NCBI GenBank assembly: GCA_964611345.1
Contig: CAZSYU010000004.1
Span: 17,620 to 81,619 of the forward strand
Direction of reading: 5' to 3'
DNA from: an uncultured Pseudomonadales bacterium
GTDB lineage: Bacteria; Pseudomonadota; Gammaproteobacteria; Pseudomonadales; Azotimanducaceae
DNA length: 64,000 nt
Part shown: one piece after another, positions 1 to 64,000 of the stretch
How positions within the stretch are numbered: the first letter of the stretch is position 1
Layout of the letters: each line of letters opens with the position of its first letter
Notes under the pieces: model-generated
The model's database searches: none
Seen by the model: the letters and a program-made list of their open reading frames with translations, nothing else
Told to the model about the DNA's origin: nothing
Position numbers and translations under genes: made by a program

Positions 1-3
1 TTT

Positions 4-732
4 TTGTCCGCACCCCACACGAACCGACTCATCTCGGGCCGTGCCGCTAATACCCGGTTTGGCAGCGCAAGCGCTGATGCAGCGAAAAACATAGAGGCTG
101 TGACTTTGGCAGACGGGCGCGAGCTGTATGCGCAACAATTCATTTTCACCGCCGGCGCTGGTAACAGCGAGTTTTGCACTGCGCTCAAACAGGCTGGGCA
201 TGCCCACGCCCCAGCGACACAATTGCGCCCTCTGCATCAGGCCTTTGTCAAACACCCCGACCTAACAGAGTTATTCGCACACTGTCTGACAGGCATACGC
301 GGCGCCGAACCCCGCTTAACCATCACTACCCATCCACTTGAGAGTACTGAACCGAAAACCAGCAACACTCACGGTTGGTACATTGGCGGGCACCTGGCTA
401 CGGCGGGCGTAAAACGCACGACCGCCAACCAGATAGACGTCACCCGGCGCGAACTCACTGCCACCCTGCCCTGGATCGACTGGCAGGCAGCGGACATCAC
501 CACGCTGCGAATTGATCGTGCGGAACCACGCCAGCAACTGGGCGCGAAACCTGATGAAGCGTGCCTCGTGCGGTGCGGCAATGCACTGCTTTGTTGGCCC
601 ACCAAACTAAGTCTGGTTCCCGACCTGGGTGATCAGGTACTCAATGCACTCGATCCACCTGCGGGCGCAGCAGTACAGGATAATCTGCCGCCAAGTCATC
701 TCAATATCGCCCGTGCTCCTTGGCTTTTATAA
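4..732 (+). CDS. FAD-dependent oxidoreductase-like protein, C-terminal part (5' end outside window)
   Basis: The frame is open from the window edge to TAA 730-732, so the N-terminus is missing. The family call rests on weak by-eye similarity to the DAO/glycine-oxidase-type substrate domain. Confidence 0.4.
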   Translation: MSAPHTNRLISGRAANTRFGSASADAAKNIEAVTLADGRELYAQQFIFTAGAGNSEFCTALKQAGHAHAPATQLRPLHQAFVKHPDLTELFAHCLTGIRGAEPRLTITTHPLESTEPKTSNTHGWYIGGHLATAGVKRTTANQIDVTRRELTATLPWIDWQAADITTLRIDRAEPRQQLGAKPDEACLVRCGNALLCWPTKLSLVPDLGDQVLNALDPPAGAAVQDNLPPSHLNIARAPWLL

Positions 733-756
733 GAGCTTTAATAGGGGCTCTTATAA
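727..756. terminator. Perfect 10-bp inverted repeat (TTATAAGAGC / GCTCTTATAA) with a 10-nt loop, overlapping the stop codon of the first ORF
   Basis: Read directly: arms at 727-736 and 747-756. The stem is AT-rich and no T-tract follows, so a terminator role is uncertain. Confidence 0.25.
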
Positions 757-779
757 GGGCTTAGTTAGGGTATTCACGC

Positions 780-1577
780 ATGACATCAAACACACCAGCC
801 ACTGACATAACTGTGCCGCAGCGAGCACTAGGCGACACCGGCCTAAGCGTGTCACTGCTCGGCCTCGGACTCGTTAAAATTGGCCGCAACGCTGATGTGA
901 AGTACCCCAAAGCATTCGACCTGCCCAGTGACGAAACCGTCATTCAACTGCTAGAGGAAGCCCAGCACCTTGGCGTAACCCTGCTCGATACCGCACCGGC
1001 ATACGGCACTAGTGAAGAACGCCTGGGCCGTGCACTGCAACAACTGCCGGAATATGCAAAACGCTGCGTTATCAGCACCAAAGTTGGCGAAAGCTGGGGG
1101 ACAACTGGCTCCACCTTCGACTTCTCTGCCGATGCGATCAACCGCAGTGTAGAACGCTCGTTGCGGCGCCTGCAACGCGATCAACTCGACATAGTGCTGC
1201 TACATTCCAGTGGTGCAGATACAGAGATTCTTACTCAACACCAGCCGTTGGCTACACTGCAAGAACTGCAGCAACAAGGTTTGATCACTGCCTGTGGATT
1301 CTCTGGCAAATCCCTGGCAGGTGGTCGCCTGGCCTTGCAGGAAGGTGCCAAGGTGTTAATGGTGACCTACAACAGCGATGAAACGGAGCAACTGCCATTG
1401 TTAAGTGACGCAGCAAAACATGGCGCTGGTGTATTGATTAAAAAACCCCTGGCGAGCGGCTACGCACCCCCCGGTGGCCTGCTGGATATCGCGACTTTGT
1501 CGGGTGTGTCGGCGGTAGTGAGTGGCACCTGTAATCCTGACCACTTGCGTGCAAACGCGACACTGTTAGTTCACTGA
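780..1577 (+). CDS. Aldo/keto reductase family oxidoreductase
   Basis: 265-aa ORF with an ATG start. It has AKR-like motifs (LDTAPAYG with the catalytic Asp/Tyr region, ISTKVG, a LLHS segment). Confidence 0.75.
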   Translation: MTSNTPATDITVPQRALGDTGLSVSLLGLGLVKIGRNADVKYPKAFDLPSDETVIQLLEEAQHLGVTLLDTAPAYGTSEERLGRALQQLPEYAKRCVISTKVGESWGTTGSTFDFSADAINRSVERSLRRLQRDQLDIVLLHSSGADTEILTQHQPLATLQELQQQGLITACGFSGKSLAGGRLALQEGAKVLMVTYNSDETEQLPLLSDAAKHGAGVLIKKPLASGYAPPGGLLDIATLSGVSAVVSGTCNPDHLRANATLLVH

Positions 1578-1585
1578 AAAGGTCG

Positions 1586-3043
1586 TCAACCGCGCAGCTG
1601 ATCGACAATCTTTGTGGTTGAGACACCATCAACCAGCGACAACACCGCCACTTCACCACCGTAACCCTGAACAATCTCAGCACCGACCACGGTGTCGGTG
1701 GTGTAGTCACCACCTTTCACCAGCACTTCAGGCTGCAGCGCACGCAACAAATTCTCTGGCGTATCTTCGGCAAACGCGACTACCCAATCTACTGAACTTA
1801 GAGCGGCCAGCACAGCGGCACGACGTTCAAGTGAGTTTACCGGCCGGCCTTCGCCCTTCAGACGGGTTACCGAATCGTCTGCATTGATAGCGACAACCAG
1901 TCTGTCGCCAAGTGCACGCGCCTCTTCCAGGTAAGCGACATGACCCGCATGCAAAATATCAAAACAGCCATTGGTAAACACTATTGTTTGCTTATCCGCA
2001 CGAGCGCGCTGAGCAAACTCGAGCAGCTGCTCGGGCATGAGTAAACCACGATCAGCGCGACCCTCTTGCTGCGCGAGCGCTCGCAGTTCGGGTGCAGAAA
2101 CCGCCACAGTCCCGGTTCGGGTCACTGCAATGCTGGCCGCCAGGTTCGCAAGCCTGGCAGCGGGCCGCACCCCAAGCCCGCCCGCGATGGCAGCAGCCAG
2201 TGTCGCTGCCACCGTGTCACCAGCACCGGTCACATCGAATACATCCACCCGTCTTGCCGGAACCTGTAAGGGCACTGCCGCGCCATCGGCTACTACTATT
2301 CCCACCGATCCGCGTGTCACTACCAGGGCACCAATATCGTATTCGTTGCGCAACCGTTCGAGCTCTGCGGGCAGCTCGGCATCGCTCGGCCAGTGCTCGA
2401 GCCACCGCCGTAGCTCCTGCTCGTTGGGTTTAACGACGGCTGCACCAGCCCAGGCCGATAACGGCTTGTGTTTAGGATCCACAATAACCGGGAACTGCGC
2501 CTGGTCTGCCTGTTCGATCAGAGACTGCGGATCAACCAGGGTGCCTTTCTCGTAATCTTCGAGTACCAACGCATTCACTGCGCGATCTTCCTGCGCGGCG
2601 ATGTGGAGCACACTGGCCAAGCGGTAGGCGACATCATCTGCCACCATGCGAGGTACAGTGGTTTCGAAATCTGCACGCAATACCTGTTGCTGCTGGGCGA
2701 TCACCCGCACTTTAGTGATGGTCGCGAATTCCTGCGCGACGACGAACTCACAGTTCACACCCGCAGCGCTGAGTGTCTGGCGCAAACTTTCCGCCGCCGC
2801 GTCATCGCCAACAACACCTATCAGTGTGCAGGCGGCACCCAGAGCGGCGACGTTGAGGGCAACGTTGGCAGCGCCACCTGGCCGATCCTCGACGTGGCCA
2901 ATGTCCATCACCGGCACCGGTGCTTCCTGCGAGACACGCGTGGCATCACCATGCCAATAGCGATCCACCATGACATCGCCCACGACTACTACGTGAGCGT
3001 TGTTAAGATTAGGCAGACTGGGGAGCGCGCTGGTTGAGCTCAC
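1586..3043 (-). CDS. hldE: Bifunctional D-beta-D-heptose 7-phosphate kinase / D-beta-D-heptose 1-phosphate adenylyltransferase
   Basis: N-terminal ribokinase-like domain (VVVVGDVMVDRYWHG, DVTGAGDTV) plus C-terminal cytidylyltransferase domain (FTNGCFDILHAGHVAYL), collinear with E. coli HldE. Start placed at GTG 3043, preceded by AAGAGG. The track ORF extends to 3103. Confidence 0.9.
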   Translation of the reverse strand: MSSTSALPSLPNLNNAHVVVVGDVMVDRYWHGDATRVSQEAPVPVMDIGHVEDRPGGAANVALNVAALGAACTLIGVVGDDAAAESLRQTLSAAGVNCEFVVAQEFATITKVRVIAQQQQVLRADFETTVPRMVADDVAYRLASVLHIAAQEDRAVNALVLEDYEKGTLVDPQSLIEQADQAQFPVIVDPKHKPLSAWAGAAVVKPNEQELRRWLEHWPSDAELPAELERLRNEYDIGALVVTRGSVGIVVADGAAVPLQVPARRVDVFDVTGAGDTVAATLAAAIAGGLGVRPAARLANLAASIAVTRTGTVAVSAPELRALAQQEGRADRGLLMPEQLLEFAQRARADKQTIVFTNGCFDILHAGHVAYLEEARALGDRLVVAINADDSVTRLKGEGRPVNSLERRAAVLAALSSVDWVVAFAEDTPENLLRALQPEVLVKGGDYTTDTVVGAEIVQGYGGEVAVLSLVDGVSTTKIVDQLRG

Positions 3044-3223
3044 TGGACACCTCTTGTGCTGACAGGACGGACTAACGGCGCACAGTAGCAGCCCATCGCC
3101 CAAGTATCATCAGCCAGCGCCTAGGGTGGGTATGCGGGGTGTGGTATACGGTGTGTGGTGTTGCCGGCTGGTCCCCGCTAAGGTTCGTAACCTGAGATTA
3201 CCCCAACAGGAACGCCACTCCCT
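3044..3223. promoter_or_regulatory. Divergent intergenic region between hldE (-) and the lpxL-family gene (+)
   Basis: About 120-180 nt of non-coding spacer between divergently oriented LPS genes. Individual -35/-10 boxes were not assigned. Confidence 0.3.
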
Positions 3224-4171
3224 TTGAGTTCACGATCTCGTCATCAACCGCGACCGTTATGGCACCCCGCGCTATGGCCAGCCTGGGTTGCATTCGGAGG
3301 CGCCTGGCTAATCGTGCGCCTGCCCACCCACACCCTGACGGCAATAGGTGCGCGCCTTGGGCGTTGGTTTGCAAAACTGGCGCCCGCGAGACGCCACATC
3401 GCTGCCACTAACCTGCAGTTGTGCTTTCCGCACCTCAACGCCAGCGAGCAGCGCGTCCTGCAAACCAGGGTATTCGAGTCTATGGGTATCGCGTTAGTGG
3501 AAACCATGTGGACCTGGCTGGGCAACAAGCACAAAGACCCGGCTCATCTTTCGCGTTGCGACTTTACCGGGCTGGAAATTCTTGAAGCCGCGCATCGCGA
3601 AGGCAGAGGGGTGCTACTGGTGGGTGCTCACTTGATGGCACTGGATGCCATTACTCCGGCATTGTCCGCCGCTATGCAAAAATCTGTCGTTGGCCAAATC
3701 GATGTGATTTATCGCTACAACAAGAATCCACTCTTCGAGCGCACCATGGTGCGTGGCCGTGGCAGGCTGTTTCCACGAGTTATCGAACGCGAGGACGCAC
3801 GCGGCATACTGCAGAGCTTGCAGGACGGCCGGGTGCTTTGGTACGCCGCCGACCAGGACTACGGCGCCAAACACTCAGTGTTTGCCGAGTTCTTTGGAGT
3901 TCCGGCAGCAACAATCACCGGTACCGCGAGGCTGGCACGGTTTCGCAATTCTCCCGTTGTGGTAATGAGTCAGTATCGGGACGTAGCCAACCATCGCTGG
4001 TCAGTGCAATTCGAACCCGGGCCCGCAAACTTCCCAACGGGCGATCAAATCGCTGACGCAACGGCGATCAATGAACTTATCGAAACCGCCGTGCGACGGG
4101 CACCCGAACAGTACTTATGGCTCCATCGTCGCTTCAAGACGCGACCAGAGGGTGAAGCCAGGATCTATTAG
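3224..4171 (+). CDS. lpxL: Lipid A biosynthesis (Kdo)2-lipid IVA lauroyl/myristoyl acyltransferase family protein
   Basis: N-terminal hydrophobic anchor (LWHPALWPAWVAFGGAWLIVRLP) aligns with E. coli LpxL [23 protein letters not shown]. It also has an HLMALD-type acyltransferase motif and the C-terminal PEQYLWLHRRFK signature. TTG start. Confidence 0.85.
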   Translation: MSSRSRHQPRPLWHPALWPAWVAFGGAWLIVRLPTHTLTAIGARLGRWFAKLAPARRHIAATNLQLCFPHLNASEQRVLQTRVFESMGIALVETMWTWLGNKHKDPAHLSRCDFTGLEILEAAHREGRGVLLVGAHLMALDAITPALSAAMQKSVVGQIDVIYRYNKNPLFERTMVRGRGRLFPRVIEREDARGILQSLQDGRVLWYAADQDYGAKHSVFAEFFGVPAATITGTARLARFRNSPVVVMSQYRDVANHRWSVQFEPGPANFPTGDQIADATAINELIETAVRRAPEQYLWLHRRFKTRPEGEARIY

Positions 4172-4213
4172 CCAGGTTCTATTTACCAGGTTCTATTAGC
4201 CAGGTTCTAATAG
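4158..4213. repeat. Four tandem copies of a 14-bp unit (CCAGGTTCTATTAG and variants)
   Basis: Copies at 4158-4171, 4172-4185, 4186-4199 and 4200-4213. The first copy encodes the last codons and the TAG stop of the lpxL-family gene. The array fills the convergent gap to the next gene. Confidence 0.9.
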
Positions 4214-4224
4214 ACTGCAGCAGA

Positions 4225-5244
4225 CTACGCTGTAGCAATATCTTGCAGACGCTTCGCAGTGGCAGCAATGGAAAATTCTTGCTCAGCACGCGCTCTACCT
4301 ACCGCGCGATCTCGGACAGCGGCGTGCAGCGCCGCGGCTACGCTTGCCGCTTCATCGCGGTCGAAATAGGCAGCACTATCCCCCAATACCCAAGCCGGTC
4401 CAGGTGCGCGGCTGGCCACGACAGGAACCTCCGCCAGCATCGCCTCCAGTGCGACCATGCCAAAGGCCTCGGCAGCGGAAGCCGGGAACAACAGGATATC
4501 GAATGCCCGCAAGTACCGGGTGGCATCGGCCACAAAGCCGGTAAAGGTCGCAGCCAAGCCCAGTTCTCTTGCTGTGCGCTCCAACCGCGGTCGCAATGGT
4601 CCATCACCCACCACCAGCAGCCTGACAGGCTTGTCATAACTGCGCTGAAACTCCCCAAAACCTTCGAGGGCGAGCAATGTATTTTTCTTGCGATGCAGCC
4701 GACCAAGCACACCAACCACCAGCTCATCGCCAGCAACACCCAGATGCTGTCGCGCTACCTCGCGTGATACCCGATGCCGATCCTGTTCTGCAACCTCTAG
4801 TGCGTTTGGCAGCACCAAACTTGCGCCAATTTCTTCCGTAACGGCCGGCGATACACCTGCCCGTAGCAATTTGCGCTCTAGAAGTGCCATACGCAATCGC
4901 CGCCATCTGGAATCAAATAAGCCGAACTCATGGGCGAGCAACAACTCGCGGGGAGCTCGCAACCCGGCGCGACGCGCAACGCGTAGACTTCGATAGCGAT
5001 GCATGATGCAGAGTTTTTGTGGCGCCAGATTACGCAGATGGTGCAATCCAGCGGGATCTTCCGGGCCATCCATGTAGTAACGATCATCTTCAACCGGTGA
5101 AAACTGCGCCCGTCGATCGGGTGAATGCAAGAACACCGTGTGGCTGGTCCAGCCCATTGACCGGGCGGCGGCCGAGTGCGCGCGACAAATTTCTCGAAAC
5201 GGAGCCTTGTCGTAGGGACAGATTTGCAGCAAATCTACGTCCAT
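4225..5244 (-). CDS. Glycosyltransferase family 1 (GT-B fold) LPS core glycosyltransferase
   Basis: C-terminal GT4-type motifs (VGVLGRLHRKKN, FPASAAEAFGMVALEAMLAEVPVV, i.e. EX7E). Its start overlaps the stop of the upstream carbamoyltransferase by 1 nt (TGATG). Confidence 0.8.
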   Translation of the reverse strand: MDVDLLQICPYDKAPFREICRAHSAAARSMGWTSHTVFLHSPDRRAQFSPVEDDRYYMDGPEDPAGLHHLRNLAPQKLCIMHRYRSLRVARRAGLRAPRELLLAHEFGLFDSRWRRLRMALLERKLLRAGVSPAVTEEIGASLVLPNALEVAEQDRHRVSREVARQHLGVAGDELVVGVLGRLHRKKNTLLALEGFGEFQRSYDKPVRLLVVGDGPLRPRLERTARELGLAATFTGFVADATRYLRAFDILLFPASAAEAFGMVALEAMLAEVPVVASRAPGPAWVLGDSAAYFDRDEAASVAAALHAAVRDRAVGRARAEQEFSIAATAKRLQDIATA

Positions 5245-6980
5245 CAGGCGCTCTCACCCGGCTTAGTGACCAGATAGTCTTCGAGCACCAGGTATTCCAG
5301 ATCAGAGCCGTAAAACATATTCAGTGCATCATCAGGAGTACAAACCACTGGTTCGCCCCGGCGATTCAGCGAGGTGTTTAACACCACGCCATTACCCGTG
5401 CGTACTTCCATGGCCTTAAGCAATGCATGATAACGCGGGTGGGCAGCCTCGGTCACGATCTGCACGCGGGCCGTGCCATCCTCGTGAACCACTTCGGGAA
5501 TTCGGGATTTCCAGGCGTCGTTAACGTCAAAGGTAATTGTCATAAAGGGCGCAGGATGATCGGTTTGGATAATGTCTGCAGCCACTTCGTCGAGCACGCT
5601 GGGACAAAACGGACGCCAGCGCTCGCGAAACTTGATTTGCTCGTTGATGCGATCGGCGATGCCGGGCGCATTGGGACACCCAAGAATGCTGCGCCCACCC
5701 AACGCGCGCGGGCCAAACTCCATGCGGCCCTGAAACCAGGCCACCGGATTACCCGCGGCGAGTATGTCCGCCGTGTCGTTCACGACATCCGTGAGCTTGA
5801 CCCAGGTCGGCTTTTCGCGCCGCGCCTCAAGCGCCCGCAGACACTCATCCAGGGCGTAGGCAGGCCCAAGATAGACATGGTCCATTCGTGAAAGTGTATC
5901 GCCACGCTCCGCCGCAACCCAGGTGGCGGCCCCCAGCGAGGTACCCGAGTCTCCCGAGGCTGGCTGGACGAACAACTCCTGGATATCGTCGCGAGCCACA
6001 ATCCGCTGGTTCAGCTTCACGTTCAGCGCTCCACCACCGGCAAAGGCAAGTTTGCCGGTCGCTTTCAGGGTGTCTCCCAGATACCGCTCAAGCAACTTAA
6101 GGCATACCTCTTCAAAGATCTGCTGCATGGATGCCGCATAGTCAATGTAAGGCTCATCGGCAATGTCACCATGCCGACGCGGACCCAGCCAGTCGATCAG
6201 CTTGTCAGAAAAATAGAAACTCTTGTCGTTGTCTTTGTGCCGGCGCAAGCCAACGGTGTTGACCAAGGTCGTGTCCACTTCAAAGCCATCTGGCGTGATC
6301 CGAATCAGTCGTGACAGGTCGTGCTTGGTCGGGTCACCATAGGGTGCCATGCCCATGACCTTGTACTCGCCGTCGAGCATTTCAAAACCAAGAAACTCCG
6401 TGATCGCGCCATAGACCCCACTCACCGAATCAGGGTCGTAAAACTCTTTCAGGCGATGAATCTTGCCACTCTCGCCATAACCAAAAAACGTTGTGGCGTA
6501 CTCACCCTTGCCGTCAACGGTCATAATTGCCGTCTTGTCCTTAAAACCGCTGAGATGGTAGGCGGAGGAGGCATGTGCCAAATGATGTTCAACGGGCACA
6601 AACTCAGTGGTATTCCAGTTGATACCAAGTGATTCACCAAGCTCAAGCACTCGCTTGCGGTTGCGCCGAAAGCGCCGGTTACCGTTAAAGAGTGCGTCGA
6701 GTGCCCGATCAGGGGCATACCAGTAACGCCTGGCATAGTGCCAGCGGGCCGGAGAAGACAGTGGAATGGCTGCATAAGGGAATGCAACACAGTGGATTTG
6801 GTCGGCAGCAACACCGCCCTCGCGCAGGCAATAGCGGGCGGCTTCGAGCGGCAGCTTGTTCTTCGCGTGCTTGTCGCGAATGAAGCGTTCTTCTTCGGCA
6901 GCAGCAACCACCTCACCATCGATCAGCAGCGCCGCCGACGAGTCGTGGTTTAAGGCACCAGATAAACCCAGAATGATCAA
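5244..6980 (-). CDS. Carbamoyltransferase (NodU/CmcH family)
   Basis: N-terminus (M)IILGLSGALNHDSSAALLIDGEVVAAAEEERFIRDKH is typical of the family, as is the ~578-aa length. Its position matches the carbamoyltransferase of the Pseudomonas core-OS locus. TTG start. Confidence 0.9.
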   Translation of the reverse strand: MIILGLSGALNHDSSAALLIDGEVVAAAEEERFIRDKHAKNKLPLEAARYCLREGGVAADQIHCVAFPYAAIPLSSPARWHYARRYWYAPDRALDALFNGNRRFRRNRKRVLELGESLGINWNTTEFVPVEHHLAHASSAYHLSGFKDKTAIMTVDGKGEYATTFFGYGESGKIHRLKEFYDPDSVSGVYGAITEFLGFEMLDGEYKVMGMAPYGDPTKHDLSRLIRITPDGFEVDTTLVNTVGLRRHKDNDKSFYFSDKLIDWLGPRRHGDIADEPYIDYAASMQQIFEEVCLKLLERYLGDTLKATGKLAFAGGGALNVKLNQRIVARDDIQELFVQPASGDSGTSLGAATWVAAERGDTLSRMDHVYLGPAYALDECLRALEARREKPTWVKLTDVVNDTADILAAGNPVAWFQGRMEFGPRALGGRSILGCPNAPGIADRINEQIKFRERWRPFCPSVLDEVAADIIQTDHPAPFMTITFDVNDAWKSRIPEVVHEDGTARVQIVTEAAHPRYHALLKAMEVRTGNGVVLNTSLNRRGEPVVCTPDDALNMFYGSDLEYLVLEDYLVTKPGESA

Positions 6981-7021
6981 CGCGGCCTCAACTCAGAGCA
7001 TAGTACTTACAACGGCGCGTA

Positions 7022-8587
7022 CTATAGCCCAAGCGTTCCACGAAAACGCCGCTGCAATTCGGGCGTTGCAGCAAAATTACGAAGTAGCCGCCGACGATCG
7101 CGTTTCTGGCCGGACAATCGGGCGCTGACCCGTGCTGGCATGCGCATGGCGTCAAGATCAATCACGGCCAACTGTAGGCTCGTCGCATCCCAGAGAAAAT
7201 TACTGGCCTTCGTATCATTATGCACGAGACCTTCGGCACCCAGTCGTTCGAGCACGGCGACAAGCCGCTGACACAAATCCTCGTTACCATCGAGGAGCGT
7301 GGCATCCAGCTCAACTCCCGCATGTGCCTCCATAACCAGATAGGTCGGACCGCCAAGTCGAGTTCGCAATAAAGCCACAGCATGGGCCGTGGGAATGCCA
7401 ACAAAGCGCAAGGTGTGGGCATACACCCAGCTATTGAGCCCGCGATTTGCCCGCAGTAATCGGCGTAGCCGATGCCACACAGACTTATTGTTGTAACGCT
7501 TGATCACCAACTCTCGGCCCAGCCAGCTGGCGCGAATTACTGTTGCCGTGTTACCCGCTTTGAGGAGCTCGACATCACGAGGAGCATCGGGCCCGGCCTC
7601 GCCTACAAACAAATCTGGCAATCCATCCAGCCAGCTCAACAGCTCGCGCACAGAATCTGGCTGCGGCGTTTGTGGCGTATCTCCAAGCCAGCCACGATCA
7701 ACCAACGCTTGTCCCAATAATGTACGCCGCAGGGCAAAGGCCGAACAGGTGCGCCGGGTTTTAGCCTGAAAATGCACAACCCTCGCGCGTCGAGCCTTGG
7801 CATAGCTACTTTGCAACGCACTGCGCCCAAGGCGCTCGACCGGCCAGTTACAGGCACGGCAGTAGTGGGCCCAATGAGTCTGCAGCTCAGCACTGCTCAT
7901 GGTTTGCCGGGCCTGCGCCGCAAGCTGGGCAAAGGCGTGCAGGCCGGTTGATTCGGCCACAGGACCGTTGCGCAATTGGGTAACCGCATCACCATCGATA
8001 AGCCACAACCGTGGTGCAGCGCCTTGATCCGACAAACACAGGAGATTACTGAAGTGCAGATCGTTGTGGACAACACCGGCAAGGTTGAGCTGCGCGAGCA
8101 GTTTCCACAGCGCGACCCAAAGCTCTGGTTGATGCTCGAGCAGTTCATCACTGAGCTCTTGAGCATCAGCGAGATAGGTGAACACAAGGACACACGCGCC
8201 GTCAGTGTCTGCCATTGCAGGCACTCGCCAACTGGCAAGCAATTCAGGCGATGGCACCGCAGCTCTTTGCATAGCGGTAAAACCCTGACGCTCGCGTTCG
8301 GCATAGCGCAGCGCATCAGCACCAAAAAACCATTTTACAACCACCTGTTGATCGTCCGGCCCCAACCTTCCCACACAGACGAGCCGACGCCCGGGTAATA
8401 CCCGCAATCGTTCGGTCAGTCGCAACACTTGATTACCCTGCGCACCAGACAGATTTAACATGAGGGGATCTGTGCCGGCCTCAAGCGACCAGGTCAGCAC
8501 ATCAGCCAACGAGACTTCTACTTCGGTCATAGGCGGTGACGCGGACCCGGCGTCTGCTCCCGCTGCGCGTGGAGAGAGATCAGACAT
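7022..8587 (-). CDS. Two-domain lipopolysaccharide kinase (Kdo/WaaP family) protein
   Basis: Two kinase-like modules. The N-terminal one has VVHNDLHFSNLL ... WLIDGD; the C-terminal one has LVHNDTKASNFLW ... AVIDLD. ATG 8587 overlaps the waaP stop by 8 nt. The track ORF starts at 8608. Confidence 0.7.
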   Translation of the reverse strand: MSDLSPRAAGADAGSASPPMTEVEVSLADVLTWSLEAGTDPLMLNLSGAQGNQVLRLTERLRVLPGRRLVCVGRLGPDDQQVVVKWFFGADALRYAERERQGFTAMQRAAVPSPELLASWRVPAMADTDGACVLVFTYLADAQELSDELLEHQPELWVALWKLLAQLNLAGVVHNDLHFSNLLCLSDQGAAPRLWLIDGDAVTQLRNGPVAESTGLHAFAQLAAQARQTMSSAELQTHWAHYCRACNWPVERLGRSALQSSYAKARRARVVHFQAKTRRTCSAFALRRTLLGQALVDRGWLGDTPQTPQPDSVRELLSWLDGLPDLFVGEAGPDAPRDVELLKAGNTATVIRASWLGRELVIKRYNNKSVWHRLRRLLRANRGLNSWVYAHTLRFVGIPTAHAVALLRTRLGGPTYLVMEAHAGVELDATLLDGNEDLCQRLVAVLERLGAEGLVHNDTKASNFLWDATSLQLAVIDLDAMRMPARVSARLSGQKRDRRRLLRNFAATPELQRRFRGTLGL

Positions 8588-9410
8588 CAAACGGATCCGG
8601 TAAAACATGCAGACGCTTCCGCCGAGCCTCTACGTGCAGGCGGGAAGCTCGACTGCGCACCGCCGACCAAAAGGCCAGCCGTTTAGGTTCACCAAGCTCG
8701 GCGCGTAGTGACCGCCCTGAATAGCGCCGAATGAATCGATACGCATCACGTTGCGTCGGTTTCGCATCCGCAGCAGAAAACCACAGCGCACCCAGGTCCT
8801 TTATCAGCCACCGGCGTGGCACAGAGAGACGAACCTGTGCTCGATGTAAGTCAATAAGAGTCAACTCCGGATCACTCGCCAAAGTGTCCGGCCGGAGCAA
8901 AAAATGGCAGATATAGAGATCCCGATGATTGACGCCGGCCGAGTGCAGAGCAGCCACAGTATCTGCAACCGCCTGAACCAGTCCCCAGCGTTGCCCCGGG
9001 GTAGGCGGTACTTGCAACCATTCTGCAGCCAGCGCTTCCAGCGAGATGTTGGGCTCGATAGCCTCCGACAGCAAAAAGGACTCCCGTTGGGCAGGGTTAT
9101 CGCCGGCCTCTGCGTACGCCACGGGTTCTGGTACCGATACGCCCTCCGCCAGCAACACGCGAGCCGCTCGAAATTCATCACCGGCCCCAAGCACCGGCCA
9201 GCGGAGCAGCACCAGGTTCTTGAGAATTTCAGCCCAACCCACGCCATGATGGCGTTTCAAAAAGAAGGGCTTACCTAACACCTTAACGCGCAGGGTGCGC
9301 CTGGCAGCGACCGATCGATAAACTCGTCCCTGCAGACGATCCACTTGCAGAAACGGATCAAGATCACCCCAATGAGCCGCAATATCATCACGCAAATAGA
9401 GCTTACTCAC
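8580..9410 (-). CDS. waaP: Lipopolysaccharide core heptose(I) kinase
   Basis: WaaP/RfaP-like sequence (FFLKRHHGVGWAEILKNL, GVNHRDLYICHFLL, LIDLHRAQ). The GTG start overlaps the waaG stop (GTGA). Confidence 0.85.
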   Translation of the reverse strand: MSKLYLRDDIAAHWGDLDPFLQVDRLQGRVYRSVAARRTLRVKVLGKPFFLKRHHGVGWAEILKNLVLLRWPVLGAGDEFRAARVLLAEGVSVPEPVAYAEAGDNPAQRESFLLSEAIEPNISLEALAAEWLQVPPTPGQRWGLVQAVADTVAALHSAGVNHRDLYICHFLLRPDTLASDPELTLIDLHRAQVRLSVPRRWLIKDLGALWFSAADAKPTQRDAYRFIRRYSGRSLRAELGEPKRLAFWSAVRSRASRLHVEARRKRLHVLPDPFDV

Positions 9411-11683
9411 CCATCCACTCCAACAGACCGACGCTCAGTAGCTGCCGCAGCAATAAAATCTACCGCGCGCTTCTGCAGATCAAAAATATCAGCATGCTCA
9501 CCATACTGCAGTCCATTCGCAGAAAATTCTGCCAATCGCGACCTGTCATCCAGCAGCTCGACTAACCGGGCCACGTAATCATCCTGCGAGAAAGGTTCGG
9601 GCAACAGCTCACCACCCTGCGCCAGAGTTACATGATTTGCGTAGCCGCACACCTCACTCGCCAGCACTGGCAGACCATTGATCAGGGCCTCAAGCAAAAC
9701 AATACCGCCGCTTTCAGAATAAGCGGGGTGCAGCAGTAAATCGGCCGCTTGCAGAAACCTCGGCACATCATCTCGGCCACCCAAAAAGACCACGGCGTCA
9801 GTGATTTCGAGACGTTGCGCCAGCCGCTGGTAGAGCGCCGGATCGTCCTGTCCAACTACCAGCAAGCGCACGGTGGTCTGCAGACGCGCAGGCAATGCCG
9901 CCAGCGCCTCTAATGTTCTATCGAGCCCTTTGGTAGCAAACCCCGACCCAATAGCCAGCAACAGGCACTGCCTTGCGCCGGACAAAAACTCCTCACGCAC
10001 CGCGCTACGAGCGTCATTAGGATCAGGATCTGGTAACCGATCCCGCCCTACACCTGGCGGTAACACCGTCATACGTTGAGCACTCGTGCCATAAAACCGG
10101 GCGAAGTCCTCGCGCTGCCGTTCTGTCAACAGCAGGGTTTGCGTAGCACTGGGCTCCGCGAACACGGCTCGCTCAGCGTTGGCAAAAAATCGGTAGCGAG
10201 GGGTATGCCGATAAAGACTGCTACGCATCGACTGCGCCTTGGCTTCGAAGCAGGCATCCGCGGCAAAATAGACGTCGAGGCCCGGCATTTTATTAAAACC
10301 CACAACCAGCGCAGGCTGCACACGCTGCAACTCATGACCTACCCACTCGATGTAGTACTTGTAGCGCACGTGGTTCGTAAGACCACGATCCGGCACAAGC
10401 ACGATATCAAAGTCTGCCGGTACCGCACCTTCCCAGCCAAGCGTATACACACGGACGGCAAAGCCCTGTTCTGCACAGCCCTGGGCAATACGCAAAAAGT
10501 CGCGCTGCAAGCCACCAAAAGGAAAGTACTTGAACAAACAGAATGCAATGACGCCGTTTCTCTGGCGTTGCGCGAACTTTTCCAACAGGTTCGCCGCCGT
10601 GGGCACCAGAGCGAATATTTCCGCTTCATCCGCAACCCGCCCTGCAGCCACCCCGGTAGCTGCAAGGTCGTCGTCAAACAGCATGGAATGCAAGGCGGCA
10701 TCAAGATTCGCCTGCTCGAATGGTTCAGGCACTACTCGCCCGGCGTTAAAACGCTCTACCCAGACTGCGTAGCCACAGTTAGCCGTGGTTAGCACTGGCA
10801 GCGCTGCAACCATCGACTCTAGTATTACGGTGCCGGTGTTTTCATCATACGCGGGCAGCAATAACAGATCTGCAGCAAAGAAAAATCGTGGGACGTCGTC
10901 CCTGCCAGAGAAAAAGCGTACGCGATGAGCCACACCCAGCCGCTTGGCCATGCGCTCGAAGGGATCAAAGTTGTCCGCTCCCAGTACAAACAGCCAAGTC
11001 TTAGTTAACTGCTCGCTCGATAAGCTGGCCAGACTTCGCAGCGCACGGTCCAAACCCTTTTTCCTAAAGCCAGAACCAACAAACAGCAACAGACTTTCAT
11101 CGCTGGGCACCGAGAATTCAGCGCGTAGTTCTGCGCCTATCTCGGTCGCGTTGGCAGGCGCTATCCGACTCGGATCGATACCCGGCGGCAAGGCATGCAG
11201 ACGCTCGTTAGGCGTGCGGTAGTAACGTTGAAACAACGGTGTTTGCAGATCTGAGATGGTTAAGATCTGGGTTGCACCCAGTCGCCGAAATACCGCGCGC
11301 TCGGTAGCCGCAAAAAATCGATAGCGCGGCATCTGTCGATACCACCAGCCGCGCTGTGTACGCGCCTTCTCCTCATAGCACGAATCGCCGGCAAAGTAGG
11401 CGTCAAGCCCGGTCATCTTATTCAGACCAAAAACCAACTGCACAGGATGCCCATTGAGATGCTGCTGCACCCATTGCTGGTAACGCTCATACAAGGTGTG
11501 CCGCGTTACTCCTTTCACCGGCACCTGCACAAACTCAATCCAGTCGGGTAGCACGCCGTCCCACGTGAGCGCATAAAACCGAACCCGATGACCCTTGGCA
11601 ACCAATGCCTCGGCAATCCGATAACCGTCGCGCTGAATACCCCCAAACGGGAAGTACTTGTAGAGGCAAAACGCAAACTGCAT
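9407..11683 (-). CDS. waaG: Tandem-duplicated, fused WaaG-like LPS core alpha-glucosyltransferase (two GT4 modules)
   Basis: Both halves start with the WaaG signature (FAFCLYKYFPFGGIQRD and IAFCLFKYFPFGGLQRD). They also share PRYRFFA-ERAVF, GRDDVPRF and an EX7E region. The junction is near nt 10555. ATG 11683 overlaps the waaC stop by 1 nt. Confidence 0.85.
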   Translation of the reverse strand: MQFAFCLYKYFPFGGIQRDGYRIAEALVAKGHRVRFYALTWDGVLPDWIEFVQVPVKGVTRHTLYERYQQWVQQHLNGHPVQLVFGLNKMTGLDAYFAGDSCYEEKARTQRGWWYRQMPRYRFFAATERAVFRRLGATQILTISDLQTPLFQRYYRTPNERLHALPPGIDPSRIAPANATEIGAELRAEFSVPSDESLLLFVGSGFRKKGLDRALRSLASLSSEQLTKTWLFVLGADNFDPFERMAKRLGVAHRVRFFSGRDDVPRFFFAADLLLLPAYDENTGTVILESMVAALPVLTTANCGYAVWVERFNAGRVVPEPFEQANLDAALHSMLFDDDLAATGVAAGRVADEAEIFALVPTAANLLEKFAQRQRNGVIAFCLFKYFPFGGLQRDFLRIAQGCAEQGFAVRVYTLGWEGAVPADFDIVLVPDRGLTNHVRYKYYIEWVGHELQRVQPALVVGFNKMPGLDVYFAADACFEAKAQSMRSSLYRHTPRYRFFANAERAVFAEPSATQTLLLTERQREDFARFYGTSAQRMTVLPPGVGRDRLPDPDPNDARSAVREEFLSGARQCLLLAIGSGFATKGLDRTLEALAALPARLQTTVRLLVVGQDDPALYQRLAQRLEITDAVVFLGGRDDVPRFLQAADLLLHPAYSESGGIVLLEALINGLPVLASEVCGYANHVTLAQGGELLPEPFSQDDYVARLVELLDDRSRLAEFSANGLQYGEHADIFDLQKRAVDFIAAAATERRSVGVDG

Positions 11684-12723
11684 CAAGGTGACGCCTTGGC
11701 AAGCAGGTCAGCTGCAGCGGCCGCTACGCGATCAGGGTCTAGCTCCGCGTAACATGCAGGCACTACGGGTGAGCCTGCCAACAACTGTTGAGGGCCGGTG
11801 TAACTACACTCGCGACGCAAGCACGGTGCGCAGGCAAAGCCACTCGCAAGATTAATCGCGTTAGGGCCACGCGCACCAGTTCGCACCTCGTTAGTTGATC
11901 CATACAAGCCTACAACCGGCCGACCAAGCACCGCTGCGAGATGTGTCAGGCCGCTATCTACACCAATAACAAGACGTGCAGAGCGTATCTGCTCATAGGC
12001 TGATAACAACGAACCTGGCGCCTGGGCAGAGACATTCGCCTGCGCACCCGCCAACTGCTGAGCGAACTCATGCTCTTTTGCGCTGCCCGATAAGATGACT
12101 AGCTGATGATTTGCCGCCAGCAAATTCTCGATCACGCCACGCCAGACAACTTCCGGCAACTCTTTGCTTGGCCAGGTCGTGCCGTGAACCAACACCGTCG
12201 CCGCTGACCGCATCGCCTCGGGAGACGCGGACAATCTGGTCTGCGCAGGCTCAGCAAGATCAATGCTGTAACCCAATGACTGAGCAAACAACTCGCGGAG
12301 TCGATCGATTGCATGCAGGTCCCAACTCACTTGCGCTGCTCGATTGTAAAAAAAACTGGCCGCACCTTCCCGCGCCGACTTGCGAGCAAGCCCCATTCGC
12401 ACAGGCGCGCCCGTCGCTCTGGTAATAAATGCACTCTTGAGCAAACCCTGAGCATCCAGCACCTGCTCGTAGTTCAAGGCCCGTAGCTCACGTATAAAGT
12501 GCGAAAGCGCTGGCAAACCCGTCGCGAGCTGCTTGCGCCAACGGCGTAAACCAAACGGGATCACGCGATCTACCGCTGGATGTTGCGCCGCAAGGTCTGC
12601 AAAAGCTTCTTCTACCACCCAATCAAATCGATGCCCTACCTGCATGGCGTCGCTGAGCGCAGGAAAGCTGTGAACCACATCTCCCATCGAACTCAGCTTT
12701 ACCAACAAAACGTTACTGGCCAT
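11683..12723 (-). CDS. waaC: Lipopolysaccharide heptosyltransferase I
   Basis: N-terminus MASNVLLVKLSSMGDVVH aligns with E. coli WaaC MRVLIVKTSSMGDVLH. It is a GT9 family member lying between waaF and waaG. Confidence 0.9.
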   Translation of the reverse strand: MASNVLLVKLSSMGDVVHSFPALSDAMQVGHRFDWVVEEAFADLAAQHPAVDRVIPFGLRRWRKQLATGLPALSHFIRELRALNYEQVLDAQGLLKSAFITRATGAPVRMGLARKSAREGAASFFYNRAAQVSWDLHAIDRLRELFAQSLGYSIDLAEPAQTRLSASPEAMRSAATVLVHGTTWPSKELPEVVWRGVIENLLAANHQLVILSGSAKEHEFAQQLAGAQANVSAQAPGSLLSAYEQIRSARLVIGVDSGLTHLAAVLGRPVVGLYGSTNEVRTGARGPNAINLASGFACAPCLRRECSYTGPQQLLAGSPVVPACYAELDPDRVAAAAADLLAKASP

Positions 12724-12725
12724 AT

Positions 12726-13805
12726 TCAAAGTAGCCCAAGATTACCCAGCGCAGCTTCTACCTGTTGCGGCGTGAGTAAACGCAAACAATCACCATGGCC
12801 AAACTGACATTCGCGTTCAAAACAGGGCTGACAAGCAAGCTTATTAGCGCCGTCGTCTAACGTTACCAGCGTAAGTGCGATCGCATCTTTGTGCAGCGGC
12901 GGCGTAAAACCAGGCGATGTTGAACCATAAAGGGCAATGGCAGGTGTATTGACCGCACTGGCCAGGTGCATCAAGCCAGAGTCGTTACACACCACCGCGA
13001 CCGCGGCAGCCAACAGATCCACCGCGTCAGTTAACATGGTTTGGCCAGCCAGGTTCACCAGGACATTGTCAGGCAGCGCTTGTGAGTGGGCTCGCACTGA
13101 CTGGGCAATTGCTGAGCATACAGGCGCATCCGCTGGTCCTCCCAACAGCCACACCTGTCGCCCTGCGGTCACCAAGCTCGCCGCTACGCTTGCAAAGTGT
13201 TCCGCGGGCCAACGCTTCGCCTGACCAAACTCAGCGCCCGGACAAAGCGCCACCGCACCACCCATGGTGTCAAGTTTGAAGGAGTTGAGTAACTCTTGTT
13301 GGCGCTGGCCATCTATCTGCAACAGCGGATTGGGATGAGGCGTGGCTAACGCACTCTCCTGCCCAGAGCTGGTGTAACGAGCAATGTCCTGTAAAGCCAT
13401 AAAACGCTCAATCATCAACGGCAAACGCTCACTCGGCAGGTGCTGCGTATCGTTGAGCAATCCCCACCGCGCCTCACCTAACCAACCGCTGCGACGCGGT
13501 ATACGCGCAAAAAACGGCACCAGCGCCGACTTCCAACTGTTTGGCAACACGTAGCAGCGCGCAAAACCATGCCGGGCAAGCGCGCGTCCCACGCGCCAGC
13601 GTTTGCCCAGGCCAAACTCACCATGGCCAATATCCAGAGTATGTACCTGTGCAACCTCGGCCATGCGCGTCCCAATTGGGGCGGTAGCGGGCGGTGCAAG
13701 CAGGTGAATTGGCGCATCAGGTTCAGCCCGGTGAATGCCCTGCACAAGACAGTGGGCCATAACCATGTCGCCGATCCACGCCGGAGCGACAACGAGGCTG
13801 CTCAT
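12726..13805 (-). CDS. waaF: ADP-heptose:LPS heptosyltransferase II
   Basis: N-terminus MSSLVVAPAWIGDMVMAH aligns with E. coli WaaF MKILVIGPSWVGDMMMS. It carries the C-terminal GT9 motif NDSGLMHLA. Confidence 0.9.
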   Translation of the reverse strand: MSSLVVAPAWIGDMVMAHCLVQGIHRAEPDAPIHLLAPPATAPIGTRMAEVAQVHTLDIGHGEFGLGKRWRVGRALARHGFARCYVLPNSWKSALVPFFARIPRRSGWLGEARWGLLNDTQHLPSERLPLMIERFMALQDIARYTSSGQESALATPHPNPLLQIDGQRQQELLNSFKLDTMGGAVALCPGAEFGQAKRWPAEHFASVAASLVTAGRQVWLLGGPADAPVCSAIAQSVRAHSQALPDNVLVNLAGQTMLTDAVDLLAAAVAVVCNDSGLMHLASAVNTPAIALYGSTSPGFTPPLHKDAIALTLVTLDDGANKLACQPCFERECQFGHGDCLRLLTPQQVEAALGNLGLL

Positions 13806-13815
13806 TCAGTCTGCT

Positions 13816-14748
13816 CTAAACGGCAGCGTGCCATTCGGGATGCTCCGCCGTGTTGCCCCGCACCTGATCAAAATACCCGGTTTGCAGTTTTTCAGTGATC
13901 GGTCCGCGACTACCGTTGCCTATCATTCGCCCGTCCACTTGCCGCACAGGCAGCACTTCGGCAGCAGTTCCGGTTAAAAACACCTCATCAGCGATGTACA
14001 CCTCGTCGCGCGTGATACGTCGTTCCTTTATAGGCATACCCATCTCGCGGGCCATCGTCATGACAGTATCGCGTGTGATGCCAGCCAAACAGCTGGTCAA
14101 TTCGGGCGTGTGTAGCACACCGTTCGTGATCAGGAAAATATTCTCGCCGCTTCCCTCTGCAACGTAACCTTCGTTGTCTAGCAGCATGGCCTCATCAACA
14201 CCGGCATCGATCGCCTCACGCAGCGCAAGTATGGAGTTGATGTAATTACCATTGGCCTTCGCCTTGCACATAGTTATGTTCACATGATGCCGTGTGTAGG
14301 AGGAGGTCTGCATGCGAATACCCTGGTCTACGGCTTCGGGCGACATGTACGAAGGCCAGGGCCAGGCAGCAACCATGACATTCACCGACAGGCCTTCAGC
14401 ACGAAGACCCATACCTTCAGAACCCAAAAATGCCATGGGGCGCAGATAGCCTTCCTCGAGTGAGTTCGCCCGCAATACCTCAATATGTGCAGCGTTGATT
14501 TGCTCGGGTGTGTACGGCATATCCAAGCGTAGAATCTTGGCCGAGTTGAACAGTCGCGCAGTGTGATCGGCGAGCCGGAACACTTCTGTACCACGGGTTG
14601 TCTTGTAGGCACGCACGCCCTCAAACACCCCAACGCCGTAATGGAAGGTATGAGTTAAAACATGCACCTTGGCATCGCGCCAGGCAATCAGTTCGCCATT
14701 AATCCAGATGTGTCCATCACGATCCGCCAGATTGTCTACTACGGTCAT
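13816..14748 (-). CDS. ilvE: Branched-chain amino acid aminotransferase
   Basis: 310-aa class IV aminotransferase with HYGVGVFEGVRAY, an EGSGENIF motif and a TRDTV segment. Confidence 0.95.
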   Translation of the reverse strand: MTVVDNLADRDGHIWINGELIAWRDAKVHVLTHTFHYGVGVFEGVRAYKTTRGTEVFRLADHTARLFNSAKILRLDMPYTPEQINAAHIEVLRANSLEEGYLRPMAFLGSEGMGLRAEGLSVNVMVAAWPWPSYMSPEAVDQGIRMQTSSYTRHHVNITMCKAKANGNYINSILALREAIDAGVDEAMLLDNEGYVAEGSGENIFLITNGVLHTPELTSCLAGITRDTVMTMAREMGMPIKERRITRDEVYIADEVFLTGTAAEVLPVRQVDGRMIGNGSRGPITEKLQTGYFDQVRGNTAEHPEWHAAV

Positions 14749-14802
14749 TGTGTTCGCTGTTCTCTCTTTCTATCTATCTATACATCTATTTGGTTTGGCT
14801 AG

Positions 14803-17712
14803 TCAGGCGATGGTCTCGGGCGTCTGACCCTGAATCATCAACGCCTGCCAAAGCCGCGCCACCCGTTCGCGCCGCCGCTCTATATCATGAGCATCCGGTA
14901 CCACTACCGCGCTACTAACTGGCCCACCCTCGGCCTCAGTGTGGGACGAGACACCCCAGCCTATCACCAGTAGTTGGCCGCTATGACGCAGCGCGGCGTA
15001 GTCTGCAATAAGTTGCTGCGCGATGTTTTTTCCAAGCACTCCACTATCGCTCGCCTGTTCGAGAATGCGCGCATTGTCCGGAAAATCGAGCAGCGACGGA
15101 TACTCGGCGGCCCAGCCGAGCACAAGGTATTGCACCATAAATTCAATATCCACGATACCGCCGGGCCCGTGCTTTATTCTGCCGCCGGGCTCGGTCGCCG
15201 AAATGCTGTCCCGCATGCGCTCGCGCATCGCAACTATCTGCGCCCTAACCTCATCGCGATCTCGCCGGGCCACCAAAATCTGGCGCCGCAGTGACGAAAA
15301 CGCCGCCGCGAGCTGGGTGCAGCCGGCCACGGGACGAGCACGCACCAACGCCTGATGCTCCCACAGCCAGGCGGAGTCTTTTTGATAGTTGGCAAAGCCA
15401 TTGAGCGAACTCACCATGGTGCCATCCCGGCCCGCAGGTCGAAGTCGGATATCGACCTCGTAGAGTTGGCCAAAATAGGTGTGAACCGCCAAATAATTTA
15501 ATACTCGCCGGGCAAGCTGGTGGAGCACCCGGTGCTCGGCAAGATTCCAGTCATGCACCAGCACCACATCCAGATCAGACCCCACACCGAGTTCAAACCC
15601 TCCGAGTTTGCCATAGCCAAGTACAGTGAAGTCATGCAACTGCGCATCAGGCGTCGGTGCCACCGCGCGCCAGGCCCAGCTCACCACCACATTAATCACG
15701 CTTTCGGCCAGACAGGTCAAATAATCAGCCAACTGCATTACCGTGAGATCACCACGCGCCAATGCAAGCGCAGCCCGGAACTGATGTTGACTCTTATATT
15801 GAGCAAGTAGATCAAAGTGTTGTTGCTGTAGATCATCGGCAACCTTGGCCGGCAATAGTACGGCCAATTCAGTACGCAGGTCGGTTTGCAATTGCGAATA
15901 CATTTCTTCCTGGGAATAAACTGCATCCGCGAGTGCACGCAAGCTAACGCGTTGAAACAACTCTTCAAGCAACGCAGGGTGCTTGGCCAATAGGGCAGTA
16001 AAGTAGTTACCTTGTAACGCGAGCCGTGCAAGCTCGCTGCGCACACCCTCGTTCTCACTCAACAACACCAGATAGGCGGAGCGGCGTAAGACATTCTTTA
16101 ACAATGCCTCCAGCCGCAGGAGCGCCTCGTCCACTGGAGCGGTTGTTCCAGCAGCTCTCAGCAAGTCGTCGAGCAATCTGGGTAGCAGAGTGTCTATCCG
16201 TTCAAGCACTATGCCTTCAGGATTGCGTTGTGCTGCCGCGCGGAGATCGAGCAACACTTGCAGTGATCGTCCCGGGACCGTTTCAAGAAAGCCCACTACC
16301 CCAGCAGGTCGGTCATCGCCTTCGCTGATGGCGCGCCACAAGACAACGCCATCGTCGAGAATCTCAGCGGCGTCAGCATCATCAGCGCTCGACCCAGCTT
16401 CGGTTGCTGGTTGTGCCTCGAGCCACTTCGCCACACACTCAAGCACACTGGTTCGCGCGGCACCAAGCTGCGCTTCGAACGTAGCATAGCTGTCAAAACG
16501 CAATGCAATGGCAAGATGTTCACGCTCGACAGGCTGCTGTGGCAACAAATGTGTTTGCTCGTCACGAAAGGCCTGCAGACAGTGTTCTGTATTGCGAAAC
16601 AGCTCATAGGCGTGCCACAGCTGATCTCGGTCTTGGACTTCGAGTAACTGCTCATCTACCAACGCTTCAAGAGCGCGGGCCAGCGAGTTAGTTCGCAAGC
16701 TCGCCACGCGACCACCCCAGATCATCTGCAACATCTGGACCAGAAACTCGATATCACGGATACCGCCAGCGCCCAACTTTACGTTATCACTGTGGCTGCT
16801 CTGATCGCGCCGAATCAGCGCCCGCATCTCCCGCATGGCATCAATGGCGGCAAAATCCAGATAGCGTCGATAAACAAAAGGCCGCAAACGCTCGAGCAGT
16901 TCAGCCCCGGCCGCAACATTGCCTGCACAGGCTCGCGCCTTGATGAACGCGTAGCGCTCCCAGTCACGACCACTGGTTTCAAAATAGCGTTCCATCGCGG
17001 CAAAGGATTGCACAACGGGACCACTGTCACCGTAGGGACGCAGGCGCAGATCGATGCGAAAACCAAATCCATCGCCGGTCGTCTCGCCCAGCGCTTTCAG
17101 GAGCAGCTGTACAAGCGTCACAAAGAACTGCTGGTTGGTTTTTCCCGTAATCGAAGTTTTTCCCGACTCAGGATAAGCGCAGATCAGATCGATATCGCTG
17201 GAGAGATTAAGCTCAACACCCCCCAGCTTGCCAAGAGCAAACACTACAAGCTGTTGCTTTTCGCCGGTTTCGCTTACGGGTTCGCCTTCAATGCGCACGA
17301 GCGCTGCCTGGCACCAATCAAGTGCGGCACCCAATAGCTCATCTGCCATCGTCGAAAGCGCCACAACAGTTTCGTTAAGCGTTGCGCGACCCGCAAGCTG
17401 ACGCCAAACAACCGTGCGCTGCAACTCATATCGCAGCAACCGTAGTGCCCTTTGAAAATCGGCCATGTTGACGCGCTGCGCATCCGTCGGCGTAAACTCT
17501 TGTCGAAGCTGTGCAATTCTTGCACATACAAGCTCTGGAGTTAGCGCGGTTGTATAAGCGCGCTCGTCGAGATAGACCTGGAAACCTGAAGGGTCGCGCT
17601 GGGCGAGGCGGCAAAGAAACTCGGAGAGACCCAACGTGCGACGCTGCTCATCATCGTGGGCTATAACCCCTGCACGCTCGAGCGCCTGCTCGCAATGCTC
17701 GTGAAAGCTCAC
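14803..17712 (-). CDS. glnE: Bifunctional glutamine synthetase adenylyltransferase / adenylyl-removing enzyme
   Basis: 969 aa with two nucleotidyltransferase modules (GKLGGVELNLSSDIDLI and GKLGGFELGVGSDLDVV). GTG start. Confidence 0.95.
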   Translation of the reverse strand: MSFHEHCEQALERAGVIAHDDEQRRTLGLSEFLCRLAQRDPSGFQVYLDERAYTTALTPELVCARIAQLRQEFTPTDAQRVNMADFQRALRLLRYELQRTVVWRQLAGRATLNETVVALSTMADELLGAALDWCQAALVRIEGEPVSETGEKQQLVVFALGKLGGVELNLSSDIDLICAYPESGKTSITGKTNQQFFVTLVQLLLKALGETTGDGFGFRIDLRLRPYGDSGPVVQSFAAMERYFETSGRDWERYAFIKARACAGNVAAGAELLERLRPFVYRRYLDFAAIDAMREMRALIRRDQSSHSDNVKLGAGGIRDIEFLVQMLQMIWGGRVASLRTNSLARALEALVDEQLLEVQDRDQLWHAYELFRNTEHCLQAFRDEQTHLLPQQPVEREHLAIALRFDSYATFEAQLGAARTSVLECVAKWLEAQPATEAGSSADDADAAEILDDGVVLWRAISEGDDRPAGVVGFLETVPGRSLQVLLDLRAAAQRNPEGIVLERIDTLLPRLLDDLLRAAGTTAPVDEALLRLEALLKNVLRRSAYLVLLSENEGVRSELARLALQGNYFTALLAKHPALLEELFQRVSLRALADAVYSQEEMYSQLQTDLRTELAVLLPAKVADDLQQQHFDLLAQYKSQHQFRAALALARGDLTVMQLADYLTCLAESVINVVVSWAWRAVAPTPDAQLHDFTVLGYGKLGGFELGVGSDLDVVLVHDWNLAEHRVLHQLARRVLNYLAVHTYFGQLYEVDIRLRPAGRDGTMVSSLNGFANYQKDSAWLWEHQALVRARPVAGCTQLAAAFSSLRRQILVARRDRDEVRAQIVAMRERMRDSISATEPGGRIKHGPGGIVDIEFMVQYLVLGWAAEYPSLLDFPDNARILEQASDSGVLGKNIAQQLIADYAALRHSGQLLVIGWGVSSHTEAEGGPVSSAVVVPDAHDIERRRERVARLWQALMIQGQTPETIA

Positions 17713-17733
17713 GCGAGCAAATTCAATTGGCGA

Positions 17734-19623
17734 TCATTCAGCCTGTGACGCTGGTGCAACACGCAGCACTTCCGCAATGGTGGTATAACCGGCGCCCACT
17801 TTCTGCGCACCGGCAAGGCGCAGAGAACGCATGCCTTCCTTAAATCCCTGGGTGCGAAGAGCATCCAACGACAGCTCATCAACAACCGTAGCCTGCACTT
17901 TCTCAGTCATAGGCAACAGTTCATAAATACCCATCCGGCCGAGATAGCCGGTATCTCGACACTCAAGGCAACCTACAGGTCCAAACACGCGCTCTGGTGG
18001 TTTCGCTTTGAAGGGCTGGACCAGCAACTTCCAGGCTTCTTCATCAGGCGCCTCTGGTGCCTTGCAATGGGGACAGAGCGTACGCACCAGACGTTGCGCC
18101 ATAATGCCAAGCACCGTGGCCTTGATCATGTACGACGGTACACCAAGATCGAGCAACCGGGTTACCGCCGTGGGTGCATCATTGGTGTGCAGGGTAGAAA
18201 TCACCAGGTGTCCGGTCAGTGCAGCCTGAATGGCCATTTCGGCCGTTTCAAGATCGCGGATTTCGCCCACCATGATGATGTCAGGGTCTTGCCGCAGCAA
18301 TGCGCGCACACCACTGGCAAAACTCAACTCAATATTTTTTTGCACCTGCATTTGGTTAAACGCTGGCTCAACCATCTCGATGGGATCTTCGATGGTACAA
18401 ACGTTAACCTTCGAGGTAGCGAGCTGCTTCAACGTGGAGTAGAGCGTGGTTGTTTTTCCCGAACCCGTTGGCCCGGTTACGAGGATGATCCCGTTAGGCT
18501 GTCCCGTCATGTCCTTCCAGCGCTGTTGATCTTCGCCGGCCAAACCAAGCTCTTCCTGGGTCCGCAGCAGCACATCAGGATCAAAGATACGCATGACCAT
18601 CTTTTCGCCGAAGGCCGTTGGTAGTGTCGACAACCGCAGTTCGACTTCGTCATTCTCTGGATTTATGGTTTTAACCCGGCCGTCTTGCGGACGACGCTTT
18701 TCTGCAACGTCCATGCGACCCAGAATTTTCAGCCGGCTGGTAACCGCCGCGTTAACTACCGCAGGTAGTTCGTACACGTGATGCAATACGCCGTCAATAC
18801 GGAAGCGGATGAGGCCCATCTCGCGGCGCGGCTCGATGTGAATATCACTAGCCCGCTGCTCGAAAGCGTACTGCAACAACCAATCGACAATATTAACAAT
18901 ATGCGCATCGTTGGCCTCGGGGGACTTCATCTGTCCCAGCTCGAGCATTTGTTCGAGGTTGCCCACACCAGATAGCTCGAGTCCAGCATCCTTCGCCTGG
19001 GTGACGCTGCGCGCTACGGTATAAAACTCGAGTTGAAATCTGCTGATGTCAGCGGGATTCGCAATCACTCGAGTGATCAATCGACCACGCAAGGTCTGCG
19101 TCAACATGCCTTCCCAGCCATGCATGTAAGGCTGGGCAGAGGCAATAACCACCTCTTCATCATTTACCGCAACCGCGATAATGCTATGCCGCTGGGCAAA
19201 CGCGTAGGACATGACCTCAGTCACGCTGTTCACGTTGATTTTCAACGGGTCAATGTGAACAAATTCTTGCCCGGCTTGCAGCGCCAGTCGTTCGGTCAGG
19301 AGGTCGGTGGTTACCTTGTGGCCGGGCTTGTTGGCAAGATCGTACTCGCGTGCAGCCACAATCTCGAACGGGTGTTGCGAAAGTTCTTGCTTGGAGCGCG
19401 GAGCGATCAAGATGTCTTCTGCCTGACGCTGGGTGATCAGGCCCTCAATCACCAACTCTTCGAGCACCGTCGGCAAATCCAGCAGGCGTTCGGGGGCCGG
19501 CATCTTGTAGGTCGCGGCGCGTGGCTCGGCCTTGGGCGACGGCTCTACGGGGCTCTCGGAAATAGGTTCGGCCACAGGTATGGGCACCGGTTGAGTCAGT
19601 GAAATGTCAGTAAAATCCAACAC
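17734..19623 (-). CDS. GspE/PilB-family secretion or pilus-assembly ATPase (no partner genes in window)
   Basis: Walker A GPTGSGKTT, Walker B/Asp box DPDIIMVGEIRD, His box TGHLVISTLHTND and a C-terminal tetracysteine (CPHC ... CLEC). The N-terminal region is GSPII_E_N-like. GTG start 19623; alternative ATG at 19503. Confidence 0.85.
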   Translation of the reverse strand: MLDFTDISLTQPVPIPVAEPISESPVEPSPKAEPRAATYKMPAPERLLDLPTVLEELVIEGLITQRQAEDILIAPRSKQELSQHPFEIVAAREYDLANKPGHKVTTDLLTERLALQAGQEFVHIDPLKINVNSVTEVMSYAFAQRHSIIAVAVNDEEVVIASAQPYMHGWEGMLTQTLRGRLITRVIANPADISRFQLEFYTVARSVTQAKDAGLELSGVGNLEQMLELGQMKSPEANDAHIVNIVDWLLQYAFEQRASDIHIEPRREMGLIRFRIDGVLHHVYELPAVVNAAVTSRLKILGRMDVAEKRRPQDGRVKTINPENDEVELRLSTLPTAFGEKMVMRIFDPDVLLRTQEELGLAGEDQQRWKDMTGQPNGIILVTGPTGSGKTTTLYSTLKQLATSKVNVCTIEDPIEMVEPAFNQMQVQKNIELSFASGVRALLRQDPDIIMVGEIRDLETAEMAIQAALTGHLVISTLHTNDAPTAVTRLLDLGVPSYMIKATVLGIMAQRLVRTLCPHCKAPEAPDEEAWKLLVQPFKAKPPERVFGPVGCLECRDTGYLGRMGIYELLPMTEKVQATVVDELSLDALRTQGFKEGMRSLRLAGAQKVGAGYTTIAEVLRVAPASQAE

Positions 19624-19692
19624 TTAAGCATTTGCAAGGCAACTCAGGCAGCGGCTTACAAGGGTTAGACCCAGGTCACGAAACCATGCAGA

Positions 19693-20907
19693 ATGATTGC
19701 CCAACAGAGACAAATGCCCATGACTTCAGCTGCCCAGCCAAAGAGCCTGCCTCGGTTCGAACAGATGCTCGAAACGCTGGTGCAAACACCATCCGTGAGC
19801 TGCACCAACGCTCAGTACGATCGCAGCAACATAGAAGTAATCAACCATCTTGCCAATTGGTTGGCCGATATGGGCTTCGACACCCAGGTTCAGGAAGTGC
19901 CGGAAACACCCGGCAAAGCCAACCTCATCGCCACTGCCGGGCAGCAAAGCAGTGATGATCCGAGCACTCCGGCGACTGGCCTGGTATTGGCTGGACACAC
20001 AGATACCGTACCCTGCAACGAAGCGCAGTGGCAGCGTGAACCCTTCGCACTGACCAACGCGGACAACCGGTTTTACGGGCTCGGTAGCTGCGACATGAAG
20101 GGCTTCTTTCCAGTGGCTCTGCAGGCACTCGCCAGACACGACCTTAACCAACTCACCGCGCCCGTAACGGTCGTCGCCACCGCTGACGAGGAATCATCAA
20201 TGGCTGGTGCTCGCCACCTGCAAGCCAGTCGCGCCGTACAGGCTCGGGCCTGTGTTGTTGGTGAGCCCACCAGCCTGCAACCCGTTTATGGGCACAAAGG
20301 CGTCATCTTTATGAGCATTACGCTCCGCGGTGCCTCTGGCCACTCATCTAACCCCGCGCTTGGGGTAAATGCTTTGGATGCCATGCACGCTGTGATGGCC
20401 GAACTCATCGACTTTCGCCAGGAGCTTGCCAGCAAGTGGCAAAACCCGGGATTCGCAGTCAGCGTACCTACCTTAAACCTTGGGTGTATGAGCGCGGGCG
20501 ATAACCCCAATCGAATCTGCGATCACGCGCAGTTGCAGATCGATCTGCGCCTACTGCCTGGCATGGATGGCGACGCTATCGTTGCCGAGCTAAAGAAGCG
20601 CCTTAACACCGTGGCCGAACGCGAAAACACGCCTCTGACCTTAAACCAGTTCAACAACGCCCCGGCACTTGCCACACAGAGCGACAGCGAGCTTGTGCGC
20701 TATCTTGAAGGTGCCTCAAGCAAACAAGCTGGAACCGTTGCGTACGGTACCGAAGGCCCCTTCTTCGATGCGCTCGGCATGGACACCGTAGTGTTCGGTC
20801 CCGGCTCCATAGACCAGGCCCATCAGCCAAACGAGTACCTCGCCCACGAGCAGATCAGACCTGCGATAGACATGTTGGCTGGTCTCGTCAATCACTACTG
20901 TCGCTAA
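19693..20907 (+). CDS. argE: Acetylornithine deacetylase
   Basis: M20 family protein (LAGHTDTVP, ATADEES). The N-terminal LPRFEQMLETLVQTPSVSC parallels E. coli ArgE. The start could instead be ATG 19714 or 19720. Confidence 0.85.
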   Translation: MIAQQRQMPMTSAAQPKSLPRFEQMLETLVQTPSVSCTNAQYDRSNIEVINHLANWLADMGFDTQVQEVPETPGKANLIATAGQQSSDDPSTPATGLVLAGHTDTVPCNEAQWQREPFALTNADNRFYGLGSCDMKGFFPVALQALARHDLNQLTAPVTVVATADEESSMAGARHLQASRAVQARACVVGEPTSLQPVYGHKGVIFMSITLRGASGHSSNPALGVNALDAMHAVMAELIDFRQELASKWQNPGFAVSVPTLNLGCMSAGDNPNRICDHAQLQIDLRLLPGMDGDAIVAELKKRLNTVAERENTPLTLNQFNNAPALATQSDSELVRYLEGASSKQAGTVAYGTEGPFFDALGMDTVVFGPGSIDQAHQPNEYLAHEQIRPAIDMLAGLVNHYCR

Positions 20908-20927
20908 CTGACTGTGTTAACTCTATT

Positions 20928-22241
20928 GTGAAAAACTTCGCCAACTGGTTCAGGGAAACTACGCCCTACATTAGCGCGCACCGCGGCAAGACCTTTGTGG
21001 TGTCTTTGCCGGGCGAGGCTCTCGCGCATACCAACCTGACCAGCATCGTGCACGACATGGCCCTGCTTAGCGTTATCGGTGTTCGTATCGTTATAGTGCA
21101 TGGTGCCCGCCCCCAACTGGATGCGGTACTGGGCCCAACTGCCGCTGGTGCTGCGCGCATAACGCGTGAAGCTGATCTACCAGAGGTAACTACACAGATA
21201 GCGAAATTGCGAGCTCTACTTGAGGCAAGATTCTCGGCAGGTTTACCTGGTAGCCCGCTGCACAACACCCAAATCAACCTGGTGAGCGGAAACTTTGTTG
21301 TCGCCAAACCTGTGGGTGTGCGCGATGGTGTCAACCATGAGTTTACCGGCCAGGTGCGATCATTGAAGACAACTCCTATCAAGCAAGCGCTCGACAACGG
21401 TGCGATCGTGCTGCTTTCCCCTGCTGGCAATTCTCCCGCTGGTCAACTGTATAACTTGTCAGCTGAAGAACTCGCCGCCGAAACGGCAATGGCGCTTAAC
21501 GCCGATAAGCTCATCACCTTCGCAGAACAGGCGTACATAAGGGATAAAGCCGGCAACGATCTCGCAGAACTGACACCCGGCCAACTCGACACCCTGCTGG
21601 ATGATATGTCTGCAGATGATCCTGCCCGCCGGCGTCTCACGGCAATGCTCACCGCCTGCCGGCATGGTGTGCCACGCTGTCCGCAGGTGAGCTACGCCGA
21701 CGATGGCTCACTGCTCGCAGAGCTGTTCACCGCTGACGGCCGCGGTTCGCAACTTAGTGAAGAGCTGTACCGTTACGTTCGTTCTGCAACAGCGGATGAT
21801 CTATCCGCCATCGTTGCGCTGATTCGACCGCTGGAACAGCAAGGCCTGCTTGTTCGGCGTTCACGCGCAAAACTCGAACGCGATGTGGAATCCTTTTTAG
21901 TAGCGGAAGTCGACAGCGCCGTTGCAGGTTGCTGTGCGCTATATCCGTTCGCACCTGAACCGGGCGAGAAATCGGGCGGTATGATGGAACTCGCCTGCTT
22001 TGCCGCGCGCCCAAACCAACCCTTTGCGCGAGCGCCAGTTGGCGAACAGCTACTCGCCGCGGCAGAGAACCATGCGCAACAACAGGCCATGAGCGCCCTG
22101 TTTGTGCTCACCACCACCGCCCAGGACTGGTTCATAGAGCATGGCTTTACTCCGTGTGAATTAGCTGATCTGCCGCCGGAACGAATAAAAAACCATGACA
22201 ATTCGCGCGGCTCACACGCACTTGTGAAGACCCTAAAGTAA
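20928..22241 (+). CDS. argA: Amino-acid N-acetyltransferase (N-acetylglutamate synthase)
   Basis: N-terminus [18 protein letters not shown] matches the ArgA kinase-fold domain, and the C-terminus is a GNAT domain. GTG start. Confidence 0.9.
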
Positions 22242-22276
22242 CCATCCAAAGCATCACAAGAACCTACAAGAGAGCT

Positions 22277-23953
22277 ATGACAGACAACATGAAAGACAAA
22301 CGGAAATACTCAGCGAAGGTCGTCGATGGCATCGAGCAAGCACCGAGTCGGGCCATGCTGCACGCCGTAGGTTTTGAGACTGCGGATTTCGACAAGGTAC
22401 AGGTAGGTATTGCGTCAACCTGGAGCATGGTCACGCCGTGCAACATGCATATCAACGATCTCGCTGATGCAGCCTGCATGGGCGTGGACGAGGCCGGCGG
22501 TAAAAGCGTGCTGTTCAACACCATCACCGTATCTGACGGTATCTCTATGGGTACCCCAGGAATGCGTTATTCGCTGGTAAGCCGCGAGATTATCGCCGAT
22601 TCCATCGAGGCCGTTGTTGGCGCACAGGGCTTTGACGGCTATGTCGCACTCGGCGGCTGTGACAAAAACATGCCCGCTTGCGCAATTGCCATGGCTCGCA
22701 TGGATCGTCCCAGCGTGTTTGTTTACGGCGGCACCATTCAGATGGGTGCCGAGCGTCGCGACATCGTGTCGGTTTTTGAAGCTGTTGGCGGGCGCGCTGC
22801 AGGCAACGTGAGCGATAACGAACTAAAAGTTGTCGAGCAAACCGCGATTCCAGGGCCCGGTTCTTGCGGTGGTATGTATACCGCTAACAGCATGGCCTCC
22901 GCGATCGAAGCGCTGGGTCTGTCGCTCCCCGGTAGCTCAGCCCAGGAAGCCGTTTCGCAACAGAAACGCAACGACAGCTACAACGCGGGTGAAGCGGTGG
23001 TTAATCTCATCGAGAAAGACATCAAACCCAGCGATATTTTGACGCGCGAAGCGTTCGAGAATGCCATCACTGTTGTCATTGCGCTCGAAGGTTCAACAAA
23101 CGCGGTTCTGCACCTGCTGGCTATCGCCCACGCCGCCAAAGTTGAACTGTCTATCGATGACTTCACCCGAATTGGCAAGAACGTTCCTGTACTCGCCGAC
23201 ATGCGCCCAGCCGGTGAGTACTCAATGTCCGAACTCATCGAGGTTGGCGGCATTCAGCCATTAATGAAAATGCTGTTGGAAAAAGGCTTGCTGCACGGTG
23301 ACTGCATGACGGTCACCGGCAAAACTCTCGCTGAAAACCTGGCAAGCGTTCGCCATTACCCTGCTGACCAAAAAGTGATCCGCCCTTTTGACAACCCGGT
23401 AAAACCCGATAGCCACCTGGTTATCTTGTACGGCAACCTCGCCCCGGGCGGCGCCGTGGCCAAAATTACGGGCCATGAAGGTTTGCAGTTCACAGGTACC
23501 GCGCGCGTCTATCACGGCGAAGAGGCCGCAATGCAGGCCATCATGGATAGTAAAATTGGCAAAGGCGACATCGTTGTTGTGCGTTACGAAGGTCCAAAAG
23601 GCGGACCCGGCATGCGCGAGATGCTCTCACCAACCAGCGCGATCAATGGCCAGGGTCTGTCGCAAGATGTTGCGCTCATTACCGATGGTCGCTTCAGCGG
23701 GGGGTCACACGGATTTGTGATTGGTCACGTTACACCAGAAGCGTTTGAGGGTGGTCCCATTGCTCTGGTGGAAGAAGGTGACAAGATCACCGTCGACGCA
23801 GAGAAGTGTGAGATCAATGTTGCCGTTTCAGACGATGAACTCGCCGCCAGGAAAGCCAGGTGGCAGGCCCCGCCGGTCTACACGGATCGGGGTGCACTGG
23901 CGAAGTATGCAAAGCTTGTGAGTTCTGCGAGCACAGGCGCAGTGACGGACTAG
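22277..23953 (+). CDS. ilvD: Dihydroxy-acid dehydratase (short form)
   Basis: 558-aa ILVD/EDD family protein with GGCDKNMPA and [10 protein letters not shown] motifs. Confidence 0.95.
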
Positions 23954-23963
23954 GTTATTAGAT

Positions 23964-24500
23964 CTAGTCGCTACGTAAATAGCGCAATGCCTGCTCTTTT
24001 GCCGGGTGCTCAGACAGCCAGTCGCGAAATTCTTTCAGGCGTGACAAGTCGTCTCCGAACAGTGTTCGCAACCGCTCGTCGCGCATGGTCGCAACCGTCT
24101 GGGCTCGTACTGCCTTTTGCCAGGGGTCAGTCACAATGTCGGCCAGCTTACCCTGCAACTGCAATGCGCCAAGCAGTTGCCACTCGCCAGCATCGAGCCA
24201 GGCATCGTGGCACGTCATGCACACGTCGACCTTGTTGGCCGTTGCGCCACTGATACTGTACTTGGTCATAATGTGGGAACACTTGGTGCAAAGTAACGCC
24301 TGGGCATTGCCCTCGATCAGGCTCGCTGTCTCGCCTTCGCCATGCACAGGGTCCTCATCATCCACTCGCGTCTCGGCCCAATTGCGATAGGTTAATAGAT
24401 CAATCAGCACACCATGACAAACCGTACAGGTATACGCGGGCAAGCCAGCGTGTAATCGAGTAGGTTTTAGGGGCTGATCGGTGCAGGCAGGACAGTTCAT
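23964..24500 (-). CDS. Zinc-ribbon (TFIIB-type zf) domain protein
   Basis: Two CxxC...CxxC ribbons (CPAC...CTVCHG and CTKC...CMTCHDAWLDAGEW). Its start overlaps the stop of the upstream gene (ATGA). Confidence 0.55.
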   Translation of the reverse strand: MNCPACTDQPLKPTRLHAGLPAYTCTVCHGVLIDLLTYRNWAETRVDDEDPVHGEGETASLIEGNAQALLCTKCSHIMTKYSISGATANKVDVCMTCHDAWLDAGEWQLLGALQLQGKLADIVTDPWQKAVRAQTVATMRDERLRTLFGDDLSRLKEFRDWLSEHPAKEQALRYLRSD

Positions 24501-24862
24501 TTTTCGCCCTCGCCGGCGTCACTATCGTCATCAAAACTCACGAGCACCGCGGCATTGGCAATCACCATGGCATCGCTACCACGGTCGTCGGGCACCTCCA
24601 GGCCACCCTCGACTACCTTAACGCTCACCTGACCATGCGGGAGCTCTGCGGCAACGACCTCCTTGTCGACAGCTGCAGGATTCGGTACGCCAATGTTCAC
24701 CTCAACATGCATCTCGTCCACCGACTTGTTCAGCAAGCGAAAGAAACCAATGCTGCTATGTCGGATCGCATCGGAAACAGCGCGACAGGCTGCCCGCGTA
24801 TAGTCCCGACCGTGCACGTCCACACCCATGCCCATTTCAGTTAAACAGCGAACAAGCGCCAT
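24497..24862 (-). CDS. Lin0512-family conserved hypothetical protein
   Basis: 121 aa. The N-terminus EMGMGVDVHGRDYTRAACRAVSDAI resembles the Lin0512 family as I remember it. Function unknown. Confidence 0.5.
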   Translation of the reverse strand: MALVRCLTEMGMGVDVHGRDYTRAACRAVSDAIRHSSIGFFRLLNKSVDEMHVEVNIGVPNPAAVDKEVVAAELPHGQVSVKVVEGGLEVPDDRGSDAMVIANAAVLVSFDDDSDAGEGEK

Positions 24863-24889
24863 ACCCTTCTCCCCTATGGTGACCTGAAC

Positions 24890-25261
24890 CTATAGCCTAA
24901 CTATCCGCAAGAACAGGCGCCAAACTTTTTCGCCCCAAAAATGGTGCGCAAGCAAACCCATACTGATACCCAGCAAATCGATGCCAAAATCGCCCCACTC
25001 CGCTTGCCTGGCAGGTAAAAAACTCTGAGTGATCTCGAGAAAACCACCGTAGGCTGCCAGCAACAGCACAACAGCTCCTATAGACAATGGGACATGAGAA
25101 ATACGCAATGCGGCAGTCAGGTAAACGAATGCGAACAGGTGCAGGGTGATGTCACTCACCTTCGGCCCCACAGCGGGTAGACCTCGACCGAGCGCCGCCC
25201 AGGTACAAATCAAGAGGGGTAACCAGAACGCAATACGGCGCAACACCAGTTCTTTATTCAT
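24890..25261 (-). CDS. VanZ-like small membrane protein
   Basis: 123 aa with four predicted TM segments. The family call is from overall pattern only. Confidence 0.5.
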   Translation of the reverse strand: MNKELVLRRIAFWLPLLICTWAALGRGLPAVGPKVSDITLHLFAFVYLTAALRISHVPLSIGAVVLLLAAYGGFLEITQSFLPARQAEWGDFGIDLLGISMGLLAHHFWGEKVWRLFLRIVRL

Positions 25262-25288
25262 GCGCGCCGCCTTGGTTGAGCCCGGAGC

Positions 25289-26314
25289 CTAGCGAGCGCT
25301 CTGTTGTTGCACAAAGTCGACGAGGTGTTTGACGTTCGCTACCGGTGTTTCCGGAATAATGCCGTGCCCAAGGTTGAAGATGTGGCCTGGCCTGTTACCT
25401 ACCTCATCGAGAATCGCACCAGCTTGCGCCGACACGGTAGCCTTATCGGCGCAGAGCACGATGGGATCCATGTTGCCCTGAATCGCTCTACATCCCAGAC
25501 CATTCCAGGTCCTCGTTAACGGCGTACGCCAGTCGAGCGCCAATACATCTGGTGCCGCTTCGTTAAGGGCCTCGAGCAGGTGCCCGTTGCCCGTACCAAA
25601 ATAGATAATCGGTACTTGCCCGCGCAACTTATCGATCAATGCCTTGGTATGGGGCAATGCAAAACTCCGGAAATCTGCTACCGACAGACTGCCCACCCAG
25701 GTATCAAATATTTGAATGGCGTCAACGCCTGCATCAATCTGCAACTGCAAGTAGCTAGCCAACGAATCCGTCAGTTTTGCCATCAGTGCATGCCACGCAT
25801 CCGGAGCCTGATACATCAGCTTTTTAACGTGCACGTAGTTGCGCGAACCCTTGCCCTCCACCGCATATGACGCGAGCGTAAAAGGCGCGCCTGCAAAGCC
25901 AATGAGCGCAATTTCTGCGGGCAAATCACCAAGAATGTTGCTGACGGTATCCGCGATGTAGGGCGTTCCCTCACGCGCCTCAAGCATTCGCAGTGCCTCG
26001 ATATCTTTGGGTGTTCGCACCGGGTTATCAAATACCGGGCCCACTCCCTCCTTATACTCAAGATCCAGCCCCATCGGCACCAGAATTGGCAGTAAGTCAG
26101 CAAACATAATCGCCGCGTCAACCCCAAGTATGCGCTGGGCATCCAGGGTTGCCTGGGCAGACATTTCAGGGTTGGTAAAAAAGTCGAGGCTTTTAGTTTT
26201 ACCCTTTAGTGCGTGGTATTCGGGCATATACCGGCCCGCCTGGCGATTGAGCCATATCGGTGTATGTGGAACTTCGCGACCGTGACAGGCCTCGATAAAA
26301 ATTTTCTCTGACAT
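25289..26314 (-). CDS. hemE: Uroporphyrinogen decarboxylase
   Basis: URO-D signature PIWLNRQAGRYMPEY near the N-terminus; 341 aa. Confidence 0.95.
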   Translation of the reverse strand: MSEKIFIEACHGREVPHTPIWLNRQAGRYMPEYHALKGKTKSLDFFTNPEMSAQATLDAQRILGVDAAIMFADLLPILVPMGLDLEYKEGVGPVFDNPVRTPKDIEALRMLEAREGTPYIADTVSNILGDLPAEIALIGFAGAPFTLASYAVEGKGSRNYVHVKKLMYQAPDAWHALMAKLTDSLASYLQLQIDAGVDAIQIFDTWVGSLSVADFRSFALPHTKALIDKLRGQVPIIYFGTGNGHLLEALNEAAPDVLALDWRTPLTRTWNGLGCRAIQGNMDPIVLCADKATVSAQAGAILDEVGNRPGHIFNLGHGIIPETPVANVKHLVDFVQQQSAR

Positions 26315-26326
26315 AACAGAAGGGAT

Positions 26327-27622
26327 TCAGGCAATCGGCGTGCGCACCTTAGCAGACGGGCGAAAAACCCGCATCCGGGCGAAGCCTTTGAAGTCTTCAT
26401 AACTGGCAGAAAACTCAACGGTATTCACCTCTGCGAACTCGATCCTCACAAGATCAGGCAAGGGTGCTGATGCCACTCGCACGCCACCCTCACGGGCCAG
26501 CCCAGCCTCCAACAACAAACGCATGGTTAGCGGGCACAACACCATAGAGTCCGCCTGGCTGGTCGCCTGGAGGCGTTCTGCCAAAGCGACACAACTACCA
26601 ATTATAGTGTAAGCGCGTACATCGCTGGTGCCGCACTCGCCGAGCGAACAATAACCTGAGGCCAGGCCAACGCGCAGCTGCAGTTGTTGCTCGAGCCCAA
26701 AGCTGGCCCAGCGGTTGTTTAGTTCGGGCAACTGCGCCAGCAACTGATTGGCAAACCGCCAGGCGTTATGCGCCGCAACGCTACGATCTTGCTCAGGCAG
26801 AAAGAACAGCAAGGCGCCATCGCCCATAAACTTGTCGAGCGTGCCGCCACAACGCCCCGCCTGCACAACCACCGCGTCCAGCAGGTCATCGAGCACCAGA
26901 CTGACTAGCTCCGGCGGTAGCGGCGAGCTACGGACCGTGAACTCCACCAGGTCGATGATGACCACGGTCACCCAACAACGACTCTGTCCGATCGGCAGTC
27001 GGCGGGCTAACCCGTGGGGTACAAATGGCTGCAACGTAGCTAGTCGATCCCGCCACAGACTACGGTGATCATCGAGCTTTTGAGTCAGGCGAAAGGCGAC
27101 ATCACACAACGCCACAGCAAATGTGAGTAACAACAGTGTGCCAGGCAACCAATTTGAGATTCCCGTAACGCCCGGGAGCCGCTGCCAAAGCACAAGCACG
27201 TCTGGCGCACCAGCGAATGCAGCGAGCATGACAACAACCAACCCACTAGAGGCAAACGCAAGCAAAACACCCGGCACCACGCGGCCACCACCAAGCGCGA
27301 CATTTGCGGTGACCAGCGTGCCCAACACCGAAAGTGTCAGCGGCAAAGGCAACTGCATGCTCAACAATGCACCGGGAACCAGCAGCGTCTCCGCGCGCTG
27401 CAATTGCCGCACCGCCGTATCACTCGGTGGCGTACCACGAGGAGCCGAGAGAAGACGGACCACATCCAGCACACCTGCACCTAATACCGCAAGCAACAAC
27501 CCCGCAACAAGTTGCGAGTTAGACAGCTGGTGGGGCGGCAGTGCCACAAGCAGCATCGCAAACAGTCCCCAACCCAGCACCCGAAAGGGTCGTGCCTGAC
27601 GGTAAAGGTTTCGAACTGCCAT
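26327..27622 (-). CDS. Membrane-anchored class III adenylate/guanylate cyclase
   Basis: About 200 aa of N-terminal multi-TM region, then a CYCc-like domain (VTVVIIDLVEFT, KFMGDGALLFF). Confidence 0.8.
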   Translation of the reverse strand: MAVRNLYRQARPFRVLGWGLFAMLLVALPPHQLSNSQLVAGLLLAVLGAGVLDVVRLLSAPRGTPPSDTAVRQLQRAETLLVPGALLSMQLPLPLTLSVLGTLVTANVALGGGRVVPGVLLAFASSGLVVVMLAAFAGAPDVLVLWQRLPGVTGISNWLPGTLLLLTFAVALCDVAFRLTQKLDDHRSLWRDRLATLQPFVPHGLARRLPIGQSRCWVTVVIIDLVEFTVRSSPLPPELVSLVLDDLLDAVVVQAGRCGGTLDKFMGDGALLFFLPEQDRSVAAHNAWRFANQLLAQLPELNNRWASFGLEQQLQLRVGLASGYCSLGECGTSDVRAYTIIGSCVALAERLQATSQADSMVLCPLTMRLLLEAGLAREGGVRVASAPLPDLVRIEFAEVNTVEFSASYEDFKGFARMRVFRPSAKVRTPIA

Positions 27623-27732
27623 GGACGCAGCCTGCCAAACCCCTCGGCGGGTCAGAAGCGGCTATTGACTGTTGGCCACGACAGACGGACGATCTGGTTC
27701 TTGGCAGCTAATGCCCCACCAAGTGTCGAGAA

Positions 27733-29097
27733 CTAGACCACACCGTAGGCGTGCATTGCGTCGGCTACCTTAACGAACCCACCGACATTGGCTCCGCCAA
27801 CATAATCCACCGCACGACCTCGCTTGGCAGCGCCATGTTCTACGCATTGTTCATGAATGCCGCGCATGATGTCTTGCAGACGACCATCCACCTCGTTAGC
27901 AGTCCAGTTGATACGCATCGCATTTTGGCTTTGTTCCAAACCGGATACGGCAACACCACCCGCGTTCGATGCTTTGGCGGGCGCATACAAGGATCCGTTG
28001 TCGCGAAAGAGATGCTGCGCCTCAAGAGTGCAAGGCATGTTAGCTCCTTCGGCAATTACATTTACGCCGTTGCGTATCATCTTCTTCGCATCCGCTGCAT
28101 CGAGCTCATTCTGAGTGGCGCAGGGAAACGCCATATCGGCTTTAACACCCCAGGGCCGCTTGCCGGCGTGAAACTTCGTTTTCTTGTAGACAGTGGTGTA
28201 TTCCTTGATTCGCCCACGCCGCGCGAATTTCAACTCTTTAAGGTAATCGAGCTTGTCCTGGTCAAAACCCTCTGGATCGTGAATGAAGCCGGTAGAATCG
28301 GATAGCGTTATGGCTCGAGCTCCAAGGTGCAGCAACTTTTCGGCACAAAAAATGGCGACGTTGCCTGAGCCACTCACTAGCGCTGTCTTGCCATCAAAGC
28401 CATCATCAATACGGTTCAGCATGTTTTCGACAAAATACACTACACCGTAGCCAGTCGCCTCGGTGCGCCCAAGGCTGCCTCCAAACGACAACCCTTTGCC
28501 CGTTAACACACCCGTAAACTCGTTACGCACACGCTTATACTGGCCAAACAGATAACTGATTTCGCGACCACCCACGCCTATGTCGCCAGCGGGTACGTCG
28601 GTATCCGCGCCTACGTGACGGCTAAGTTCCGTCATCATAGATTGACAGAACCGCATCACTTCGCGATCACTCTTACCCTTGGGATTGAAGTTACTGCCAC
28701 CCTTTCCACCTCCCATAGGCAAGCCAGTAAGTGCGTTTTTGAAGGTCTGCTCAAAGCCTAAAAACTTCAGAACACTTTGATTAACTGAAGGATGAAACCG
28801 CAAACCACCCTTGTAGGGTCCAATAGAATTATTGAACTGTACCCGCCAAGCACGATTGGTTCGAATCGTCCCATCATCGGCCTCCCAGCAAACACGAAAA
28901 ATTACAATACGATCCGGCTCAGTCATGCGCTCGAGGATGGACATATCGGCATAGTCTTTGTGTGTGGCCATATAAGGCATGACAGTTTCGGCGACTTCCT
29001 GCACAGCCTGATGAAACTCTGGCTCACCCGGATTTCGCTTCACGAGTCCGTTCATAAAATTATCAAGCGCTTTGCGCGTTGCCTTATTCATAATCAC
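27733..29097 (-). CDS. gdhA: NADP-specific glutamate dehydrogenase
   Basis: 454 aa with the ELFV dehydrogenase active-site motif LPMGGGKGGSNFNPKG. Confidence 0.95.
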   Translation of the reverse strand: MIMNKATRKALDNFMNGLVKRNPGEPEFHQAVQEVAETVMPYMATHKDYADMSILERMTEPDRIVIFRVCWEADDGTIRTNRAWRVQFNNSIGPYKGGLRFHPSVNQSVLKFLGFEQTFKNALTGLPMGGGKGGSNFNPKGKSDREVMRFCQSMMTELSRHVGADTDVPAGDIGVGGREISYLFGQYKRVRNEFTGVLTGKGLSFGGSLGRTEATGYGVVYFVENMLNRIDDGFDGKTALVSGSGNVAIFCAEKLLHLGARAITLSDSTGFIHDPEGFDQDKLDYLKELKFARRGRIKEYTTVYKKTKFHAGKRPWGVKADMAFPCATQNELDAADAKKMIRNGVNVIAEGANMPCTLEAQHLFRDNGSLYAPAKASNAGGVAVSGLEQSQNAMRINWTANEVDGRLQDIMRGIHEQCVEHGAAKRGRAVDYVGGANVGGFVKVADAMHAYGVV

Positions 29098-29179
29098 AAT
29101 CTCCCTGATTGTTGTTTACTGATTAATATTTTTTAGTTGTTAGAAAAGCGCACGTTGCCTTCCCACTGAACGCATAAAA

Positions 29180-30235
29180 CTAGAATGACCCGTTCAGATA
29201 GAACCAACCTGCTCCCGCTGCGGCAACAACCACCACAGCAATCAAGACCCAGCGCATAGCACCGCCACTGGACCCACTACCTGCCTTTCCTGACTTCGCC
29301 TTCCTTGCTTTATTCTTACCAGCTGCAGCAGCACTACCTGGCAGCAGCAAGAGGGCCTTGGTACCACCAAATTCGATTACATCTTTGGAATTTAGGAAGC
29401 GTTTCAGCACCGCTTCACCATTCACGCGTGTTTTATTTGTCGACATCTGGTCATGTACCGACCACTTCGCGCCGCGACGCACCAATTTAGCGTGAAAATC
29501 AGAAACGCTTGGGTCTTCCAACACGATAGACAGCTCATGCTTGGAGCCATTTTTGCCGATGTTCCAGAAATTTAGGTCGCCTTCGCTCTTGAGCGATATA
29601 GGTTGACCATCACCAGAATCTCCAAGTAATACGAGGGTTGGGTCGGTGAACTGCGCCGCGAGAGCATCCGCATCGATGGCAAACTGATCGTTGGCTTCAC
29701 CGGGTTTCAGGATGATTGTGCCGGGGCTATCGTTCTGCCAGGAGCGCGGCAGGTTTTTGTTAACAGCCATCATCATGGTTTGGCCCATGGCTGCATTAGC
29801 GATATCGCTGTCGTCAGGCTGCCCACTAGGAGCTGGCGCCGGTACCGCGGCGCGAACCACCGTTGCGCCTGGATCCATCGACGCCGCATCCACTGCCGGC
29901 GCAGCAGCACCTTCCGAATCTGACAACGTTAATGTGTGGGTGTCGAACCGTATCTCATCACCGCCGACTGCCATAGTGGGTCCGGTCAGACGCTGATGAT
30001 TGATAAAGGTACCATTGGTCGAACCCAAATCAGTTACCAGCACACCTTCCGCCGCGGGCGCTAAGGTTGCGTGATTGCTCGAAACTGTAGAATGCGCTAG
30101 CTGTAGCACTTCGTCGTAGGAGACGCCTTGATGTTCGGCAGACGGCGCCCGCCCAACAATCACTGTGGTATCAAACTCCAATACTGCTGTACCCGCGTCA
30201 TCGCTCAGGGCAAATCGATTACCTGAAAGGCTCAC
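29180..30235 (-). CDS. Tail-anchored protein with two FHA domains
   Basis: FHA1 is canonical (VGRAP ... VSSNHATL ... STNGTFIN). FHA2 is semi-canonical (IGKNG ... VSDFHAKL ... STNKTRVNG). There is a Lys-rich linker and a C-terminal TM (WVLIAVVVVAAAGAGWFYL). GTG start preceded by GGAGA. Confidence 0.8.
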   Translation of the reverse strand: MSLSGNRFALSDDAGTAVLEFDTTVIVGRAPSAEHQGVSYDEVLQLAHSTVSSNHATLAPAAEGVLVTDLGSTNGTFINHQRLTGPTMAVGGDEIRFDTHTLTLSDSEGAAAPAVDAASMDPGATVVRAAVPAPAPSGQPDDSDIANAAMGQTMMMAVNKNLPRSWQNDSPGTIILKPGEANDQFAIDADALAAQFTDPTLVLLGDSGDGQPISLKSEGDLNFWNIGKNGSKHELSIVLEDPSVSDFHAKLVRRGAKWSVHDQMSTNKTRVNGEAVLKRFLNSKDVIEFGGTKALLLLPGSAAAAGKNKARKAKSGKAGSGSSGGAMRWVLIAVVVVAAAGAGWFYLNGSF

Positions 30236-30272
30236 TGTATTTCTCCATTCGTTTCCAATTCATGAATATATG

Positions 30273-31349
30273 TCATAACAGCCAGTAAACGAGCGCCACC
30301 AAAATCGCCAGCGCCAATGATGCAATAAGCAACTCAACATCAAACCCCTTCATACCAGACTTGTCTTTACCCGCAGATGCCTTCATCTGCTCATCGTCAA
30401 CACCTGAGATATCTGCAGCATTACTGCTGGCAATAGGCAGCGCCGCCTTTTTGGGCAGCGCAATCGTTGTCGCCGCAGCCACTCTAGGCGCGGGCGCAAC
30501 ACCTTCGAAGTCATCATTGCCCAACGGTGCGGGTTCAGCAGCGTCGTCATTGAGCCGCTTGTGACCTTGACCCGGCATGCGCTCAAAACGTTCACGCAAC
30601 TGCTCGACGCTAAGTACCGGCTGTAGCACCTCAATATCTTTAATTCGCAGACATACCACGCTAATGTTATCGAGAGCTTCGCCCAACAGAGTTTCTGCAA
30701 TCAGCGCGCCCACTGCGTCGGTAGGCTCAGGATTCGCCAGCAGCAGGTCGCTGATTTGATCATCCCGCATCTCGTCGTGTAAGCCATCGCTACAAAGCAA
30801 GATCATGTCACCGTTGTCGAGATCCAGACTTAACTCGGCGGGCACTGGTTCAGGGTCAGCGATGCCCAGGGCTTGCACAAGTACGTGCTTCTGGGGGTGA
30901 CCAAACGCATCTGCAGGATCCACCACACCAGACTCTAGTAACTGCTCGAGCAGCGAATGATCCCGGGTCAGCCGAATCAGCTGTTGCTTTCGCCACAGGT
31001 AAACACGGCTGTCGCCGCACCACCCGATTTCAGCTTTACTGCCCTTGATCCGCACCACAACAACAGTGCTGCCCATGTTTTCTGCGGAGCGACGCAGGCC
31101 CTCTGCAACAACCGCCGTATGGGCATCGAAAATCATCGCAGGTAACGCCGGTAGCTCAGAGTGGTCCATAACTGCGGCACTTCCTTGCAACAAGGATTGC
31201 TTAACAATCCGCGAGGCCACATCTCCACACGCATGGCCACCCATACCATCTGCCACCAGCCACACACCGGCGTCTTCAACCCAACCCAACGAATCCTCGT
31301 TGTGCTGGTAACGATTTCCCGGGTGCGACTCGGCAGCAAATTCAATCAC
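30273..31349 (-). CDS. Tail-anchored PP2C-family Ser/Thr protein phosphatase
   Basis: Motifs NEDS, VADGMGGHACGDVAS and LLCSDGLHD, with a C-terminal TM (LLIASLALAILVALVYWLL). Start placed at GTG 31349, 11 nt after the upstream stop. The track ORF extends to 31430. Confidence 0.85.
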   Translation of the reverse strand: MIEFAAESHPGNRYQHNEDSLGWVEDAGVWLVADGMGGHACGDVASRIVKQSLLQGSAAVMDHSELPALPAMIFDAHTAVVAEGLRRSAENMGSTVVVVRIKGSKAEIGWCGDSRVYLWRKQQLIRLTRDHSLLEQLLESGVVDPADAFGHPQKHVLVQALGIADPEPVPAELSLDLDNGDMILLCSDGLHDEMRDDQISDLLLANPEPTDAVGALIAETLLGEALDNISVVCLRIKDIEVLQPVLSVEQLRERFERMPGQGHKRLNDDAAEPAPLGNDDFEGVAPAPRVAAATTIALPKKAALPIASSNAADISGVDDEQMKASAGKDKSGMKGFDVELLIASLALAILVALVYWLL

Positions 31350-31359
31350 TAAACAACAC

Positions 31360-32709
31360 TCAAAAACTCCCCTGAACGGCCGCGGCAGCACGTTGGTAGG
31401 CTTTGGGCCGAAAGGTCTCATCATTGCCAAGACCAGAAAAGAGTCGGTCTAGCGAACTTGCGAGCTGGTCTGCCTCGCCGAGATATTCTGTCAACGTAAC
31501 AATGCTGAGCAGACCCTGTTCTGCTGTACCGTAGTCGACCATACGCCGAGACGCTGCCTGGCCAATCAGCCGCTTGCGTAACGCCCGCACCTTGGCGGTG
31601 CTCACATTTTGCACTTGCCACAGCGCTGACAGCTCATCGATGAGGCTTTGCAGTTGTGTGACTGAAGTGCCAAGTGCCCTGGGGTCACCCTGACCTGCAA
31701 CTACCAGTGCATCGATCGCCCGCTTCAATGCAGCTGTTTTATCTGGAGAAAGCTCTTCACTAATTAACTGTAGCGTACGAAAATGATGATCCGCCAGGCG
31801 TAAGCTGCCAGGCTCAACGCCCTGCTGCCGGCGCTCCTGATACCAGCGCAAGTCCTCCGGATCGAGCCCATGATGACAACTCTGACAGTCAAACATCGAA
31901 AACTCTGGGATAAACTTGGCGCCAGTAAAATAGTCACTACCTAACATTTTCAGAAACGCTCGAGATCCTTCCACCTGCCCGGTGAGCCACAACTGCACGC
32001 CCGCAAAGTTGCCCTTACGCTCTTTATAATCATCATCAACCGAAAAGTGCGGCGGCTGATTGGTCGTGAAATTCTCGAGTTCAAAACTCAACCTGGGATG
32101 GCCCGCGCCCATTATGCGGTGTGTGGTGAACTTATCCTGTGTGCCCAGATGACAACTCAAGCACAACTGCGCTCGCGCCGCTGGCTCCTCTGATGGGTAG
32201 AGGCCATTGGCGATATTATCGGCATGGGTATTGCCTGGATCATCATGGGTTTTAATCCAGTTTTCTGAACCGCCGTGGCACGCCTCGCAACCGACTCCAT
32301 CGTTCAGACTGAACTCCGGGCCACGTTTGTCCTGAGGGACATTGTCAGCATGACAATCCAAACAAATATCTGCGGTATGAGCACTGGCTAAGCCAAGTTT
32401 CGTCGCCATCAACTTGGATTCTGGTGACAACAAGGTCTTGTAGGCACGCGAATGGTAGTCCTGCGCTCGCCATATGCGATGCTCATTCAACCATACGGTG
32501 CGGTTGTCCTGACGACTCGATTTGCCGTGACACGCCCCTCCAGCACAGGACGACGCGCCATAGTGAATATTATCGTCAATGGTGGATACGTCAGCCGAGA
32601 CACTCATACCACACATAAGAATGGCACCAGCACAAATCCACAACGCCACATCACGAGCGGCCTGCCACTTGCTTTGGTATCGGTATTGGCACTGGTATCC
32701 ACCCTTCAC
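31360..32709 (-). CDS. Periplasmic multiheme c-type cytochrome (4x CXXCH + 1x CX4CH) with a helical C-terminal domain
   Basis: Signal-peptide-like N-terminus (ALWICAGAILMCGMSVSA). Motifs CAGGACH, CLDCH, CEACH, CLSCH and CQSCH. The GTG start shares 1 nt with the upstream TAG. Confidence 0.8.
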   Translation of the reverse strand: MKGGYQCQYRYQSKWQAARDVALWICAGAILMCGMSVSADVSTIDDNIHYGASSCAGGACHGKSSRQDNRTVWLNEHRIWRAQDYHSRAYKTLLSPESKLMATKLGLASAHTADICLDCHADNVPQDKRGPEFSLNDGVGCEACHGGSENWIKTHDDPGNTHADNIANGLYPSEEPAARAQLCLSCHLGTQDKFTTHRIMGAGHPRLSFELENFTTNQPPHFSVDDDYKERKGNFAGVQLWLTGQVEGSRAFLKMLGSDYFTGAKFIPEFSMFDCQSCHHGLDPEDLRWYQERRQQGVEPGSLRLADHHFRTLQLISEELSPDKTAALKRAIDALVVAGQGDPRALGTSVTQLQSLIDELSALWQVQNVSTAKVRALRKRLIGQAASRRMVDYGTAEQGLLSIVTLTEYLGEADQLASSLDRLFSGLGNDETFRPKAYQRAAAAVQGSF

Positions 32710-35700
32710 TATCTGGAACCCCCAGCACTAGTTGCGGTTGGCGTGGGTGCTTGTTCTGCGATAGCTTCATTACTGTCACCACCGCCAGCGCTACGCCCAC
32801 GTACGGCTGTACCAGTGCCTTCTGTATCCTGCACAAACCAGGGCTCGCCCGATTCATTGAGGTACAGCTTGTTCATGTCTTCACGGGAGAGTGGTCGAGA
32901 ACCACGGCGCCCAAACACCGCAATCTGTCCACCGGTTTCGTCTACACCCCGATCCCGATCAAGCCCTTTTGATAGTGCCAGTGCTGGCCGCTTGGTGGGA
33001 TAACTCGCGATTAGTTTGGGGTTTGGCTCGGGGCTAAAGCCATAGAAGTTCGGCTGCAGGGAGGGCGACGTCAACTGCACAACTTTCAACCCACCCGCGC
33101 CATCGGCAACGTAGGCAAATAGCGAAGCATTGGTGCTCGCTACGACAACATCATGTGCGTCGACAATCTTGCCACCATCGTTGTAGGTCTGGAGCAGGCG
33201 CATATTGTCGGGTTGAGTGACATCTACCACTGCGAGACCTTGTGCTCCTGCGGCAACATAGGCATAGGTTCGCGCCACGTACACGCGCTTGGCATCACTC
33301 AACGTAATCGTCGACGCTGATAATTTCGGTGCTTTGTTATTGGTGACATCAACGGTCTGCAATCCGTCTGCCGTCGTTACAAACAAATAGCGGAATTGCA
33401 GCGCCGTCGCTCGAGGGTCGCTCATGGGTATGCGGCTCACCAATTGCGGCTCCAGCGGATTCTGCAAAGACACCACCAATACTTCCGTTGGTAACGTCAG
33501 ATAGGCAATAGACCCCCCCAGTGTGATGTGACGAACACCATTTAGCAGACCGTCTGGGTTCCAGGTGAGTGCCCGGCTGAGGTTATTGTTGCGCAGCTCG
33601 CCGTCTTGCAGTGTATTAACGTCAACCAGAATCAAACCTTCTTGGGCATCTGTGATCACCGCGTAGTTGTAAATTGGATGGAAGGGCTGCTCCTGATTGG
33701 TGATACGCATCAGATCGCCTTCGTTCTTAAACGGTGCAATAGGTTGCGTAGACGGCAGCGCCATGCAGGTAGCGTTCTTCGACTTCACCTGTGTACCCTG
33801 ACCGAGCGGACTGAACGGCGTTGTCACAATGCGCTGCGAAAAGCCCTTGTTCGCAACGTTGGCAATGTCATAAACGCGCATTCCGTTTTTACCTTCGGCA
33901 ACGTACAAGTACTCGCCGCGCATTTGTAGACAGTTTGCAGGACCCGAACGATGCCCATACGCATGCTTCAGTACCCCGCCACGCGCTTCATGCTGCGCAA
34001 AGAAATCAGGGTAGGCGTACTTTTGCAGGTAACTGCCAATCACCGCCTGGGGCTCTTCCCACTCGGTTACTTGCACCGCAGAGACCTCGCCATCACCACC
34101 AACCCAGGCGTTATAGCCAACGAAGTTAACGAAGTTGGTTCCGAACATAAGTAGCTGGGCCATAATCGCGTTGTTATCGTTCTGTTCCGACAGATGACAA
34201 TCGCTGCAATTCTTGGTCTCTGATAATCGCACAGTGTGCGGGAAGTGAGGATTGAAGGCCTGCGAACTGAAACCTGAAGCGGCAACCGGTGGTTGCTGAA
34301 TATAGATTTTCTCACGGTTAGCATTTGTCGATGACAGTACCAACGCCGAGGTAGAGCGCACTGGCGCTATCTTGCCACCCTTGGCCGGACCCCTTCGTCC
34401 AAGCAGAAACATCTGATCCCGGGCAACCTGGGGGTTATAGCTGGCAAAGTTTCGACTCTTGCCCCCTTCATAGTGGTGTCGTTCGGTTTTCTTGTTCGCC
34501 TCAATGGGCAAGTGACAACCACCGCAGCTCGTTGTCCAGGACGTATGACAGGTGTAGCACTCCATTTCATCATAGGAATGGGCCAGATCAACACTGGCAA
34601 CCTGATTACCCCACTCCTGTGTTTCGGTGTTGTTAGACATGGTTTTGGCGCGCGCTGCCTTCGAGTTGTAATCCGAGTGTTTCGGATCGACCGCGTTCTT
34701 TACCAGACTGACTTTCCACTCAAGATTTTCATCGAGTGCTGAGCGCTGGTAGAGATCCCCGTTCACCCACTCGAAGCGAGGCCGCCCACCAGGCACCCGA
34801 AGCGACAGAAAATCTGTTCCGCCACCAATCGCAGCTGGTCCGGAGGCGTAGAGATTGGGCAGCTCTTTTGAGGTGCCGTGGCAGTCTTTGCAATCAACCT
34901 CAACAGCAAGTGCTACTTCTCCCTGAATGTGGCCGTTGCCGTGGTTGTCCTGGGCAAAGTGGCAATCAACACAGTGCATCCCCACATCCAGGTGAATCGA
35001 CGACATATGTACCGCCTTGTCGAATTTCTTGGGATCGTCGTTTTCAACCACGTTGTTCTTCGCATCGAGCAGATTACCCGTGCGATCACGTTTGAATACG
35101 GCTCGAAAGTTCCAGCCATGACCGTGATAGTCGGCGAACTGGGTATCATTTAATTCCGGATTCAGCTCAGATACTGCCTCCAGAAAATCCGTGTCCGCCC
35201 ATTTGCCACGGGGCGCTGCTCCTTCCGGATTGCGCTCCAACACTTCATGAATCTCTTCGCTGGTCGGATATTGTTGCTGCTCCGGCCACATCGCAGGCGC
35301 GTCCGATTCGTAGTCCCACATGGTGTAGCCCAGGTAACTGTTCACAAACATGTTCGGCTGGTGCATATGACAAATCATGCATTGTGATGTGGGTATCGCA
35401 TTGGTAAAGCTGTGCTTGATGGGATGCCCTGATTCGTTTTTTGGAATGGTCGGATCAAGCGTTGCGGTTTTACCAGTGTGGCCATGCTGGGCGTAACCGC
35501 CTGAATGTCGCGGATCACGGTCGTTGGCATACACAACGTGACAGGATGCGCAGCCAGAATTGCGATAATCACCCGGTTGATCGTTAGTGCCCATAAACCA
35601 GGTAAAAGGGTCATTCAGACGTGTTTTAGTGATATTGATTACGGGGACAGAAATGCGCGCACCCGTTGCCGGGCCACGGTTTGATTGACGAATATCAGGT

Positions 35701-36638
35701 CGACCCGGTTCCTCCAGACGTTGCACCAAGCCTAAGGAGTTGGGTATAGCCGTTTCCGGGAACAGGTTAATGATGTTGCGGCCGCCGCGCTCAAACACTC
35801 GAAACACATCACCGGGCTTGGTCGTTTCCCAGGCTGGCAAAGGCAACAGTTGCGGCAAAATACCTTTCTCATCTTTCAGCTGCTCCGCGAGCACCGTATC
35901 TAGCACCGGGCCTTTCAACACCGCTGGCTTACCGTCGGTGGTGTAAGATTCACCCAATATGTACTGCTTGAACGGCAAGATGCCGTTGTTGTAGGCCGCA
36001 CCGCCCCAAAGCATGGCGCCTGTGGCGTGCAACGACCGGACAGATTTCTCAATCTGATCCTGGTGACATGAACCACACGCCAGCTCAACGACACGATAGT
36101 CAGAAGGATTCACAAAACGCACAAACTCGCGGCTTTCTTTATTTAGCAGCGTGTACGTGCGCTCCGGATTGGCAGAATGCGGGTAGTGCCAAGCGTCAGG
36201 GTACTCCGGCAGTATGTGTGCCAACTCCTTAACCGCAATGTACTCATCCGACTGGTTGCCTTTAGGCAGACCATGACCGCCTTCGCCACCACTCTTGGCA
36301 TTACGCGGCACAAACTGACTGGCATCACCGCCGTGGCAATCGGTACAACCCAGATCCACGCCCGGCGCGTTGTGCATGGTTTTTTGATCAGATTCGGTAT
36401 GGCAAGATACGCAACCCGCACTCTTTTCACTGGCAGCAATAGCGCTTGGCTGATTTGCCGGGGCCGCAGGTGCCATGACGTAGTTACGCTCTACTTTTAT
36501 TACTGCCTCAGAAGCTTCAACCCCTTCGCTCCATATAGTACTGAAAACAAAGCCAGCACCGGTCACGCCAGCTGCTAACAAACTCAACGAAACCAGTAAG
36601 CCGCGCAACTTCTCAATTTTTCGCATCGAATTGTTCAT
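32709..36638 (-). CDS. Decaheme c-type cytochrome fused to a C-terminal LVIVD-like beta-propeller
   Basis: N-terminal signal/anchor helix. Ten CXXCH motifs between about nt 36416 and 34193, including a paired CYTCHTSWTTSCGGCH. The C-terminal ~350 aa (about nt 33940-32900) has repeated GMRVYDI, GLILVDVN, GLAVVDVT and GLKVVQLT strands. ATG 36638 is preceded by GAGGAG. Confidence 0.8.
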   Translation of the reverse strand: MNNSMRKIEKLRGLLVSLSLLAAGVTGAGFVFSTIWSEGVEASEAVIKVERNYVMAPAAPANQPSAIAASEKSAGCVSCHTESDQKTMHNAPGVDLGCTDCHGGDASQFVPRNAKSGGEGGHGLPKGNQSDEYIAVKELAHILPEYPDAWHYPHSANPERTYTLLNKESREFVRFVNPSDYRVVELACGSCHQDQIEKSVRSLHATGAMLWGGAAYNNGILPFKQYILGESYTTDGKPAVLKGPVLDTVLAEQLKDEKGILPQLLPLPAWETTKPGDVFRVFERGGRNIINLFPETAIPNSLGLVQRLEEPGRPDIRQSNRGPATGARISVPVINITKTRLNDPFTWFMGTNDQPGDYRNSGCASCHVVYANDRDPRHSGGYAQHGHTGKTATLDPTIPKNESGHPIKHSFTNAIPTSQCMICHMHQPNMFVNSYLGYTMWDYESDAPAMWPEQQQYPTSEEIHEVLERNPEGAAPRGKWADTDFLEAVSELNPELNDTQFADYHGHGWNFRAVFKRDRTGNLLDAKNNVVENDDPKKFDKAVHMSSIHLDVGMHCVDCHFAQDNHGNGHIQGEVALAVEVDCKDCHGTSKELPNLYASGPAAIGGGTDFLSLRVPGGRPRFEWVNGDLYQRSALDENLEWKVSLVKNAVDPKHSDYNSKAARAKTMSNNTETQEWGNQVASVDLAHSYDEMECYTCHTSWTTSCGGCHLPIEANKKTERHHYEGGKSRNFASYNPQVARDQMFLLGRRGPAKGGKIAPVRSTSALVLSSTNANREKIYIQQPPVAASGFSSQAFNPHFPHTVRLSETKNCSDCHLSEQNDNNAIMAQLLMFGTNFVNFVGYNAWVGGDGEVSAVQVTEWEEPQAVIGSYLQKYAYPDFFAQHEARGGVLKHAYGHRSGPANCLQMRGEYLYVAEGKNGMRVYDIANVANKGFSQRIVTTPFSPLGQGTQVKSKNATCMALPSTQPIAPFKNEGDLMRITNQEQPFHPIYNYAVITDAQEGLILVDVNTLQDGELRNNNLSRALTWNPDGLLNGVRHITLGGSIAYLTLPTEVLVVSLQNPLEPQLVSRIPMSDPRATALQFRYLFVTTADGLQTVDVTNNKAPKLSASTITLSDAKRVYVARTYAYVAAGAQGLAVVDVTQPDNMRLLQTYNDGGKIVDAHDVVVASTNASLFAYVADGAGGLKVVQLTSPSLQPNFYGFSPEPNPKLIASYPTKRPALALSKGLDRDRGVDETGGQIAVFGRRGSRPLSREDMNKLYLNESGEPWFVQDTEGTGTAVRGRSAGGGDSNEAIAEQAPTPTATSAGGSR

Positions 36639-36649
36639 CCCTGAGCTCC

Positions 36650-38629
36650 TCAAAACGCCAACACAAGGTTCATCTGGAAATAACCTGCTTCTTCATCCGG
36701 AAACAAATCCTTGAACCCCTTACCGGGAATCAGATGCGCATAGCTGGTGCGCACTACAATGTTCTGGGTTACCAGTGGTCGCCAGATTAGACTCAAGGAC
36801 AGGTCATGGCCGATCTCTTCGTCGATCGAGCCCTGGTTACGCACTGTTTCGAGCACCTGGGTGTGATCAAAGCGCATATAGTTGTAGTTGAAGCTCAATC
36901 GCAGTGATGGCAGGAGATCTGCATCGGCACCAATTCCAGCGAGTATCATCCCTGGATTGGTGAAGTTTGACTGGCCCTGTTCCTTGGACGATCGTAGATT
37001 GTTTAGCAGCCCATTCCGGGTAGACAAAGCAACGCGCCCCCCGCCAATCAACGGCACCGATTGCCGCAGCCAATAGCTGGTGTCTGAACCCGCGAATACA
37101 GGATTTTCGAATATGGCATCAAAGCCGGTTGCCCGATCGTCGAACGGGTCTTTATCACCACTGCCGTAGAGCAATGACCCACGAAGGCGCAACCAATCCA
37201 TATCAAAGCCGGCTTCAGCGGCAAAGAATCCAGCCCTGATATCAACCTTCCTCTCTTCGAACACACCCGGTTCAACGCTGCCTATCGCATAGTACGCAGA
37301 AGTTGTCAGATTAAGCCGACCAAAGTGGCCATCACCGTTGTAACCGAAGTACACCACATCGTATTTACGTGGCCGTTCGTCGCCAATGGAGGCGGGGCGA
37401 GCAATAAACTCGTTGTTGTCGAAGAAAAATTCATTGTCTTCCCGGTTACGGTTGTAAACAACGGTCGCCTGCGACACAAAACCAAGTTTCGGGAAGTCTT
37501 GCCAATAGAAGTTGGCTGCCACGACGTCGTCTTTGCGTAAATCTCGGGTAACGTCGTTCAACCCACTGTTAGTGTCCTTCTCGAGACGCCGGAAGTACGC
37601 AAGGTTGTACTGGAAGATGTTGTTATTGCGGTTACCAAACAGACGAACCCCTAGCTGGCTGTCCTGAAAAAGAAAGCCACGAAAATCGCTGTTAAACGGC
37701 TGAATACCAATTCGAAAACTGTCGAAATCGTATCGATCGCCTACGTTACGCAAGTGTCGATCATAGAACGCTGCCTGAATACCCAAGTGATGGTCAGTTC
37801 GTGACGTACCTCGGCTTGGTCGGGCGTTTACACCCTGAATCTCATCGAGATTTACATAGTTGATGCTCAGCACCGGCGTAAACCGAAACTCATGATCGGG
37901 AGGGCGAAACACCGTGTCGCCTTTCAGATACACAAATTCTGCAGCAAGATTTTGGTTAAAGAAGATTTGATCGGAAGTGCCAAAAATGTCGATGCCCCCG
38001 GGATCGTTAGTCGAGGACGCGCCCACAGGTGTCGGCACTTCGCGCACTTCCAATATACTGTCTGACAGCGCGTTAATGGAAAAGAACCATTCGTCGTCAT
38101 TGACGGGAATATCGCCCTTCAATACGTTGCGATTGTAGGGATCCCACCACGGATACTGATAACGAACCGAGTCATTGCCCACAACACCCCGGAACCCATC
38201 CAGGTTATCAACAATACGCCAGCGATCAGGCATGGCGAGCGTCACACAGTTCTGTGCACCCCCTTTGCAGTCTAGCGTCGGCGCCGCTGCCACACACTCG
38301 CTGCGGCCGGAACTGACGCAGGGCACTTTGGAAGGCGTATTTCTGCCACGTATCAGGCCATAGTCGAATACATTTTCTTCCCCGGCCGCACGCGCGGTCG
38401 AGCCTTCTACTCGATCGGCAGCGTTTTCTGCATCAGGACGCGGACACTCTACGCGTATGTAACCGGGTCGACGTCGATTGACTATGCGACCGCGATCGTC
38501 TGCGTAACAGACTTCAGCGGCTTCAACAGGCAGCGCGGACAGCATCAAGATCACCGTACCACCGGTGACACTGGCACCCAGCACGACCGCACATGACAGA
38601 GCTGCAGACAGTAATGATAGAACTTTCAT
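36650..38629 (-). CDS. Putative large outer-membrane beta-barrel (porin-like) protein with a Cys-rich N-terminal extension
   Basis: Signal peptide (MKVLSLLSAALSCAVVLGA...). Six Cys in the first ~100 mature residues. Long alternating aromatic/hydrophilic strands follow, with a C-terminal ...QMNLVLAF ending in Phe as in OMPs. The ATG directly abuts the upstream TAG. Confidence 0.6.
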   Translation of the reverse strand: MKVLSLLSAALSCAVVLGASVTGGTVILMLSALPVEAAEVCYADDRGRIVNRRRPGYIRVECPRPDAENAADRVEGSTARAAGEENVFDYGLIRGRNTPSKVPCVSSGRSECVAAAPTLDCKGGAQNCVTLAMPDRWRIVDNLDGFRGVVGNDSVRYQYPWWDPYNRNVLKGDIPVNDDEWFFSINALSDSILEVREVPTPVGASSTNDPGGIDIFGTSDQIFFNQNLAAEFVYLKGDTVFRPPDHEFRFTPVLSINYVNLDEIQGVNARPSRGTSRTDHHLGIQAAFYDRHLRNVGDRYDFDSFRIGIQPFNSDFRGFLFQDSQLGVRLFGNRNNNIFQYNLAYFRRLEKDTNSGLNDVTRDLRKDDVVAANFYWQDFPKLGFVSQATVVYNRNREDNEFFFDNNEFIARPASIGDERPRKYDVVYFGYNGDGHFGRLNLTTSAYYAIGSVEPGVFEERKVDIRAGFFAAEAGFDMDWLRLRGSLLYGSGDKDPFDDRATGFDAIFENPVFAGSDTSYWLRQSVPLIGGGRVALSTRNGLLNNLRSSKEQGQSNFTNPGMILAGIGADADLLPSLRLSFNYNYMRFDHTQVLETVRNQGSIDEEIGHDLSLSLIWRPLVTQNIVVRTSYAHLIPGKGFKDLFPDEEAGYFQMNLVLAF

Positions 38630-40822
38630 CTATAAGCCCTCGCAAGGTCGTTGAATGGAGGGATCAAACGAACCACCTTCCAGGAACGGCGATTGCGGAC
38701 ACTGGATGTAACGCAAGCGCGTATCGCGAGGCATGAGCTGGTCCGCACGTATTTCGGGTGGCGCGTTGTTTATGCTGCCCGTCTCAAGACCAGCCTCATG
38801 CAAGCCCAAAAACGAGATCATGTCGTCCTGATCTACGCCGTCACCGGATACGCCGATGCCACCTATGAGCATGTTGCCGCGATAGATAGGCACGCTGCCC
38901 GGAAAAATCTGAAAGCCATTAGCTACCCTGTTAGTCATCGCGGCCGGGCTGATAGATACCAGCCCGAGATCGATGAGCCCAGGCGTCGAGGTGCCCGGAT
39001 TAAACCCGGCACCGGCACACCCCTGGACCACATCTGGCGCGAGCGCCCCATCGGTGACGGAGAACAGCACATGTTGCACCAGAGCGTTAATCGCCAGATC
39101 GAGCTGCAAACCCGTCGAGAAAGGGCTCCACTCACCAGCTGGCTTGCTCAGTGGGCCAGCGCCTCGCTCATCAATACCATCAGGAAAAAATGGCCGCGAC
39201 AAATTGCCACCGGCTCGATCAGAAAACGCAAACGCGCCATTGGCCAGAGCCAGCGGATCTTCGAGGAAGTTACGCAGGTCGGTGACGTAATCACCGAGCG
39301 ACAGAACTTGAAACAACTCCGGGCCAGCATCTGTAAATCCAACATAATTAGTGGGCGGCAGAGCGTTCAAAAAGTCTGCGCTACTGGCGCTGGAAAAAAA
39401 TGCGGCGGTTCGTGCTTTTTGTAAGGAGACGTCCGCACCAAACACTGGAGCATCGCGAGTACGCACCATTCCCAGTATTTCACCATTGGTATCAACAACA
39501 GAGATAGTGACCCGGGCCGGTGAATTCAACGGCCGGCGAATCTGTGCACGCGCACTATTGGCTACCCTTAAGGCGTTACTCAACAGGGACTGGGTTTCCG
39601 CTACCGTAAGCTGATTACCGCCAGTTTCAACGGCGTCAGTGCCGGGTCGTGCCGGAAACCGATTGACATTGGCAGCGTTTACAAAAACAAACGCATCCTG
39701 ACCATCAAACCCACTTACCGCCGGCCTGATACCTGACGCTGGCGTACCGAAGGCCGTGCCGGCGCGAATGGTCCCGTCAAAATAGCCGGTAACATTAACA
39801 AGTGCACCCGTCGCGGTTGAGAACGCAGGCGCGTTGGCCGGATCACTCATCAGGTCTTCGACACCTGCATCACTGAAGCGAAAAGTCTTGCCATCTACGG
39901 TAATTCGATTGGCACGACGGTCGAGGGGCGCAGACCAACCGAAAGACGCAGCGACCGCAATCAGTTCGTCGATGTCTGTATCAATGTCACCAATGGCCGG
40001 GTCTATGCCATAGCGACCGTCCGCAATGACGCCCACGCCACCTACGGGCACACCGTTGCGATACAAAGGCAGGCCACCTGGATCAGCAGCCAAACCCAAT
40101 GGTGAACGATGGGGTCCTGGTTCTGCGGCTCCGCCACTAAAACGCTGTGAAAAGTCCGAACAGGAAAGCTGCGAAAACTGCACGCCAAACAGTGGTCCGG
40201 CCGGCTGGTTTAGCTCGCCGGGGTTAAAGTGCTCTTGCACGATCTGATTCGCGGTGCGAGTAGTAAACGCATTACCTTCACTCGATAGATAAGCGCCTGT
40301 TATAGCCTTAGCGATGGCACCAAGCTGGTCGATATTAAAGGGCACGGCTGCTGTAGGGAGCCGCAATCCCTCGAGGCCACCACTAATCAGCGGCGTCCCA
40401 TCGTCTGCCGTGGCAGTTGCAACCAGCATGGATCGATCCGCAGGATCACCCATGCGGAACACACCAAGCACATTACCCACCCGATCCGTTACCGCAATGG
40501 TGGCCTGGACATTTCGCGCCTGTGCCTCAGCCACACCTTGAGCGATGATTGTTTCTACATCAGCAACAGAGAGCGATTCGGGTACCGTTGTGCCGCACTC
40601 ACCAGAGCATGCCGGATCGGGACCGGTTACTCCTAGGGGTTCTTCCCGACCACCGCCGCCACAGCCACTAAATTGCGCAAGCACGAATACTGCGGCCGCA
40701 ATTTTTAGTTTCAGCGACGGTTTGTAACGGTCATTCCGTTTAAAGCGTTCATAACGTTTATAGGTTTCTTTGACAAAACCATGGCCCACACTCTGACCCT
40801 CTACCATCTTGGTTGCGTTCAT
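38630..40822 (-). CDS. Lipoprotein with two GlcG/HbpS-like (DUF336, heme-binding/degrading fold) modules
   Basis: Lipobox LAQFSGC. Module 1 has ATIAVTDRVGNVLGVFRMGD ... GGLPLYRNGVPVGGVGVIADG. Module 2 has VTISVVDTNGEILGMVRTRDAPVFGADVSLQKARTAAFF ... GSVPIYRGNMLIGGIGVSGDGVDQDD. The ATG overlaps the upstream TGA (ATGA) and is preceded by AGGAGG. Confidence 0.65.
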   Translation of the reverse strand: MNATKMVEGQSVGHGFVKETYKRYERFKRNDRYKPSLKLKIAAAVFVLAQFSGCGGGGREEPLGVTGPDPACSGECGTTVPESLSVADVETIIAQGVAEAQARNVQATIAVTDRVGNVLGVFRMGDPADRSMLVATATADDGTPLISGGLEGLRLPTAAVPFNIDQLGAIAKAITGAYLSSEGNAFTTRTANQIVQEHFNPGELNQPAGPLFGVQFSQLSCSDFSQRFSGGAAEPGPHRSPLGLAADPGGLPLYRNGVPVGGVGVIADGRYGIDPAIGDIDTDIDELIAVAASFGWSAPLDRRANRITVDGKTFRFSDAGVEDLMSDPANAPAFSTATGALVNVTGYFDGTIRAGTAFGTPASGIRPAVSGFDGQDAFVFVNAANVNRFPARPGTDAVETGGNQLTVAETQSLLSNALRVANSARAQIRRPLNSPARVTISVVDTNGEILGMVRTRDAPVFGADVSLQKARTAAFFSSASSADFLNALPPTNYVGFTDAGPELFQVLSLGDYVTDLRNFLEDPLALANGAFAFSDRAGGNLSRPFFPDGIDERGAGPLSKPAGEWSPFSTGLQLDLAINALVQHVLFSVTDGALAPDVVQGCAGAGFNPGTSTPGLIDLGLVSISPAAMTNRVANGFQIFPGSVPIYRGNMLIGGIGVSGDGVDQDDMISFLGLHEAGLETGSINNAPPEIRADQLMPRDTRLRYIQCPQSPFLEGGSFDPSIQRPCEGL

Positions 40823-42663
40823 TCCTTTCCACCTCCTGAGTCACCACCGGCGACTCTCCCCGCGTTGGTCGCCCACTGTTGCGCGCTTGCTTGCCCACCT
40901 AGTAAGGGTGCTCCATCAAAGCCCGCAAAGTTCCGCGGGTGATACGCGTGACAATCTATGCACGCCAATGCCACCTGAGATACACTATCGCGATCGCCAT
41001 GGCACTCATAACAGGTGGCCATCGTTGGCATAAGCAGATCGGTCGCACTGGCAGAATTCTTGGCGGCGTGACAGGTATCGCAGGCCTGATCACCCACCAA
41101 CAGCTCGCTACTTTCGCCATCACGCAACACCTGATGAGCGATATGATCGAATCGCGCATCGGGCACAAAATCCTGTGGCAGCTTCACTGGATGCACCCAG
41201 AACTGGTCTTCGATATCCTTCGAATCCTGGCGTTCAAACTGATGACACGCAGCACAGCCGATATCACCGGCAAACTGAGCTTCGACGATCTCTTTTAGTT
41301 CACGCTCCACACAGACGTCTGGCGCGTCAGTACAACCGGCCACTCGATCCGGACGATCTGGCAAACGGCGATAGGCAAACAGCTCACCCGTGTCATCAGG
41401 ATCGAAGTATTTTTTCAGTAACATGCCTTCAAGCGCCAACACCGCTTCTTTTAAACGCGCATGTGGCAAGCTCCGATCAGGGTCGGACTCATCAAAATCA
41501 AGTTGGTGACAATCCTGGCAATGCGCTTCCATGCTGACTGGCAAGAAATGTTCGCCGTCGATGCTCATGCTGTGGCAGGTTCCGCAAGTGAGAGCTTCAC
41601 CGGTTACTAAATCTGACACTTCGCCAACATCCAGATGAATATCGTGAGGAAACACAAGTTCCGAAGTTTCTGGCGAATTCGCTATCTCAGTTTCGCTGAC
41701 CGCTTCGATCCGCCATCCATCATCTTTCGATCCGGCAAACTCCTCGAGCGTGAAGCGCGGTAGCGAGTATTCGTAAACCGGATGGGTTTCTGGAGTGAAG
41801 CCCGTCACTGCTGCTAACGGATCTATATCGCGATGAATGCCACCACCAGAGTCAGTGCCTGCTGCGTGGCATTGCACACAGTCACCATCGGCGTCGCGAA
41901 CTAAAGTGCTCGGCTCGTTGTGCTCCCGATGACAGACGCCACAACGCTCATTTGCATTGGCACCGAAGTCGAGCCCGCCAGACCCAAGTTCGCCAGGCAC
42001 GGAGGTCGCGGCTAAAAACGCGCTGCTGACATGATCTTGAATTGAACCGTGGCACGCCTCACAAGCCTCGTTTTGAACACGTTCGAAGGGTTTGCCGTGA
42101 CAACCGGCACAATTTTCGCCCGTGACCAACTCATGCGCGGCATGCAGCTCACCAGACGTCCATACATGATCTGAAAAGAGCCCACTAACCGGCGCCTGGG
42201 TGGCGCGTTCGCCGGAAAACAGAAAGGGCACAATAAACATACCCAGTAACACAACCAGTGCACCAATCCATGCGAACGCACGTTTCGCTAAAAACGTATC
42301 AGCCAAGCTGAGTTTTTGTGTTGACAACACCGAAACATGATCTGCTGCACGACGCACTATCAACATGCCGTCAAAACCACCCGGCGCTTCTTCTACATGC
42401 ACGCTAGCACCAGGTAGCTCTATGAGATCGCCGGATCGCAAAACACAGCGCTTAACCACATTGCCGTTAACCTGCACACCATCACGAGTGGTGCTGCGCA
42501 AGACTAGCCCTTCTCGTCCCAGCTCAATACTCGCGTGGCGCAGTTCAAGCAGCGGTAGTTGCAGGTGCGCATCGTTAGCAGACCCGAGAATAACGCGATC
42601 AATCCCGTGTTCTTGGTCTATGTGGCCGCCTGCTTCCCTGGCGATGCGTATCAAGAGGTCCAT
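40819..42663 (-). CDS. FHA-like domain / single TM / periplasmic decaheme c-type cytochrome fusion protein
   Basis: The N-terminal ~100 aa are FHA-like (RVILGS...LRHASIEL...TRDGVQVNGNVV...GDLIELPG). One TM (AFAWIGALVVLLGMFIVPFLF). Then ten CXXCH motifs (CAGCH, CEACH, CGVCH, CVQCH, CGTCH, CQDCH, CAACH, CDTCH, CYECH, CIDCH). ATG 42663 lies 4 nt after the upstream TAA. The track ORF starts at 42693. Confidence 0.8.
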   Translation of the reverse strand: MDLLIRIAREAGGHIDQEHGIDRVILGSANDAHLQLPLLELRHASIELGREGLVLRSTTRDGVQVNGNVVKRCVLRSGDLIELPGASVHVEEAPGGFDGMLIVRRAADHVSVLSTQKLSLADTFLAKRAFAWIGALVVLLGMFIVPFLFSGERATQAPVSGLFSDHVWTSGELHAAHELVTGENCAGCHGKPFERVQNEACEACHGSIQDHVSSAFLAATSVPGELGSGGLDFGANANERCGVCHREHNEPSTLVRDADGDCVQCHAAGTDSGGGIHRDIDPLAAVTGFTPETHPVYEYSLPRFTLEEFAGSKDDGWRIEAVSETEIANSPETSELVFPHDIHLDVGEVSDLVTGEALTCGTCHSMSIDGEHFLPVSMEAHCQDCHQLDFDESDPDRSLPHARLKEAVLALEGMLLKKYFDPDDTGELFAYRRLPDRPDRVAGCTDAPDVCVERELKEIVEAQFAGDIGCAACHQFERQDSKDIEDQFWVHPVKLPQDFVPDARFDHIAHQVLRDGESSELLVGDQACDTCHAAKNSASATDLLMPTMATCYECHGDRDSVSQVALACIDCHAYHPRNFAGFDGAPLLGGQASAQQWATNAGRVAGGDSGGGKE

Positions 42664-42667
42664 AGGC

Positions 42668-43543
42668 TTACCAGTACCAAAACACGACGACAATATGGAT
42701 AACGAGAGCGAACAAAACAGCTATGGAAAGCGGCACATGAATATACAACCAGGCCTGCAACAAGCCCTGCATTTGCACATCCCGACGCACGCGCCGCAAC
42801 AAATCCTGACGGCGCGCAGTGAGGGACATCAGATGGCGCAACGCTGTTGTTTCTTTTCCATCGCTCGCTTGCGTTGCAGCCTCCGATAGAAAGCGCAACA
42901 GATTACGTTGATCAAAATTGCTGCGGTGCTGATTGCCTTCAGAGCTGGCTTCCTGGAACGTAGATCGATCGCTGCCCAGCAGCTGCCGGAGAAAACCACC
43001 TCCGACTCGGGTTTGGTCCAAGGCCGAGCGCACTGTATTGTTTATATCGTCAGAGCAATCCGCCGCTCGCTCGAGGCTCGCCAGCTCAAGACTTTCCAAC
43101 TCTTCAATATTCTCTGCTCGACTGCGCGTTTTACGCACCGACGATAATCGTCGCGGCAGCGAGAGGTAGACAAACATGCCAAACACGCCGCTGGCGATCA
43201 CCGCCATCATTAACCAGAAGAACAGCGAATGAATGTTCCAGCCGAGTTGCCCAGCGCTATGGAACAGGCTTACCCCGATGAGTGCAGTACCCAGATAAAC
43301 GTGCGCACTTACCCAACCTTTTAGCGACCCACCTCGCCCATAGCGGCGCTTGCGCACTCCCAGATAGTTCAACCAAAAGATGAGCAATCCAGCAATGATG
43401 CCAAGCGTCAGTCCTTGCCAGGTACCGCCACTAGGTGGAGTCGTTGCGTCTTGCAGCCAATACAGTCCAAAGCTGATCGCAAGCAATCCAAGCGCTACCC
43501 ACAGATACCGACCGCCTGCATGTTGCAACGCGTTCTGACTCAT
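42668..43543 (-). CDS. Five-TM inner-membrane protein with two His pairs (candidate di-heme b electron carrier)
   Basis: Four N-terminal TMs, a ~130-aa hydrophilic loop and a C-terminal TM. His81/His95 lie on TM3 and His269/His283 on TM5, each pair spaced i/i+14. The ATG overlaps the upstream TGA (ATGA). Confidence 0.55.
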   Translation of the reverse strand: MSQNALQHAGGRYLWVALGLLAISFGLYWLQDATTPPSGGTWQGLTLGIIAGLLIFWLNYLGVRKRRYGRGGSLKGWVSAHVYLGTALIGVSLFHSAGQLGWNIHSLFFWLMMAVIASGVFGMFVYLSLPRRLSSVRKTRSRAENIEELESLELASLERAADCSDDINNTVRSALDQTRVGGGFLRQLLGSDRSTFQEASSEGNQHRSNFDQRNLLRFLSEAATQASDGKETTALRHLMSLTARRQDLLRRVRRDVQMQGLLQAWLYIHVPLSIAVLFALVIHIVVVFWYW

Positions 43544-46086
43544 AGCGCGTCTCGCTCAATAATGCGCACAAAGTCTTTTGGACTGACGCGTTGCGCCGCG
43601 CCGGTCGGACAAGCGGATACACAGGCAGGACCACCGGTAACATCAAAGCAGGCATCACACTTCTTGGCCTTTTTCACCTGCCCTTCGGGTCCCTTCGCAG
43701 CTTTATCTTCGCCAGGACCAGACCCCATGCCAAACAACAGCCAGCTGAACAAACCCGGCTTCGCCGGCGCCTCAGGCGCCATCCGAATCACATCGTACGG
43801 GCAGTTACTCTGGCAGTTGCCGCAGCCAATACAGGAATCATCGATAAACACTTCGCCATCACTCGCCCGGTGAATGGCATTAGGGGGGCAATCCTTCATG
43901 CAGTGCGGTTGCTGACAGTGACGACACGATATGGGTATATGAACGTGGGCCATCGTACTGCCTGATTTCCGGTCGAGCCGCGAAATACCGTCGTGTGTTT
44001 CAGCACACGCGGTCTCACAGTTATCGCAACCGACGCAGAGATATTCATCGATAATGAGAGCGTTAGTGGCCTCTCCCAAACCGTCGCCCAACATAAATTC
44101 CAAAACCTGAGAAGACTCACGACGAGTTTCCCACTGCGAGTACTTCATCAAATCGCGACTCGCCCGCGCATCGACAATATCTTCCTGCTCCATATCGAAC
44201 ATCATCAAGCGTCGATACTGTTCCTCAGTGATCTCCAGCGTTTCAGTTAACACCGACGCCTCAGCAACATTGGTTCGTGCGTTCTGGTTGTACATGGCCA
44301 TAAAACCGACCATTTCTCCGGCCCGTTCTTCGGCGATCAGATTTCGCTGTTCATCAATTTCGTTGAATATCAACACGGTGCCGGAGCGAATGAGATGCAG
44401 ACTGTTACTGTCATCCCCAGGTTCCCACAAGCGTTGACCCGCTTTAAAACTATGCTGCTGAATCTCATCCGCAATGGGGCGCAGCTCCTCAACCGTCGCC
44501 GCCGGAGCAAAGTGGCGCTGCAACTCGCGCACAATGAACACCCAGTCAATGCCTTCGCGCACCGCATCATTGGAGGCGATGAGTTTCAAAATGGTTCGGC
44601 GTGGTGTTTCGAGAACAATGCAGTTGTCGCCCGCCATGGCTGTCTCGGGTCTGGGCTGGCCAGCAATAAGACTCATTTCCCCGAAGAACTCACCCCGCCC
44701 AAGGCGTCGTTCACCACCAGCAAAACTCGACGACCCAAGCACCACTTCGCCGTCGAGTACCGTATAAAACGACACACCAAAGTCACCTTCGGTATAAAAC
44801 TCATGTCCTTTTGGAATAACTTTGGTCACACTGGGCTGGGCCTTTGAATACGCCTCATCGCCAGAAATTTTTCGTTCCACGTCCACAAGCGACAGCTCCG
44901 CGTCCTCGATGCTGTCTTCGTCAGGCAGCCCGACATACAGCGAGCTTTCAATCACCATCTCGCGAAATGCCAGCACACTAAGCTGACGAAACATCGGAAT
45001 CCGTGACATGAACAGACTAATGAGTTCGTCGGCATCCCGATCATAGGGCAGGCCAGCAAACTGAAACTCAATCAGCTCATGATCTGCCGGTTTGACGAAA
45101 TTGCCATTCGCAAACTCGACAACATCATAGCCCTGGTTCATCGCCTGCTTGATGAGTGGGCACCCTGCCAACGCACCGACCACATAAAGGCCTGGCACAC
45201 TACTTTCGTAGTGTTCGCTCAATACCGGCAACGCATCAGCGCCAGCGTGGCTCATCGTCATGCCGCAGCCTTCGAGAAAACCACGGGGGGGAATAGAACC
45301 AAGCCGGGCAATAATGCGATCGGCCTCAATCAACTCTTCGCCTTCTGCGGTGGCGATGGTCACCTTCAGGTCCGGACCTGTACCGTCACCCGCAACGATG
45401 CTGTCGATTGAGGCGGAATACAAACACCCCAGGCTAACGTCATCATTGTTCGCGGCTGCGAGAATGGCGTTTAGGTTACCTTCTTTAGCGCGGGCAAATT
45501 CCGCCTTGCGATTTAGAATGTACACCTGGTTTTGCTCAGACAGCGCCAACGCATTTTCAATCGCGGAATCGCCAGCCCCAACCACAATTATGGTCTCGTT
45601 GCTGTATTCGCCTGGATCGTCCAGCTGATACTGAATATTCGGCAGCTCTTCGCCAGTTACTCCCAAGCGGCGAGGGTTACCCTGGGTGCCGATCCCGAGC
45701 ACAACGTTTGCCGCTGTTACCGTCTGACCATTGGCAAGCTTTATCTCAAAACCGCCGCGCTCACCCTGAATACCAGTAACTTCGGCGCCGTATTGCACAT
45801 GCAGTGCTTGATCTTCGGCCGCGGTGTCCCAAATACCTAGAATTTCTTCGCGCTTGCCGGCATCAAATCCCACATCACTACGCAAACGCAAATAGCCCGG
45901 CTCGGCCATAACGTGCTTGCCTTTCTGATACCGATAGATGGTCTTGGAGAGATGATCGAAGCCTTCAAGCAGCACATAGCTGGGAGTGGTCGCGCCACTT
46001 TGCTTGTCACGCGCTGCTGCGCGCGCTGCTGCCGACAACCCCGCTGGTCCAGAACCAACGATAGCTAACTGATATTGCACTTCCAT
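43540..46086 (-). CDS. Fusion protein: FAD/NAD(P)-binding pyridine nucleotide-disulfide oxidoreductase + two cyclic-nucleotide-binding domains + 4Fe-4S ferredoxin domain
   Basis: Two Rossmann motifs (LAIVGSGPAGLSAA and IIVVGAGDSAIENA). cNMP phosphate-binding cassettes FFGEMSLIAGQPRPETAMA and AGEMVGF...ARTNVAEA. Four Cys-cluster motifs (CVGCDNCETAC, CRHCQQPHCMKDCP, CIGCGNCQSNCP, CDAC...CVSACP). No signal peptide. ATG 46086 is preceded by GGGGAGA. The track ORF starts at TTG 46092. Confidence 0.85.
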   Translation of the reverse strand: MEVQYQLAIVGSGPAGLSAAARAAARDKQSGATTPSYVLLEGFDHLSKTIYRYQKGKHVMAEPGYLRLRSDVGFDAGKREEILGIWDTAAEDQALHVQYGAEVTGIQGERGGFEIKLANGQTVTAANVVLGIGTQGNPRRLGVTGEELPNIQYQLDDPGEYSNETIIVVGAGDSAIENALALSEQNQVYILNRKAEFARAKEGNLNAILAAANNDDVSLGCLYSASIDSIVAGDGTGPDLKVTIATAEGEELIEADRIIARLGSIPPRGFLEGCGMTMSHAGADALPVLSEHYESSVPGLYVVGALAGCPLIKQAMNQGYDVVEFANGNFVKPADHELIEFQFAGLPYDRDADELISLFMSRIPMFRQLSVLAFREMVIESSLYVGLPDEDSIEDAELSLVDVERKISGDEAYSKAQPSVTKVIPKGHEFYTEGDFGVSFYTVLDGEVVLGSSSFAGGERRLGRGEFFGEMSLIAGQPRPETAMAGDNCIVLETPRRTILKLIASNDAVREGIDWVFIVRELQRHFAPAATVEELRPIADEIQQHSFKAGQRLWEPGDDSNSLHLIRSGTVLIFNEIDEQRNLIAEERAGEMVGFMAMYNQNARTNVAEASVLTETLEITEEQYRRLMMFDMEQEDIVDARASRDLMKYSQWETRRESSQVLEFMLGDGLGEATNALIIDEYLCVGCDNCETACAETHDGISRLDRKSGSTMAHVHIPISCRHCQQPHCMKDCPPNAIHRASDGEVFIDDSCIGCGNCQSNCPYDVIRMAPEAPAKPGLFSWLLFGMGSGPGEDKAAKGPEGQVKKAKKCDACFDVTGGPACVSACPTGAAQRVSPKDFVRIIERDAL

Positions 46087-46092
46087 GGCCAA

Positions 46093-46212
46093 TCTCCCCA
46101 GATCAACGCTTAGTGTTGTCCGTAACCTACATTCATGACAACCTTTTTATTCTCGATTTCGATAACCTATTCTTGCCGCAGTTTGACTACTGCCATTACG
46201 CAGGTTTTGACC
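46093..46212. promoter_or_regulatory. Divergent control region between the cytochrome operon (-) and the TM-FHA gene (+)
   Basis: 120-nt AT-richer spacer. It carries a direct repeat of TAACCTA at 46123-46129 and 46163-46169 (40-bp period). No promoter boxes were assigned. Confidence 0.35.
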
Positions 46213-46836
46213 ATGGCTTTTTTCGACGAACTTAAACGCCGTAAAGTGTTTCGTGTCACCAGCCTCTACGCTGTGACTGCGTGGGGAGCATCCATGGGTG
46301 CGGCCGAACTCTTCCCCACCTTTGGCCTGCCCGATGAATCGGTGCGCTGGTTCGTTGTGGGTGCCTTCGGCTTGCTGCCAGTTGTCGCATTGCTTGCCTG
46401 GCTTTACGAACTGACACCCGGGGGTATCGAACGTGACGCCGCCGATTGTCCCGACACTACCACGCACCTGGCACCCCAGCGCGCCGCCAACGAGTTGACT
46501 GCGAGCTGGCGCGACAAAAACTGGACCTTTCAGAACACCTTCACCATCGGCCGCGATATCACCTGTGACTTGCATATCGACGATCCGAAAATATCGCGTC
46601 GCCATGCTCGGGTAGTCGCTCAACATCAGCATTGGTACCTCGAAGACCTGGGCAGCAGCAATGGCACCAGCGTCAACGGCGAACTCATTACGCGAACCAG
46701 TCTCTCGGGCTCGGCCAAAGTTACGCTTTACGAGGGCGGCGACGAGATCACCTTGAGCATCAAAGTTCCGGGTGGCGTCGCCACTGTGCTCGCAGACCCC
46801 CCTCCGAACAATGCGATCACCCAACGTGATACCTAA
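46213..46836 (+). CDS. Membrane-anchored FHA-domain protein
   Basis: N-terminus MAFFDELKRRKVFRV, then two TMs, then a canonical FHA domain (TIGRD ... ISRRHARV ... GSSNGTSVNG). Start at ATG 46213. The track ORF starts at 46135. Confidence 0.8.
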   Translation: MAFFDELKRRKVFRVTSLYAVTAWGASMGAAELFPTFGLPDESVRWFVVGAFGLLPVVALLAWLYELTPGGIERDAADCPDTTTHLAPQRAANELTASWRDKNWTFQNTFTIGRDITCDLHIDDPKISRRHARVVAQHQHWYLEDLGSSNGTSVNGELITRTSLSGSAKVTLYEGGDEITLSIKVPGGVATVLADPPPNNAITQRDT

Positions 46837-46856
46837 GCAGCACCCTGTATTAGCCA

Positions 46857-49800
46857 CTAGAAGGTTTTCTCGTAGCGCATGCCAAAGGACACCTCGTTCA
46901 GTTCGAGATCGTTGTAACCTTCGGTGGCCTGGTAGGTGACAAATCCGGAGAATCCCCGGATGAACTGCGCCGACGCTCCCACCGACCAGACGAAATAATT
47001 CTCATCAGGTTGTTCTGTGCGCACAATAATGGGCGCAGATGGATTGGTTGGATCGTTGGCAAAAGGGTCTGCGGCGAACCGAATACCAACTTCTTCAACA
47101 CTGTCTTCGAACTCATGAACCCAATCGATCCGGGCGTTGGGTATGAGCACACCCCACTTCGTGTTAATCACCCAGCTGGCATGGCCACCGGCGTTCACGG
47201 TAAGCGACTTGGCATCCTGGTCACCGATGTTGAGGTTAAGCCCGCCGGCGCCACTTTCTGTGTAGGAATCAACATCAACGTCGTCGTAGTAAACACCGAG
47301 ATTCGGTCCAAACGTCAATGGCCCGCGATTAAAATCAAAGCCGGTGCCAAAACCGACGGTGAATATGGTGCCGTCCGTTGATCCGGTGGCTGTACGATCT
47401 ATAGCGCCACCAGAGTCGGTATAGCTAATGCGCCGATCCGATTCATAGTCAGTTGTGCCGTAACTAACCAGACCGTCCAGGTAGTAGCTGTCTGCCAAAA
47501 AGAAGGTGCTGTAGAGCGAGCCGCGATAGCTGTCGAAGTCGAGTCCTCCACCACCCGCAAAGTCAACATCGGCATTGGCATAGCCAAAGGCACCACCCAG
47601 GAAGAAGTTGTCGCGCACCCGGTAGTCGGCACCAACGGTAATTGTGCTGGAGTCGAAGTCGTAGCCGTTGTTTGCTTCGCTTGCGTCACGGTCACCAAAG
47701 TCGACCTTGCCATCAACAAAGAAACCCCAGCGACCAAAATCTGACTCGCCACCCACAGCCCCCCACGTGAGCCCGTGCAGCATTTCTTCGAGTGCCGCAC
47801 CGGAGATTTGTTGGCCGCTTACGCTGACTGACAAGCCCGACAGGTCGATGCCTGTTGCCCCCGAACGCAGACCATTAAGTCGCCGTTGCAGGTTGCCGTG
47901 CTGATCGCCAAGCAAACGCAGAGTCGTTATCGCAGCAGTCGCAAGCTCTTCTGCGTTGATCGCATCAAGCGCATCGCGTACCTGGTCGTCAGTGGTATTA
48001 ACGCTACGCAGATTGCCACAAATGCCAGCGAGGTCTTGTTGATCGGCGTTGGTGGGGTTAGAGGCTATCAATCGCTCACAATTAGTATCGAACCAGGCCG
48101 CGACTTCGCGTTGATTGGCAGACAGCCCGGGAATGCCCGCAATGTCTCGCCCAAGGTCACTAATAGAAATGGTGACCTGGGCGGGTGTGCCCAGGGTTAC
48201 CCCCACGGGGTTTTGCAAGATCACCGAAAAATTCTCAACGCCTTCAATGACCAAAGGTGCGACCACGCCCGATTTGTTCGAGTTTTTATCGTTGGCTGAC
48301 CTGACCGAACCATTGGAACTGGTTGAAAAATCAGAACTGGTCGAAAAATCACCCGGACCCCCGAAGGGCGCATCGGGATCAGGAATCAGTTCTATGCTGA
48401 TTGTGCGCGGATCGGAATCACCCGCTGGCCAGGTCAACACACCGCTGGTGCCGGTAAAGTCCTCACCGTCGGTCGCGGTATCTTCGACGGTCAAAAACTC
48501 GACACTCGCATCACCGTCGGAACCATTGATACGCGTTACTTCGAGAGTGATTGTGCCGTCGCCCTCGTTAACAGCGAGCTCCTCAACGGCAAACTGCACA
48601 GTTCCTGGCGAGCTGATGACTGGTGGCAGCCCACTGTCGTCGTCATTAATGGTGACTATCGCCAGCGAGTCACCGGTAGACACAACCCCGCCAACAGGGT
48701 CGAACAGTTCCACCTGAAACTCTTCATCTCCTTCAACATCCTGGTCATCCAGAATAGTGACCGTCGCGAAAGCGGGGCCGGCCTCGCCTGGAGCAAAAAC
48801 CACAGTACCGGTGATCGCTTCAAAGTCTGCGCCAGCCGTTGCGGTGCCACCGCCCAGCGTCTGAAAAGAGACCTGGCCGGAGTTACTGAGATCGCCCGTA
48901 CGCTGGATCTGCAGATCTATGCTGCCTTGTCCTTCGTCAATATTTGACCCAACAACAGCAAATCCAAACTCCGTTGTGGAGGTTGTGGCCGTTTCTGCGA
49001 TCAGGGTGACAAACACCACGGCAGGGGGCGGAAAATCAATTTCGTCGACAATCCCGTCCTCGAACCTCTGACCGTCGACAGCATTGGCTGGAATAACTGC
49101 ACTATAGGTAACTGTGGCCGGCTGTGCTCCTGTAATCGTGAGATCCGAGAAGGCTTGCTCGGTAGCGAAGGCGCTCGTGTCCTGAGTGACGTCCACAGTA
49201 AAGGTCACTGTGGAACCCGGCGCGCCCCTCAGAGTGACATCCGAACTGACACCCGTGTCGTCATCTTGAATGGCTACCACTCCCGTATCGCCATTGTTGA
49301 GCGTCGCGCCAACCGCATCGCTTAGAACAACGTCAAACACTTCCTGGCCCTCATCATCGCTGTCATTCATCAGCGGAATCATGATTGTCTGTGGTCCCTG
49401 CGCACCAGCTGGAAACGTCAGTGTGCCGGACACTGCGATATAGTCAGCGGGACTGTCCGCGTTGCCGTCTACCGTCGTAAAATCGACCGTTACATCGGCC
49501 ACGGGTGCTGCAGACGGAACAACCTCCAGGATCGCAAAGGGGGCACTCTCCCGGAAGAAAACGAGATCGTCGACAAACTCCAAATTCACATCTACTGCTG
49601 TTACCGGCCCGCCACCGCCTTGGCCAACATCGTTGTCTTCAATAGTGACAACCGCTGTACCGGGTTGAACTGCAGTCAGCACCGGAAACCCGTTACTAAA
49701 AGCACTAATCGATGTTATTGATACCGAAAAGGTCTCATCACTCTCAACATCAGCATCGTCAACAATCGACACCTCCACCACAGCGTCCGGATTGTTGACA

Positions 49801-50459
49801 TTGAGTGCAAAGCTCTGTGACAACGCATCATAGTCGTCACCCGCGCTCGCCGTGCCATCTGCGGTGGCAACGACCACGTCCGCGGTAACTGCAGCGGCTG
49901 GGCCTGGATTGAGCGTTAGCAGCGACACACTGGCAATGTCCGCATCTTCAGCAACCGACACATCCGGACCAATCGACACCTGTAATGGATCGTCATCACT
50001 AATGAGGAGATCAACCGCAAGATCAGGCACGGGCTGGTTAAAGCACGCAGGGCTGTTAGTGGCATCAACGAACAGCGCAAAGCCTTCCTGCATAGCTTCG
50101 ACTTCCGCATCGTCCGAAATGGGTATGGTTACCACCTCGGTGGTAGATACATCAGAGTTCGTTGATGCTGGGAGTGAAAGCGCAACGGATGTAGCCACTG
50201 ATGTGTAGTCCACGTCTTCGGTTGCGGGGGCAACGGTAGCCGGAGCAACGTCATCCGTTGTGACAACCACGCTTACATCACAAGTACCGTTTGCCGATTC
50301 CATCTCTGTTGCCGACAAGCTGAGAGTGATTTCCAACGCACCACCATTCTCCGTTATCGTTGTATTCCCCAGTGCTTCAAACGTGATCGCCTGAGCAAGC
50401 GGCGCTCCAAAGAATGCGCAAGACAGCACCAGACTACCCGCGAGTTTTGCTAATTTCAC
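46857..50459 (-). CDS. Autotransporter with a Calx-beta-repeat passenger
   Basis: Signal peptide MKLAKLAGSLVLSCAFFGAPLAQA. Repeated ~100-aa modules end in D-rich motifs (TIEDNDVG, AIQDDDTG, TILDDQDVEGDEEF, TINDDDSG). The C-terminal ~280 aa look like an autotransporter beta-domain ending in ...MRYEKTF. GTG start preceded by AGGAGG. Confidence 0.8.
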   Translation of the reverse strand: MKLAKLAGSLVLSCAFFGAPLAQAITFEALGNTTITENGGALEITLSLSATEMESANGTCDVSVVVTTDDVAPATVAPATEDVDYTSVATSVALSLPASTNSDVSTTEVVTIPISDDAEVEAMQEGFALFVDATNSPACFNQPVPDLAVDLLISDDDPLQVSIGPDVSVAEDADIASVSLLTLNPGPAAAVTADVVVATADGTASAGDDYDALSQSFALNVNNPDAVVEVSIVDDADVESDETFSVSITSISAFSNGFPVLTAVQPGTAVVTIEDNDVGQGGGGPVTAVDVNLEFVDDLVFFRESAPFAILEVVPSAAPVADVTVDFTTVDGNADSPADYIAVSGTLTFPAGAQGPQTIMIPLMNDSDDEGQEVFDVVLSDAVGATLNNGDTGVVAIQDDDTGVSSDVTLRGAPGSTVTFTVDVTQDTSAFATEQAFSDLTITGAQPATVTYSAVIPANAVDGQRFEDGIVDEIDFPPPAVVFVTLIAETATTSTTEFGFAVVGSNIDEGQGSIDLQIQRTGDLSNSGQVSFQTLGGGTATAGADFEAITGTVVFAPGEAGPAFATVTILDDQDVEGDEEFQVELFDPVGGVVSTGDSLAIVTINDDDSGLPPVISSPGTVQFAVEELAVNEGDGTITLEVTRINGSDGDASVEFLTVEDTATDGEDFTGTSGVLTWPAGDSDPRTISIELIPDPDAPFGGPGDFSTSSDFSTSSNGSVRSANDKNSNKSGVVAPLVIEGVENFSVILQNPVGVTLGTPAQVTISISDLGRDIAGIPGLSANQREVAAWFDTNCERLIASNPTNADQQDLAGICGNLRSVNTTDDQVRDALDAINAEELATAAITTLRLLGDQHGNLQRRLNGLRSGATGIDLSGLSVSVSGQQISGAALEEMLHGLTWGAVGGESDFGRWGFFVDGKVDFGDRDASEANNGYDFDSSTITVGADYRVRDNFFLGGAFGYANADVDFAGGGGLDFDSYRGSLYSTFFLADSYYLDGLVSYGTTDYESDRRISYTDSGGAIDRTATGSTDGTIFTVGFGTGFDFNRGPLTFGPNLGVYYDDVDVDSYTESGAGGLNLNIGDQDAKSLTVNAGGHASWVINTKWGVLIPNARIDWVHEFEDSVEEVGIRFAADPFANDPTNPSAPIIVRTEQPDENYFVWSVGASAQFIRGFSGFVTYQATEGYNDLELNEVSFGMRYEKTF

Positions 50460-50490
50460 AAAGACCTCCTGTGTCTTTTTAACGTAGTTG

Positions 50491-52437
50491 TTACTTCAAA
50501 CTCTTAGGTAGGAAGAAAAAGTCACCAACTTCGTGCCCCGCCGTTTTAATTGTTTTAAACTCCGGTCGTTGATCAAAACTTGCCGTTTTGGCGAGAGCTT
50601 CGACTCGATCACGGATGCGTAAAAACAATCCCGGGCTCGACAACAATCCTTTGTTGCCTTCCAATTCATCAAGAAACGCTCGGGCAAACACCGAGCTACC
50701 ATCACCGCCGCCATCCAAAACCGGGCGATCACCACCCGAGGTCAGCAACAAGCGAGATTTTTTGGCCAACTTAAACTCCAAAAAGTCCTGGTTGGCGTAA
50801 TTTGCTTCGTTTTGCCCCAGCAGCAAAAAACTGGGTTCGCGCGATAACAACCCGGCGTAGCATGAATCTGCCACCACTAGTATCCGTTTCGCTTTTAGCC
50901 GGGCCAGATGCCCGGTAACAAACTCGTTTGGCACCCAGAAAGTATTACGCGGGGGCTGTTCGGCGTTGGTTGGCAACCAGTAACCTACTTCTGACTTACC
51001 CTGATTCAGACGAGAACCGTGCCCTGCGTAGAACAACAGCAGATTATCCTCTGGCTTTAACACTTTGTTTAAATCGTTAATGGCCTGCATCACTGCAATG
51101 TTGTCGCCATCAGAAACTGTAAAAACCTTAAAGCCGTATTTGTCGCGCAGCACTTGCTCGGCGCGCGCGATATCCGAACGCGGCGTATCGAGATCTTCGA
51201 GGTAGGCGTAGTCAGCGTTACCAATGAGCAGTGCAAAGTAACGACCGAGCTTGAGATTTTTGTACGATCGTTGGCTGGCACCTGCCTCAGTCAGCTCAGG
51301 CAAGACAGGGGTTGCCTGAGCTGACCCCAGCGGTTCTCTGGTTTTGGGGCCACTGGATGCGACGACCACAGAGTCAGAGTCATTTGCGCTGGGGGTGCTG
51401 GGCGGTGGCAGTTTCGCAAGCTGCACGGCGCTCTCTTTCGCCTGATCTTCCAGCTGGCTAATCAGCCCTTGCAAGGTTTGGGTTTCGAGCGCCGCCTGCT
51501 CAGCGGATGCCGCACTGTCCGCCAATTGCTTTTTCAGCGCATCGAGCTGTTTGCGCAGCAACTCCACCTGCTGGTTCTTCTGTTCTATCGCAGCCGCGAG
51601 TTGCTCCCGCAGCTCGGCAGTTTCGCGCGCGGCGGCAGAGGCAAACATTAGATCGTCTTCGCCAATACCCCAGGCGCGCCGATACCAGTTAAGCGCCTCA
51701 AGTTGATTGGCCTCAACACCAAAGCCCTGCTCGTAGAGCGTGCCAAGATTGAACTGTGCCCGGGTATTGTTTTGCGCCGCGGACTTGCGATACCACACCA
51801 GGGCGGCTGTGTAGTTCGGCTCGCCGCCGAGACCACGTTCGAAAATTTCACCCACGGTGTTCTGCGCGTCAGCGTCCCCGGCCTCAGCAGCAGGCAGCCA
51901 AACATTTAATGCGGTTTTGTAGTCTGCGCGGTCAAACTCAACGTATTCACCACCGCGAATCCGGCAATCGGCAGCGGTGGTCTTTATCGGCCGCCGAGCT
52001 GTAAGGTAAGTGCGATTGCCCAGCCGTCGAACCTGACCCGGCAGCAGGCAGTCGACAACGTGCAGGTCAGCGACTTCGCGATAGCCTTCGAGCTCTTTGC
52101 CCGGCTTTTTCCCTTTATTTTTTTTGGCATCGACCGCCGGTGCGCCAACGACGAGCGCTGCAATCGCCAGGCCCAAGACTAGAGTCAAAGCGGGGGACCG
52201 CCAGAGGCGGCCTGACACGGTGCTGTGTGACGGTGCTATCACGAGAGGGTGAATTCCTTTCCAAAAAGCAAACCAACTGGCTGAATAGCGCCCTTTTTCG
52301 CGGCTGCAGTGCAATTGGTGCACCTGCGAGAAAAATGGACTCGGTCTACTCTGCCAGTTAACCGGTGTCTTCCTTGACATCACCCAGCGTCGAAACGCTG
52401 CAAGCGGCATTCTAGAGTCGAATGGCCCCAAGTTCAA
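50491..52437 (-). CDS. Exported Sel1-repeat / coiled-coil / caspase-like (peptidase C14) protein
   Basis: Sel1 repeats (AEAGDADAQNTVGEIFERGLG, AAQNNTRAQFNLGTLYEQGFG, ALNWYRRAW), a Gln/Ala/Leu-rich coiled coil, and a caspase His/Cys dyad (FYAGHGS and VVADSCYAG). Start uncertain: TTG 52437, ATG 52380, or GTG 52218 just before a signal-peptide-like LTLVLGLAIAALVVGAPAVDA. Confidence 0.75.
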   Translation of the reverse strand: MNLGPFDSRMPLAAFRRWVMSRKTPVNWQSRPSPFFSQVHQLHCSREKGRYSASWFAFWKGIHPLVIAPSHSTVSGRLWRSPALTLVLGLAIAALVVGAPAVDAKKNKGKKPGKELEGYREVADLHVVDCLLPGQVRRLGNRTYLTARRPIKTTAADCRIRGGEYVEFDRADYKTALNVWLPAAEAGDADAQNTVGEIFERGLGGEPNYTAALVWYRKSAAQNNTRAQFNLGTLYEQGFGVEANQLEALNWYRRAWGIGEDDLMFASAAARETAELREQLAAAIEQKNQQVELLRKQLDALKKQLADSAASAEQAALETQTLQGLISQLEDQAKESAVQLAKLPPPSTPSANDSDSVVVASSGPKTREPLGSAQATPVLPELTEAGASQRSYKNLKLGRYFALLIGNADYAYLEDLDTPRSDIARAEQVLRDKYGFKVFTVSDGDNIAVMQAINDLNKVLKPEDNLLLFYAGHGSRLNQGKSEVGYWLPTNAEQPPRNTFWVPNEFVTGHLARLKAKRILVVADSCYAGLLSREPSFLLLGQNEANYANQDFLEFKLAKKSRLLLTSGGDRPVLDGGGDGSSVFARAFLDELEGNKGLLSSPGLFLRIRDRVEALAKTASFDQRPEFKTIKTAGHEVGDFFFLPKSLK

Positions 52438-52459
52438 ATTGTAAAACGAAGTTACAATT
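52437..52459. promoter_or_regulatory. 8-bp inverted repeat AATTGTAA-N7-TTACAATT between the kinase and caspase genes
   Basis: Read directly. It is either an operator-like palindrome or a weak hairpin. It overlaps the longest possible start of the caspase ORF. Confidence 0.2.
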
Positions 52460-52560
52460 CAAGCCGCGAAGACGGAACCGTCCCAATTTTCCGGTCATGT
52501 TGCCCGGTCGCGGCCAAATTTTTAGATTAAGTCAATTAATTCATGGCCTTAAGCGACTTA

Positions 52561-54168
52561 TTAAAGAGCCTTAAGCTGTTCGAGCGCATCGCGCAGAACT
52601 GCATTGCGGCGCAGAAAATCATCCTTATCCGCCAAATCACGAATATTCTCCGCCAGTCCGGCGCGTATCTGGGGATCTGTCTCAGCGGCGGCCAACTCAA
52701 GCAACGGCGCCATCAAATCCTCGAGCCGGGCCACCACCTCGGGATTTCTTGGATGAGCCTCGTAAGCTATCAGGTACTCGCCATAGGCTAAATTTAGCGC
52801 GTTAAAACTCAGCCACTTGTCGCCATCGCTTAGTCGCCGCGTGACTTCCGCCTGGACCTCCGGTGCCAGCTCAGCAAACGGAACATCAGGCTTGGCCACC
52901 TCCAGCTGCACGGACTGATCCCAGCCCAAATAACCAGCGGTCCCGATCAACAGCACCAACGTTGCCGCCAGGGCAAGGCGCGTGCGTGTTTTACCATCGA
53001 GATCAGACAGATATTCCGCTGCGTGCTGGCTGCGATCTTCCCGGTCAAAGGCCAGCCCTTTCACAATGGCCTTCCAGTGCCGCCGCGGCAAACCCGGAAT
53101 GGGTTCGGGCACCATGCCGGCATCACGTGCGGCCGGCGCGGGTGCATTACCAAACGGGTGCTTGCCGGTCAGCAATTCATAGTGGGTGAGCGCCAGCGCA
53201 TACACATCGTCGGCCGGATGGGGCTCTTTGCCTTCGAACATTTCACAGGTGGCGTACGCCGGAGTAAGTGCACCCAGCGAGCCGGCATCAAACACTGTGT
53301 CGTTCGAATCTGTCGACTCTAGTGGCGCCGAGCGGCTGTACTTTTGTAAATTAGCACTGCCGAAGGTGCCGGCTGGTGCTGCGCGAGCAATGCCAAAGTC
53401 CAATACCTTCGTGCGGCCGTCTTCGGTTAGAAAAACGTTCCCGGGCTTGAAATCGGAATGAATAATGTTTTTGTTGTGCGCGTACGCCAGTCCGAGACAC
53501 ATACCCCGCACAATCTCAAACGCTTTTTGCGCCGGCATACCGTTGGGATTCGAGCTAACCACGTCATCAACGGGCTGACCTTCGAGCACCTCCATCGTGA
53601 GGTACACCCGATCGCCTTCACGGTCAAAATCATAGACGGTGGCAATTGCCGGGTGCGCCAGTGTTTGCGCCTTGCGCGCTTCGCGCTGCAACGCTACCAC
53701 CATGCGCGGGTCCCGCCGAAACGCCTCACCCAACACTTTTACCGCCACGTAAGGGTCGCGGTCTTCAGTCTCTTCCTTGCGCAAATCGCGCGCCCGATAC
53801 ACCACGCCCATACCGCCGCGACCGATGATTTTATCAATCACAAAGCGGTCTTTTAGCACGTCACCAACATTGAGGTCGTCAGTGGCATCATCTTCTTCAT
53901 CGGTTTGTTCGGCGGCTTGTTCTGCGCCGGCGTTTGCGGCCACTGATACCTGAGTGCCTGTTGCGCCGCTACCAACGGCTATCGCTGTTTGACTGCCCAG
54001 CACTATCGTGCTTTTTGCACTGTTAGCATCAGGAGCACCCGGAGTGTCCGAACCACCGGGACGAACGATTTCAGTCTCGGCCTGGGTACTCCCCGTGACC
54101 AGGGTCTGTTGTGCATCGTCACGCACCTGGGTGGCGTCATCGCGAAGCCGGGTAGCGTCGTCACGCAC
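52561..54168 (-). CDS. Hanks-type Ser/Thr protein kinase with one TM and a periplasmic helical domain
   Basis: G-loop GRGGMGVVY, VAVKVL Lys, catalytic loop HSDFKPGNVF, DFGIA, TPAYATCE. TM LALAATLVLLIGTAGYLGW, then ~130 aa C-terminal to it. First canonical start is GTG 54168. An AAGGAGG at 54220-54226 suggests the real start may lie further upstream. Confidence 0.9.
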   Translation of the reverse strand: MRDDATRLRDDATQVRDDAQQTLVTGSTQAETEIVRPGGSDTPGAPDANSAKSTIVLGSQTAIAVGSGATGTQVSVAANAGAEQAAEQTDEEDDATDDLNVGDVLKDRFVIDKIIGRGGMGVVYRARDLRKEETEDRDPYVAVKVLGEAFRRDPRMVVALQREARKAQTLAHPAIATVYDFDREGDRVYLTMEVLEGQPVDDVVSSNPNGMPAQKAFEIVRGMCLGLAYAHNKNIIHSDFKPGNVFLTEDGRTKVLDFGIARAAPAGTFGSANLQKYSRSAPLESTDSNDTVFDAGSLGALTPAYATCEMFEGKEPHPADDVYALALTHYELLTGKHPFGNAPAPAARDAGMVPEPIPGLPRRHWKAIVKGLAFDREDRSQHAAEYLSDLDGKTRTRLALAATLVLLIGTAGYLGWDQSVQLEVAKPDVPFAELAPEVQAEVTRRLSDGDKWLSFNALNLAYGEYLIAYEAHPRNPEVVARLEDLMAPLLELAAAETDPQIRAGLAENIRDLADKDDFLRRNAVLRDALEQLKAL

Positions 54169-54236
54169 TTGGGTTGCATTATTCTCTTCGCTCTTCTCTT
54201 CGTCCTTGATAGTCTCAGTCCTCCTTAACTAGGCTG

Positions 54237-55424
54237 CTATGCTGAGCGCAGGCCGAGTGGGGAAACCTCCGCATCGTAGTCAACGCCATCAAATCCAAAC
54301 CCGAAGATCCGCAAAAAATCTTCGCGAAACCCCGCAAGGTCGGATAGCTCCAAAACATTTTCCGTGTTCACGCGCGGCCAGAGTTCTCTAACCGCGTCCT
54401 GAACTTTGTCGGTGAGCTCCCAATCGTCGTTGCGAATTCGACCCGCATCATCAAACTGGCCGCGCATCGCACCAAAAAGCTTTTCTCGAAACAACCGATC
54501 AATGTGCGCAATAACAGATTCATGCACACCCTGATCTTTCATTACCTTAAATACCAGAGATGCGTAGAGTGGCACAACCGGTATCGCCGAACTCGCCTGG
54601 GTAACCACCGCCTTTAGCGTCGCCACGCGCGCATCACCATTCACATTCGTCAGCCGCTCGCGCAGAGCACTCGCAGCACGATCGAGATCTTCCTTCGCCT
54701 TACCCAGCGTACCGTGCCAGTAAATTGGCCATGTCAGGTCACTGCCGATGTAGTTGTACGACACCGTGGAAAAGCCATCGGCCAGTACACCCGCTGCATT
54801 TAGCGCATCAACCCAAAACTCCCAGTCTTCGCCGCCCATCACTGCAACGGTATTAGCGGTCTCTTCTTCATCAGCCGGTTCAAAGTCGGTCTCGTACACC
54901 TCGCCTTTTTCGACGTTAATCGTTTTAACGTGGTGCGTTTCTCCCAGCGGCTTAATCACCGACCGATGCAACACTCCCGTTTTAGGGTGCTGGCGAACTG
55001 GCGATGCCAGGCTGTATACCAGCAGATCGATCTGCCCAAGGTCAGCCTTGATTAAATCGACAACAGACTGCTTCATCTCGTCGCCAAAGGCATCACCATC
55101 GAGCGTTTTGGCATACAACCCAGCCTCTTTGGCCTCTGCATCGAAGGCCGCGTTGTTGTACCAGCCTGCAGTTCCTGTTTTCTTTTCAGTGGGTGCTTTC
55201 TCAAATGACACGCCGATGGTTGCAGCACCCGCACCAAAACCACTCACCACCCGTGAGGCGAGACCGTAACCACCAGAACACCCCAACACCAAAACACGCT
55301 TGGGACCATCTGCCAGCACCCCGTTGGCCTGCACAGTTTTAATTTGTTCGTTAACGCTGGCAGCACAGCCCGTTGGATGGGCCGTTGTGCAAATAAAGCC
55401 GCGGATGCGTGGTTTGATAATCAT
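54237..55424 (-). CDS. fabV: Enoyl-[acyl-carrier-protein] reductase FabV (trans-2-enoyl-CoA reductase family)
   Basis: The N-terminus MIIKPRIRGFICTTAHPTGC is diagnostic of FabV/TER; 395 aa. The ATG overlaps the upstream TGA. Confidence 0.9.
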   Translation of the reverse strand: MIIKPRIRGFICTTAHPTGCAASVNEQIKTVQANGVLADGPKRVLVLGCSGGYGLASRVVSGFGAGAATIGVSFEKAPTEKKTGTAGWYNNAAFDAEAKEAGLYAKTLDGDAFGDEMKQSVVDLIKADLGQIDLLVYSLASPVRQHPKTGVLHRSVIKPLGETHHVKTINVEKGEVYETDFEPADEEETANTVAVMGGEDWEFWVDALNAAGVLADGFSTVSYNYIGSDLTWPIYWHGTLGKAKEDLDRAASALRERLTNVNGDARVATLKAVVTQASSAIPVVPLYASLVFKVMKDQGVHESVIAHIDRLFREKLFGAMRGQFDDAGRIRNDDWELTDKVQDAVRELWPRVNTENVLELSDLAGFREDFLRIFGFGFDGVDYDAEVSPLGLRSA

Positions 55425-56491
55425 AGAGAGTCCTTAGTAAGCGCGGCCATAATACCCACGTCGGTCGCGTAACGCATGGTTGCCGTCAGGTCGGGTACCC
55501 ACGGTCCATCACGAGACAGCTGCACCCGGGCGACACCAGTTTCTGCAAGTTTGTGGTCCCGATCGCCATCACAGGCAATCACACCCGGGCCCTGAAACAA
55601 CACAGGCAAGCCAAAGGGTGTAATGTGCCAGTCGTCTATACCTACAGTGGCGAACAAACCTGGCGACAGAGGTGCATGCACAGTGCTCGCTGCAGTAGCT
55701 GCGGGCGCAAGATGTACGACCATGCCGGCATCTGCGGACTCGTCAACCACTTTTATGTATCCGCCAATCGGCGACATGCCCACCGCTTCGGGTTCTGCTC
55801 GCGATAAAAACAGCTGGGCAATCTTTGCTGCATCAAACGGCAGCAGGTTACCCGTGTGATCGCGGCGCATAAGCACCGCATCAATCAACGCAACGTCAGT
55901 GTCTCCATCTGGCAGTGTTAAATGCAAAACCTTGGAACGTTGCGCCAATGGCTTTGACTCCCCGCCCGCCTGAGTCACCGCCGAGCCAGGCGGTGGTAGC
56001 TGATCGCCCGCATAGAGGCCGGCAACCATTCCAGCGATCGTCGGCTCCGCTAGCAGCGGATAAACGTTATTGGTGCCGGTAGACAGTGGCACGAGTACAA
56101 CGTCTGCGTATTCCGGGTGTTTGTTCTGCTCACACAACAAGGCCCGCACCAATGCTCTATTAGTACCGTCACCACCCAGCGATACAAAACTGCGGCAGCC
56201 CGCTGCTAAATACGCAGCCAGGCTCTGTTCAGTATCGAGAGCCGTGTTTGTGAGAGGATGATCAACAACGTGTACCCGCGCCTGCAAGGGAATCTGTTCC
56301 AGGGCCGCAGCGGCAATGCGGAACGGCTCGCGTGTTACAAAAATATCGGTAACGCCCATGGCGTCAGCGCCGGTTGCGATGCGCGCAACAATGTCACGCT
56401 TTGCCTCATGCGTCATGGTACTCGCACGCCCGGCAAGGCGCCGCACATCGCGTCCAGACATTGGGTTAACGCAAATGCCCAGCGCCCGCAT
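55421..56491 (-). CDS. ATP-NAD kinase family protein (AcoX-like)
   Basis: GGDGT motif (SLGGDGTNRAL) and overall NAD-kinase/DAG-kinase-like pattern. The ATG shares 1 nt with the folA stop. Confidence 0.65.
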   Translation of the reverse strand: MRALGICVNPMSGRDVRRLAGRASTMTHEAKRDIVARIATGADAMGVTDIFVTREPFRIAAAALEQIPLQARVHVVDHPLTNTALDTEQSLAAYLAAGCRSFVSLGGDGTNRALVRALLCEQNKHPEYADVVLVPLSTGTNNVYPLLAEPTIAGMVAGLYAGDQLPPPGSAVTQAGGESKPLAQRSKVLHLTLPDGDTDVALIDAVLMRRDHTGNLLPFDAAKIAQLFLSRAEPEAVGMSPIGGYIKVVDESADAGMVVHLAPAATAASTVHAPLSPGLFATVGIDDWHITPFGLPVLFQGPGVIACDGDRDHKLAETGVARVQLSRDGPWVPDLTATMRYATDVGIMAALTKDSL

Positions 56492-57036
56492 TAGCCCGCG
56501 GCCATTACTCTGCAGTAATGCAAAAAACTATACGCATAGGCGTGCCGATCGTCTGGCTGAAAAGATTCCTCGCCGATGCATGTCCAGGCCGCGAGATCGA
56601 ACTCCGGGAAAAACACATCACCCTCAATAGAGGCATCCACCTGGGTGACAAAGAGCTCATCTGCGAGCGCCAGACCTGCTGCATAGATTGCGCTGCCACC
56701 GCAAATGAAGCAGCGCTCACGCCCATCTTTCGCCGCTTGCGCCTTCGCTAGCACCACCGCCTCATCCAGGCTGCGCGCCAATAGCACATGACCCAAGCGA
56801 TCGGCAGCACCACCAAGATCACCAGAGGTGACGATGATGTTGGTTCGCCCAGGTAAGGCACCCCCCGTCGACTCGTAGGTGTTGCGCCCCATGATGATGG
56901 GCTGACCAAGTGTGGTGCGCTTAAAGTGCCGCAAATCTGCGGGCAAATGCCAGGGCAGCTTGTTGTCTTTGCCTATGACCCGGTTACGGCTCATGGCCCA
57001 GATCATCGCAACGCTCACATCAGCACTCTCTGTCAC
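56491..57036 (-). CDS. folA: Dihydrofolate reductase
   Basis: IWAMSRNRVIGKDNKLPWHLPADLRHFK aligns with E. coli FolA. The likely start is an internal GTG at 57018 rather than 57036. Confidence 0.9.
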   Translation of the reverse strand: MTESADVSVAMIWAMSRNRVIGKDNKLPWHLPADLRHFKRTTLGQPIIMGRNTYESTGGALPGRTNIIVTSGDLGGAADRLGHVLLARSLDEAVVLAKAQAAKDGRERCFICGGSAIYAAGLALADELFVTQVDASIEGDVFFPEFDLAAWTCIGEESFQPDDRHAYAYSFLHYCRVMAAG

Positions 57037-57055
57037 AGTTATTCAGCCCAGCTCG

Positions 57056-57850
57056 CTAAACCGCGATAGGCGCCTTGATGCCTGGGTCGGACGTATAGTT
57101 TTCAAGCGTAATATCGTCATAAGTGAAATCGTTGATCTCCCGGATGGCCGGATTCAACGTAAGCGTAGGCAACGCATGCGGGGAGCGCGCTAGCTGGCGA
57201 TCGGCCTGCTCCAGATGATTGGCGTACAGGTGCGCATCACCCAACGTGTGCACAAAATCGCCAGGCTCAAGGTCACAGACCTGGGCCACCATCAATAGCA
57301 GTAGTGCGTAGGATGCGATGTTAAAGGGTACGCCCAAAAATACATCAGCACTGCGCTGATAGAGCTGACAACTCAACTTGCCGTTCGCCACATAAAACTG
57401 AAACATGGTGTGGCACGGCGGCAACGCCATGTCATTCACCTCAGCGACATTCCACGCGCTAACGATATGGCGACGGGAGTCGGGATTGTTTCGAATGCTG
57501 TCGATCACCAGGGCAATCTGATCAATGTGCTCGCCAGCGGGTGTGGGCCAGGATCGCCATTGCGAACCATAAACAGGCCCAAGGTCACCGTTTTCGTCGG
57601 CCCACTCGTCCCAAATATGCACATTGTGCTCAAGCAAGTAACCAATGTTGGTTGCACCCTGCAGAAACCACAACAGTTCGTGCACGATGCCTTTCATGAA
57701 AACCTTCTTGGTGGTCACCAGCGGAAATCCTGCACTCAGATCGAACCGCATCTGATGCCCAAACACGCTATAGGTGCCTGTACCCGTGCGGTCAGATTTA
57801 AAGGTGCCTGTGTCGCGAATGGTGCGCATCAGGTCTAGGTATTGTTTCAT
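57056..57850 (-). CDS. thyA: Thymidylate synthase
   Basis: 264 aa from ATG 57850 ([15 protein letters not shown]...) with the catalytic ALPPCH motif. The 105-codon upstream extension in the track overlaps lgt and is not ThyA-like. Confidence 0.95.
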
Positions 57851-58686
57851 GCAGAACCTTGTAACGGCTGGGCGCGGCTGCGCAGCAGCAGCACAATACC
57901 AGCGATAACCATGGGGATCGATAACAGCTGACCCATGGATAACCAGTCGAAGGCGACAAAGCCAATGCCAAAATCGGGCTGCCGGAAAAACTCCGTACTG
58001 AACCGGAACACCCCATACCCGAGCAAGAACAGCCCGCTGATAGCACCCCGGCGGCGCGGTGCGCGGCTGAACCACCAGAGCAACAAAAACAGCAAGAGAC
58101 CCTCCGTAAACGCCTGATAAAGCGGCGATGGATGACGCAGCACCTGTTCCCATTGGCCGGTGCATGACAGATTGAGGTTGTGGACCGCAGTGCAGGGGTA
58201 ATAGAAGCCAAATGCAGAGTCGGTCACCCGTCCTGGCAGCTCTGTATTAATGAAATTCGCCATCCGGCCAAACCCGATCCCCGGCGGGCACAGCGGCGCC
58301 ATGAAATCGGCAACCTGCAAAAAGCTGCGGCCGGTTTTGCGGCCAAACAGGAAAAACCCGGTCAGCACACCCAACAGCCCGCCATGGAACGACATGCCAC
58401 CATCCCAGACCCGAAACAGCCACAGCGGATCCTCGAGAAAGCGCTCGAAGCCATAGAAGAAGACAAACCCAAGACGCCCACCCAGCACCGCGCCAAGGGC
58501 GCCATAAAACACCAGATCACCTACCTCATCTTTTGACCAGGCCTCACCGGTCGCCGATAGCCGCGCAGCGCGACCTGTGCCTAACCACCAGCACAATGCA
58601 AAACCTGCCAGGTAAGACAGTCCGTACCAGCGGATAGCGAGCGGGCCCAGGCTCACAATCACGTTGTCCATTAAGGGGTAGTACAT
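57847..58686 (-). CDS. lgt: Prolipoprotein diacylglyceryl transferase
   Basis: [14 protein letters not shown] and [11 protein letters not shown] motifs. The stop overlaps the thyA ATG (ATGA). Confidence 0.95.
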
Positions 58687-58745
58687 GGGCGCTTTGCCTC
58701 CCGGCAGGCTAAACTGCGCCGCTATTTGTTACACGGTACGCAGAT

Positions 58746-59534
58746 GTGTGCTTAATCCTGTTGTCGTTTCAACCCGACGCACCTCAACCGCTGGTGGTGG
58801 CCGCTAATCGTGATGAATTCTACGCGCGACCGGCATTGGGCGCACACTACTGGAGCGATAACACAGACATATTTGCTGGCAGAGACTTAACGGCTGGTGG
58901 CACCTGGCTCGGCACCACCAAAAGCGGCCGGTTCGCCGCCCTGACCAATTTCTCGGCCGGCGACCCCCCGCGCGACTATCCCCAGTCGCGAGGCGCCCTG
59001 GTTGCCGATTTTCTGGGTTCGGCACAAAGCGCAGAAGCGTACGTTGCCGGGCTAAAGGGCGAACAGTATGCAGGCTTCAACCTGTTGGTGTTTGACGGTA
59101 CAACCCTGTGCTACGCCAACAACAAAGGCTTCGACAATCAGGTGCTGGCACCGGGCGCCTATGGACTGAGTAATGCAGAGCTGAGCGCCGCATGGCCCAA
59201 GGCCGCAGAGGGCGCCGCCGCACTTGGCGATCTGGTAAACACTCCGGGCGACAAACACGACCCAGACATCCCGGCACTGCTCGCTGTGCTTGGCGACACC
59301 ACACCACCGCCTGACCACCGCCTGCCGCAGCGGCAACACTTGCAGGATGCGCCAATCGAAACCCGCAGGGCGTTGGCGGCTCGCTTTATCGAGGGTGACG
59401 ACTACGGTACCCGCGCAATGTCCATTCTAAAATTCTCTGCCGCCCATACTGATGTCTATGAACAACAGGTTGGACCGCACGGGAAGCTCGGTGGCGCTGT
59501 ATTTGCCCGCGTACCACGCTCCCACGCACCCTGA
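58746..59534 (+). CDS. NRDE-family (TANGO2-like, DUF833) protein
   Basis: N-terminus MCLILLSF...VVAANRDEFYARP is the family hallmark. Confidence 0.8.
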   Translation: MCLILLSFQPDAPQPLVVAANRDEFYARPALGAHYWSDNTDIFAGRDLTAGGTWLGTTKSGRFAALTNFSAGDPPRDYPQSRGALVADFLGSAQSAEAYVAGLKGEQYAGFNLLVFDGTTLCYANNKGFDNQVLAPGAYGLSNAELSAAWPKAAEGAAALGDLVNTPGDKHDPDIPALLAVLGDTTPPPDHRLPQRQHLQDAPIETRRALAARFIEGDDYGTRAMSILKFSAAHTDVYEQQVGPHGKLGGAVFARVPRSHAP

Positions 59535-59544
59535 GCGAACGCTG

Positions 59545-60408
59545 GTGCGAGTCTGCACTTATAACTGCATGAACCTGTTCGCCTGGACGGCCGAGCCACA
59601 AGAGCCCGTTAACCCGGCCAAGCCCCAGCGCGAAGTGAACGCACTGGCCAAAACTATCGACTGGGTAAACCCTGACCTGTTGTGCTTGCAAGAGGTGGGT
59701 TCACTTACTGCGCTGGAGGATATCAACAGCCTGCTCAAGCGCCCATTCCCCGAGGTTCGGCTGGCGGAAACCAACAGCAACCGGGGTATCCATCTGGGCT
59801 TTATGAGTCGCTACCCGTTGCGCCTGCATAGCCATCGCGACCTGCCGCTGCTGGACGAGACGCAACAGCCCTTGAGCGATCTCGCAAGCCCAACGGCCAC
59901 CGAGTTTTCAGAGTTAAAGCTACAGCGCGATATCGCCGTGGCCGAACTGGCACTTTCCCACCAACCCCCCGTGTTTGCGGCTAATCTGCACCTGAAGTCT
60001 GCTGGTAAACGGGCCTGGCAAACCTTGTCTCCATTAACCGTGCGTACCGCCGAATGTCAGGTGCTGGCTCAGGTTATTCGCAACTATCAAACACAGGCGC
60101 CCGACAGCCCGCTACTGGTCATGGGAGATTTCAATGACAATCCGACGAGCAGCGCCTTTGCAGCATTGGATAAACTGCCTGCGGGCACGCTGTTCGACCC
60201 GCTAATGCGCGAACTGGTGCCTGCGAACCCCAGGCTAAGCACGTATTGGCCCCGGCGTCGCACTCGCATAGATCGCATACTATTAAACGCGGTAGCAAAG
60301 CAGAGTTACCAGCTTGGCAGCATTAGACTGTGGGGCAATAAGCGCGCCGAGGTGGCGTCCGATCACTTTCCACTCAGCATTGACCTACGCTTTGATACGG
60401 GTTATTGA
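59545..60408 (+). CDS. Endonuclease/exonuclease/phosphatase (EEP) family protein
   Basis: (M)RVCTYNCMNLF N-terminus, LLCLQEV, MGDFND and SDHFPL motifs. GTG 59545 avoids the 83-nt overlap created by the track start at ATG 59452. Start uncertain. Confidence 0.75.
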   Translation: MRVCTYNCMNLFAWTAEPQEPVNPAKPQREVNALAKTIDWVNPDLLCLQEVGSLTALEDINSLLKRPFPEVRLAETNSNRGIHLGFMSRYPLRLHSHRDLPLLDETQQPLSDLASPTATEFSELKLQRDIAVAELALSHQPPVFAANLHLKSAGKRAWQTLSPLTVRTAECQVLAQVIRNYQTQAPDSPLLVMGDFNDNPTSSAFAALDKLPAGTLFDPLMRELVPANPRLSTYWPRRRTRIDRILLNAVAKQSYQLGSIRLWGNKRAEVASDHFPLSIDLRFDTGY

Positions 60409-60418
60409 CCTCTGCCCA

Positions 60419-60445
60419 GATAATGTTCTTGATAATGTTATTGAT
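60419..60445. promoter_or_regulatory. Fur-box-like hexamer array GATAAT-GTTCTT-GATAAT-GTTATT-GAT upstream of the prolyl oligopeptidase gene
   Basis: Read directly. It resembles the GATAAT-repeat interpretation of the Fur box and ends 27 nt before ATG 60472. Binding is not established. Confidence 0.25.
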
Positions 60446-60471
60446 GCTGACAAACCACCGGAACTCTCCTA

Positions 60472-62724
60472 ATGAAACCAATCGTCTCCCATTTTCACAG
60501 TTGGCAATCGAACTCTACCGGCAGGTGTGCACAAGCTATTACGCTGGCGTTTTTTGGCACGGCCGCCAGCTTGGCCGGCTGCAGCGGCGTGCCCACAACA
60601 CCGAGCGAAACTACACCGAGCGAAACTCAAGCACTCGCTGCTGCGCAGATCGCAACAGGCACGGTAGAAGATAACTACCACGGCACGCTGGTGGCCGACC
60701 CTTATCGCTGGCTGGAAGACGACGTCCGCGAAAGTGCCAGTGTGGCGACCTTCGTCGAAACTCAAAATGCGCGCAGCAGCAGCTATCTTGGCAAACTGCC
60801 GGGTCGCAGCGCCATCGAAGAGCGGATGACCAAGCTTTGGAACTACGCGCGGAGCTCGACGCCCAGAAAAAAGGGCGGCCGCTATTGGTACAGCCACAAT
60901 GACGGACTGGCTAATCAGAGCCGTGTGCTGGCCGCTTCAATTGCCAATACCGATGGCGAGGTTATGCTCGACCCAAACCGTTGGTCTGATGATGGCACTG
61001 TTGCGCTTGCTGGCTACTGGCCAGACAACTCGGGCAGATACGTCGCCTATACCATTCAGGACGGCGGCACAGACTGGCGCATCGCCAAGGTGCGCGATTT
61101 GCGCACGGGTGAAGACACCACAGACGAACTACGCTGGTTAAAGTTCACGGCATTGGCATGGGCGGCGGATGGCTCAGGTTTTTACTACAGTCGCTACCCC
61201 GAACCAGATACATCTCAGCAGTTTCAATCTACTAATCTGAACAAGGCGGTGTACTTTCACACCCTTGGCACTGCGCAAGTCGACGATGAGCTGGTTTACG
61301 AAGACCCCGCGCACCCAGAACGCGGGTTCTTCCCGCAGCTTACAACAGACGGCAATTTTCTGGTAATCGTCTCATCCGTCGGCACCGATGATCGCTACGA
61401 AGTGTTTGTAGAAGATCTGCGCACAGGAGCCACTACTACCGGGGCCAAGAATCGCTCAAAACGGAATATTCGCAAGCTTGTCACTGGCTTCGAGTACGAC
61501 TACACATTGATAGGTAATCGCGGTGGCACGTTGTACTTCAGATCGAACAAGAGCGCACCGCTCGGTTCTGTGCTGGCCTTTGACCTCGATTCGCCGGATC
61601 AGACCCAACAGGGTGTTGTGGTGATTCCAGAAAGCACAGCCACACTGCAAGGCGGTTCTCTCGTAGACGATACGCTGGTCTTAAACTATCTGGTCGACGC
61701 CGCGTCGACGGTAAAGCTGTTCGATCTTGAAGCCGAAACCGCCAGTACGCTTGAACTGCCGGGCATCGGTAGCGTTTCGGGGTTTCCCAACAATACAGAC
61801 GGCGCCGAGACATTCTACAGCTTCTCCAGCATGACCACGCCGCCTTCAACCTTTCGGCTCGACGTTGCAACCGGCAAGTCCACACTGGTTCGCCAGCCCG
61901 AACTCGCGTTTGATCCAGAGGATTATCAGGTACAGCAAACGTTCTACACTTCCAAGGATGGAACCAGAGTTCCGCTGTACATTGCGAGCAAAAAAACGAC
62001 AGCGCTCAAAAATGCACCTACTCTTTTGTACGGTTACGGCGGGTTCAATATTTCGCTGACGCCCAGGTTTTCTGTGACTCAACTCGCCTGGATGGAGTTG
62101 GGCGGTGTCTACGCTCAGGCCAACCTGCGCGGCGGCGGCGAATACGGCGAAGCCTGGCATAAGGCTGGAACAAAACTGCAGAAGCAGAATGTGTTTGACG
62201 ACTTCATCGCAGCCGCGCAGCACCTGATCCAAGAGGGCATCACCACACCAGCCAGGCTGGGTATTCACGGCCGCAGCAACGGCGGTCTACTCGTCGGCGC
62301 TGTGGTTAACCAACGACCTGAACTATTCGGCGCCGCACTACCGGGCGTAGGTGTAATGGACATGCTGCGGTTTCATCAATTCACAGCAGGGCGATTCTGG
62401 ACGGACGATTACGGCTCTGCGGACAATCCGGAAGAATTTAAGGCTCTATTTGCCTATTCCCCATATCACAACATTACTGCCGGCAAGACCTACCCCCCGA
62501 TACTCGTTACCACGGCAGATACTGATGATCGAGTCGTACCGGGGCACAGTTTCAAGTACGCCGCACGGCTACAGGCGACCGATACCGGAGACGCACCTGC
62601 GCTATTGCGTATCGAAACACGTTCGGGTCATGGCGCAGGCAAGCCAACAAGCAAACGTATTGCCGAGTTTGCCGACATGTGGGCTTTCCTGGCATTTCAT
62701 CTCGACTTAAAAATCGACGAATAG
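60472..62724 (+). CDS. Prolyl oligopeptidase (S9A) lipoprotein
   Basis: Lipobox LAGC. N-terminal propeller region, catalytic GRSNGGLL serine motif, and a C-terminal DDRV ... GHG region. Confidence 0.9.
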   Translation: MKPIVSHFHSWQSNSTGRCAQAITLAFFGTAASLAGCSGVPTTPSETTPSETQALAAAQIATGTVEDNYHGTLVADPYRWLEDDVRESASVATFVETQNARSSSYLGKLPGRSAIEERMTKLWNYARSSTPRKKGGRYWYSHNDGLANQSRVLAASIANTDGEVMLDPNRWSDDGTVALAGYWPDNSGRYVAYTIQDGGTDWRIAKVRDLRTGEDTTDELRWLKFTALAWAADGSGFYYSRYPEPDTSQQFQSTNLNKAVYFHTLGTAQVDDELVYEDPAHPERGFFPQLTTDGNFLVIVSSVGTDDRYEVFVEDLRTGATTTGAKNRSKRNIRKLVTGFEYDYTLIGNRGGTLYFRSNKSAPLGSVLAFDLDSPDQTQQGVVVIPESTATLQGGSLVDDTLVLNYLVDAASTVKLFDLEAETASTLELPGIGSVSGFPNNTDGAETFYSFSSMTTPPSTFRLDVATGKSTLVRQPELAFDPEDYQVQQTFYTSKDGTRVPLYIASKKTTALKNAPTLLYGYGGFNISLTPRFSVTQLAWMELGGVYAQANLRGGGEYGEAWHKAGTKLQKQNVFDDFIAAAQHLIQEGITTPARLGIHGRSNGGLLVGAVVNQRPELFGAALPGVGVMDMLRFHQFTAGRFWTDDYGSADNPEEFKALFAYSPYHNITAGKTYPPILVTTADTDDRVVPGHSFKYAARLQATDTGDAPALLRIETRSGHGAGKPTSKRIAEFADMWAFLAFHLDLKIDE

Positions 62725-62752
62725 AAGCTACGGGCGGTTTCAGGCGCATACT

Positions 62753-63586
62753 TCAAGCACAGAGCCCACCATCGATCACCAATTCGGTGCCGGTCATGTA
62801 GGAGGACTCGTCGCTCGCGAGAAACAAAACGCCATTCGCAATGTCTTCAGGCTGACCGAGGAGGCCGTTTGGCACTGTCTGGGCCATTGCATCAAGGTCA
62901 ACTGTGTTTTGACCGTCGGTGTGGAACTCCGGATTCACCTTGTCCCATATAGGCGTATTGATGATGCCGGGGTGCACCGAGTTCACTCGCACATTCCAGC
63001 GATTTTGCGCGCACTCGAGCGCAACGCCTTTGGTCAGCAAGCGCACTCCACCTTTGGTTGCATTATAGGCGGCGAGATTTGCTGCACCTTTTATACCTGC
63101 GACCGATGAAATATTAATAATGGATCCGCCGCCGCTATCACGCATAACGGGGATGCTGTGCTTGAGACCAAGAAACACACCATCCAGATTAATAGCCTGT
63201 TGACGTTGCCAGTCAGCGAGCGACATCTCGATGATGCTGCCGCCAACACCAATGCCTGCATTATTTACGAGAATATCAAGGCGGGAGTACCTGGCCTGGG
63301 TGCTTGCCACAACGGCTTGCCAGGCTGACTCATTGGTCACATCGTGTTCAATAAAGAGTGCATCGCCACCAGCAGCGGTTAGTGCGGCAGCAACTTCAGT
63401 GCCAGCTGTACTTTGAATATCGGTGATAACAACGGCGGCACCCTCAGCGACAAGGCGGCTGGCGCAGCTTAGGCCAATTCCAGAGGCTCCGCCGGTAACA
63501 ATGGCTACCTTTCCGGCGACCCTTCCAACTTCCTTTTTCTGCGCTTTCGGTTTTTTCAACTTCTGCACTCCTCGAACTTTGCTCAA
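62753..63586 (-). CDS. Short-chain dehydrogenase/reductase
   Basis: VAIVTGGASGIG, NNAGI and YNATKGG (YxxxK) motifs. The Lys-rich N-terminal extension and TTG start are uncertain; in-frame GTG and TTG alternatives lie a few codons in. Confidence 0.85.
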   Translation of the reverse strand: MSKVRGVQKLKKPKAQKKEVGRVAGKVAIVTGGASGIGLSCASRLVAEGAAVVITDIQSTAGTEVAAALTAAGGDALFIEHDVTNESAWQAVVASTQARYSRLDILVNNAGIGVGGSIIEMSLADWQRQQAINLDGVFLGLKHSIPVMRDSGGGSIINISSVAGIKGAANLAAYNATKGGVRLLTKGVALECAQNRWNVRVNSVHPGIINTPIWDKVNPEFHTDGQNTVDLDAMAQTVPNGLLGQPEDIANGVLFLASDESSYMTGTELVIDGGLCA

Positions 63587-63610
63587 AGAGGGAGTGTGCC
63601 AAAGAATAGT

Positions 63611-63808
63611 TTAGGGCGCGCCCCTGGACTCGCCGCTGCCTTTTTGCTCTTTCTTAATGCGCTCGTAAATCTCTTCACGATGAACTTCTACTTCACGCGG
63701 CGCATCAACACCAATTCGAACTTGATTACCATTGACACCAAATACCGTAATAACGACATCTTCGCCAACTCGAACTCGCTCGCCTGGCTTTCTGGTCAGT
63801 ATCAGCAT
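63611..63808 (-). CDS. csrA: Carbon storage regulator (translational repressor)
   Basis: [51 protein letters not shown] 63808 is preceded by GAGGAGG. The track ORF is 11 codons longer. Confidence 0.95.
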
Positions 63809-64000
63809 TAAACCTCCTCGCAAGTACGTAACATATCGCACCCGGAATTTACTTGAGTAGAGTGGATTCCCAAGATCTTACGCAAACCCTAACTACATTA
63901 AATGTTAGTCGAGGTTAGCGAAGGGTTAGATAAGAACGTGTAAAGCGGAAAAAATACAGGTGAATATCGCAGTTAGTGCGTAGTTTTTACGAATACTATT

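What the first reader, a model, noticed from the sequence alone, without database searches (positions are those of the whole stretch)
29180..46836. Nine-gene coupled operon wiring a cytoplasmic flavo-FeS protein, a His-pair membrane protein, three multiheme cytochromes and an OM barrel, under Ser/Thr-phospho/FHA control: candidate regulated trans-envelope electron conduit
SEEN: the minus-strand genes from 46086 to 29180 are overlapping or nearly contiguous.
- ATGA overlaps at 43540-43543 and 40819-40822.
- A 4-nt gap at 42664-42667.
- TAG directly followed by ATG at 38629/38630.
- A 1-nt overlap at 32709.
- 11-nt gaps before 36638 and 31349.
- A 37-nt gap before 30235.

Products in order: FAD/NAD(P) + 2 cNMP + 4 Fe-S motifs without a signal peptide; a 5-TM protein with two His pairs; FHA-like-TM-10xCXXCH; a tandem GlcG/HbpS lipoprotein; a 659-aa signal-peptide protein ending in Phe; 10xCXXCH + propeller; 4xCXXCH + CX4CH; PP2C; 2xFHA. 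That totals 24 CXXCH plus one CX4CH in three proteins. A canonical FHA gene is divergent at 46213.

ESTABLISHED: porin-cytochrome conduits (MtrCAB, PioAB/MtoAB, Geobacter Pcc) combine a periplasmic multiheme protein, an OM barrel and a surface multiheme protein. Hanks kinase/PP2C/FHA modules gate membrane machines, for example PpkA/PppA/Fha1 for the T6SS.

INFERENCE: electrons could run NAD(P)H > FAD > Fe-S > b-hemes > c-hemes > barrel-associated surface cytochrome (or in reverse). Flux or assembly would be controlled by cNMP and threonine phosphorylation. I do not recognise this combination as a described system and cannot verify its novelty without searches.
Basis: partly seen in the sequence, partly recalled or inferred. 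Interest (0 to 1): 0.92.

Follow-up and report, generated by a model that had tools for sequence, protein, structure and literature searches.

The report
NAD(P)H-fed multihaem envelope electron chain
This is a real, widely conserved but uncharacterised gene cluster that appears to wire cytoplasmic NAD(P)H through iron-sulfur clusters, two membrane haems and 25 c-type haems to an outer-membrane channel complex, under cyclic-nucleotide and threonine-phosphate control; its final electron acceptor is unknown.

Summary
Nine tightly coupled minus-strand genes (29180-46086), their domain content and the 24 CXXCH + 1 CX4CH count were all reproduced.

- **Conservation:** the first six genes (A-F) are colinear in 58 of 59 complete loci from other genomes. 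Relatives of E were confirmed in at least 570 matching stretches of a one-genome-per-species collection.
- **Spread:** recognisable versions occur in Alpha- and Gammaproteobacteria, Myxococcales, Verrucomicrobiia, Acidobacteria, Wallbacteria and Xenobia.
- **Accessory parts:** the PP2C/2xFHA pair is present in 30 of 53 loci with enough flank. FHA domains are nevertheless built into the core: the N-terminus of C, and an FHA-FNR fusion in Acidobacteria.
- **Outer-membrane protein:** E models as an 18-strand AlgE/OprD-like barrel, not a 26-strand MtrB-type sheath.
- **Location hint:** one F homolog carries a peptidoglycan-binding OmpA domain, which points to the periplasm.

My reading is a quinone-independent NAD(P)H-driven electron-export chain that ends at a periplasmic, outer-membrane-associated decahaem-propeller protein, with its own channel and lipoprotein. 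A true trans-outer-membrane conduit is the main rival.

No paper in the searched library describes this cluster. The nearest is the 'ptd' operon, named in a preprint first posted in 2023, whose function is also unknown.

The parts
43540..46086 (-). A: cytoplasmic flavo-Fe-S protein (848 aa from ATG 46086; the ORF extends to TTG 46092). It joins a TrxR-type FAD/NAD(P) domain, two cNMP-binding domains and a HycB-like four-cluster ferredoxin.
   Evidence: - Pfam Pyr_redox_3 at 2.5e-28, cNMP_binding at 9e-29 (two stretches), Fer4_11/Fer4_7.
- PDB sequence hits: TrxR-type FNR/YpdA for the N-terminus, PKA-R for the middle, and HycB (7z0s_B, 4e-17) for the C-terminus.
- All 16 cluster cysteines are 98% conserved, and there is no conserved CXXC in the flavin domain.
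- No signal peptide or TM helix.
42668..43543 (-). B: 291-aa, five-helix inner-membrane protein, inferred to carry two transmembrane b-haems, with a roughly 130-aa cytoplasmic insert.
   Evidence: - His81/His95 on helix 3 and His269/His283 on helix 5 are each 14 residues apart. These four and His105 are 100% conserved in 63 sequences.
- Only a sub-threshold Pfam Ni_hydr_CYTB hit (14.6 bits).
- No similarity to E. coli MsrQ, YodB or HyaC by hhalign.
- ATGA overlap with A.
40819..42663 (-). C: 614-aa protein with a cytoplasmic FHA-like domain, one TM helix and a periplasmic decahaem domain.
   Evidence: - 10 CXXCH motifs plus 10 further His, all invariant, which fits bis-His ligation.
- The N-terminal 130 aa hit Pfam FHA at 25 bits, E 2.6e-5, and the Ki-67 FHA domain in the PDB.
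- TM helix at residues 134-164.
- The canonical Arg after the conserved Gly is absent here and in several of the 18 orthologs read, but present (GR) in five of them, mostly alphaproteobacterial; conserved columns are listed.
38630..40822 (-). D: 730-aa lipoprotein with tandem HbpS/GlcG-like domains.
   Evidence: - Pfam HbpS-like at 9.5e-23, three stretches.
- Weak PDB hits to EfgA/GlcG and to a putative extracellular haem-binding protein.
- Lipobox VLAQFSG|C, also seen in orthologs.
- PGAP names the Sphingobium ortholog 'heme-binding protein'.
36650..38629 (-). E: 659-aa outer-membrane 18-strand beta-barrel, AlgE/OprD-like, with an N-terminal periplasmic extension.
   Evidence: - AF2 model with 18 strands. 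Overall pLDDT is 61, and most strand blocks are in the 70s-80s.
- Foldseek top hits are AlgE (E 3e-16, TM-score 0.62 on the target), followed by Occ/OprD porins.
- No Pfam, NCBIfam or PDB sequence hit.
- The C-terminal residue is aromatic in 76 of 76 homologs.
- More than 6,271 homologs in the protein collection.
32709..36638 (-). F: 1309-aa decahaem protein with a C-terminal roughly eight-bladed LVIVD beta-propeller; proposed terminal redox protein.
   Evidence: - 10 CXXCH motifs conserved in 97-100% of 67 sequences; 65 of 67 homologs carry all ten.
- Pfam LVIVD at 8e-15.
- AF2 gives the propeller a pLDDT of about 90, but the haem domain is below 50. Foldseek returns only generic propellers such as BamB and AztD.
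- 59-72% identical across Alpha- and Gammaproteobacteria.
- No lipobox.
- Homolog P0439 carries a C-terminal OmpA domain.
31360..32709 (-). G: 449-aa secreted cytochrome related to c554, with 4 CXXCH + 1 CX4CH; proposed periplasmic relay.
   Evidence: - Pfam Cytochrome_C554 at 1.7e-9.
- PDB hit to cytochrome c554 (1bvb) at 8e-4.
- The 4 + 1 motif pattern occurs in 53 of 53 homologs.
- Found directly downstream of F in 38 of 53 loci, and elsewhere in the locus (6 more), sometimes divergent upstream of A.
30273..31349 (-). H: PP2C Ser/Thr phosphatase with a C-terminal TM anchor. The start is ambiguous (31349, 31421 or 31430).
   Evidence: - Pfam PP2C at 1.6e-12; NCBIfam Stp1_PP2C at 171 bits, below its 230-bit cut-off.
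- TM helix at residues 360-385.
- Present in 30 of 53 loci with enough flank.
29180..30235 (-). I: protein with two FHA domains and a C-terminal TM anchor.
   Evidence: - Pfam FHA at 1.7e-27, two stretches.
- TM helix at residues 322-349.
- Present in 34 of 53 loci with enough flank.
46213..46836 (+). J: divergent membrane-anchored FHA protein (207 aa from ATG 46213).
   Evidence: - Pfam FHA at 2.4e-18.
- TM helix at residues 69-94 of the long ORF.
- The gene caller also reports 207 aa.
- Its position is not conserved. Most tblastn hits with J in other loci fall on the FHA domains of the I homolog.
52561..54168 (-). Possible partner: a Hanks-type Ser/Thr kinase with one TM helix, loosely linked to the cluster.
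   Evidence: - Pfam Pkinase at 6.8e-32.
- Kinase homologs lie within 10 kb of the cluster in 4 other loci, and beside the Acidobacteria version.
26327..27622 (-). Possible partner: a membrane-bound class III nucleotidyl cyclase, a candidate source of the cNMP ligand of A.
   Evidence: - Pfam Guanylate_cyc at 7e-8.
- A cyclase gene directly follows F in L059.
- Cyclase homologs lie within 10 kb in L050, L051 and L069.

Best explanation
The cluster encodes a quinone-independent chain that carries electrons from the cytoplasm to the outer envelope.

**Proposed path.**
1. A oxidises NAD(P)H at a TrxR-type flavin domain and passes electrons down four [4Fe-4S] clusters.
2. B, a five-helix membrane protein with two bis-His b-haems stacked across the bilayer, carries them through the inner membrane.
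3. C, a membrane-anchored decahaem, carries them into the periplasm.
4. G, a five-haem c554-like protein, relays them.
5. F, a decahaem protein with a beta-propeller, receives them. F sits under the outer membrane in a tight complex with the 18-strand channel E and the lipoprotein D.

**Terminal step.** I favour the view that F is the terminal reductase for a still unknown oxidant, and that E is its substrate or product channel rather than a cytochrome sheath.

**Why it is regulated.** Exporting electrons spends both reducing power and membrane potential. So flux is gated on the cytoplasmic face in two ways:
- by cyclic-nucleotide binding to A;
- by threonine phosphorylation, read by the FHA-like domain of C and by the membrane-tethered FHA proteins I and J, and reset by the PP2C phosphatase H.

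**What is shown and what is inferred.**
- Shown: gene content, motif invariance, the barrel fold and the synteny.
- Inferred: cofactor loading, direction of flow, all protein contacts, the acceptor and the phospho-targets.
For: **Coupling and conservation.**
- The genes are translationally coupled.
- A-B-C-D-E-F are colinear in 58 of 59 complete loci.
- The Steroidobacter flavus locus has the same nine genes in the same order, with different flanking genes.

**Cofactor sites are invariant.** This covers 16 Fe-S cysteines, five His in B, all 10 + 10 + 5 haem motifs, and ten extra His in C.

**NAD(P)H is the input.**
- A resembles TrxR-type ferredoxin-NADP reductases and lacks a conserved CXXC redox disulfide.
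- The flavin module occurs in three forms: fused (this window), as a separate gene (L059), and replaced by a non-homologous FNR-type FAD_binding_6/NAD_binding_1 protein in an Acidobacteria operon (L090). Recruiting two different NAD(P)H flavoenzymes to the same system argues that nicotinamide is the donor.

**FHA is part of the machine.**
- C carries an FHA-like domain.
- The Acidobacteria FNR carries an FHA domain and sits next to a 3xFHA protein, with a kinase nearby.

**The system is modular.** Sphingobium separates A-B-C from G-D-E-F on opposite strands.

**E is a channel rather than a sheath.** It has 18 strands and is AlgE/OprD-like.

**D, E and F look like a constrained machine.**
- They are the most conserved parts, at roughly 48-72% identity, against 26-41% for C.
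- In my experience outer conduit cytochromes are among the faster-evolving parts, so this is the opposite pattern; it was not measured here.

**F is probably periplasmic.**
- One F homolog ends in a peptidoglycan-binding OmpA domain.
- F has no lipobox.

**Carriers.** They include organisms known, from general knowledge, as aerobes, such as Sphingobium, Steroidobacter flavus, Parahaliea and Oceanicoccus. This fits a non-respiratory, NAD(P)H-spending role.
Against: - No biochemical or genetic data exist for any member.
- B matches no known b-cytochrome family at the sequence level, so its haem content rests only on the His pattern.
- The haem domain of F could not be modelled (pLDDT below 50), and no catalytic haem was identified.
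- The OmpA fusion is a single cluster of homologs.
- LVIVD propellers are usually described on cell-surface proteins, which would fit a surface location for F.
- 25 c-haems is more than a periplasmic relay strictly needs.
- The cNMP phosphate-binding cassettes of A deviate somewhat from the canonical motif (my reading of the sequence).
- The FHA-like domain of C lacks the canonical Arg in this protein and in several orthologs.
- PP2C and 2xFHA are both absent from 19 of 53 loci.
Confidence: 0.45

Rival explanations
1. One reading: a true trans-outer-membrane porin-cytochrome conduit. F, or part of it, together with D reaches the cell surface through or beside E, and it reduces extracellular insoluble acceptors such as Fe(III), Mn(IV), humics or electrodes. 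Alternatively it takes electrons from them.
For: - A porin gene is always adjacent to multihaem genes.
- 25 c-haems give a long wire.
- LVIVD repeats are typical of surface proteins.
- One carrier MAG comes from a biocathode community (L020, 'Biocath_Gamma_022').
- The ptd authors reached the same guess for their related operon.
Against: - E has 18 strands like AlgE/OprD, not the roughly 26 strands of MtrB.
- C and G score only 17-19 bits against the DmsE/MtrA-family model, whose cut-off is 192; F did not hit that model at E <= 0.01.
- F has no lipobox, and one homolog bears a periplasmic OmpA domain.
- No quinol dehydrogenase gene such as CymA or NapC is in the cluster.
- The high conservation of D, E and F is unlike what I would expect of outer conduit cytochromes (expectation from general knowledge).
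- Many carriers are aerobes not known as metal respirers (general knowledge).
Confidence: 0.25
2. An NADPH-oxidase-like generator of reactive oxygen or a soluble reductant. The same outward chain deliberately reduces O2 to superoxide or peroxide, or reduces a diffusible shuttle or Fe(III) chelate for iron uptake, in the periplasm or at the outer membrane.
For: - The logic matches NOX/FRE: NAD(P)H, flavin, then two His-pair haems on helices 3 and 5.
- The Acidobacteria version even uses the same FNR-type FAD_binding_6/NAD_binding_1 module as NOX/FRE.
- Carriers include aerobes from soil and marine sediment.
- Tight regulation is expected for a wasteful or dangerous reaction (inference).
Against: - No sequence similarity of B to the FRD-family member MsrQ.
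- A simple oxidase would not need 25 c-haems, a propeller, a dedicated porin and a lipoprotein.
- No phenotype data exist.
Confidence: 0.12
3. Inward electron flow. A periplasmic or extracellular donor is oxidised at F, and electrons run through G, C and B to A in order to reduce NAD(P)+ or ferredoxin-like acceptors.
For: - TrxR-type FNRs are reversible (established knowledge).
- The related ptd operon occurs in nitrite oxidisers and other lithotrophs.
- G resembles cytochrome c554, an electron acceptor in ammonia oxidation.
Against: - Moving electrons inward against the membrane potential, and uphill to about -320 mV, needs an energy input. No coupling device is visible in B (inference).
- Most carriers are described as heterotrophs (general knowledge).
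Confidence: 0.08
4. The signalling genes are only neighbours. PP2C, 2xFHA, the divergent FHA gene and the distant kinase, caspase/Sel1 and autotransporter genes form a separate module that merely sits beside the redox genes.
For: - Both PP2C and 2xFHA are missing from 19 of 53 loci.
- The kinase is about 6 kb away, behind unrelated genes.
- The position of J is not conserved.
Against: - An FHA-like domain is fused to C itself, and an FHA domain is fused to the FNR-type flavoprotein in Acidobacteria.
- PP2C and 2xFHA follow G in the same orientation in 30 loci from several gammaproteobacterial families.
- H and I are tail-anchored to the membrane, as is C.
Confidence: 0.1

Closest known systems
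ptdABCDEFG operon (Elbon et al., bioRxiv 10.1101/2023.11.21.568154; function unknown)
   Same: - It contains a FAD/NAD(P) oxidoreductase, a cNMP-binding protein with 4Fe-4S clusters, a 'ferric reductase-like' membrane protein, a decahaem protein, a tetrahaem protein and a porin.
- The split flavin / cNMP-FeS arrangement is also seen in relatives of this cluster (L059, L090, L091).
- The tetrahaem, cNMP-FeS, TM protein, decahaem order of ptd matches the Acidobacteria version.
   Different: - The distinctive ptd cytochrome is a pentahaem, placed in the same COG as NrfA, with a beta-sandwich. Here it is a decahaem with an LVIVD propeller.
- ptd has no HbpS-like lipoprotein, PP2C or FHA genes listed.
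- Gene order differs, and the listed host organisms differ.
- Sequence homology could not be tested because the Ptd sequences were not obtainable with these tools.
Porin-cytochrome conduits (MtrCAB, PioAB/MtoAB, Geobacter Pcc)
   Same: - Multihaem c-cytochromes are encoded next to an outer-membrane beta-barrel.
- The presumed task is to move electrons across the envelope.
   Different: - The barrel has 18 strands and is AlgE-like, not about 26 strands.
- None of the cytochromes reaches the cut-off of the MtrA/DmsE-family model, and Pfam MtrC/MtrF-domain hits to C and G are weak: 37.5 bits for C, just above the 30-bit cut-off, and 21 bits for G. F hits neither at E <= 0.01.
- Input comes from an NAD(P)H flavo-Fe-S protein and a dihaem membrane protein, not from a quinol dehydrogenase.
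- Regulatory domains are built into the system.
NOX / FRE / MsrQ-type transmembrane electron exporters (ferric-reductase-domain superfamily)
   Same: - Cytoplasmic NAD(P)H, then flavin, then two haems held by His pairs on two helices spanning the membrane, then an acceptor on the far side.
- His spacing is 14 here, compared with 12-13 in FRD proteins (the FRD figure is from established knowledge).
   Different: - B has five helices, not six, with a 130-aa cytoplasmic insert.
- There is no detectable sequence similarity to MsrQ.
- Four Fe-S clusters are interposed between flavin and haem.
- The acceptor is a 25-haem c-type chain.
Transmembrane redox complexes of sulfate reducers (Hmc, Tmc, Qrc)
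   Same: - They combine a periplasmic multihaem cytochrome, an integral membrane protein and a cytoplasmic or peripheral four-cluster Fe-S protein.
- NCBIfam gives weak sub-threshold hits to TmcA, HmcA, HmcB and DsrO.
   Different: - All scores are far below the family cut-offs.
- Those complexes have no flavin or NAD(P)H module, no cNMP or FHA domains and no outer-membrane part.
Hanks kinase / PP2C / FHA gating of envelope machines (PpkA-PppA-Fha1 of the type VI secretion system)
   Same: - Membrane-proximal FHA proteins, a PP2C phosphatase and a receptor-type Ser/Thr kinase are encoded near a multi-protein envelope machine.
   Different: - The target here would be an electron-transfer chain.
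- FHA domains are fused to redox proteins (C, and the Acidobacteria FNR).
- No phospho-site is known.
AlgE alginate export porin
   Same: - Best structural match to E: an 18-strand barrel.
- UniRef labels the Steroidobacter ortholog 'Alginate export domain-containing'.
   Different: - About 11% identity.
- No Pfam hit at E <= 0.01.
- No alginate biosynthesis genes nearby.
- E has a 140-aa N-terminal extension and a highly conserved loop of roughly 50 residues.

Membership tests
Mtr/Pio-type porin-cytochrome conduit | An outer-membrane barrel large enough (about 26 strands) to enclose a periplasmic decahaem | tested here: not met
   The AF2 model of E has 18 strands. Foldseek best matches are the 18-strand AlgE and OprD/Occ porins.
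Mtr/Pio-type porin-cytochrome conduit | A periplasmic decahaem of the MtrA/DmsE family | tested here: not met
   NCBIfam TIGR03508 decahem_SO scores 17.0 bits for C and 19.4 bits for G, against a cut-off of 192.
Mtr/Pio-type porin-cytochrome conduit | A surface lipoprotein cytochrome of the MtrC/OmcA family | tested here: not met
   F has no lipobox and no Pfam MtrC/MtrF-domain hit at E <= 0.01. C (37.5 bits) and G (21 bits) give only weak hits. The actual location of F is not testable in silico.
Mtr/Pio-type porin-cytochrome conduit | Electron input from the quinol pool through a CymA/NapC-type or similar quinol dehydrogenase | tested here: not met
   No such gene is in the cluster. The input module is an NAD(P)H flavo-Fe-S protein plus a dihaem membrane protein.
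ptd operon | A cNMP-binding Fe-S protein, a membrane protein and a decahaem protein encoded together | tested here: met
   A, B and C have this architecture. Split cNMP/Fer4 genes occur in L059, L090 and L091.
ptd operon | [quoted passage not shown] | tested here: not met
   No such protein is present. The large cytochrome here is a decahaem with an LVIVD propeller.
ptd operon | Sequence homology to the PtdA-G proteins | not testable with these tools
   Only accession numbers are available. The sequences could not be fetched.
FHA domain (PF00498) | A profile match above the gathering score | tested here: met
   I scores 96 bits (two domains), J scores 66.7 bits, and the C N-terminus scores 25.0 bits, against a cut-off of 20.7.
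FHA domain (PF00498) | Canonical phospho-Thr contact residues (Gly-Arg, Ser-x-x-His, Asn-Gly) | tested here: inconclusive
   They are present in J and in the first FHA domain of I, read from the sequence. In C, the Gly is conserved in 63 of 65 sequences and the His in 48 of 65. The Arg is absent in the window and in several of the 18 orthologs read, but present in five of them.
PP2C phosphatase | A profile match and the metal-binding Asp motifs | tested here: met
   Pfam PP2C scores 48 bits against a cut-off of 20.3. DGMGGH and the later Asp motifs are visible in the sequence. The NCBIfam Stp1 equivalog scores 171 bits, below its 230-bit cut-off, so H is not an Stp1 ortholog.
Ferric-reductase-domain / cytochrome b561-type dihaem membrane proteins | Two His pairs on two transmembrane helices, positioned to hold two stacked haems | tested here: met
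   His81/95 and His269/283, each pair 14 residues apart, are invariant in 63 sequences.
Ferric-reductase-domain / cytochrome b561-type dihaem membrane proteins | Sequence or profile similarity to family members | tested here: not met
   Pfam Ni_hydr_CYTB scores 14.6 bits against a cut-off of 30.1. hhalign against E. coli MsrQ, YodB and HyaC gives a probability below 1%.
AlgE / alginate export porin | An 18-strand barrel fold | tested here: met
   Foldseek E 3e-16, TM-score 0.62 on the target.
AlgE / alginate export porin | Sequence-family membership and an alginate biosynthesis gene context | tested here: not met
   No Pfam or NCBIfam hit, and no PDB sequence hit with a profile. The neighbouring genes encode cytochromes.

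The most novel reading that the evidence does not exclude
This is the proteobacterial form of a pan-bacterial, previously unrecognised class of envelope redox machine. It would be a bacterial counterpart of eukaryotic NADPH oxidases and ferric reductases, extended by a 25-haem wire to the outer membrane. It would export cytoplasmic reducing power without using the quinone pool and would be switched by cyclic nucleotides and threonine phosphorylation. It could account for part of the unexplained extracellular reductant or superoxide production, or surface iron reduction, by aerobic heterotrophs in sediments and soils.
Probability: 0.2. Interest if true: 0.95.

Novelty: new variant of a known kind. 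Interest (0 to 1): 0.8.

Why it matters
**How widespread it is.**
- More than 6,000 to 7,000 homologous proteins were found in the metagenome protein collection.
- Versions occur in at least seven phylum-level groups.
- Every annotated member seen is called 'hypothetical' or carries only a generic name.

**What it would mean if the reading is right.**
- Many abundant sediment and soil bacteria would own a regulated route that takes NAD(P)H electrons past the quinone pool to the outer envelope. Carriers include Halieaceae, Woeseiaceae, Steroidobacteraceae, Sphingobium and Acidobacteria.
- This bears on iron and manganese cycling, on extracellular reactive-oxygen budgets and on bioelectrochemistry.
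- It would be, to my knowledge, the first case of Hanks-kinase/FHA/PP2C and cyclic-nucleotide control acting directly on an electron-transfer chain.

**It is testable.** Several carriers are cultured, so genetics and biochemistry are possible now: Steroidobacter flavus, three Parahaliea species, Oceanicoccus sagamiensis, two Kineobactrum species, Pseudoteredinibacter isoporae, Oceanibacterium hippocampi and Sphingobium herbicidovorans.

Tried and rejected
**Structure and sequence searches that gave nothing useful.**
- AF2 on F residues 56-1250, with 34 homologs: the haem domain came out below pLDDT 50 and only the propeller was usable. Foldseek returned generic propellers such as BamB and AztD, so there was no functional lead.
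- Sequence and profile searches of E and F against the PDB found nothing.
- C and G gave only marginal hits, to the Ki-67 FHA domain and to cytochrome c554.
- The B profile against E. coli MsrQ, YodB and HyaC by hhalign showed no similarity. Single-sequence templates limit the power of this test.

**Weak family hits.** NCBIfam hits of F to Geobacter ExtM (63 bits against a cut-off of 800) and of C to TmcA were rejected as local haem-motif similarity.

**Literature.** Eight full-text searches were run.
- The Tenderiales uet cluster is a different gene set.
- The Woeseiaceae paper mentions only mtrCAB.
- Only the ptd preprint is related.
- Ptd sequences could not be obtained. Only accession numbers are in its supplement.

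**Other searches.**
- tblastn against the plasmid collection, run to look for ptd-like variants, found only 12 Sphingobium megaplasmids carrying this same system.
- Promoter and terminator scans were uninformative beyond showing no excess of terminator-like sites.

**False lead.** The ORF at 23964-24500 gave weak multihaem hits. It is a cytoplasmic zinc-ribbon protein, not a cytochrome.

**Rejected idea.** I considered that E is an alginate or polysaccharide exporter. There are no biosynthesis genes nearby, and E is invariably linked to cytochrome genes.

Full report
**1. The observation**

The window is part of a 175-kb metagenome scaffold (ENA ERZ23487673). Pfam scans of its other ORFs gave ordinary housekeeping functions such as LPS-core biosynthesis, GlnE, ThyA and DHFR.

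I read every junction from the sequence:
- ATGA overlaps between A/B and C/D.
- A 4-nt gap between B and C.
- TAG followed directly by ATG between D and E.
- An 11-nt gap with a GGAG between E and F.
- A one-base overlap between F and G.
- A 37-nt gap between H and I.

The only corrections are a 10-nt rather than 11-nt gap before 31349, and an ambiguous PP2C start. Consensus scans show terminator-like sites at the level of shuffled sequence and no minus-strand promoter-like site within the cluster. These scans are not evidence of co-transcription.

Haem-motif counts are exactly as stated: 10 in C, 10 in F, and 4 + CX4CH in G.

Pfam confirms the domain calls:
- A: Pyr_redox_3, two cNMP_binding domains and four-cluster Fer4.
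- D: HbpS-like.
- F: LVIVD.
- G: Cytochrome_C554.
- H: PP2C.
- I: two FHA domains.
- J: one FHA domain.

The N-terminal 130 residues of C, scanned alone, pass the FHA gathering score at 25.0 bits against 20.7.

**2. It is a conserved system, not a strain oddity**

The 659-aa protein E has more than 6,271 homologs in the protein collection, at about 60% identity in Woeseiaceae, Pseudomonadales and Steroidobacter. F has more than 7,654.

I ran tblastn of all window proteins against the 80 best loci:
- All six genes A-F are present in 59 loci and colinear in 58. Most of the rest are truncated contigs; L019 has kinase, caspase-like and autotransporter-like hits lying between C and D.
- G is present in 44 of 53 loci with enough downstream sequence, and directly follows F in 38.
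- PP2C is present in 30 and 2xFHA in 34 of those 53 loci. Neither is present in 19.

Steroidobacter flavus has the identical nine-gene order with unrelated flanking genes.

Cultured carriers include:
- three Parahaliea species;
- Sediminihaliea albiluteola;
- Pseudoteredinibacter isoporae;
- Oceanibacterium hippocampi;
- Oceanicoccus sagamiensis and two Kineobactrum species.

Twelve Sphingobium megaplasmids carry the system as two opposed units, A-B-C and G-D-E-F. This shows it is built from an inner module and an outer module.

**3. Reach beyond Proteobacteria**

The haem domain of F matches 2,661 representative clusters at E <= 1e-3. Distant full-length relatives keep the multihaem-plus-LVIVD build.

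I searched from a 39%-identical Xenobia relative and found family members named by their sources as Xenobia, KSB1, Acidobacteria, Vicinamibacterales and Wallbacteria. Their contexts are as follows:
- **Acidobacteria (L090):** E-like; F; a small multihaem protein; a cNMP/Fer4 protein; B-like; a 759-aa multihaem protein; a 3xFHA protein; and a protein made of FHA + FAD_binding_6 + NAD_binding_1. A Ser/Thr kinase lies nearby.
- **Wallbacteria (L091):** D; E; F; G on the opposite strand; then cNMP/Fer4; B; and a shorter C.
- **Xenobia (L089):** E; F; B-like; a multihaem protein; and a cNMP-binding gene at the contig end.

In a Wenzhouxiangellaceae genome (L059) the flavin domain and the cNMP/Fer4 part of A are separate genes.

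So the NAD(P)H-flavin module is fused, split, or replaced by a non-homologous FNR-type enzyme. I take this as the strongest evidence that nicotinamide nucleotides feed the chain. FHA domains recur fused to redox components in distant phyla.

**4. The parts**

*A.*
- Its N-terminus aligns with TrxR-type ferredoxin-NADP reductases and YpdA.
- Its middle aligns with PKA-regulatory-subunit cNMP domains.
- Its C-terminus aligns with HycB-type four-cluster ferredoxins.
- All 16 cluster cysteines are conserved, and there is no conserved redox-active CXXC. So A looks like a reductase feeding a polyferredoxin, not a disulfide reductase.

*B.*
- It has five hydrophobic helices.
- By the positive-inside rule (my reading), His81 and His269 lie near the cytoplasmic face, and His95 and His283 near the periplasmic face.
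- These four and His105 are invariant in 63 sequences. This is the geometry of a two-haem transmembrane wire.
- B belongs to no recognisable b-cytochrome family.

*C.* It has ten invariant CXXCH motifs and ten further invariant His, which fits all-bis-His haems.

*D.* It is a lipoprotein with HbpS/GlcG-like domains.

*E.*
- It models as an 18-strand barrel. AlgE, then OprD/Occ porins, are the best structural matches.
- It ends in an aromatic residue in all 76 homologs.

*F.*
- It keeps ten haem motifs in 65 of 67 homologs.
- It is 59-72% identical between Alpha- and Gammaproteobacteria, and 36-51% identical in the Wallbacteria, Acidobacteria and Xenobia relatives.

*Conservation pattern.* D (48-63%), E (52-65%) and F are the best conserved proteins of the set, and C (26-41%) the least.

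*Location of F.*
- One F homolog ends in an OmpA peptidoglycan-binding domain.
- F has no lipobox.
- Both points suggest a periplasmic location under the outer membrane.

*H and I.* Both are tail-anchored to the membrane. This places them beside the cytoplasmic FHA-like domain of C.

**5. Mechanism**

I propose an outward, quinone-independent chain:
NAD(P)H > FAD > 4x[4Fe-4S] in A > two b-haems in B > ten haems in C > five in G > ten in F, at a D-E-F outer-membrane complex.

*Direction.* Outward flow is favoured for two reasons. It is downhill, and it is assisted by the membrane potential. Inward flow to NAD(P)+ would need an energy input for which no device is visible (inference).

*Need for regulation.* Electron export dissipates both reducing power and membrane potential, so tight control is expected. 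This gives a rationale for the cNMP domains, the FHA domains, the PP2C, and the recurrent nearby kinases and class III cyclases.

*Terminal step.* I favour F as a periplasmic terminal reductase, with E as its substrate or product channel. Three observations point that way:
- the 18-strand barrel;
- the strong conservation of D, E and F;
- the OmpA fusion.

LVIVD propellers are usually described on surface proteins, the wire is long, and one carrier comes from a biocathode community. A NOX-like role in superoxide or soluble-reductant production is a further outward variant.

**6. Comparison with known systems**

The cluster fails the defining features of Mtr-type porin-cytochrome conduits: barrel size, an MtrA/DmsE-family decahaem, an MtrC-family lipoprotein and quinol input.

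The closest described entity is the ptdABCDEFG operon, named in a preprint first posted in 2023 (version dated February 2024) from oxygen-deficient-zone Alphaproteobacteria.
- Its parts are a pentahaem with a beta-sandwich, a porin, a FAD/NAD(P) oxidoreductase, a tetrahaem, a cNMP protein with 4Fe-4S clusters, a ferric-reductase-like membrane protein and a decahaem.
- Its authors state that its function is completely unknown.
- It shares the input-module architecture with this cluster.
- It has a different distinctive cytochrome, no HbpS-like lipoprotein and no PP2C or FHA genes.
- Sequence homology could not be tested.

In logic, the inner half works like NOX/FRE/MsrQ-type exporters, and the regulation resembles PpkA/PppA/Fha1 gating of the type VI secretion system. 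Membership in either family is not shown.

No paper in the searched library describes the F-family cluster. Database names are 'hypothetical protein', 'LVIVD repeat-containing protein', 'heme-binding protein' and 'multiheme c-type cytochrome'.

**7. Verdict**

- I class it as a new variant of a known kind, namely envelope multihaem electron-transfer systems, with the ptd operon as a partial precedent.
- I score interest at 0.8, because the system is very widespread, is unannotated, sits in organisms not thought to export electrons, joins two signalling systems to an electron wire, and can be tested in cultured strains.

Noticed in passing
window 26327-27622 (-); L059 15490-16653: A membrane-bound class III adenylate/guanylate cyclase lies two genes downstream of the cluster. 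A cyclase gene directly follows F in a Wenzhouxiangellaceae genome, and cyclase homologs lie within 10 kb in L050, L051 and L069. This is a possible source of the ligand for the cNMP domains of A.
   Followed up: partly
window 50491-52437 (-) and 52561-54168 (-): A caspase-like (Peptidase_C14) + Sel1-repeat protein and a Hanks Ser/Thr kinase lie upstream of the cluster. Homologs of the caspase/Sel1 protein flank the cluster in 9 other loci, and kinase homologs in 4. In L019 these hits lie between C and D.
   Followed up: partly
window 46857-50459 (-): A 1200-aa autotransporter with four Calx-beta domains lies between the kinase genes and the cluster. Weak homologs (27-43% identity) lie near the cluster in 7 other loci.
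   Followed up: partly
L059 2675-5091: Protein A is split into a Pyr_redox gene and a cNMP x2/Fer4 gene. This is the same split as PtdC/PtdE of the ptd operon.
   Followed up: yes
L090 19227-22444: In an Acidobacteria version of the system, a 3xFHA protein is followed by a fusion of FHA + FAD_binding_6 + NAD_binding_1. That is an FNR-type NAD(P)H flavoenzyme carrying its own FHA domain.
   Followed up: yes
L086 (Sphingobium herbicidovorans pMSHV) 10526-26815: The system is split into two opposed units, A-B-C and G-D-E-F. A calcineurin-like metallophosphoesterase gene directly follows C. It might be a non-homologous substitute for the PP2C phosphatase.
   Followed up: partly
protein P0439 residues 1225-1297: This F homolog carries a C-terminal OmpA peptidoglycan-binding domain, which hints that the C-terminus of F is periplasmic.
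   Followed up: partly
window 36650-38629 (-), E residues 504-555: One of the most strongly conserved stretches of the barrel protein is a loop of about 50 residues between strands 13 and 14, which AF2 models with low confidence. It may be a lumen plug or a partner or cofactor site. His292 and His435 are invariant.
   Followed up: no
L091 20232-21920: In the Wallbacteria version, an ETF-ubiquinone oxidoreductase gene lies next to the A/B/C-like genes, on the opposite strand.
   Followed up: no
window 25289-26314 (-): hemE (uroporphyrinogen decarboxylase, a haem biosynthesis gene) lies three genes downstream of a cluster that needs at least 27 haems. This is possibly a coincidence.
   Followed up: no
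window 23964-24500 (-): A 178-aa ORF gives weak multihaem Pfam hits, but it is a cytoplasmic zinc-ribbon protein with no signal peptide. The cytochrome hits are false leads.
   Followed up: yes
window 31349-31430: The PP2C start is ambiguous. GTG 31349 gives a 10-nt gap after G. The metagenome gene caller used 31421, which overlaps G by 62 nt. The Steroidobacter ortholog is shorter (276 aa), which favours the downstream start.
   Followed up: partly

Follow-up and report, generated by a model that had tools for sequence, protein, structure and literature searches.

A phosphatase and a tandem-FHA protein lie behind a multihaem conduit operon

The 64-kb window (the whole stretch of DNA analysed here, 64,000 nucleotides) contains a core conduit operon of the ptd type at 31360-46092 on the reverse strand, delimited by Pfam domains and counts of CXXCH motifs. 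Its genes encode a flavo-FeS/cNMP protein, a membrane protein, an FHA-fold decahaem cytochrome, an HbpS-like lipoprotein, a putative porin, a decahaem-LVIVD cytochrome and a c554-like cytochrome, and their order is conserved in 80 loci (labelled L001-L080). Co-linear multihaem cytochromes, a porin-like barrel, a flavin/FeS/cNMP protein and a haem-type membrane protein, the features that define ptd-type clusters, are all present, and the arrangement matches the description of ptdABCDEFG, a putative porin-cytochrome operon that is strongly transcribed in oxygen-deficient waters (bioRxiv 10.1101/2023.11.21.568154). Relatives of the large cytochrome accounted for 490 matching stretches in a species-representative genome collection. 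The flavo-FeS donor protein carries two cNMP domains, and a membrane cyclase is encoded nearby.

Two further genes, for a PP2C phosphatase and a tandem-FHA protein, follow the last cytochrome gene on the same strand. The initial annotation had placed them at the close of the cytochrome operon, and the spacing agrees: the GTG start of the PP2C gene is 10 nt past the stop codon of the upstream cytochrome gene, and 37 nt separate the PP2C and tandem-FHA genes. A GDH gene lies 82 nt downstream of the tandem-FHA gene with no terminator-like site between them; across positions 27500-32000 a promoter scan returned no promoter-like sites, and terminator-like sites occurred at chance level. The annotation's inventory, with one kinase, one phosphatase and three proteins that between them carry four FHA or FHA-like domains, was correct, and we likewise found no T6SS, cell-division or sporulation genes within the window, where the neighbours include LPS core, GlnE, MshE-type ATPase, IlvD, HemE, GDH and FabV-like genes.

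The phosphatase gene (30273-31349, reverse strand) encodes 358 amino acids from the GTG at 31349. A longer TTG frame from 31430 was rejected, as it overlaps the upstream cytochrome gene and has no orthologue support. The product matches Pfam PP2C (48.1 bits, cut-off 20.3) and PP2C_2 (47.2 bits, cut-off 24), and comprises a catalytic domain (aa 1-240), a variable linker and a C-terminal hydrophobic helix at aa 340-358 (nt 30276-30332), the transmembrane (TM) segment that had been proposed for it; this segment is kept in 35 of 39 orthologues. The motifs NED, ADGxGG, GDSR, DHS, LCSDG and DN are each retained in at least 90% of 38 orthologues, as are the metal-coordinating acidic residues (in NED, DGxGG, DG and DN), all found in the window protein. 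From these motifs the protein is predicted to be an intact PPM-family enzyme. Its score against the NCBIfam Stp1/IreP equivalog (171.6 bits) is under the cut-off of 230, so it is a PPM family member but not that named equivalog.

The tandem-FHA gene (29180-30235, reverse strand) starts with GTG, has a GGAGA ribosome-binding site 6 nt ahead and encodes 351 amino acids: FHA1 (nt 29918-30214), a disordered linker, FHA2 (29342-29653) and a C-terminal TM segment (29192-29260), which is kept in 40 of 41 orthologues. The predicted layout of two FHA domains and a C-terminal TM segment was borne out both by Pfam (FHA, 96 bits over two stretches) and by an AlphaFold2 model, in which two FHA sandwiches (pLDDT above 90) flank a disordered linker at residues 107-190 (pLDDT below 56) and a helix spans residues 326-348. 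The best Foldseek matches of the modelled domains were the FHA domains of DgcB, GarA, FhaA and OdhI (target TM-scores 0.8-0.9), with DgcB FHA bound to its own phosphorylated tail as the best structural neighbour. Through their C-terminal tail anchors, the phosphatase and the tandem-FHA protein are both predicted to sit on the cytoplasmic face of the inner membrane.

One canonical reader and two degenerate FHA folds

Identity of the tandem-FHA protein across the clade is just 25-35%, and the residues of FHA1 that contact phosphothreonine (pThr), G28, R29, S52, H55 and N74, are invariant in 39 sequences. FHA1 is thus predicted, from these conserved residues, to be a canonical pThr reader. In FHA2 the window protein has K at the arginine position, where its orthologues have S or R; S245 and N267 are retained.

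A second such fold is carried by the decahaem cytochrome (40819-42693, reverse strand; 10 CXXCH motifs), whose single TM segment, at aa 140-158, is as the initial annotation had it. The N-terminal cytoplasmic domain (42337-42663, reverse strand) is missed by Pfam, and a family profile (A2) matches FHA domains of known structure (Rv1747, 1.1e-8; GarA, 1.4e-8). In the alignment G-S replaces G-R, the serine of S-x-x-H is absent and the positions that contact pThr are not conserved. By sequence, both FHA2 and the cytochrome-borne domain are therefore degenerate: the fold is predicted to be retained and the canonical phosphate contacts are not. The cytochrome domain is present in alphaproteobacterial loci and absent from Arenicella-type loci.

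The linker between FHA1 and FHA2 is predicted to be disordered and cannot be aligned except at two residues, W166 and T173, which are its sole invariant positions. Thr173 (codon 29717-29719, reverse strand), a predicted phospho-acceptor and FHA ligand, lies in the motif P-x-[SA]-W-x6-11-T-x-hydrophobic-hydrophobic; it is present in 41 of 41 orthologues, and its +3 position is I, L, M, V, F or Y in all 41. A phosphorylated threonine here would have the pT-x-x-hydrophobic context of the kind that FHA domains bind. In the AlphaFold2 model the T173 motif docks on neither FHA domain, and residues 172-184 have pLDDT below 50. A second predicted acceptor, Thr125 (codon 29861-29863, reverse strand), lies just past FHA1 in the motif D-x-x-[AK]-T-[VQ]-x-R (D-x-x-A-T-V-x-R), and its threonine is kept in 30 of 41 orthologues. 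This motif recurs in the neighbouring Hanks kinase and its orthologues, whose N-terminal tails contain 17 distinct D-x-x-T sites matching it in 7 proteins; the D-x-x-T motif, defined post hoc, gave 25 overlapping regex matches in these tails, compared with about 1 in shuffled sequences. The linker with its invariant Thr173 and the second linker motif common to kinase tails are new here, as is the distinction between a canonical FHA1 and the degenerate FHA2 and cytochrome-borne folds.

A divergent FHA protein and a kinase trio lie on the other side of the operon

Upstream of the conduit operon, a divergently transcribed gene (46213-46836, forward strand) encodes a membrane protein with a probable N-terminal helical hairpin followed by a canonical FHA domain (Pfam FHA 66.7 bits; GR, SRRHA and SSNGT present). 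Of the two N-terminal TM segments claimed for it, one is a strong helix, but the first is weaker and not firm. The weaker helix is conserved (Kyte-Doolittle 1.0 in the window, 1.4-1.8 in orthologues) and is topologically needed for a cytoplasmic FHA domain, so that two TM segments are plausible. Orthologues adjoin the cluster at L001, L002, L003, L005, L012, L017, L019, L026 and L029.

Beyond it lie genes for a Calx-beta autotransporter (46857-50459), a caspase-like (C14)/Sel1 membrane protein (50491-52437), both assigned by Pfam, and a bitopic Hanks-type Ser/Thr kinase (52561-54168; 535 aa, Pfam Pkinase 111 bits), all on the reverse strand. The kinase, a candidate writer for the locus, consists of N-terminal DDAT repeats (nt 54118-54162), the kinase domain, the one TM segment ascribed to it (aa 398-416) and a periplasmic helical tail of about 120 aa; the N-terminal tails of its orthologues likewise have D-D-x-T motifs. 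PADLOC gave just generic kinase models and a weak caspase match (3e-4), and a reading of the kinase and caspase-like genes as a defence system was discarded as unsupported.

This trio is conserved at L081-L087, L091 and L092, and its kinase and caspase-like genes are tightly paired in 9 other genomes. It adjoins the cluster in 5 cases including the window, with a paralogous set there instead in 4 genomes; across these 9 genomes the arrangements differ. The two closest relatives carry the trio on a different contig, and their PP2C and tandem-FHA genes are still behind the cytochrome gene. Six genomes that carry the pair have no kinase resembling that of the window at E <= 1e-30. The genome as a whole has 12 Pkinase matches, 4 PP2C matches and 7 FHA domains, so the locus is not the sole holder of such genes, and the window kinase is not the only kinase; elsewhere the genome encodes a tail-anchored PP2C paralogue of 54% identity and a further tail-anchored tandem-FHA protein. 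The tie of the kinase to the pair is looser than that of the PP2C and FHA genes to the cluster, and the window kinase is a candidate writer only.

The pair is a retained accessory of one branch of the cluster

To assess the association, we examined the distribution of the pair. Of 64 informative species-level loci, 38 have it immediately behind the last cytochrome gene, and every one of these 38 belongs to a single gammaproteobacterial clade of the cluster. Sampling 301 genomes of the order showed the pair in 12 of 16 cluster-bearing and 0 of 285 cluster-less genomes (Fisher p = 2e-18). The carriers all fall within one clade of 53 cluster sequences (SH-aLRT 98), with few losses; the pair is absent from the sister clade, made up of Arenicella and alphaproteobacterial types, and from 12 more distant clusters. 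Nor did 12 loci with distant ptd-like clusters, from a 401-genome sample of the phylum, show a PP2C, kinase or FHA gene recruited independently. The association therefore reflects roughly one gain and long retention rather than repeated independent recruitment and, being confined to one clade and absent from its sister, the pair is an add-on and not a core part of the conduit. Cultured carriers are Parahaliea maris HSLHS9, Halieaceae GM1-29 and Pseudoteredinibacter isoporae.

The downstream position, the co-occurrence, and the conservation of catalytic residues, pThr-contact residues and tail anchors together support the PP2C and tandem-FHA genes as a dedicated, long-retained accessory of the cytochrome cluster. 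The initial annotation had read the whole set as a dedicated phospho-switch, with the periplasmic helical domain of the kinase as its putative sensor, and had asked whether kinase, PP2C and FHA genes co-occur with the cytochromes. The pair does co-occur with them, and homologous clusters do not consistently lack it, as the 38 of 64 loci show; but the pair is clade-confined, the kinase is beside the cluster only sometimes, and no clade-specific threonine was found on conduit proteins. A conservation search of the flavo-FeS protein, the membrane protein and the decahaem cytochrome found no threonine specific to the pair-bearing clade, the nearest cases being T178 of the membrane protein (0.94 in this clade versus 0.65 in others) and T444 of the flavo-FeS protein (0.97 versus 0.63); an output on the conduit is predicted from gene context.

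Comparison with known FHA and cytochrome systems

The named NCBIfam equivalogs FhaB, OdhI, TagH, Stp1 and PknB were considered for the locus proteins and rejected, as every score was under its cut-off. Several known systems share parts of the architecture. The threonine phosphorylation pathway of the T6SS in Pseudomonas aeruginosa and Agrobacterium comprises PpkA, a bitopic Hanks kinase in the membrane, the PP2C PppA as eraser and the FHA scaffold Fha1/TagH as reader; their genes accompany those of an envelope-spanning machine, which the proteins switch post-translationally. The window resembles it in having genes for a kinase, PP2C and FHA set beside those for an envelope-spanning machine in a proteobacterium. 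It differs in having no T6SS genes and, as its machine, a multihaem electron conduit; its reader contains two FHA domains and, like its phosphatase, ends in a tail anchor. Against NCBIfam TagH the score is 30.3 bits, with a cut-off of 120. The mycobacterial FhaA-FhaB-PstP-RodA-PbpA-PknA-PknB cluster similarly brings bitopic Hanks kinases together with FHA proteins and a PP2C that are all membrane-anchored, and FhaB/FipA is the best NCBIfam match for both FHA proteins (74.4 and 57.7 bits, under the cut-off of 125). In contrast to that cluster, the window has no cell-wall or division genes, and mycobacterial PstP is not known to be tail-anchored.

In domain arrangement the tandem-FHA protein is close to Rv1747, the Mycobacterium tuberculosis ABC transporter, in which a disordered linker of about 100 aa, with acceptor threonines that the FHA domains read, connects two such domains on the cytoplasmic face of a membrane machine; the Rv1747 FHA domain is also the best match of the cytochrome-borne FHA profile. 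The disordered linker and conserved threonines of an Rv1747-type module are found here (T173 invariant, T125 in 30 of 41), with phosphorylation predicted. The Rv1747 module forms part of the transporter polypeptide, whereas its counterpart in the window is a free-standing 351-aa tail-anchored protein encoded with its own PP2C. The modelled FHA domains are closest in structure to those of Bdellovibrio DgcB and actinobacterial GarA/OdhI (6hc1, 6i2p, 7rj3, 4qcj), which share with the tandem-FHA protein a conserved threonine in a disordered segment of the same polypeptide as FHA ligand, a role predicted for the present protein; unlike it, they are soluble, have one FHA domain and no membrane anchor, have enzymatic or metabolic outputs and are not known to be linked to cytochromes.

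The conduit itself shares its core set of multihaem cytochromes, porin, flavin/FeS/cNMP protein and membrane protein with ptdABCDEFG and with the FHA-nonahaem 'NHC' cluster of Ferrigenium straubiae, in which a membrane cytochrome carries a cytoplasmic FHA domain (bioRxiv 10.64898/2026.01.22.701106). Phosphatases, kinases and separate FHA proteins have no mention in that study or in the ptd study (bioRxiv 10.1101/2023.11.21.568154), and the clusters of both are types that lack the PP2C and tandem-FHA pair. Among the papers of the library searched, none ties FHA, PP2C or kinase to porin-cytochrome clusters.

A proposed phospho-relay and its alternatives

We lean, by a modest measure, towards a reading in which the pair constitutes the eraser and the reader or scaffold of a Ser/Thr phospho-relay, a fixed accessory of one gammaproteobacterial branch of ptd-type conduits, these conduits being NAD(P)H-to-outer-membrane multihaem systems. 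A membrane Hanks kinase, either the 535-aa protein of the window or a paralogue, would autophosphorylate its N-terminal D-D-x-T repeats, which would recruit FHA1; the kinase would then phosphorylate T125 and T173 of the tandem-FHA protein. FHA1 may read pT173 in cis, closing the protein as in GarA/OdhI, or in trans, giving head-to-tail clustering as in Rv1747 or DgcB. Either event would change the cargo held at the membrane by the degenerate FHA2 and the degenerate FHA fold of the cytochrome. The likeliest point of action would be the step at which the soluble flavo-FeS donor docks onto, or assembles with, the membrane protein and decahaem cytochrome, so that the switch would gate the entry of electrons into the conduit; the tail-anchored PP2C would reset it.

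The pair could instead be a real phospho-module that rides on the operon's end and whose target is carbon or nitrogen metabolism (for example, the adjacent GDH) or another envelope process. GarA and OdhI, FHA proteins whose domains those of the pair resemble in fold, control glutamate dehydrogenase in actinobacteria; the GDH gene 82 nt downstream, with no intervening terminator-like site, is a recurrent neighbour of the cluster, and no candidate phospho-site was found on conduit proteins. Yet GDH also adjoins clusters that have no pair (L035, L040, L051 and L129-L131), so it tracks the conduit and not the FHA protein. The pair was never seen without the cluster in 285 genomes, the NCBIfam OdhI score of 50.7 bits is far under the cut-off of 200, and the tail anchors put both proteins at the membrane rather than beside a soluble dehydrogenase. 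We consider such a target unlikely. We regard as similarly improbable that the pair belongs with the kinase, caspase-like protease and autotransporter in a separate surface or stress system for which the conduit is just a frequent neighbour. The tight pairing of the kinase and caspase-like genes in other genomes would fit, as would the same threonine motif in kinase tails and FHA linker and the tandem-FHA paralogues that lie directly upstream of caspase orthologues in cluster-less genomes (L102, L103 and L105). Against it, the trio and the pair are on separate contigs in the two closest relatives, the pair is seen only beside the cluster, and many pair-bearing genomes have no orthologue of the trio kinase.

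We judge it very unlikely that the tandem-FHA protein scaffolds assembly independently of phosphorylation, as the FHA folds of T3SS YscD/EscD do, and that the phosphatase has an unrelated or vestigial role. Both FHA proteins, tandem and divergent, also match Pfam Yop-YscD_cpl, and FHA2 and the cytochrome-borne fold do not conserve the phosphate-contacting arginine or serine. The pThr pocket of FHA1 is invariant across 39 sequences, however, the phosphatase keeps its catalytic motifs in at least 90% of orthologues, and an invariant threonine in a pT-x-x-hydrophobic context makes little sense absent phosphorylation.

A phospho-relay may also be extended to a fuller scheme, which we put forward as tentative and on balance doubtful: that a multihaem conduit fed by NAD(P)H and crossing the envelope has its electron export toggled post-translationally by threonine phosphorylation. 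Here a periplasm- or surface-sensing Hanks kinase, with the caspase-like protease and the Calx-beta autotransporter adhesin, would phosphorylate the invariant linker threonine of the tail-anchored scaffold; FHA-pThr contacts would cluster the inner-membrane module or dock the flavo-FeS donor, and the dedicated PP2C would reset the state. Because the donor has two cNMP domains and a membrane cyclase lies nearby, the switch might receive a parallel cyclic-nucleotide input.

Discussion

That the pair is seen only beside conduits suggests that one lineage may switch electron export by eukaryote-like protein phosphorylation, and we read the locus, on genomic evidence, as a known kind of signalling module probably set on a new kind of machine. 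To our knowledge, the regulation of extracellular electron transfer described so far is transcriptional or acts via second messengers. Were the fuller scheme true, the locus would hold the first known example of a Ser/Thr phospho-switch that acts on an extracellular-electron-transfer machine.

The ptd-type cluster is widespread and uncharacterized, and a dedicated regulatory pair offers a handle on when the machine is used. T173, the motif shared by T125 and the kinase tails, and the R29/S52 pocket of FHA1 are sites that can be mutated, and with cultured carriers in existence such tests are cheap and concrete. A phosphothreonine switch in a conduit operon would constitute a new layer of control, with a bearing on metal, nitrogen and carbon cycling and on bioelectrochemistry.

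Operon organization and the signalling pair

Nine genes are packed tightly on the minus strand from 46092 down to 29180. By sequence, the first seven form the core of a ptd-type putative porin-cytochrome conduit: a flavo-FeS protein with Pyr_redox, two cNMP and 4Fe-4S domains (43540-46092), a membrane protein with multiple helices (42668-43543), a single-TM decahaem cytochrome (40819-42693), an HbpS-like lipoprotein (38630-40822), a 659-aa protein that matches nothing in Pfam and occupies the position expected for the porin (36650-38629), a 1314-aa decahaem cytochrome with LVIVD repeats (the large cytochrome, 32709-36653) and a c554-like cytochrome (31360-32709), the last cytochrome gene before the signalling genes. 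This gene set matches that of ptdABCDEFG, an operon named but left uncharacterised by its authors, who mention no FHA protein, phosphatase or kinase (bioRxiv 10.1101/2023.11.21.568154).

The operon closes with a 358-aa PP2C phosphatase (30273-31349, minus strand) and a 351-aa tandem-FHA protein (29180-30235, minus strand), hereafter the pair; both are intact and membrane-anchored. The PP2C starts at a GTG at 31349, 10 nt past the stop codon of the c554-like cytochrome, scores above the Pfam cut-offs and has a hydrophobic helix of 19 residues at its end, the C-terminal TM described in the initial annotation. Its catalytic motifs are kept in 90% or more of the 38 orthologues and its C-terminal anchor in 35 of 39, with two further orthologues weakly hydrophobic there. 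A longer frame from a TTG at 31430 was rejected, as the orthologue alignment gives it no support. The tandem-FHA gene starts at a GTG at 30235, 37 nt past the PP2C stop and preceded by a GGAGA ribosome-binding site. AlphaFold2, run on a 39-sequence alignment, returned two FHA sandwiches at high confidence, joined by a disordered linker (107-190), and a C-terminal helix (326-348), in agreement with the two FHA domains and C-terminal TM read from the sequence; the anchor is found in 40 of 41 orthologues, and Foldseek matched the model to the FHA domains of DgcB, GarA, FhaA and OdhI. In FHA1, residues G28, R29, S52, H55 and N74 are all invariant. FHA2 retains the S-x-x-H serine and the Asn, but at the position of the phosphate-contacting Arg it has K, S or R according to lineage.

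The pair is specific to one branch of the cluster

To assess conservation, we used the large cytochrome to fetch 80 species-level loci from among the 490 matching stretches that encode a relative, and located every window protein on them. Among the 64 informative loci (at least 2.8 kb of downstream sequence), PP2C and tandem-FHA genes directly follow the c554-like cytochrome in 38, one of them in reversed order (FHA gene, then PP2C); 3 have the FHA gene alone and 23 have neither. Three loci have a rearranged order, in which the genes for the flavo-FeS protein, the membrane protein and the decahaem cytochrome come after the tandem-FHA gene instead of before the lipoprotein gene, so that the pair lies mid-cluster. 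In a large-cytochrome tree, every carrier falls within one clade of 53 sequences (SH-aLRT 98) that spans Halieaceae, Cellvibrionaceae, Spongiibacteraceae, Steroidobacteraceae, Lysobacterales-type and other gammaproteobacterial MAGs and that includes a few losses. None of the 28 Arenicella-type and alphaproteobacterial sequences in the sister clade has the pair, and it is also missing from twelve more remote clusters drawn from a phylum-level sample of 401 genomes. In an order-level even sample of 301 genomes, 12 of the 16 encoding the large cytochrome had the adjacent pair, compared with 0 of 285 without it (Fisher p = 2e-18). Hence the pair is cluster-specific, and it has kept its position through deep divergence, with the FHA protein only 25-35% identical across carriers. 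This distribution looks like one gain followed by long retention, not repeated recruitment. The co-occurrence of phosphatase and FHA genes with the cytochromes, which the initial annotation had proposed to survey, is borne out, and homologous clusters do not consistently lack these genes, which are missing from the sister and distant groups. The pair is accessory to a single branch; elsewhere, the core of the conduit exists without it.

Threonine motifs in the linker and in kinase tails

The linker between the FHA domains is very variable in length and otherwise unalignable, with W166 and T173 invariant and hydrophobic residues at +2 and +3 of T173 in 41 of 41 sequences. FHA domains favour pT-x-x-I/L/V, and the residues around T173 match that context. 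A second linker threonine, T125, is present in 30 of 41 sequences within the motif D-x-x-[AK]-T-[VQ]-x-R. Most orthologues of the Hanks kinase encoded in the window (52561-54168, minus strand; N-terminus RDDATRLRDDATQVRDD) carry two to four copies of this motif in their N-terminal tails, with one strict match in the orthologue at locus L081. Seven tails gave 25 overlapping matches, equal to 17 distinct Thr sites, against about one match in shuffles, for a pattern that was defined post hoc.

The kinase module and rival explanations

As the initial annotation had it, the Hanks kinase has one TM; it also carries a C-terminal tail of ~120 aa. Together with a caspase-like (C14)/Sel1 membrane protein (50491-52437) and a Calx-beta autotransporter (46857-50459), both on the minus strand, it forms a tight trio that recurs in nine other genomes. 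When 49 cluster-bearing genomes were searched in full, together with 12 fetched regions, the trio lay beside the cluster in the window and at L006, L084, L091 and L092, the last being the cultured Parahaliea maris HSLHS9. In four other genomes the true trio lies elsewhere, and a paralogous autotransporter, kinase, caspase-like and membrane-FHA set sits directly downstream of the tandem-FHA gene. The two closest relatives have the trio on another contig, and six pair-bearing genomes have no kinase resembling that of the window at E <= 1e-30. Recurrent adjacency in differing arrangements argues for a functional link, but the window kinase is a possible, if on balance somewhat doubtful, cognate writer for the pair.

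The pair might instead belong to the module of kinase, caspase-like protein and autotransporter, a rival suggested by three cluster-less genomes in which tandem-FHA paralogues lie directly upstream of caspase orthologues; however, the PP2C and tandem-FHA genes remain at the cluster where the trio sits elsewhere. Regulation of glutamate dehydrogenase (GDH) or other metabolism is an unlikely role, since the gdhA-type GDH gene (27733-29097, minus strand) is also tied to clusters without the pair. The idea that the pair is a phosphorylation-independent scaffold is contradicted by the intact PP2C and by the invariance of both the FHA1 pocket and the threonine.

The GDH is a repeated conduit neighbour, ~60-92% identical across loci, adjoining the cluster at 17 fetched loci in at least five distinct arrangements, including in clades without the pair. 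It may be a source of NAD(P)H for the flavo-FeS entry protein. The second gene downstream of the tandem-FHA gene encodes a class III nucleotidyl cyclase of 431 aa (26327-27622, minus strand), which has about five membrane helices at its N-terminus and recurs at two loci, with weaker matches at two more. Because the first operon gene encodes two cNMP-binding domains, a second signalling input, anchored in the membrane, is likely. An MshE-type T2SS/T4P ATPase with a c-di-GMP-binding MshEN domain (17734-19623, minus strand) is flanked by glnE and argE-like genes and is solitary, its surroundings containing no further genes for pili or secretion.

Other FHA, kinase and phosphatase genes

The divergent FHA protein (46213-46836), described initially with two N-terminal TMs, has a canonical FHA domain and one strong helix; the second is a weaker, conserved hydrophobic helix. 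This protein is a more constant neighbour of the cluster than the kinase is. Pfam does not recognize the N-terminal 120 aa of the single-TM decahaem cytochrome; a profile built from 37 family members matched FHA domains in the PDB at 1e-8, in keeping with the FHA-like assignment. In this fold G-S replaces G-R in gammaproteobacteria, and the S-x-x-H serine is absent in all members. Alphaproteobacterial clusters have the cytochrome FHA fold and no pair. At seven Arenicella-type loci, also without the pair, the cytochrome lacks the fold and begins just ahead of the TM helix.

No T6SS, division or sporulation genes occur within the window, as first noted. Across the whole genome there are 12 hits to Pkinase, 4 to PP2C and 7 FHA domains, so the locus is not the sole site of such genes. 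A second tail-anchored PP2C, 54% identical, precedes a 512-aa membrane protein (contig C33:18946-19920), and a second tail-anchored tandem-FHA protein, of 376 aa, lies directly downstream of a 745-aa Hanks kinase (contig C29:16292-19640). Tail-anchored phospho-signalling parts are a repeated design in this organism.

A model for the pair

In the mechanism we propose, a membrane Hanks kinase would mark its own D-D-x-T tail and thereby recruit FHA1, and would phosphorylate T125 and T173 of the tandem-FHA scaffold. FHA1 would read pT173 in cis or in trans, and the tail-anchored PP2C would erase the marks. As the output, the degenerate FHA2 and the cytochrome FHA fold might hold the inner-membrane module and the soluble flavo-FeS donor together differently, and electron entry would be gated in this way. 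The initial annotation had posited a dedicated phospho-switch on the conduit. Its observations are confirmed and its interpretation is supported in part. The analysis shows what the two proteins are, that they are intact and membrane-anchored, that their genes are tightly packed and cluster-specific, and that linear motifs are conserved; phosphorylation, the binding partners and an effect on electron flow are inferred. In the three conduit proteins that face the cytoplasm, we found no convincing threonine whose conservation is limited to the pair-bearing clade, and the T173 motif is not docked on an FHA domain in the AlphaFold2 model.

By analogy, the pair would work like the T6SS threonine phosphorylation pathway, or like the self-reading FHA switches of Rv1747, DgcB and GarA, yet it belongs to none of them: the window lacks T6SS genes, and its module, unlike Rv1747, is not fused to a transporter. 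The locus signalling proteins all scored below the NCBIfam equivalog cut-offs, and PADLOC returned nothing specific for the locus. Our literature search found no paper in which porin-cytochrome clusters are combined with genes for FHA proteins, PP2C or kinases. A Gallionellaceae pangenome paper gives a 'forkhead-associated protein, 10 haems' in a table only, and a Ferrigenium preprint states that an FHA-multihaem fusion was previously unreported, mentioning no kinase or phosphatase (bioRxiv 10.64898/2026.01.22.701106). The locus thus presents a signalling module of known type on a machine of new type, in which T173 is a sharply testable prediction and for which cultured carriers exist.

Follow-up and report, generated by a model that had tools for sequence, protein, structure and literature searches.

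Predicted decahaem cytochrome with a C-terminal LVIVD beta-propeller in an uncharacterised multi-phylum gene cluster

The window analysed, a stretch of 64,000 nucleotides from an uncultured Pseudomonadales bacterium, encodes on its minus strand (32709..36638) a decahaem c-type cytochrome of 1309 aa with an LVIVD beta-propeller in its C-terminal part. This protein is conserved better than any other member of its gene cluster, which is uncharacterised and occurs in several bacterial phyla. It probably acts as the distal cytochrome of a chain that spans the envelope, and the cluster has the look of a system that moves electrons from cytoplasmic NAD(P)H to the outer membrane. No characterised family claims the protein, though its relatives are abundant, amounting to more than 7,600 protein clusters and 490 species genomes across Proteobacteria, Nitrospirota, Acidobacteria and KSB1, with hypothetical annotations throughout. 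The inner-membrane module of the cluster matches the ptd operon, which is itself unexplained.

Haem domain, propeller and signal peptide

A first-pass annotation had proposed a 1309-aa decahaem protein at 32709-36638, which is borne out by the minus-strand open reading frame and its ten CXXCH motifs. A GGAG Shine-Dalgarno sequence lies 7 nt 5′ of the ATG, immediately past the stop codon of the upstream gene, and it speaks for the ATG as the start over a TTG at 36653. A public protein collection contains an identical 1309-aa protein. The ten motifs (aa 76, 98, 188, 363, 420, 556, 583, 694, 705 and 811) cover 740 aa and include the doubled haem motif CYTCHTSWTTSCGGCH at aa 694; the number expected by composition is about 0.012. 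Only two cysteines, 903 and 958, lie outside the haem motifs. All ten motifs are retained in 15 relatives with 40-64% identity, in some of which haem 3 has the form CX4CH. Besides the haem-motif histidines, 13 further histidines are invariant or nearly invariant among the relatives and could be candidate distal haem ligands. The motifs, Sec export and spare histidines are those of a multihaem c-type cytochrome, with haem attachment predicted from the sequence. No CXXCK was found in the protein, and a five-coordinate catalytic haem may be present.

The haem domain (aa ~47-870; 34029..36500, minus strand), delimited by motif positions and conservation, is the best-conserved portion of the protein. 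The Pfam matches to it (c7, c3 and c554) are weak, and its AlphaFold2 model is poor (pLDDT 30-85). When its two halves were compared as profiles, only 28 columns aligned, pairing haems 1-2 with haems 6-7. Placement in a known enzyme family by HMM, which the first-pass annotation had regarded as evidence against its own reading, was not found: there was no NCBIfam match above the cut-off, no NCBIfam or Pfam match to NrfA, octahaem reductases, HAO or MccA, and no match in a PDB sequence search at E <= 10, whether the query was the sequence itself or a profile of 104 sequences. ExtM (NF040943), the cytochrome of a selenite/tellurite reduction operon, was rejected with 63.3 bits against a cut-off of 800, the alignment being limited to short haem-motif stretches.

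The LVIVD-like C-terminal propeller had likewise been noticed at the outset, and it is confirmed by both Pfam and AlphaFold2 (aa ~880-1250; 32889..34001, minus strand). The Pfam LVIVD family (PF08309) matches in two stretches (E 8e-15, 54.3 bits against a cut-off of 20.2), and aa ~840-1230 are modelled with a pLDDT of 85-97. The strand motifs GMRVYDI, GLILVDVN, GLAVVDVT and GLKVVQLT (aa 919, 1001, 1134 and 1183) are accompanied by a fifth clear motif of this type, GLQTVDV, at aa 1092 and a degenerate sixth near aa 1044-1060. The blade count by structure prediction that had been suggested gave about seven four-stranded blades, as read off the strand list and not off coordinates. The best Foldseek matches of the propeller are all propellers (among them AztD, BamB, BtuG and cd1 nitrite reductase, 8-14% identity) and are generic ones only. 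Within the family the propeller is conserved less than the haem domain, and no histidine or cysteine invariant across distant relatives was found in it. The lower conservation and the lack of an invariant His/Cys cluster fit a docking or binding module.

The rest of the protein (aa 1251-1309; 32712..32888, minus strand) is a low-complexity tail, shown to be variable by homologue comparison. Its Gly/Thr-rich character, also described previously, was seen again: the C-terminal ~50 aa are Gly/Thr/Ala-rich and differ in length and sequence among homologues. A motif ...G.PWFV.D is conserved at aa 1264-1271 within the otherwise variable segment.

At the N-terminus, a Sec signal peptide is predicted (aa 1-46; 36501..36638, minus strand) with cleavage between VEA and SEA, by comparison with homologue N-termini, which are standard Sec signal peptides with an AxA end ("...A-S-E") and without a lipobox. 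No lipobox was found in the protein itself, whose signal peptide has no cysteine. Since VEA-SEA near aa 46 matches the AxA consensus of the homologues, the signal appears to be cleavable; of the signal or anchor helix without a lipobox described initially, the signal and the lack of a lipobox stand, and the anchor does not. Lipoboxes are found on surface cytochromes such as MtrC. Several relatives at 40-50% identity do have one, while no lipid anchor or recognisable surface-sorting signal was found in the typical member of the family. Surface exposure is not supported, because the Sec signal is cleavable and neither a lipid anchor nor a surface-sorting signal is present, and a location at the periplasmic face of the outer membrane is no less likely. 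Thus, the earlier idea of an outermost component survives in so far as synteny points to a distal cytochrome, and is doubtful as to exposure on the surface.

Composition and distribution of the cluster

The genes of the cluster are tightly packed on one strand, overlapping or abutting. In all 69 loci with enough sequence, the gene directly upstream of the decahaem-propeller gene encodes an outer-membrane barrel, which in the window has 659 aa (36650..38629, minus strand), 18 strands and an N-terminal conserved Cys hairpin and is AlgE-like by AlphaFold2 and Foldseek. The model has a pLDDT of 73 and 18 long strands; its top Foldseek match is AlgE 3rbh (E 3e-15, TMt 0.62-0.66), and OprD/Occ channels are also among the best structural matches. 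No MtrB-type structure occurs among the 50 best Foldseek matches, Pfam finds no family in the barrel even at E 10, MtrB_PioB included, and no haem motif was found in it. The lumen is polar and the residues facing it are largely invariant. An outer-membrane barrel dedicated to the neighbouring cytochrome is the hallmark of porin-cytochrome conduits, and the barrel of MtrB has 26 strands. Going by established structures, a barrel of 18-strand size cannot sheath a multihaem cytochrome or take a ~45 Å propeller as a plug, which argues against the initial suggestion that the propeller plugs into the barrel.

Next to the barrel gene lies that of a 730-aa lipoprotein (38630..40822, minus strand) with two HbpS/GlcG-like domains (Pfam HbpS-like, E 9.5e-23, two stretches). 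Its PDB sequence matches are GlcG/EfgA and a putative extracellular haem-binding protein, the lipobox L-[AS]-[AG]-C-G/S-G-G is conserved among its homologues, and it accompanies the decahaem-propeller protein in 61 of 61 loci.

The inner-membrane module, present in 54 of 55 loci, consists of three proteins. The first is an inner-membrane-anchored decahaem of 624 aa (40819..42693, minus strand) with an FHA-like cytoplasmic N-terminus, one TM segment (aa 134-164) and ten CXXCH motifs; it has Pfam c7, c3 and paired-CXXCH matches, and its FHA similarity is weak (E 0.003 to the FHA protein of the window, E 0.014 to the FHA domain of Ki-67). The second is a ferric-reductase-like membrane protein of 291 aa (42668..43543, minus strand) with about four to five hydrophobic segments. 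Five of its histidines are invariant in 57 homologues, and the pairs H81/H95 and H269/H283, each spaced by 14 residues, lie in hydrophobic segments. A faint Pfam Ferric_reduct match was found in its relative at locus L081, and the protein itself matches cytochrome b561 weakly. Judging by these motifs, it probably carries electrons across the membrane on two b haems, in the manner of ferric reductases. The third is a cytoplasmic flavoprotein of 850 aa (43540..46092, minus strand) with an FAD/NAD(P)H domain, two cNMP-binding domains and a 4Fe-4S ferredoxin domain. It matches the Pfam families Pyr_redox_3, cNMP_binding (two stretches) and Fer4, its NCBIfam matches (TrxR/YpdA and DmsB/NrfC-like) are all sub-threshold, and its sequence contains two GxGxxG/A motifs and four Cys clusters; no signal peptide was found in it.

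On the other side of the decahaem-propeller gene, a periplasmic c554-like pentahaem of 449 aa is encoded (31360..32709, minus strand) with a signal peptide, four CXXCH motifs, one CX4CH motif and a helical C-terminal domain (Pfam Cytochrome_C554, E 1.7e-9; PDB c554 1bvb, E 8e-4). It is present in 63 of 74 loci. Nine of the 11 loci lacking it are labelled Alphaproteobacteria or Rhodospirillaceae, and in five of these nine, which were inspected, no multihaem gene follows the decahaem-propeller gene. Further along are the genes of a 385-aa PP2C-type Ser/Thr phosphatase (30273..31430, minus strand; Pfam PP2C, E 1.6e-12), co-located with the cluster in 40 of 80 loci, and of a 351-aa FHA-domain protein (29180..30235, minus strand; Pfam FHA, E 1.7e-27, two stretches), whose type is co-located in 34-40 loci. 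A second FHA-domain protein of 233 aa (46135..46836, plus strand; Pfam FHA, E 2.4e-18) is encoded divergently from the first gene of the cluster and is a possible regulator. Distant versions of the cluster are also flanked by FHA proteins.

The barrel, the decahaem-propeller protein, the c554-like multihaem, the cNMP/FeS protein, the membrane protein and the decahaem recur together in Nitrospirota, Acidobacteria and a distant bacterium (L082); in another distant member (L085) the inner-membrane module is absent nearby. At the end of the Acidobacteria version lies the gene of a separate FHA protein whose FAD_binding_6/NAD_binding_1 domains are of the FNR type. Such domains classically oxidise NAD(P)H at the entry to NOX/FRE-like systems. 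It seems that the NAD(P)H-side module has been swapped, being a fused Pyr_redox domain in the window and a separate FNR-type protein in Acidobacteria. The named hosts are Halieaceae, Cellvibrionaceae, Steroidobacteraceae, pelagic Rhodospirillaceae and Nitrospirota, groups that are mostly aerobic.

Comparison with known systems

In marine bacteria, a putative porin-cytochrome cluster has been named ptdABCDEFG and is so far uncharacterised (Elbon et al., bioRxiv 10.1101/2023.11.21.568154). Like the cluster in the window, ptd has an FAD/NAD(P) oxidoreductase, a cNMP and 4Fe-4S protein, a ferric-reductase-like membrane protein and a decahaem, a likeness of domain architecture to the published description and not of aligned sequences. 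The counterparts of PtdC and PtdE are fused in the window into the 850-aa protein, and the D-E-F-G gene order is kept in distant versions of the cluster. The taxa overlap as well, both clusters being found in Alpha- and Gammaproteobacteria and Nitrospirales (bioRxiv 10.1101/2023.11.21.568154). However, the ptd operon has neither a decahaem-propeller protein of 1,200-1,300 aa nor an HbpS-like lipoprotein, and neither "LVIVD" nor "propeller" occurs in the supplements of the ptd paper (bioRxiv 10.1101/2023.11.21.568154). Unlike in ptd, the neighbour of the barrel in the window is the decahaem-propeller protein. PtdA reportedly resembles the structure of T. tepidum c552 (bioRxiv 10.1101/2023.11.21.568154); the profile of the decahaem-propeller protein gave no match to that structure.

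The cluster resembles MtrCAB, MtoAB and PioAB in joining multihaem c-type cytochromes, an outer-membrane barrel and a lipoprotein and in plausibly linking both membranes. A conduit of the MtrAB/PioAB type was nevertheless rejected, the barrel being 18-stranded and AlgE-like as against the 26 strands of the MtrB/PioB family. MtrA/DmsE decahaems (TIGR03508) were rejected with 14.7-19.4 bits for the decahaem-propeller protein and both neighbouring cytochromes against a cut-off of 192.2, and an MtrC/OmcA lipoprotein was rejected for the decahaem-propeller protein in view of the missing lipobox, the lack of a PF22113 match at E <= 1 and the short alignment between the halves of its haem domain, where MtrC/OmcA proteins would show a duplicated pair of pentahaem domains. 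Electrons also enter differently: in the window from a cytoplasmic flavoprotein via a di-haem b carrier, in Mtr-type systems through a quinol-oxidising CymA-type cytochrome.

In NOX, FRE, STEAP and MsrQ, electrons pass from NAD(P)H to a flavin, then through two b haems held by His pairs spaced 13-14, and on to an acceptor on the far side. The two invariant, 14-spaced His pairs of the 291-aa protein are similar, although only about four to five hydrophobic segments are seen in it, where the classical ferric-reductase domain has six. In the window, moreover, flavin, iron-sulfur and membrane parts occur as separate proteins or in other fusions, an iron-sulfur relay comes in between, and the chain leads not to a direct substrate but into about 25 c-type haems that extend to the outer membrane.

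A c-type cytochrome domain fused to a beta-propeller is also known from cd1 nitrite reductase and quinohaemoprotein dehydrogenases, whose propellers hold a catalytic d1 haem or PQQ via conserved ligands. The propeller studied here has no such invariant His/Cys ligands, Pfam finds no cd1 or quinohaemoprotein family in the protein, and cd1 nitrite reductase 1gjq is among the fold matches (E 5.6e-7) no better than many unrelated propellers. BamB (on BamA) and BtuG (on BtuB) are propellers of seven or eight blades that serve only for docking or for capturing a ligand, BamB at the periplasmic side of its barrel and BtuG at the external side. As fold matches they provide structural precedents for propellers docking on barrels; unlike the protein in question, they are lipoproteins without redox cofactors, and the likeness is that of a generic fold only.

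Proposed electron export and alternative explanations

A distal role of the decahaem-propeller protein is reasonable because the cluster contains an inner-membrane electron-transfer module, further multihaems, a lipoprotein and a barrel. The reading we favour, tentatively, is that it is the outer-membrane-proximal cytochrome of an electron-export chain, docked on the periplasmic side at the barrel or lipoprotein. Electrons would pass from NAD(P)H to the FAD and then the 4Fe-4S clusters of the 850-aa protein, cross the inner membrane through the two b haems of the 291-aa protein, and reach the anchored decahaem, then the c554-like pentahaem in loci having one, and finally the ten haems of the distal cytochrome. 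After Sec export and signal cleavage, the latter would be soluble on the periplasmic side of the outer membrane, its seven-bladed propeller tethering the haem domain at the AlgE-like barrel, the HbpS-like lipoprotein or both. The final electron acceptor may arrive at this site, or depart from it, via the 18-strand channel, and the cNMP, FHA and PP2C domains suggest that cyclic nucleotide and Ser/Thr phosphorylation turn the chain on and off. The analysis shows the domains, the paired invariant histidines, the signal peptides and lipobox, the folds as predicted and the synteny; we infer the physical contacts and the outer-membrane side, and take the outward direction of electron flow from domain logic and redox potentials only. 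Several points speak against this reading: the Pfam LVIVD family was defined on cell-surface proteins (PMC2447325), several relatives at 40-50% identity have a lipobox, a barrel dedicated to a neighbouring cytochrome typifies porin-cytochrome conduits, the haem domain is poorly modelled, and the inner-membrane module is missing near the gene in the distant member L085.

A bolder version of electron export, in our opinion unlikely, is that the cluster is a two-membrane bacterial counterpart of the NADPH-oxidase/ferric-reductase systems, an NAD(P)H-fuelled exporter with the decahaem-propeller protein as terminal oxidoreductase at or beyond the outer membrane. It could include cyclic-nucleotide and phosphorylation gating in mostly aerobic hosts of several phyla, and its acceptor would be, for example, Fe(III), Mn(IV) or O2. 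If true, the cluster could be the missing enzyme system with which aerobic heterotrophs of sea and soil produce extracellular superoxide or acquire metals reductively.

Instead of docking in the periplasm, the protein may be a surface-exposed terminal reductase of an extracellular electron-transfer conduit, with the propeller binding a mineral or external substrate or capping the barrel from outside; we regard this as doubtful. LVIVD repeats were first described, and the Pfam family originally defined, on cell-surface proteins (PMC2447325), and the authors of the ptd study also considered extracellular electron transfer (bioRxiv 10.1101/2023.11.21.568154). The barrel always adjoins the protein, some relatives are lipoproteins, the faster evolution of the propeller is expected of an exposed surface, and BtuG on BtuB, found among the fold matches, is a precedent for a propeller lipoprotein capping a barrel externally. 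However, the typical family member carries an ordinary Sec signal and neither a lipobox nor a recognisable surface-sorting signal, and no haem route through the outer membrane is visible, since the barrel is AlgE/OprD-like with no MtrB in its 50 best matches, contains no haem motif, and is not accompanied by a small decahaem of the MtrA/DmsE type.

The chain might also serve the envelope itself, detoxifying reactive oxygen or chlorine or repairing oxidised components, with the decahaem-propeller protein as its peroxidase-like or reductase-like terminus. MsrQ, a ferric-reductase-domain protein feeding periplasmic MsrP, is a parallel, and the HbpS family is tied in Streptomyces to redox-stress sensing. 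The ferric-reductase-like membrane component, the HbpS-like domains of the partner lipoprotein and the mostly aerobic host groups agree with this, and the cNMP, FHA and PP2C domains and a nearby Ser/Thr kinase would suit a stress-switched system. We nevertheless consider it improbable: the barrel is invariably there, though small oxidants need no dedicated outer-membrane channel, 25 c-type haems are a large outlay for detoxification, and no peroxidase, Msr or other repair-enzyme domain was detected in the cluster.

Least of all can we credit an inward chain, in which the decahaem-propeller protein would oxidise a low-potential external or periplasmic donor (reduced sulfur, Fe(II) or reduced organic matter) and pass electrons to the cytoplasmic flavoprotein: multihaem chains are reversible in principle, an 18-strand barrel could import a soluble donor, the ptd authors left the function fully open, and ptd-bearing Alphaproteobacteria transcribe the sulfide/sulfur-oxidation genes FccAB, SoxCD and SoxYZ (bioRxiv 10.1101/2023.11.21.568154), but by established bioenergetics reduction of NAD(P)+ via a di-haem b against the membrane potential would be unfavourable for most donors, no carbon-fixation or lithotrophy genes lie in or beside the cluster within the window, and the flavin/NAD(P) domains of the Acidobacteria version are of the FNR type.

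The decahaem-propeller cytochrome and its family

A single open reading frame at 32709-36638 on the reverse strand encodes a protein of 1309 aa. Its ATG at 36638 is preceded, 7 nt upstream and immediately past the stop codon of the preceding gene, by GGAG, and this spacing favours the start codon chosen in the first-pass annotation. Ten CXXCH motifs (aa 76, 98, 188, 363, 420, 556, 583, 694, 705 and 811) are present against a chance expectation of 0.012 calculated from the amino-acid composition, and only two cysteines lie outside them. The 15 relatives compared, of 40-64% identity, retain every one of these haem motifs, and a further 13 histidines are invariant or nearly invariant. The LVIVD-type motifs were found where they had been placed earlier, together with a fifth clear one at aa 1092 and a degenerate one at about aa 1050, and the Pfam search returned LVIVD repeats (E 8e-15, 54 bits with a cut-off of 20). 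No lipobox was found at the N-terminus. The initial description of the sequence was confirmed throughout. In the homologues the N-terminus is a standard, cleavable Sec signal peptide that ends in an AxA site. The cleavage predicted here, VEA|SEA near aa 46, matches this pattern, and anchoring of the protein in the inner membrane was rejected on these grounds.

The AlphaFold2 model of aa 61-1260, built with 104 sequences, reached a pTM of 0.78 and a mean pLDDT of 68.7. The C-terminal domain (aa ~840-1230) is modelled at pLDDT 85-97 with about seven four-stranded blades, as counted from the strand list, which together with the Pfam match bears out the propeller proposed in the first-pass annotation. 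A Foldseek comparison of the 1200-residue model with the PDB returned propellers only (AztD, YWTD domains, BamB, an S-layer protein, BtuG and cd1 nitrite reductase) at 8-14% identity, with no standout. The propeller is less conserved than the haem domain, blades 3-5 falling to 24-48% identity per block. No histidine or cysteine of the propeller is invariant across distant relatives, which makes a cofactor site like those for d1 haem (cd1), PQQ or copper less likely and favours a function in docking or binding; a cofactor-binding propeller of the cd1, PQQ or multicopper kind was dropped as the leading idea.

The haem domain is poorly modelled (pLDDT 30-85), which accounts for the lack of Foldseek matches to it. 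Its lowest-confidence blocks are the most conserved, with a mean identity of 81% versus 70% elsewhere in the domain. The best-conserved stretches (aa ~205-230, 270-370, 410-430 and 710-800) show 80-98% identity per block at pLDDT 29-45, and a run of ~100 residues rich in Gly, Pro, Arg and Asn, preceding haem 4, is one such well-conserved, badly modelled stretch. These segments may fold only around the haems or a partner such as the barrel; they are not read here as disorder. An MtrC-like internal duplication of the haem domain was also considered and rejected: hhalign aligned just 28 columns, covering the di-haem motif, so that haems 1-2 match haems 6-7 and the halves are not duplicates.

No characterised family claims the protein in NCBIfam, Pfam or PDB sequence searches. 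Nothing in NCBIfam came near a curated cut-off (the top match, ExtM, scored 63 bits versus 800), the haem domain obtained weak generic c7/c3/c554 matches in Pfam, and neither the single sequence nor the 104-sequence profile matched a PDB entry at E <= 10. In the libraries searched, no structure has been solved for any family member, and none carries a name that points to a function. The literature search, which covered CXXCH + LVIVD proteins, host families with multihaem terms and cluster components, returned no description of the protein; the uet cluster of Tenderiales and the MtoAB-like cluster of Methylobacter were considered as counterparts and proved to be different systems.

The family itself is large. 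Clustered at 90% identity, the relatives returned by the word-indexed search form more than 7,600 clusters, of which the best 120 are full-length, 67-86% identical to the protein and all annotated as "hypothetical" or "LVIVD repeat-containing"; at E <= 1e-30, relatives occupy 1,003 clusters at the 50% identity level. At least 490 species-representative genomes carry the family. Homologues from Alpha- and Gammaproteobacteria are 62-70% identical, identity across phyla is about 40%, and relatives of ~40-45% identity occur in Acidobacteria, KSB1, Nitrospirota and others. One relative, P0131 (1648 aa), has 28 CXXCH motifs, with ~18 extra haems fused ahead of the conserved decahaem-propeller body. 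Cultured carriers include Kineobactrum, Oceanicoccus sagamiensis, Parahaliea maris, Pseudoteredinibacter isoporae and Arenicella, as well as Steroidobacter flavus, seen via its barrel homologue only. The named hosts come from mostly aerobic groups, which are not the kind of bacteria in which multihaem systems of this size would be expected. The protein is a real, strongly conserved decahaem-propeller cytochrome of a family with no characterised member; the size of this family, its unusually good conservation and its cultured carriers make it notable and open to experiment.

A conserved gene cluster resembling the ptd operon

The cytochrome gene sits in a run of reverse-strand genes, mostly overlapping or abutting. 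The first gene transcribed (43540-46092) encodes a cytoplasmic protein of 850 aa that carries a pair of cNMP-binding domains besides its FAD/NAD(P)H and 4Fe-4S domains, and the second (42668-43543) a 291-aa membrane protein. They are followed by a 624-aa protein (40819-42693) with a weakly FHA-like cytoplasmic N-terminus, one transmembrane helix and ten CXXCH motifs, by a 730-aa protein (38630-40822) that has a conserved lipobox and contains two HbpS/GlcG-like domains, and by a 659-aa outer-membrane barrel (36650-38629). The decahaem-propeller gene lies between the barrel gene and that of a c554-like pentahaem cytochrome (31360-32709; four CXXCH and one CX4CH). A PP2C phosphatase (30273-31430) and an FHA protein (29180-30235) complete the run; at its last junctions, from PP2C to FHA, some tens of bases separate the genes. 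At the cluster head, another FHA protein is encoded divergently.

The gene order is constant over 80 related loci. Among the loci with enough flanking sequence to be scored, the barrel was found in 69 of 69, the lipoprotein in 61 of 61, the inner-membrane module (flavoprotein, membrane protein and 624-aa decahaem) in 54 of 55 and the pentahaem cytochrome in 63 of 74. Nine of the 11 loci missing the pentahaem gene are labelled Alphaproteobacteria or Rhodospirillaceae, and in the five of these inspected the decahaem-propeller gene is the last of the cluster. By median identity the decahaem-propeller protein is the best conserved of the set (66%), ahead of the barrel (58%), lipoprotein (56%), flavoprotein (50%) and inner-membrane decahaem (32%).

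The core of the cluster is retained around relatives of 40-44% identity. A Nitrospirota locus (L083) has the gene order of the window, with a nucleotide cyclase (95-745) directly ahead of the cluster. An Acidobacteria locus and a further distant one, L082, encode the barrel, the decahaem-propeller protein, a c554-like multihaem protein, the cNMP/FeS protein, the membrane protein, a decahaem and FHA proteins, and another distant locus, L081, matches from the decahaem-propeller gene onwards. In locus L085 (7725-13998), from a distant genome, a 751-aa AMIN-domain protein precedes the relative, a monohaem cytochrome c follows it, and the inner-membrane module is absent nearby; this context suggests that a protein of this type can work with other partners.

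The only near counterpart in the literature searched is the ptdABCDEFG operon of marine bacteria, which encodes an FAD/NAD(P) oxidoreductase, a protein combining cNMP and 4Fe-4S domains, a membrane protein resembling ferric reductases, a porin and three multihaem proteins (a decahaem, a tetrahaem and a beta-sandwich pentahaem); it is transcribed in ocean oxygen-deficient zones, and its function was called "completely unknown" by its authors (Elbon et al., bioRxiv 10.1101/2023.11.21.568154). Compared by domain content, the cluster in the window has the same inner-membrane module and D-E-F-G logic, but the place of PtdA is taken by the decahaem-propeller protein and the HbpS-like lipoprotein is extra. 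Neither of these two proteins is mentioned in the ptd paper or its supplements. As the signature component, the decahaem-propeller cytochrome sets apart a Ptd-like redox system of the envelope that extends over several phyla.

Proposed electron path across the envelope

The NAD(P)H/FAD/FeS protein, the membrane protein with a di-haem b signature, two periplasmic cytochromes, the decahaem-propeller protein, the lipoprotein and the 18-strand barrel are co-inherited. In this set the inner decahaem is membrane-anchored and periplasmic, the pentahaem periplasmic, the decahaem-propeller protein Sec-exported and the lipoprotein one of the outer membrane. The 291-aa membrane protein has five invariant histidines in 57 homologues, of which H81/H95 and H269/H283 are 14 residues apart in each pair and lie in hydrophobic segments. 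Such pairs are the hallmark of a membrane-spanning stack of two b haems; cytochrome b has it, and so does the ferric-reductase domain of NOX, FRE and MsrQ. In a distant relative, the counterpart of the protein gave a faint Pfam match to Ferric_reduct. The Acidobacteria cluster ends with a separate FHA protein bearing FNR-type FAD_binding_6/NAD_binding_1 domains, which we take to support an entry point where NAD(P)H is oxidised. Cytoplasmic NAD(P)H appears to feed the chain via a ferric-reductase-like di-haem b protein, unlike in the Mtr/Pcc paradigm, where the quinone pool does so. With such an NAD(P)-linked, di-haem b entry an inward flow of electrons would be energetically awkward, and we regard it as very improbable.

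The barrel model (AlphaFold2, pLDDT 73, pTM 0.70) has 18 long strands. In the Foldseek comparison AlgE, an alginate exporter with 18 strands, ranks first (E 3e-15, TMt 0.62-0.66) and OprD/Occ channels come next; the 50 best matches include no barrel of the MtrB type. The sequence has no Pfam match even at E 10 and no haem motif. MtrB requires 26 strands to sheath MtrA; a barrel of 18 would have room for a solute or a chain but be too narrow for a multihaem cytochrome or a propeller of ~45 Å. A sheath of the MtrB/PioB type was rejected on strand count and fold matches, and the earlier idea that the propeller plugs into the adjacent barrel finds no support, given these sizes. The predicted lumen-facing residues are largely invariant and polar; among them, 9 Arg, 8 Asp and 3 Glu are kept by 90% or more of the sequences. 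A confidently modelled, conserved N-terminal hairpin (aa 40-62) between two cysteines, of family consensus CYQDDxGRIVxRRRPGYxEVPCP, is followed by a disordered linker, and a nearly invariant 70-residue segment (aa 490-560) between strands 13 and 14 may, in the model, sit in the pore.

On the outward path proposed here, electrons from NAD(P)H would pass first the iron-sulfur clusters, then the b haems and at last about 25 c-type haems. Such a chain would be long enough to span the periplasm, with the decahaem-propeller protein as its probable outer-membrane-proximal end. The propeller may anchor this protein at the barrel or the lipoprotein, and the electron acceptor would pass via the barrel. 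As a whole, this outward chain, with the cytochrome on the periplasmic side of the outer membrane, is put forward tentatively, at somewhat less than even probability. The first-pass annotation suggested that the protein might be the outermost component of a conduit; its position as the distal member of such a conduit is upheld, and its exposure on the surface is not supported. Surface exposure is unlikely: it would suit the constant adjacency of the barrel, the surface pedigree of LVIVD repeats, the lipoproteins among the relatives, the faster evolution of the propeller and the precedent of BtuG for a capping propeller, but the barrel is small and haem-free, an MtrA-like insert is absent and the signal is plain Sec. 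It is still less probable that the chain serves redox defence or repair of the envelope, which the generally aerobic hosts, an MsrQ-like logic and heavy regulation would favour and which leaves the obligatory channel unexplained. The system is best described as electron transfer across the envelope by cytochromes, in which the input module, the barrel and the terminal protein are all unusual. Finding the acceptor of the outward chain would also shed light on the ptd operon.

Signalling genes and neighbouring loci

The cluster carries cNMP, FHA and PP2C signalling domains. An adenylate/guanylate cyclase gene (26327-27622, reverse strand), four genes downstream of the decahaem-propeller gene, may supply the nucleotide sensed by the two cNMP-binding domains of the flavoprotein. 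Upstream of the cluster, on the same strand, a Ser/Thr protein kinase (52561-54168) may pair with the PP2C and FHA proteins, and Ser/Thr kinases are also close to distant versions of the cluster. Together, the cNMP and FHA domains, the PP2C and the kinase and cyclase genes close by suggest that the pathway is switched and not constitutive. Residues 1-110 of the 624-aa decahaem show weak FHA similarity (E 0.003 to an FHA protein of the window, E 0.014 to the Ki-67 FHA domain); if true, this would be a multihaem cytochrome reading phospho-threonine signals directly.

The same strand upstream of the cluster also encodes a caspase-domain + Sel1-repeat protein (50491-52437) and an autotransporter of 1200 aa that bears four Calx-beta domains (46857-50459). 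Five genes downstream of the decahaem-propeller gene lies a uroporphyrinogen decarboxylase of haem biosynthesis (25289-26314, reverse strand), a position retained only in the two closest related loci, L001 and L002. Outside the conserved cluster, a 178-aa reading frame (23964-24500, reverse strand) has a TFIIB-type zinc ribbon and also gives weak matches to multihaem cytochromes (PF13447, E 1.3e-4).
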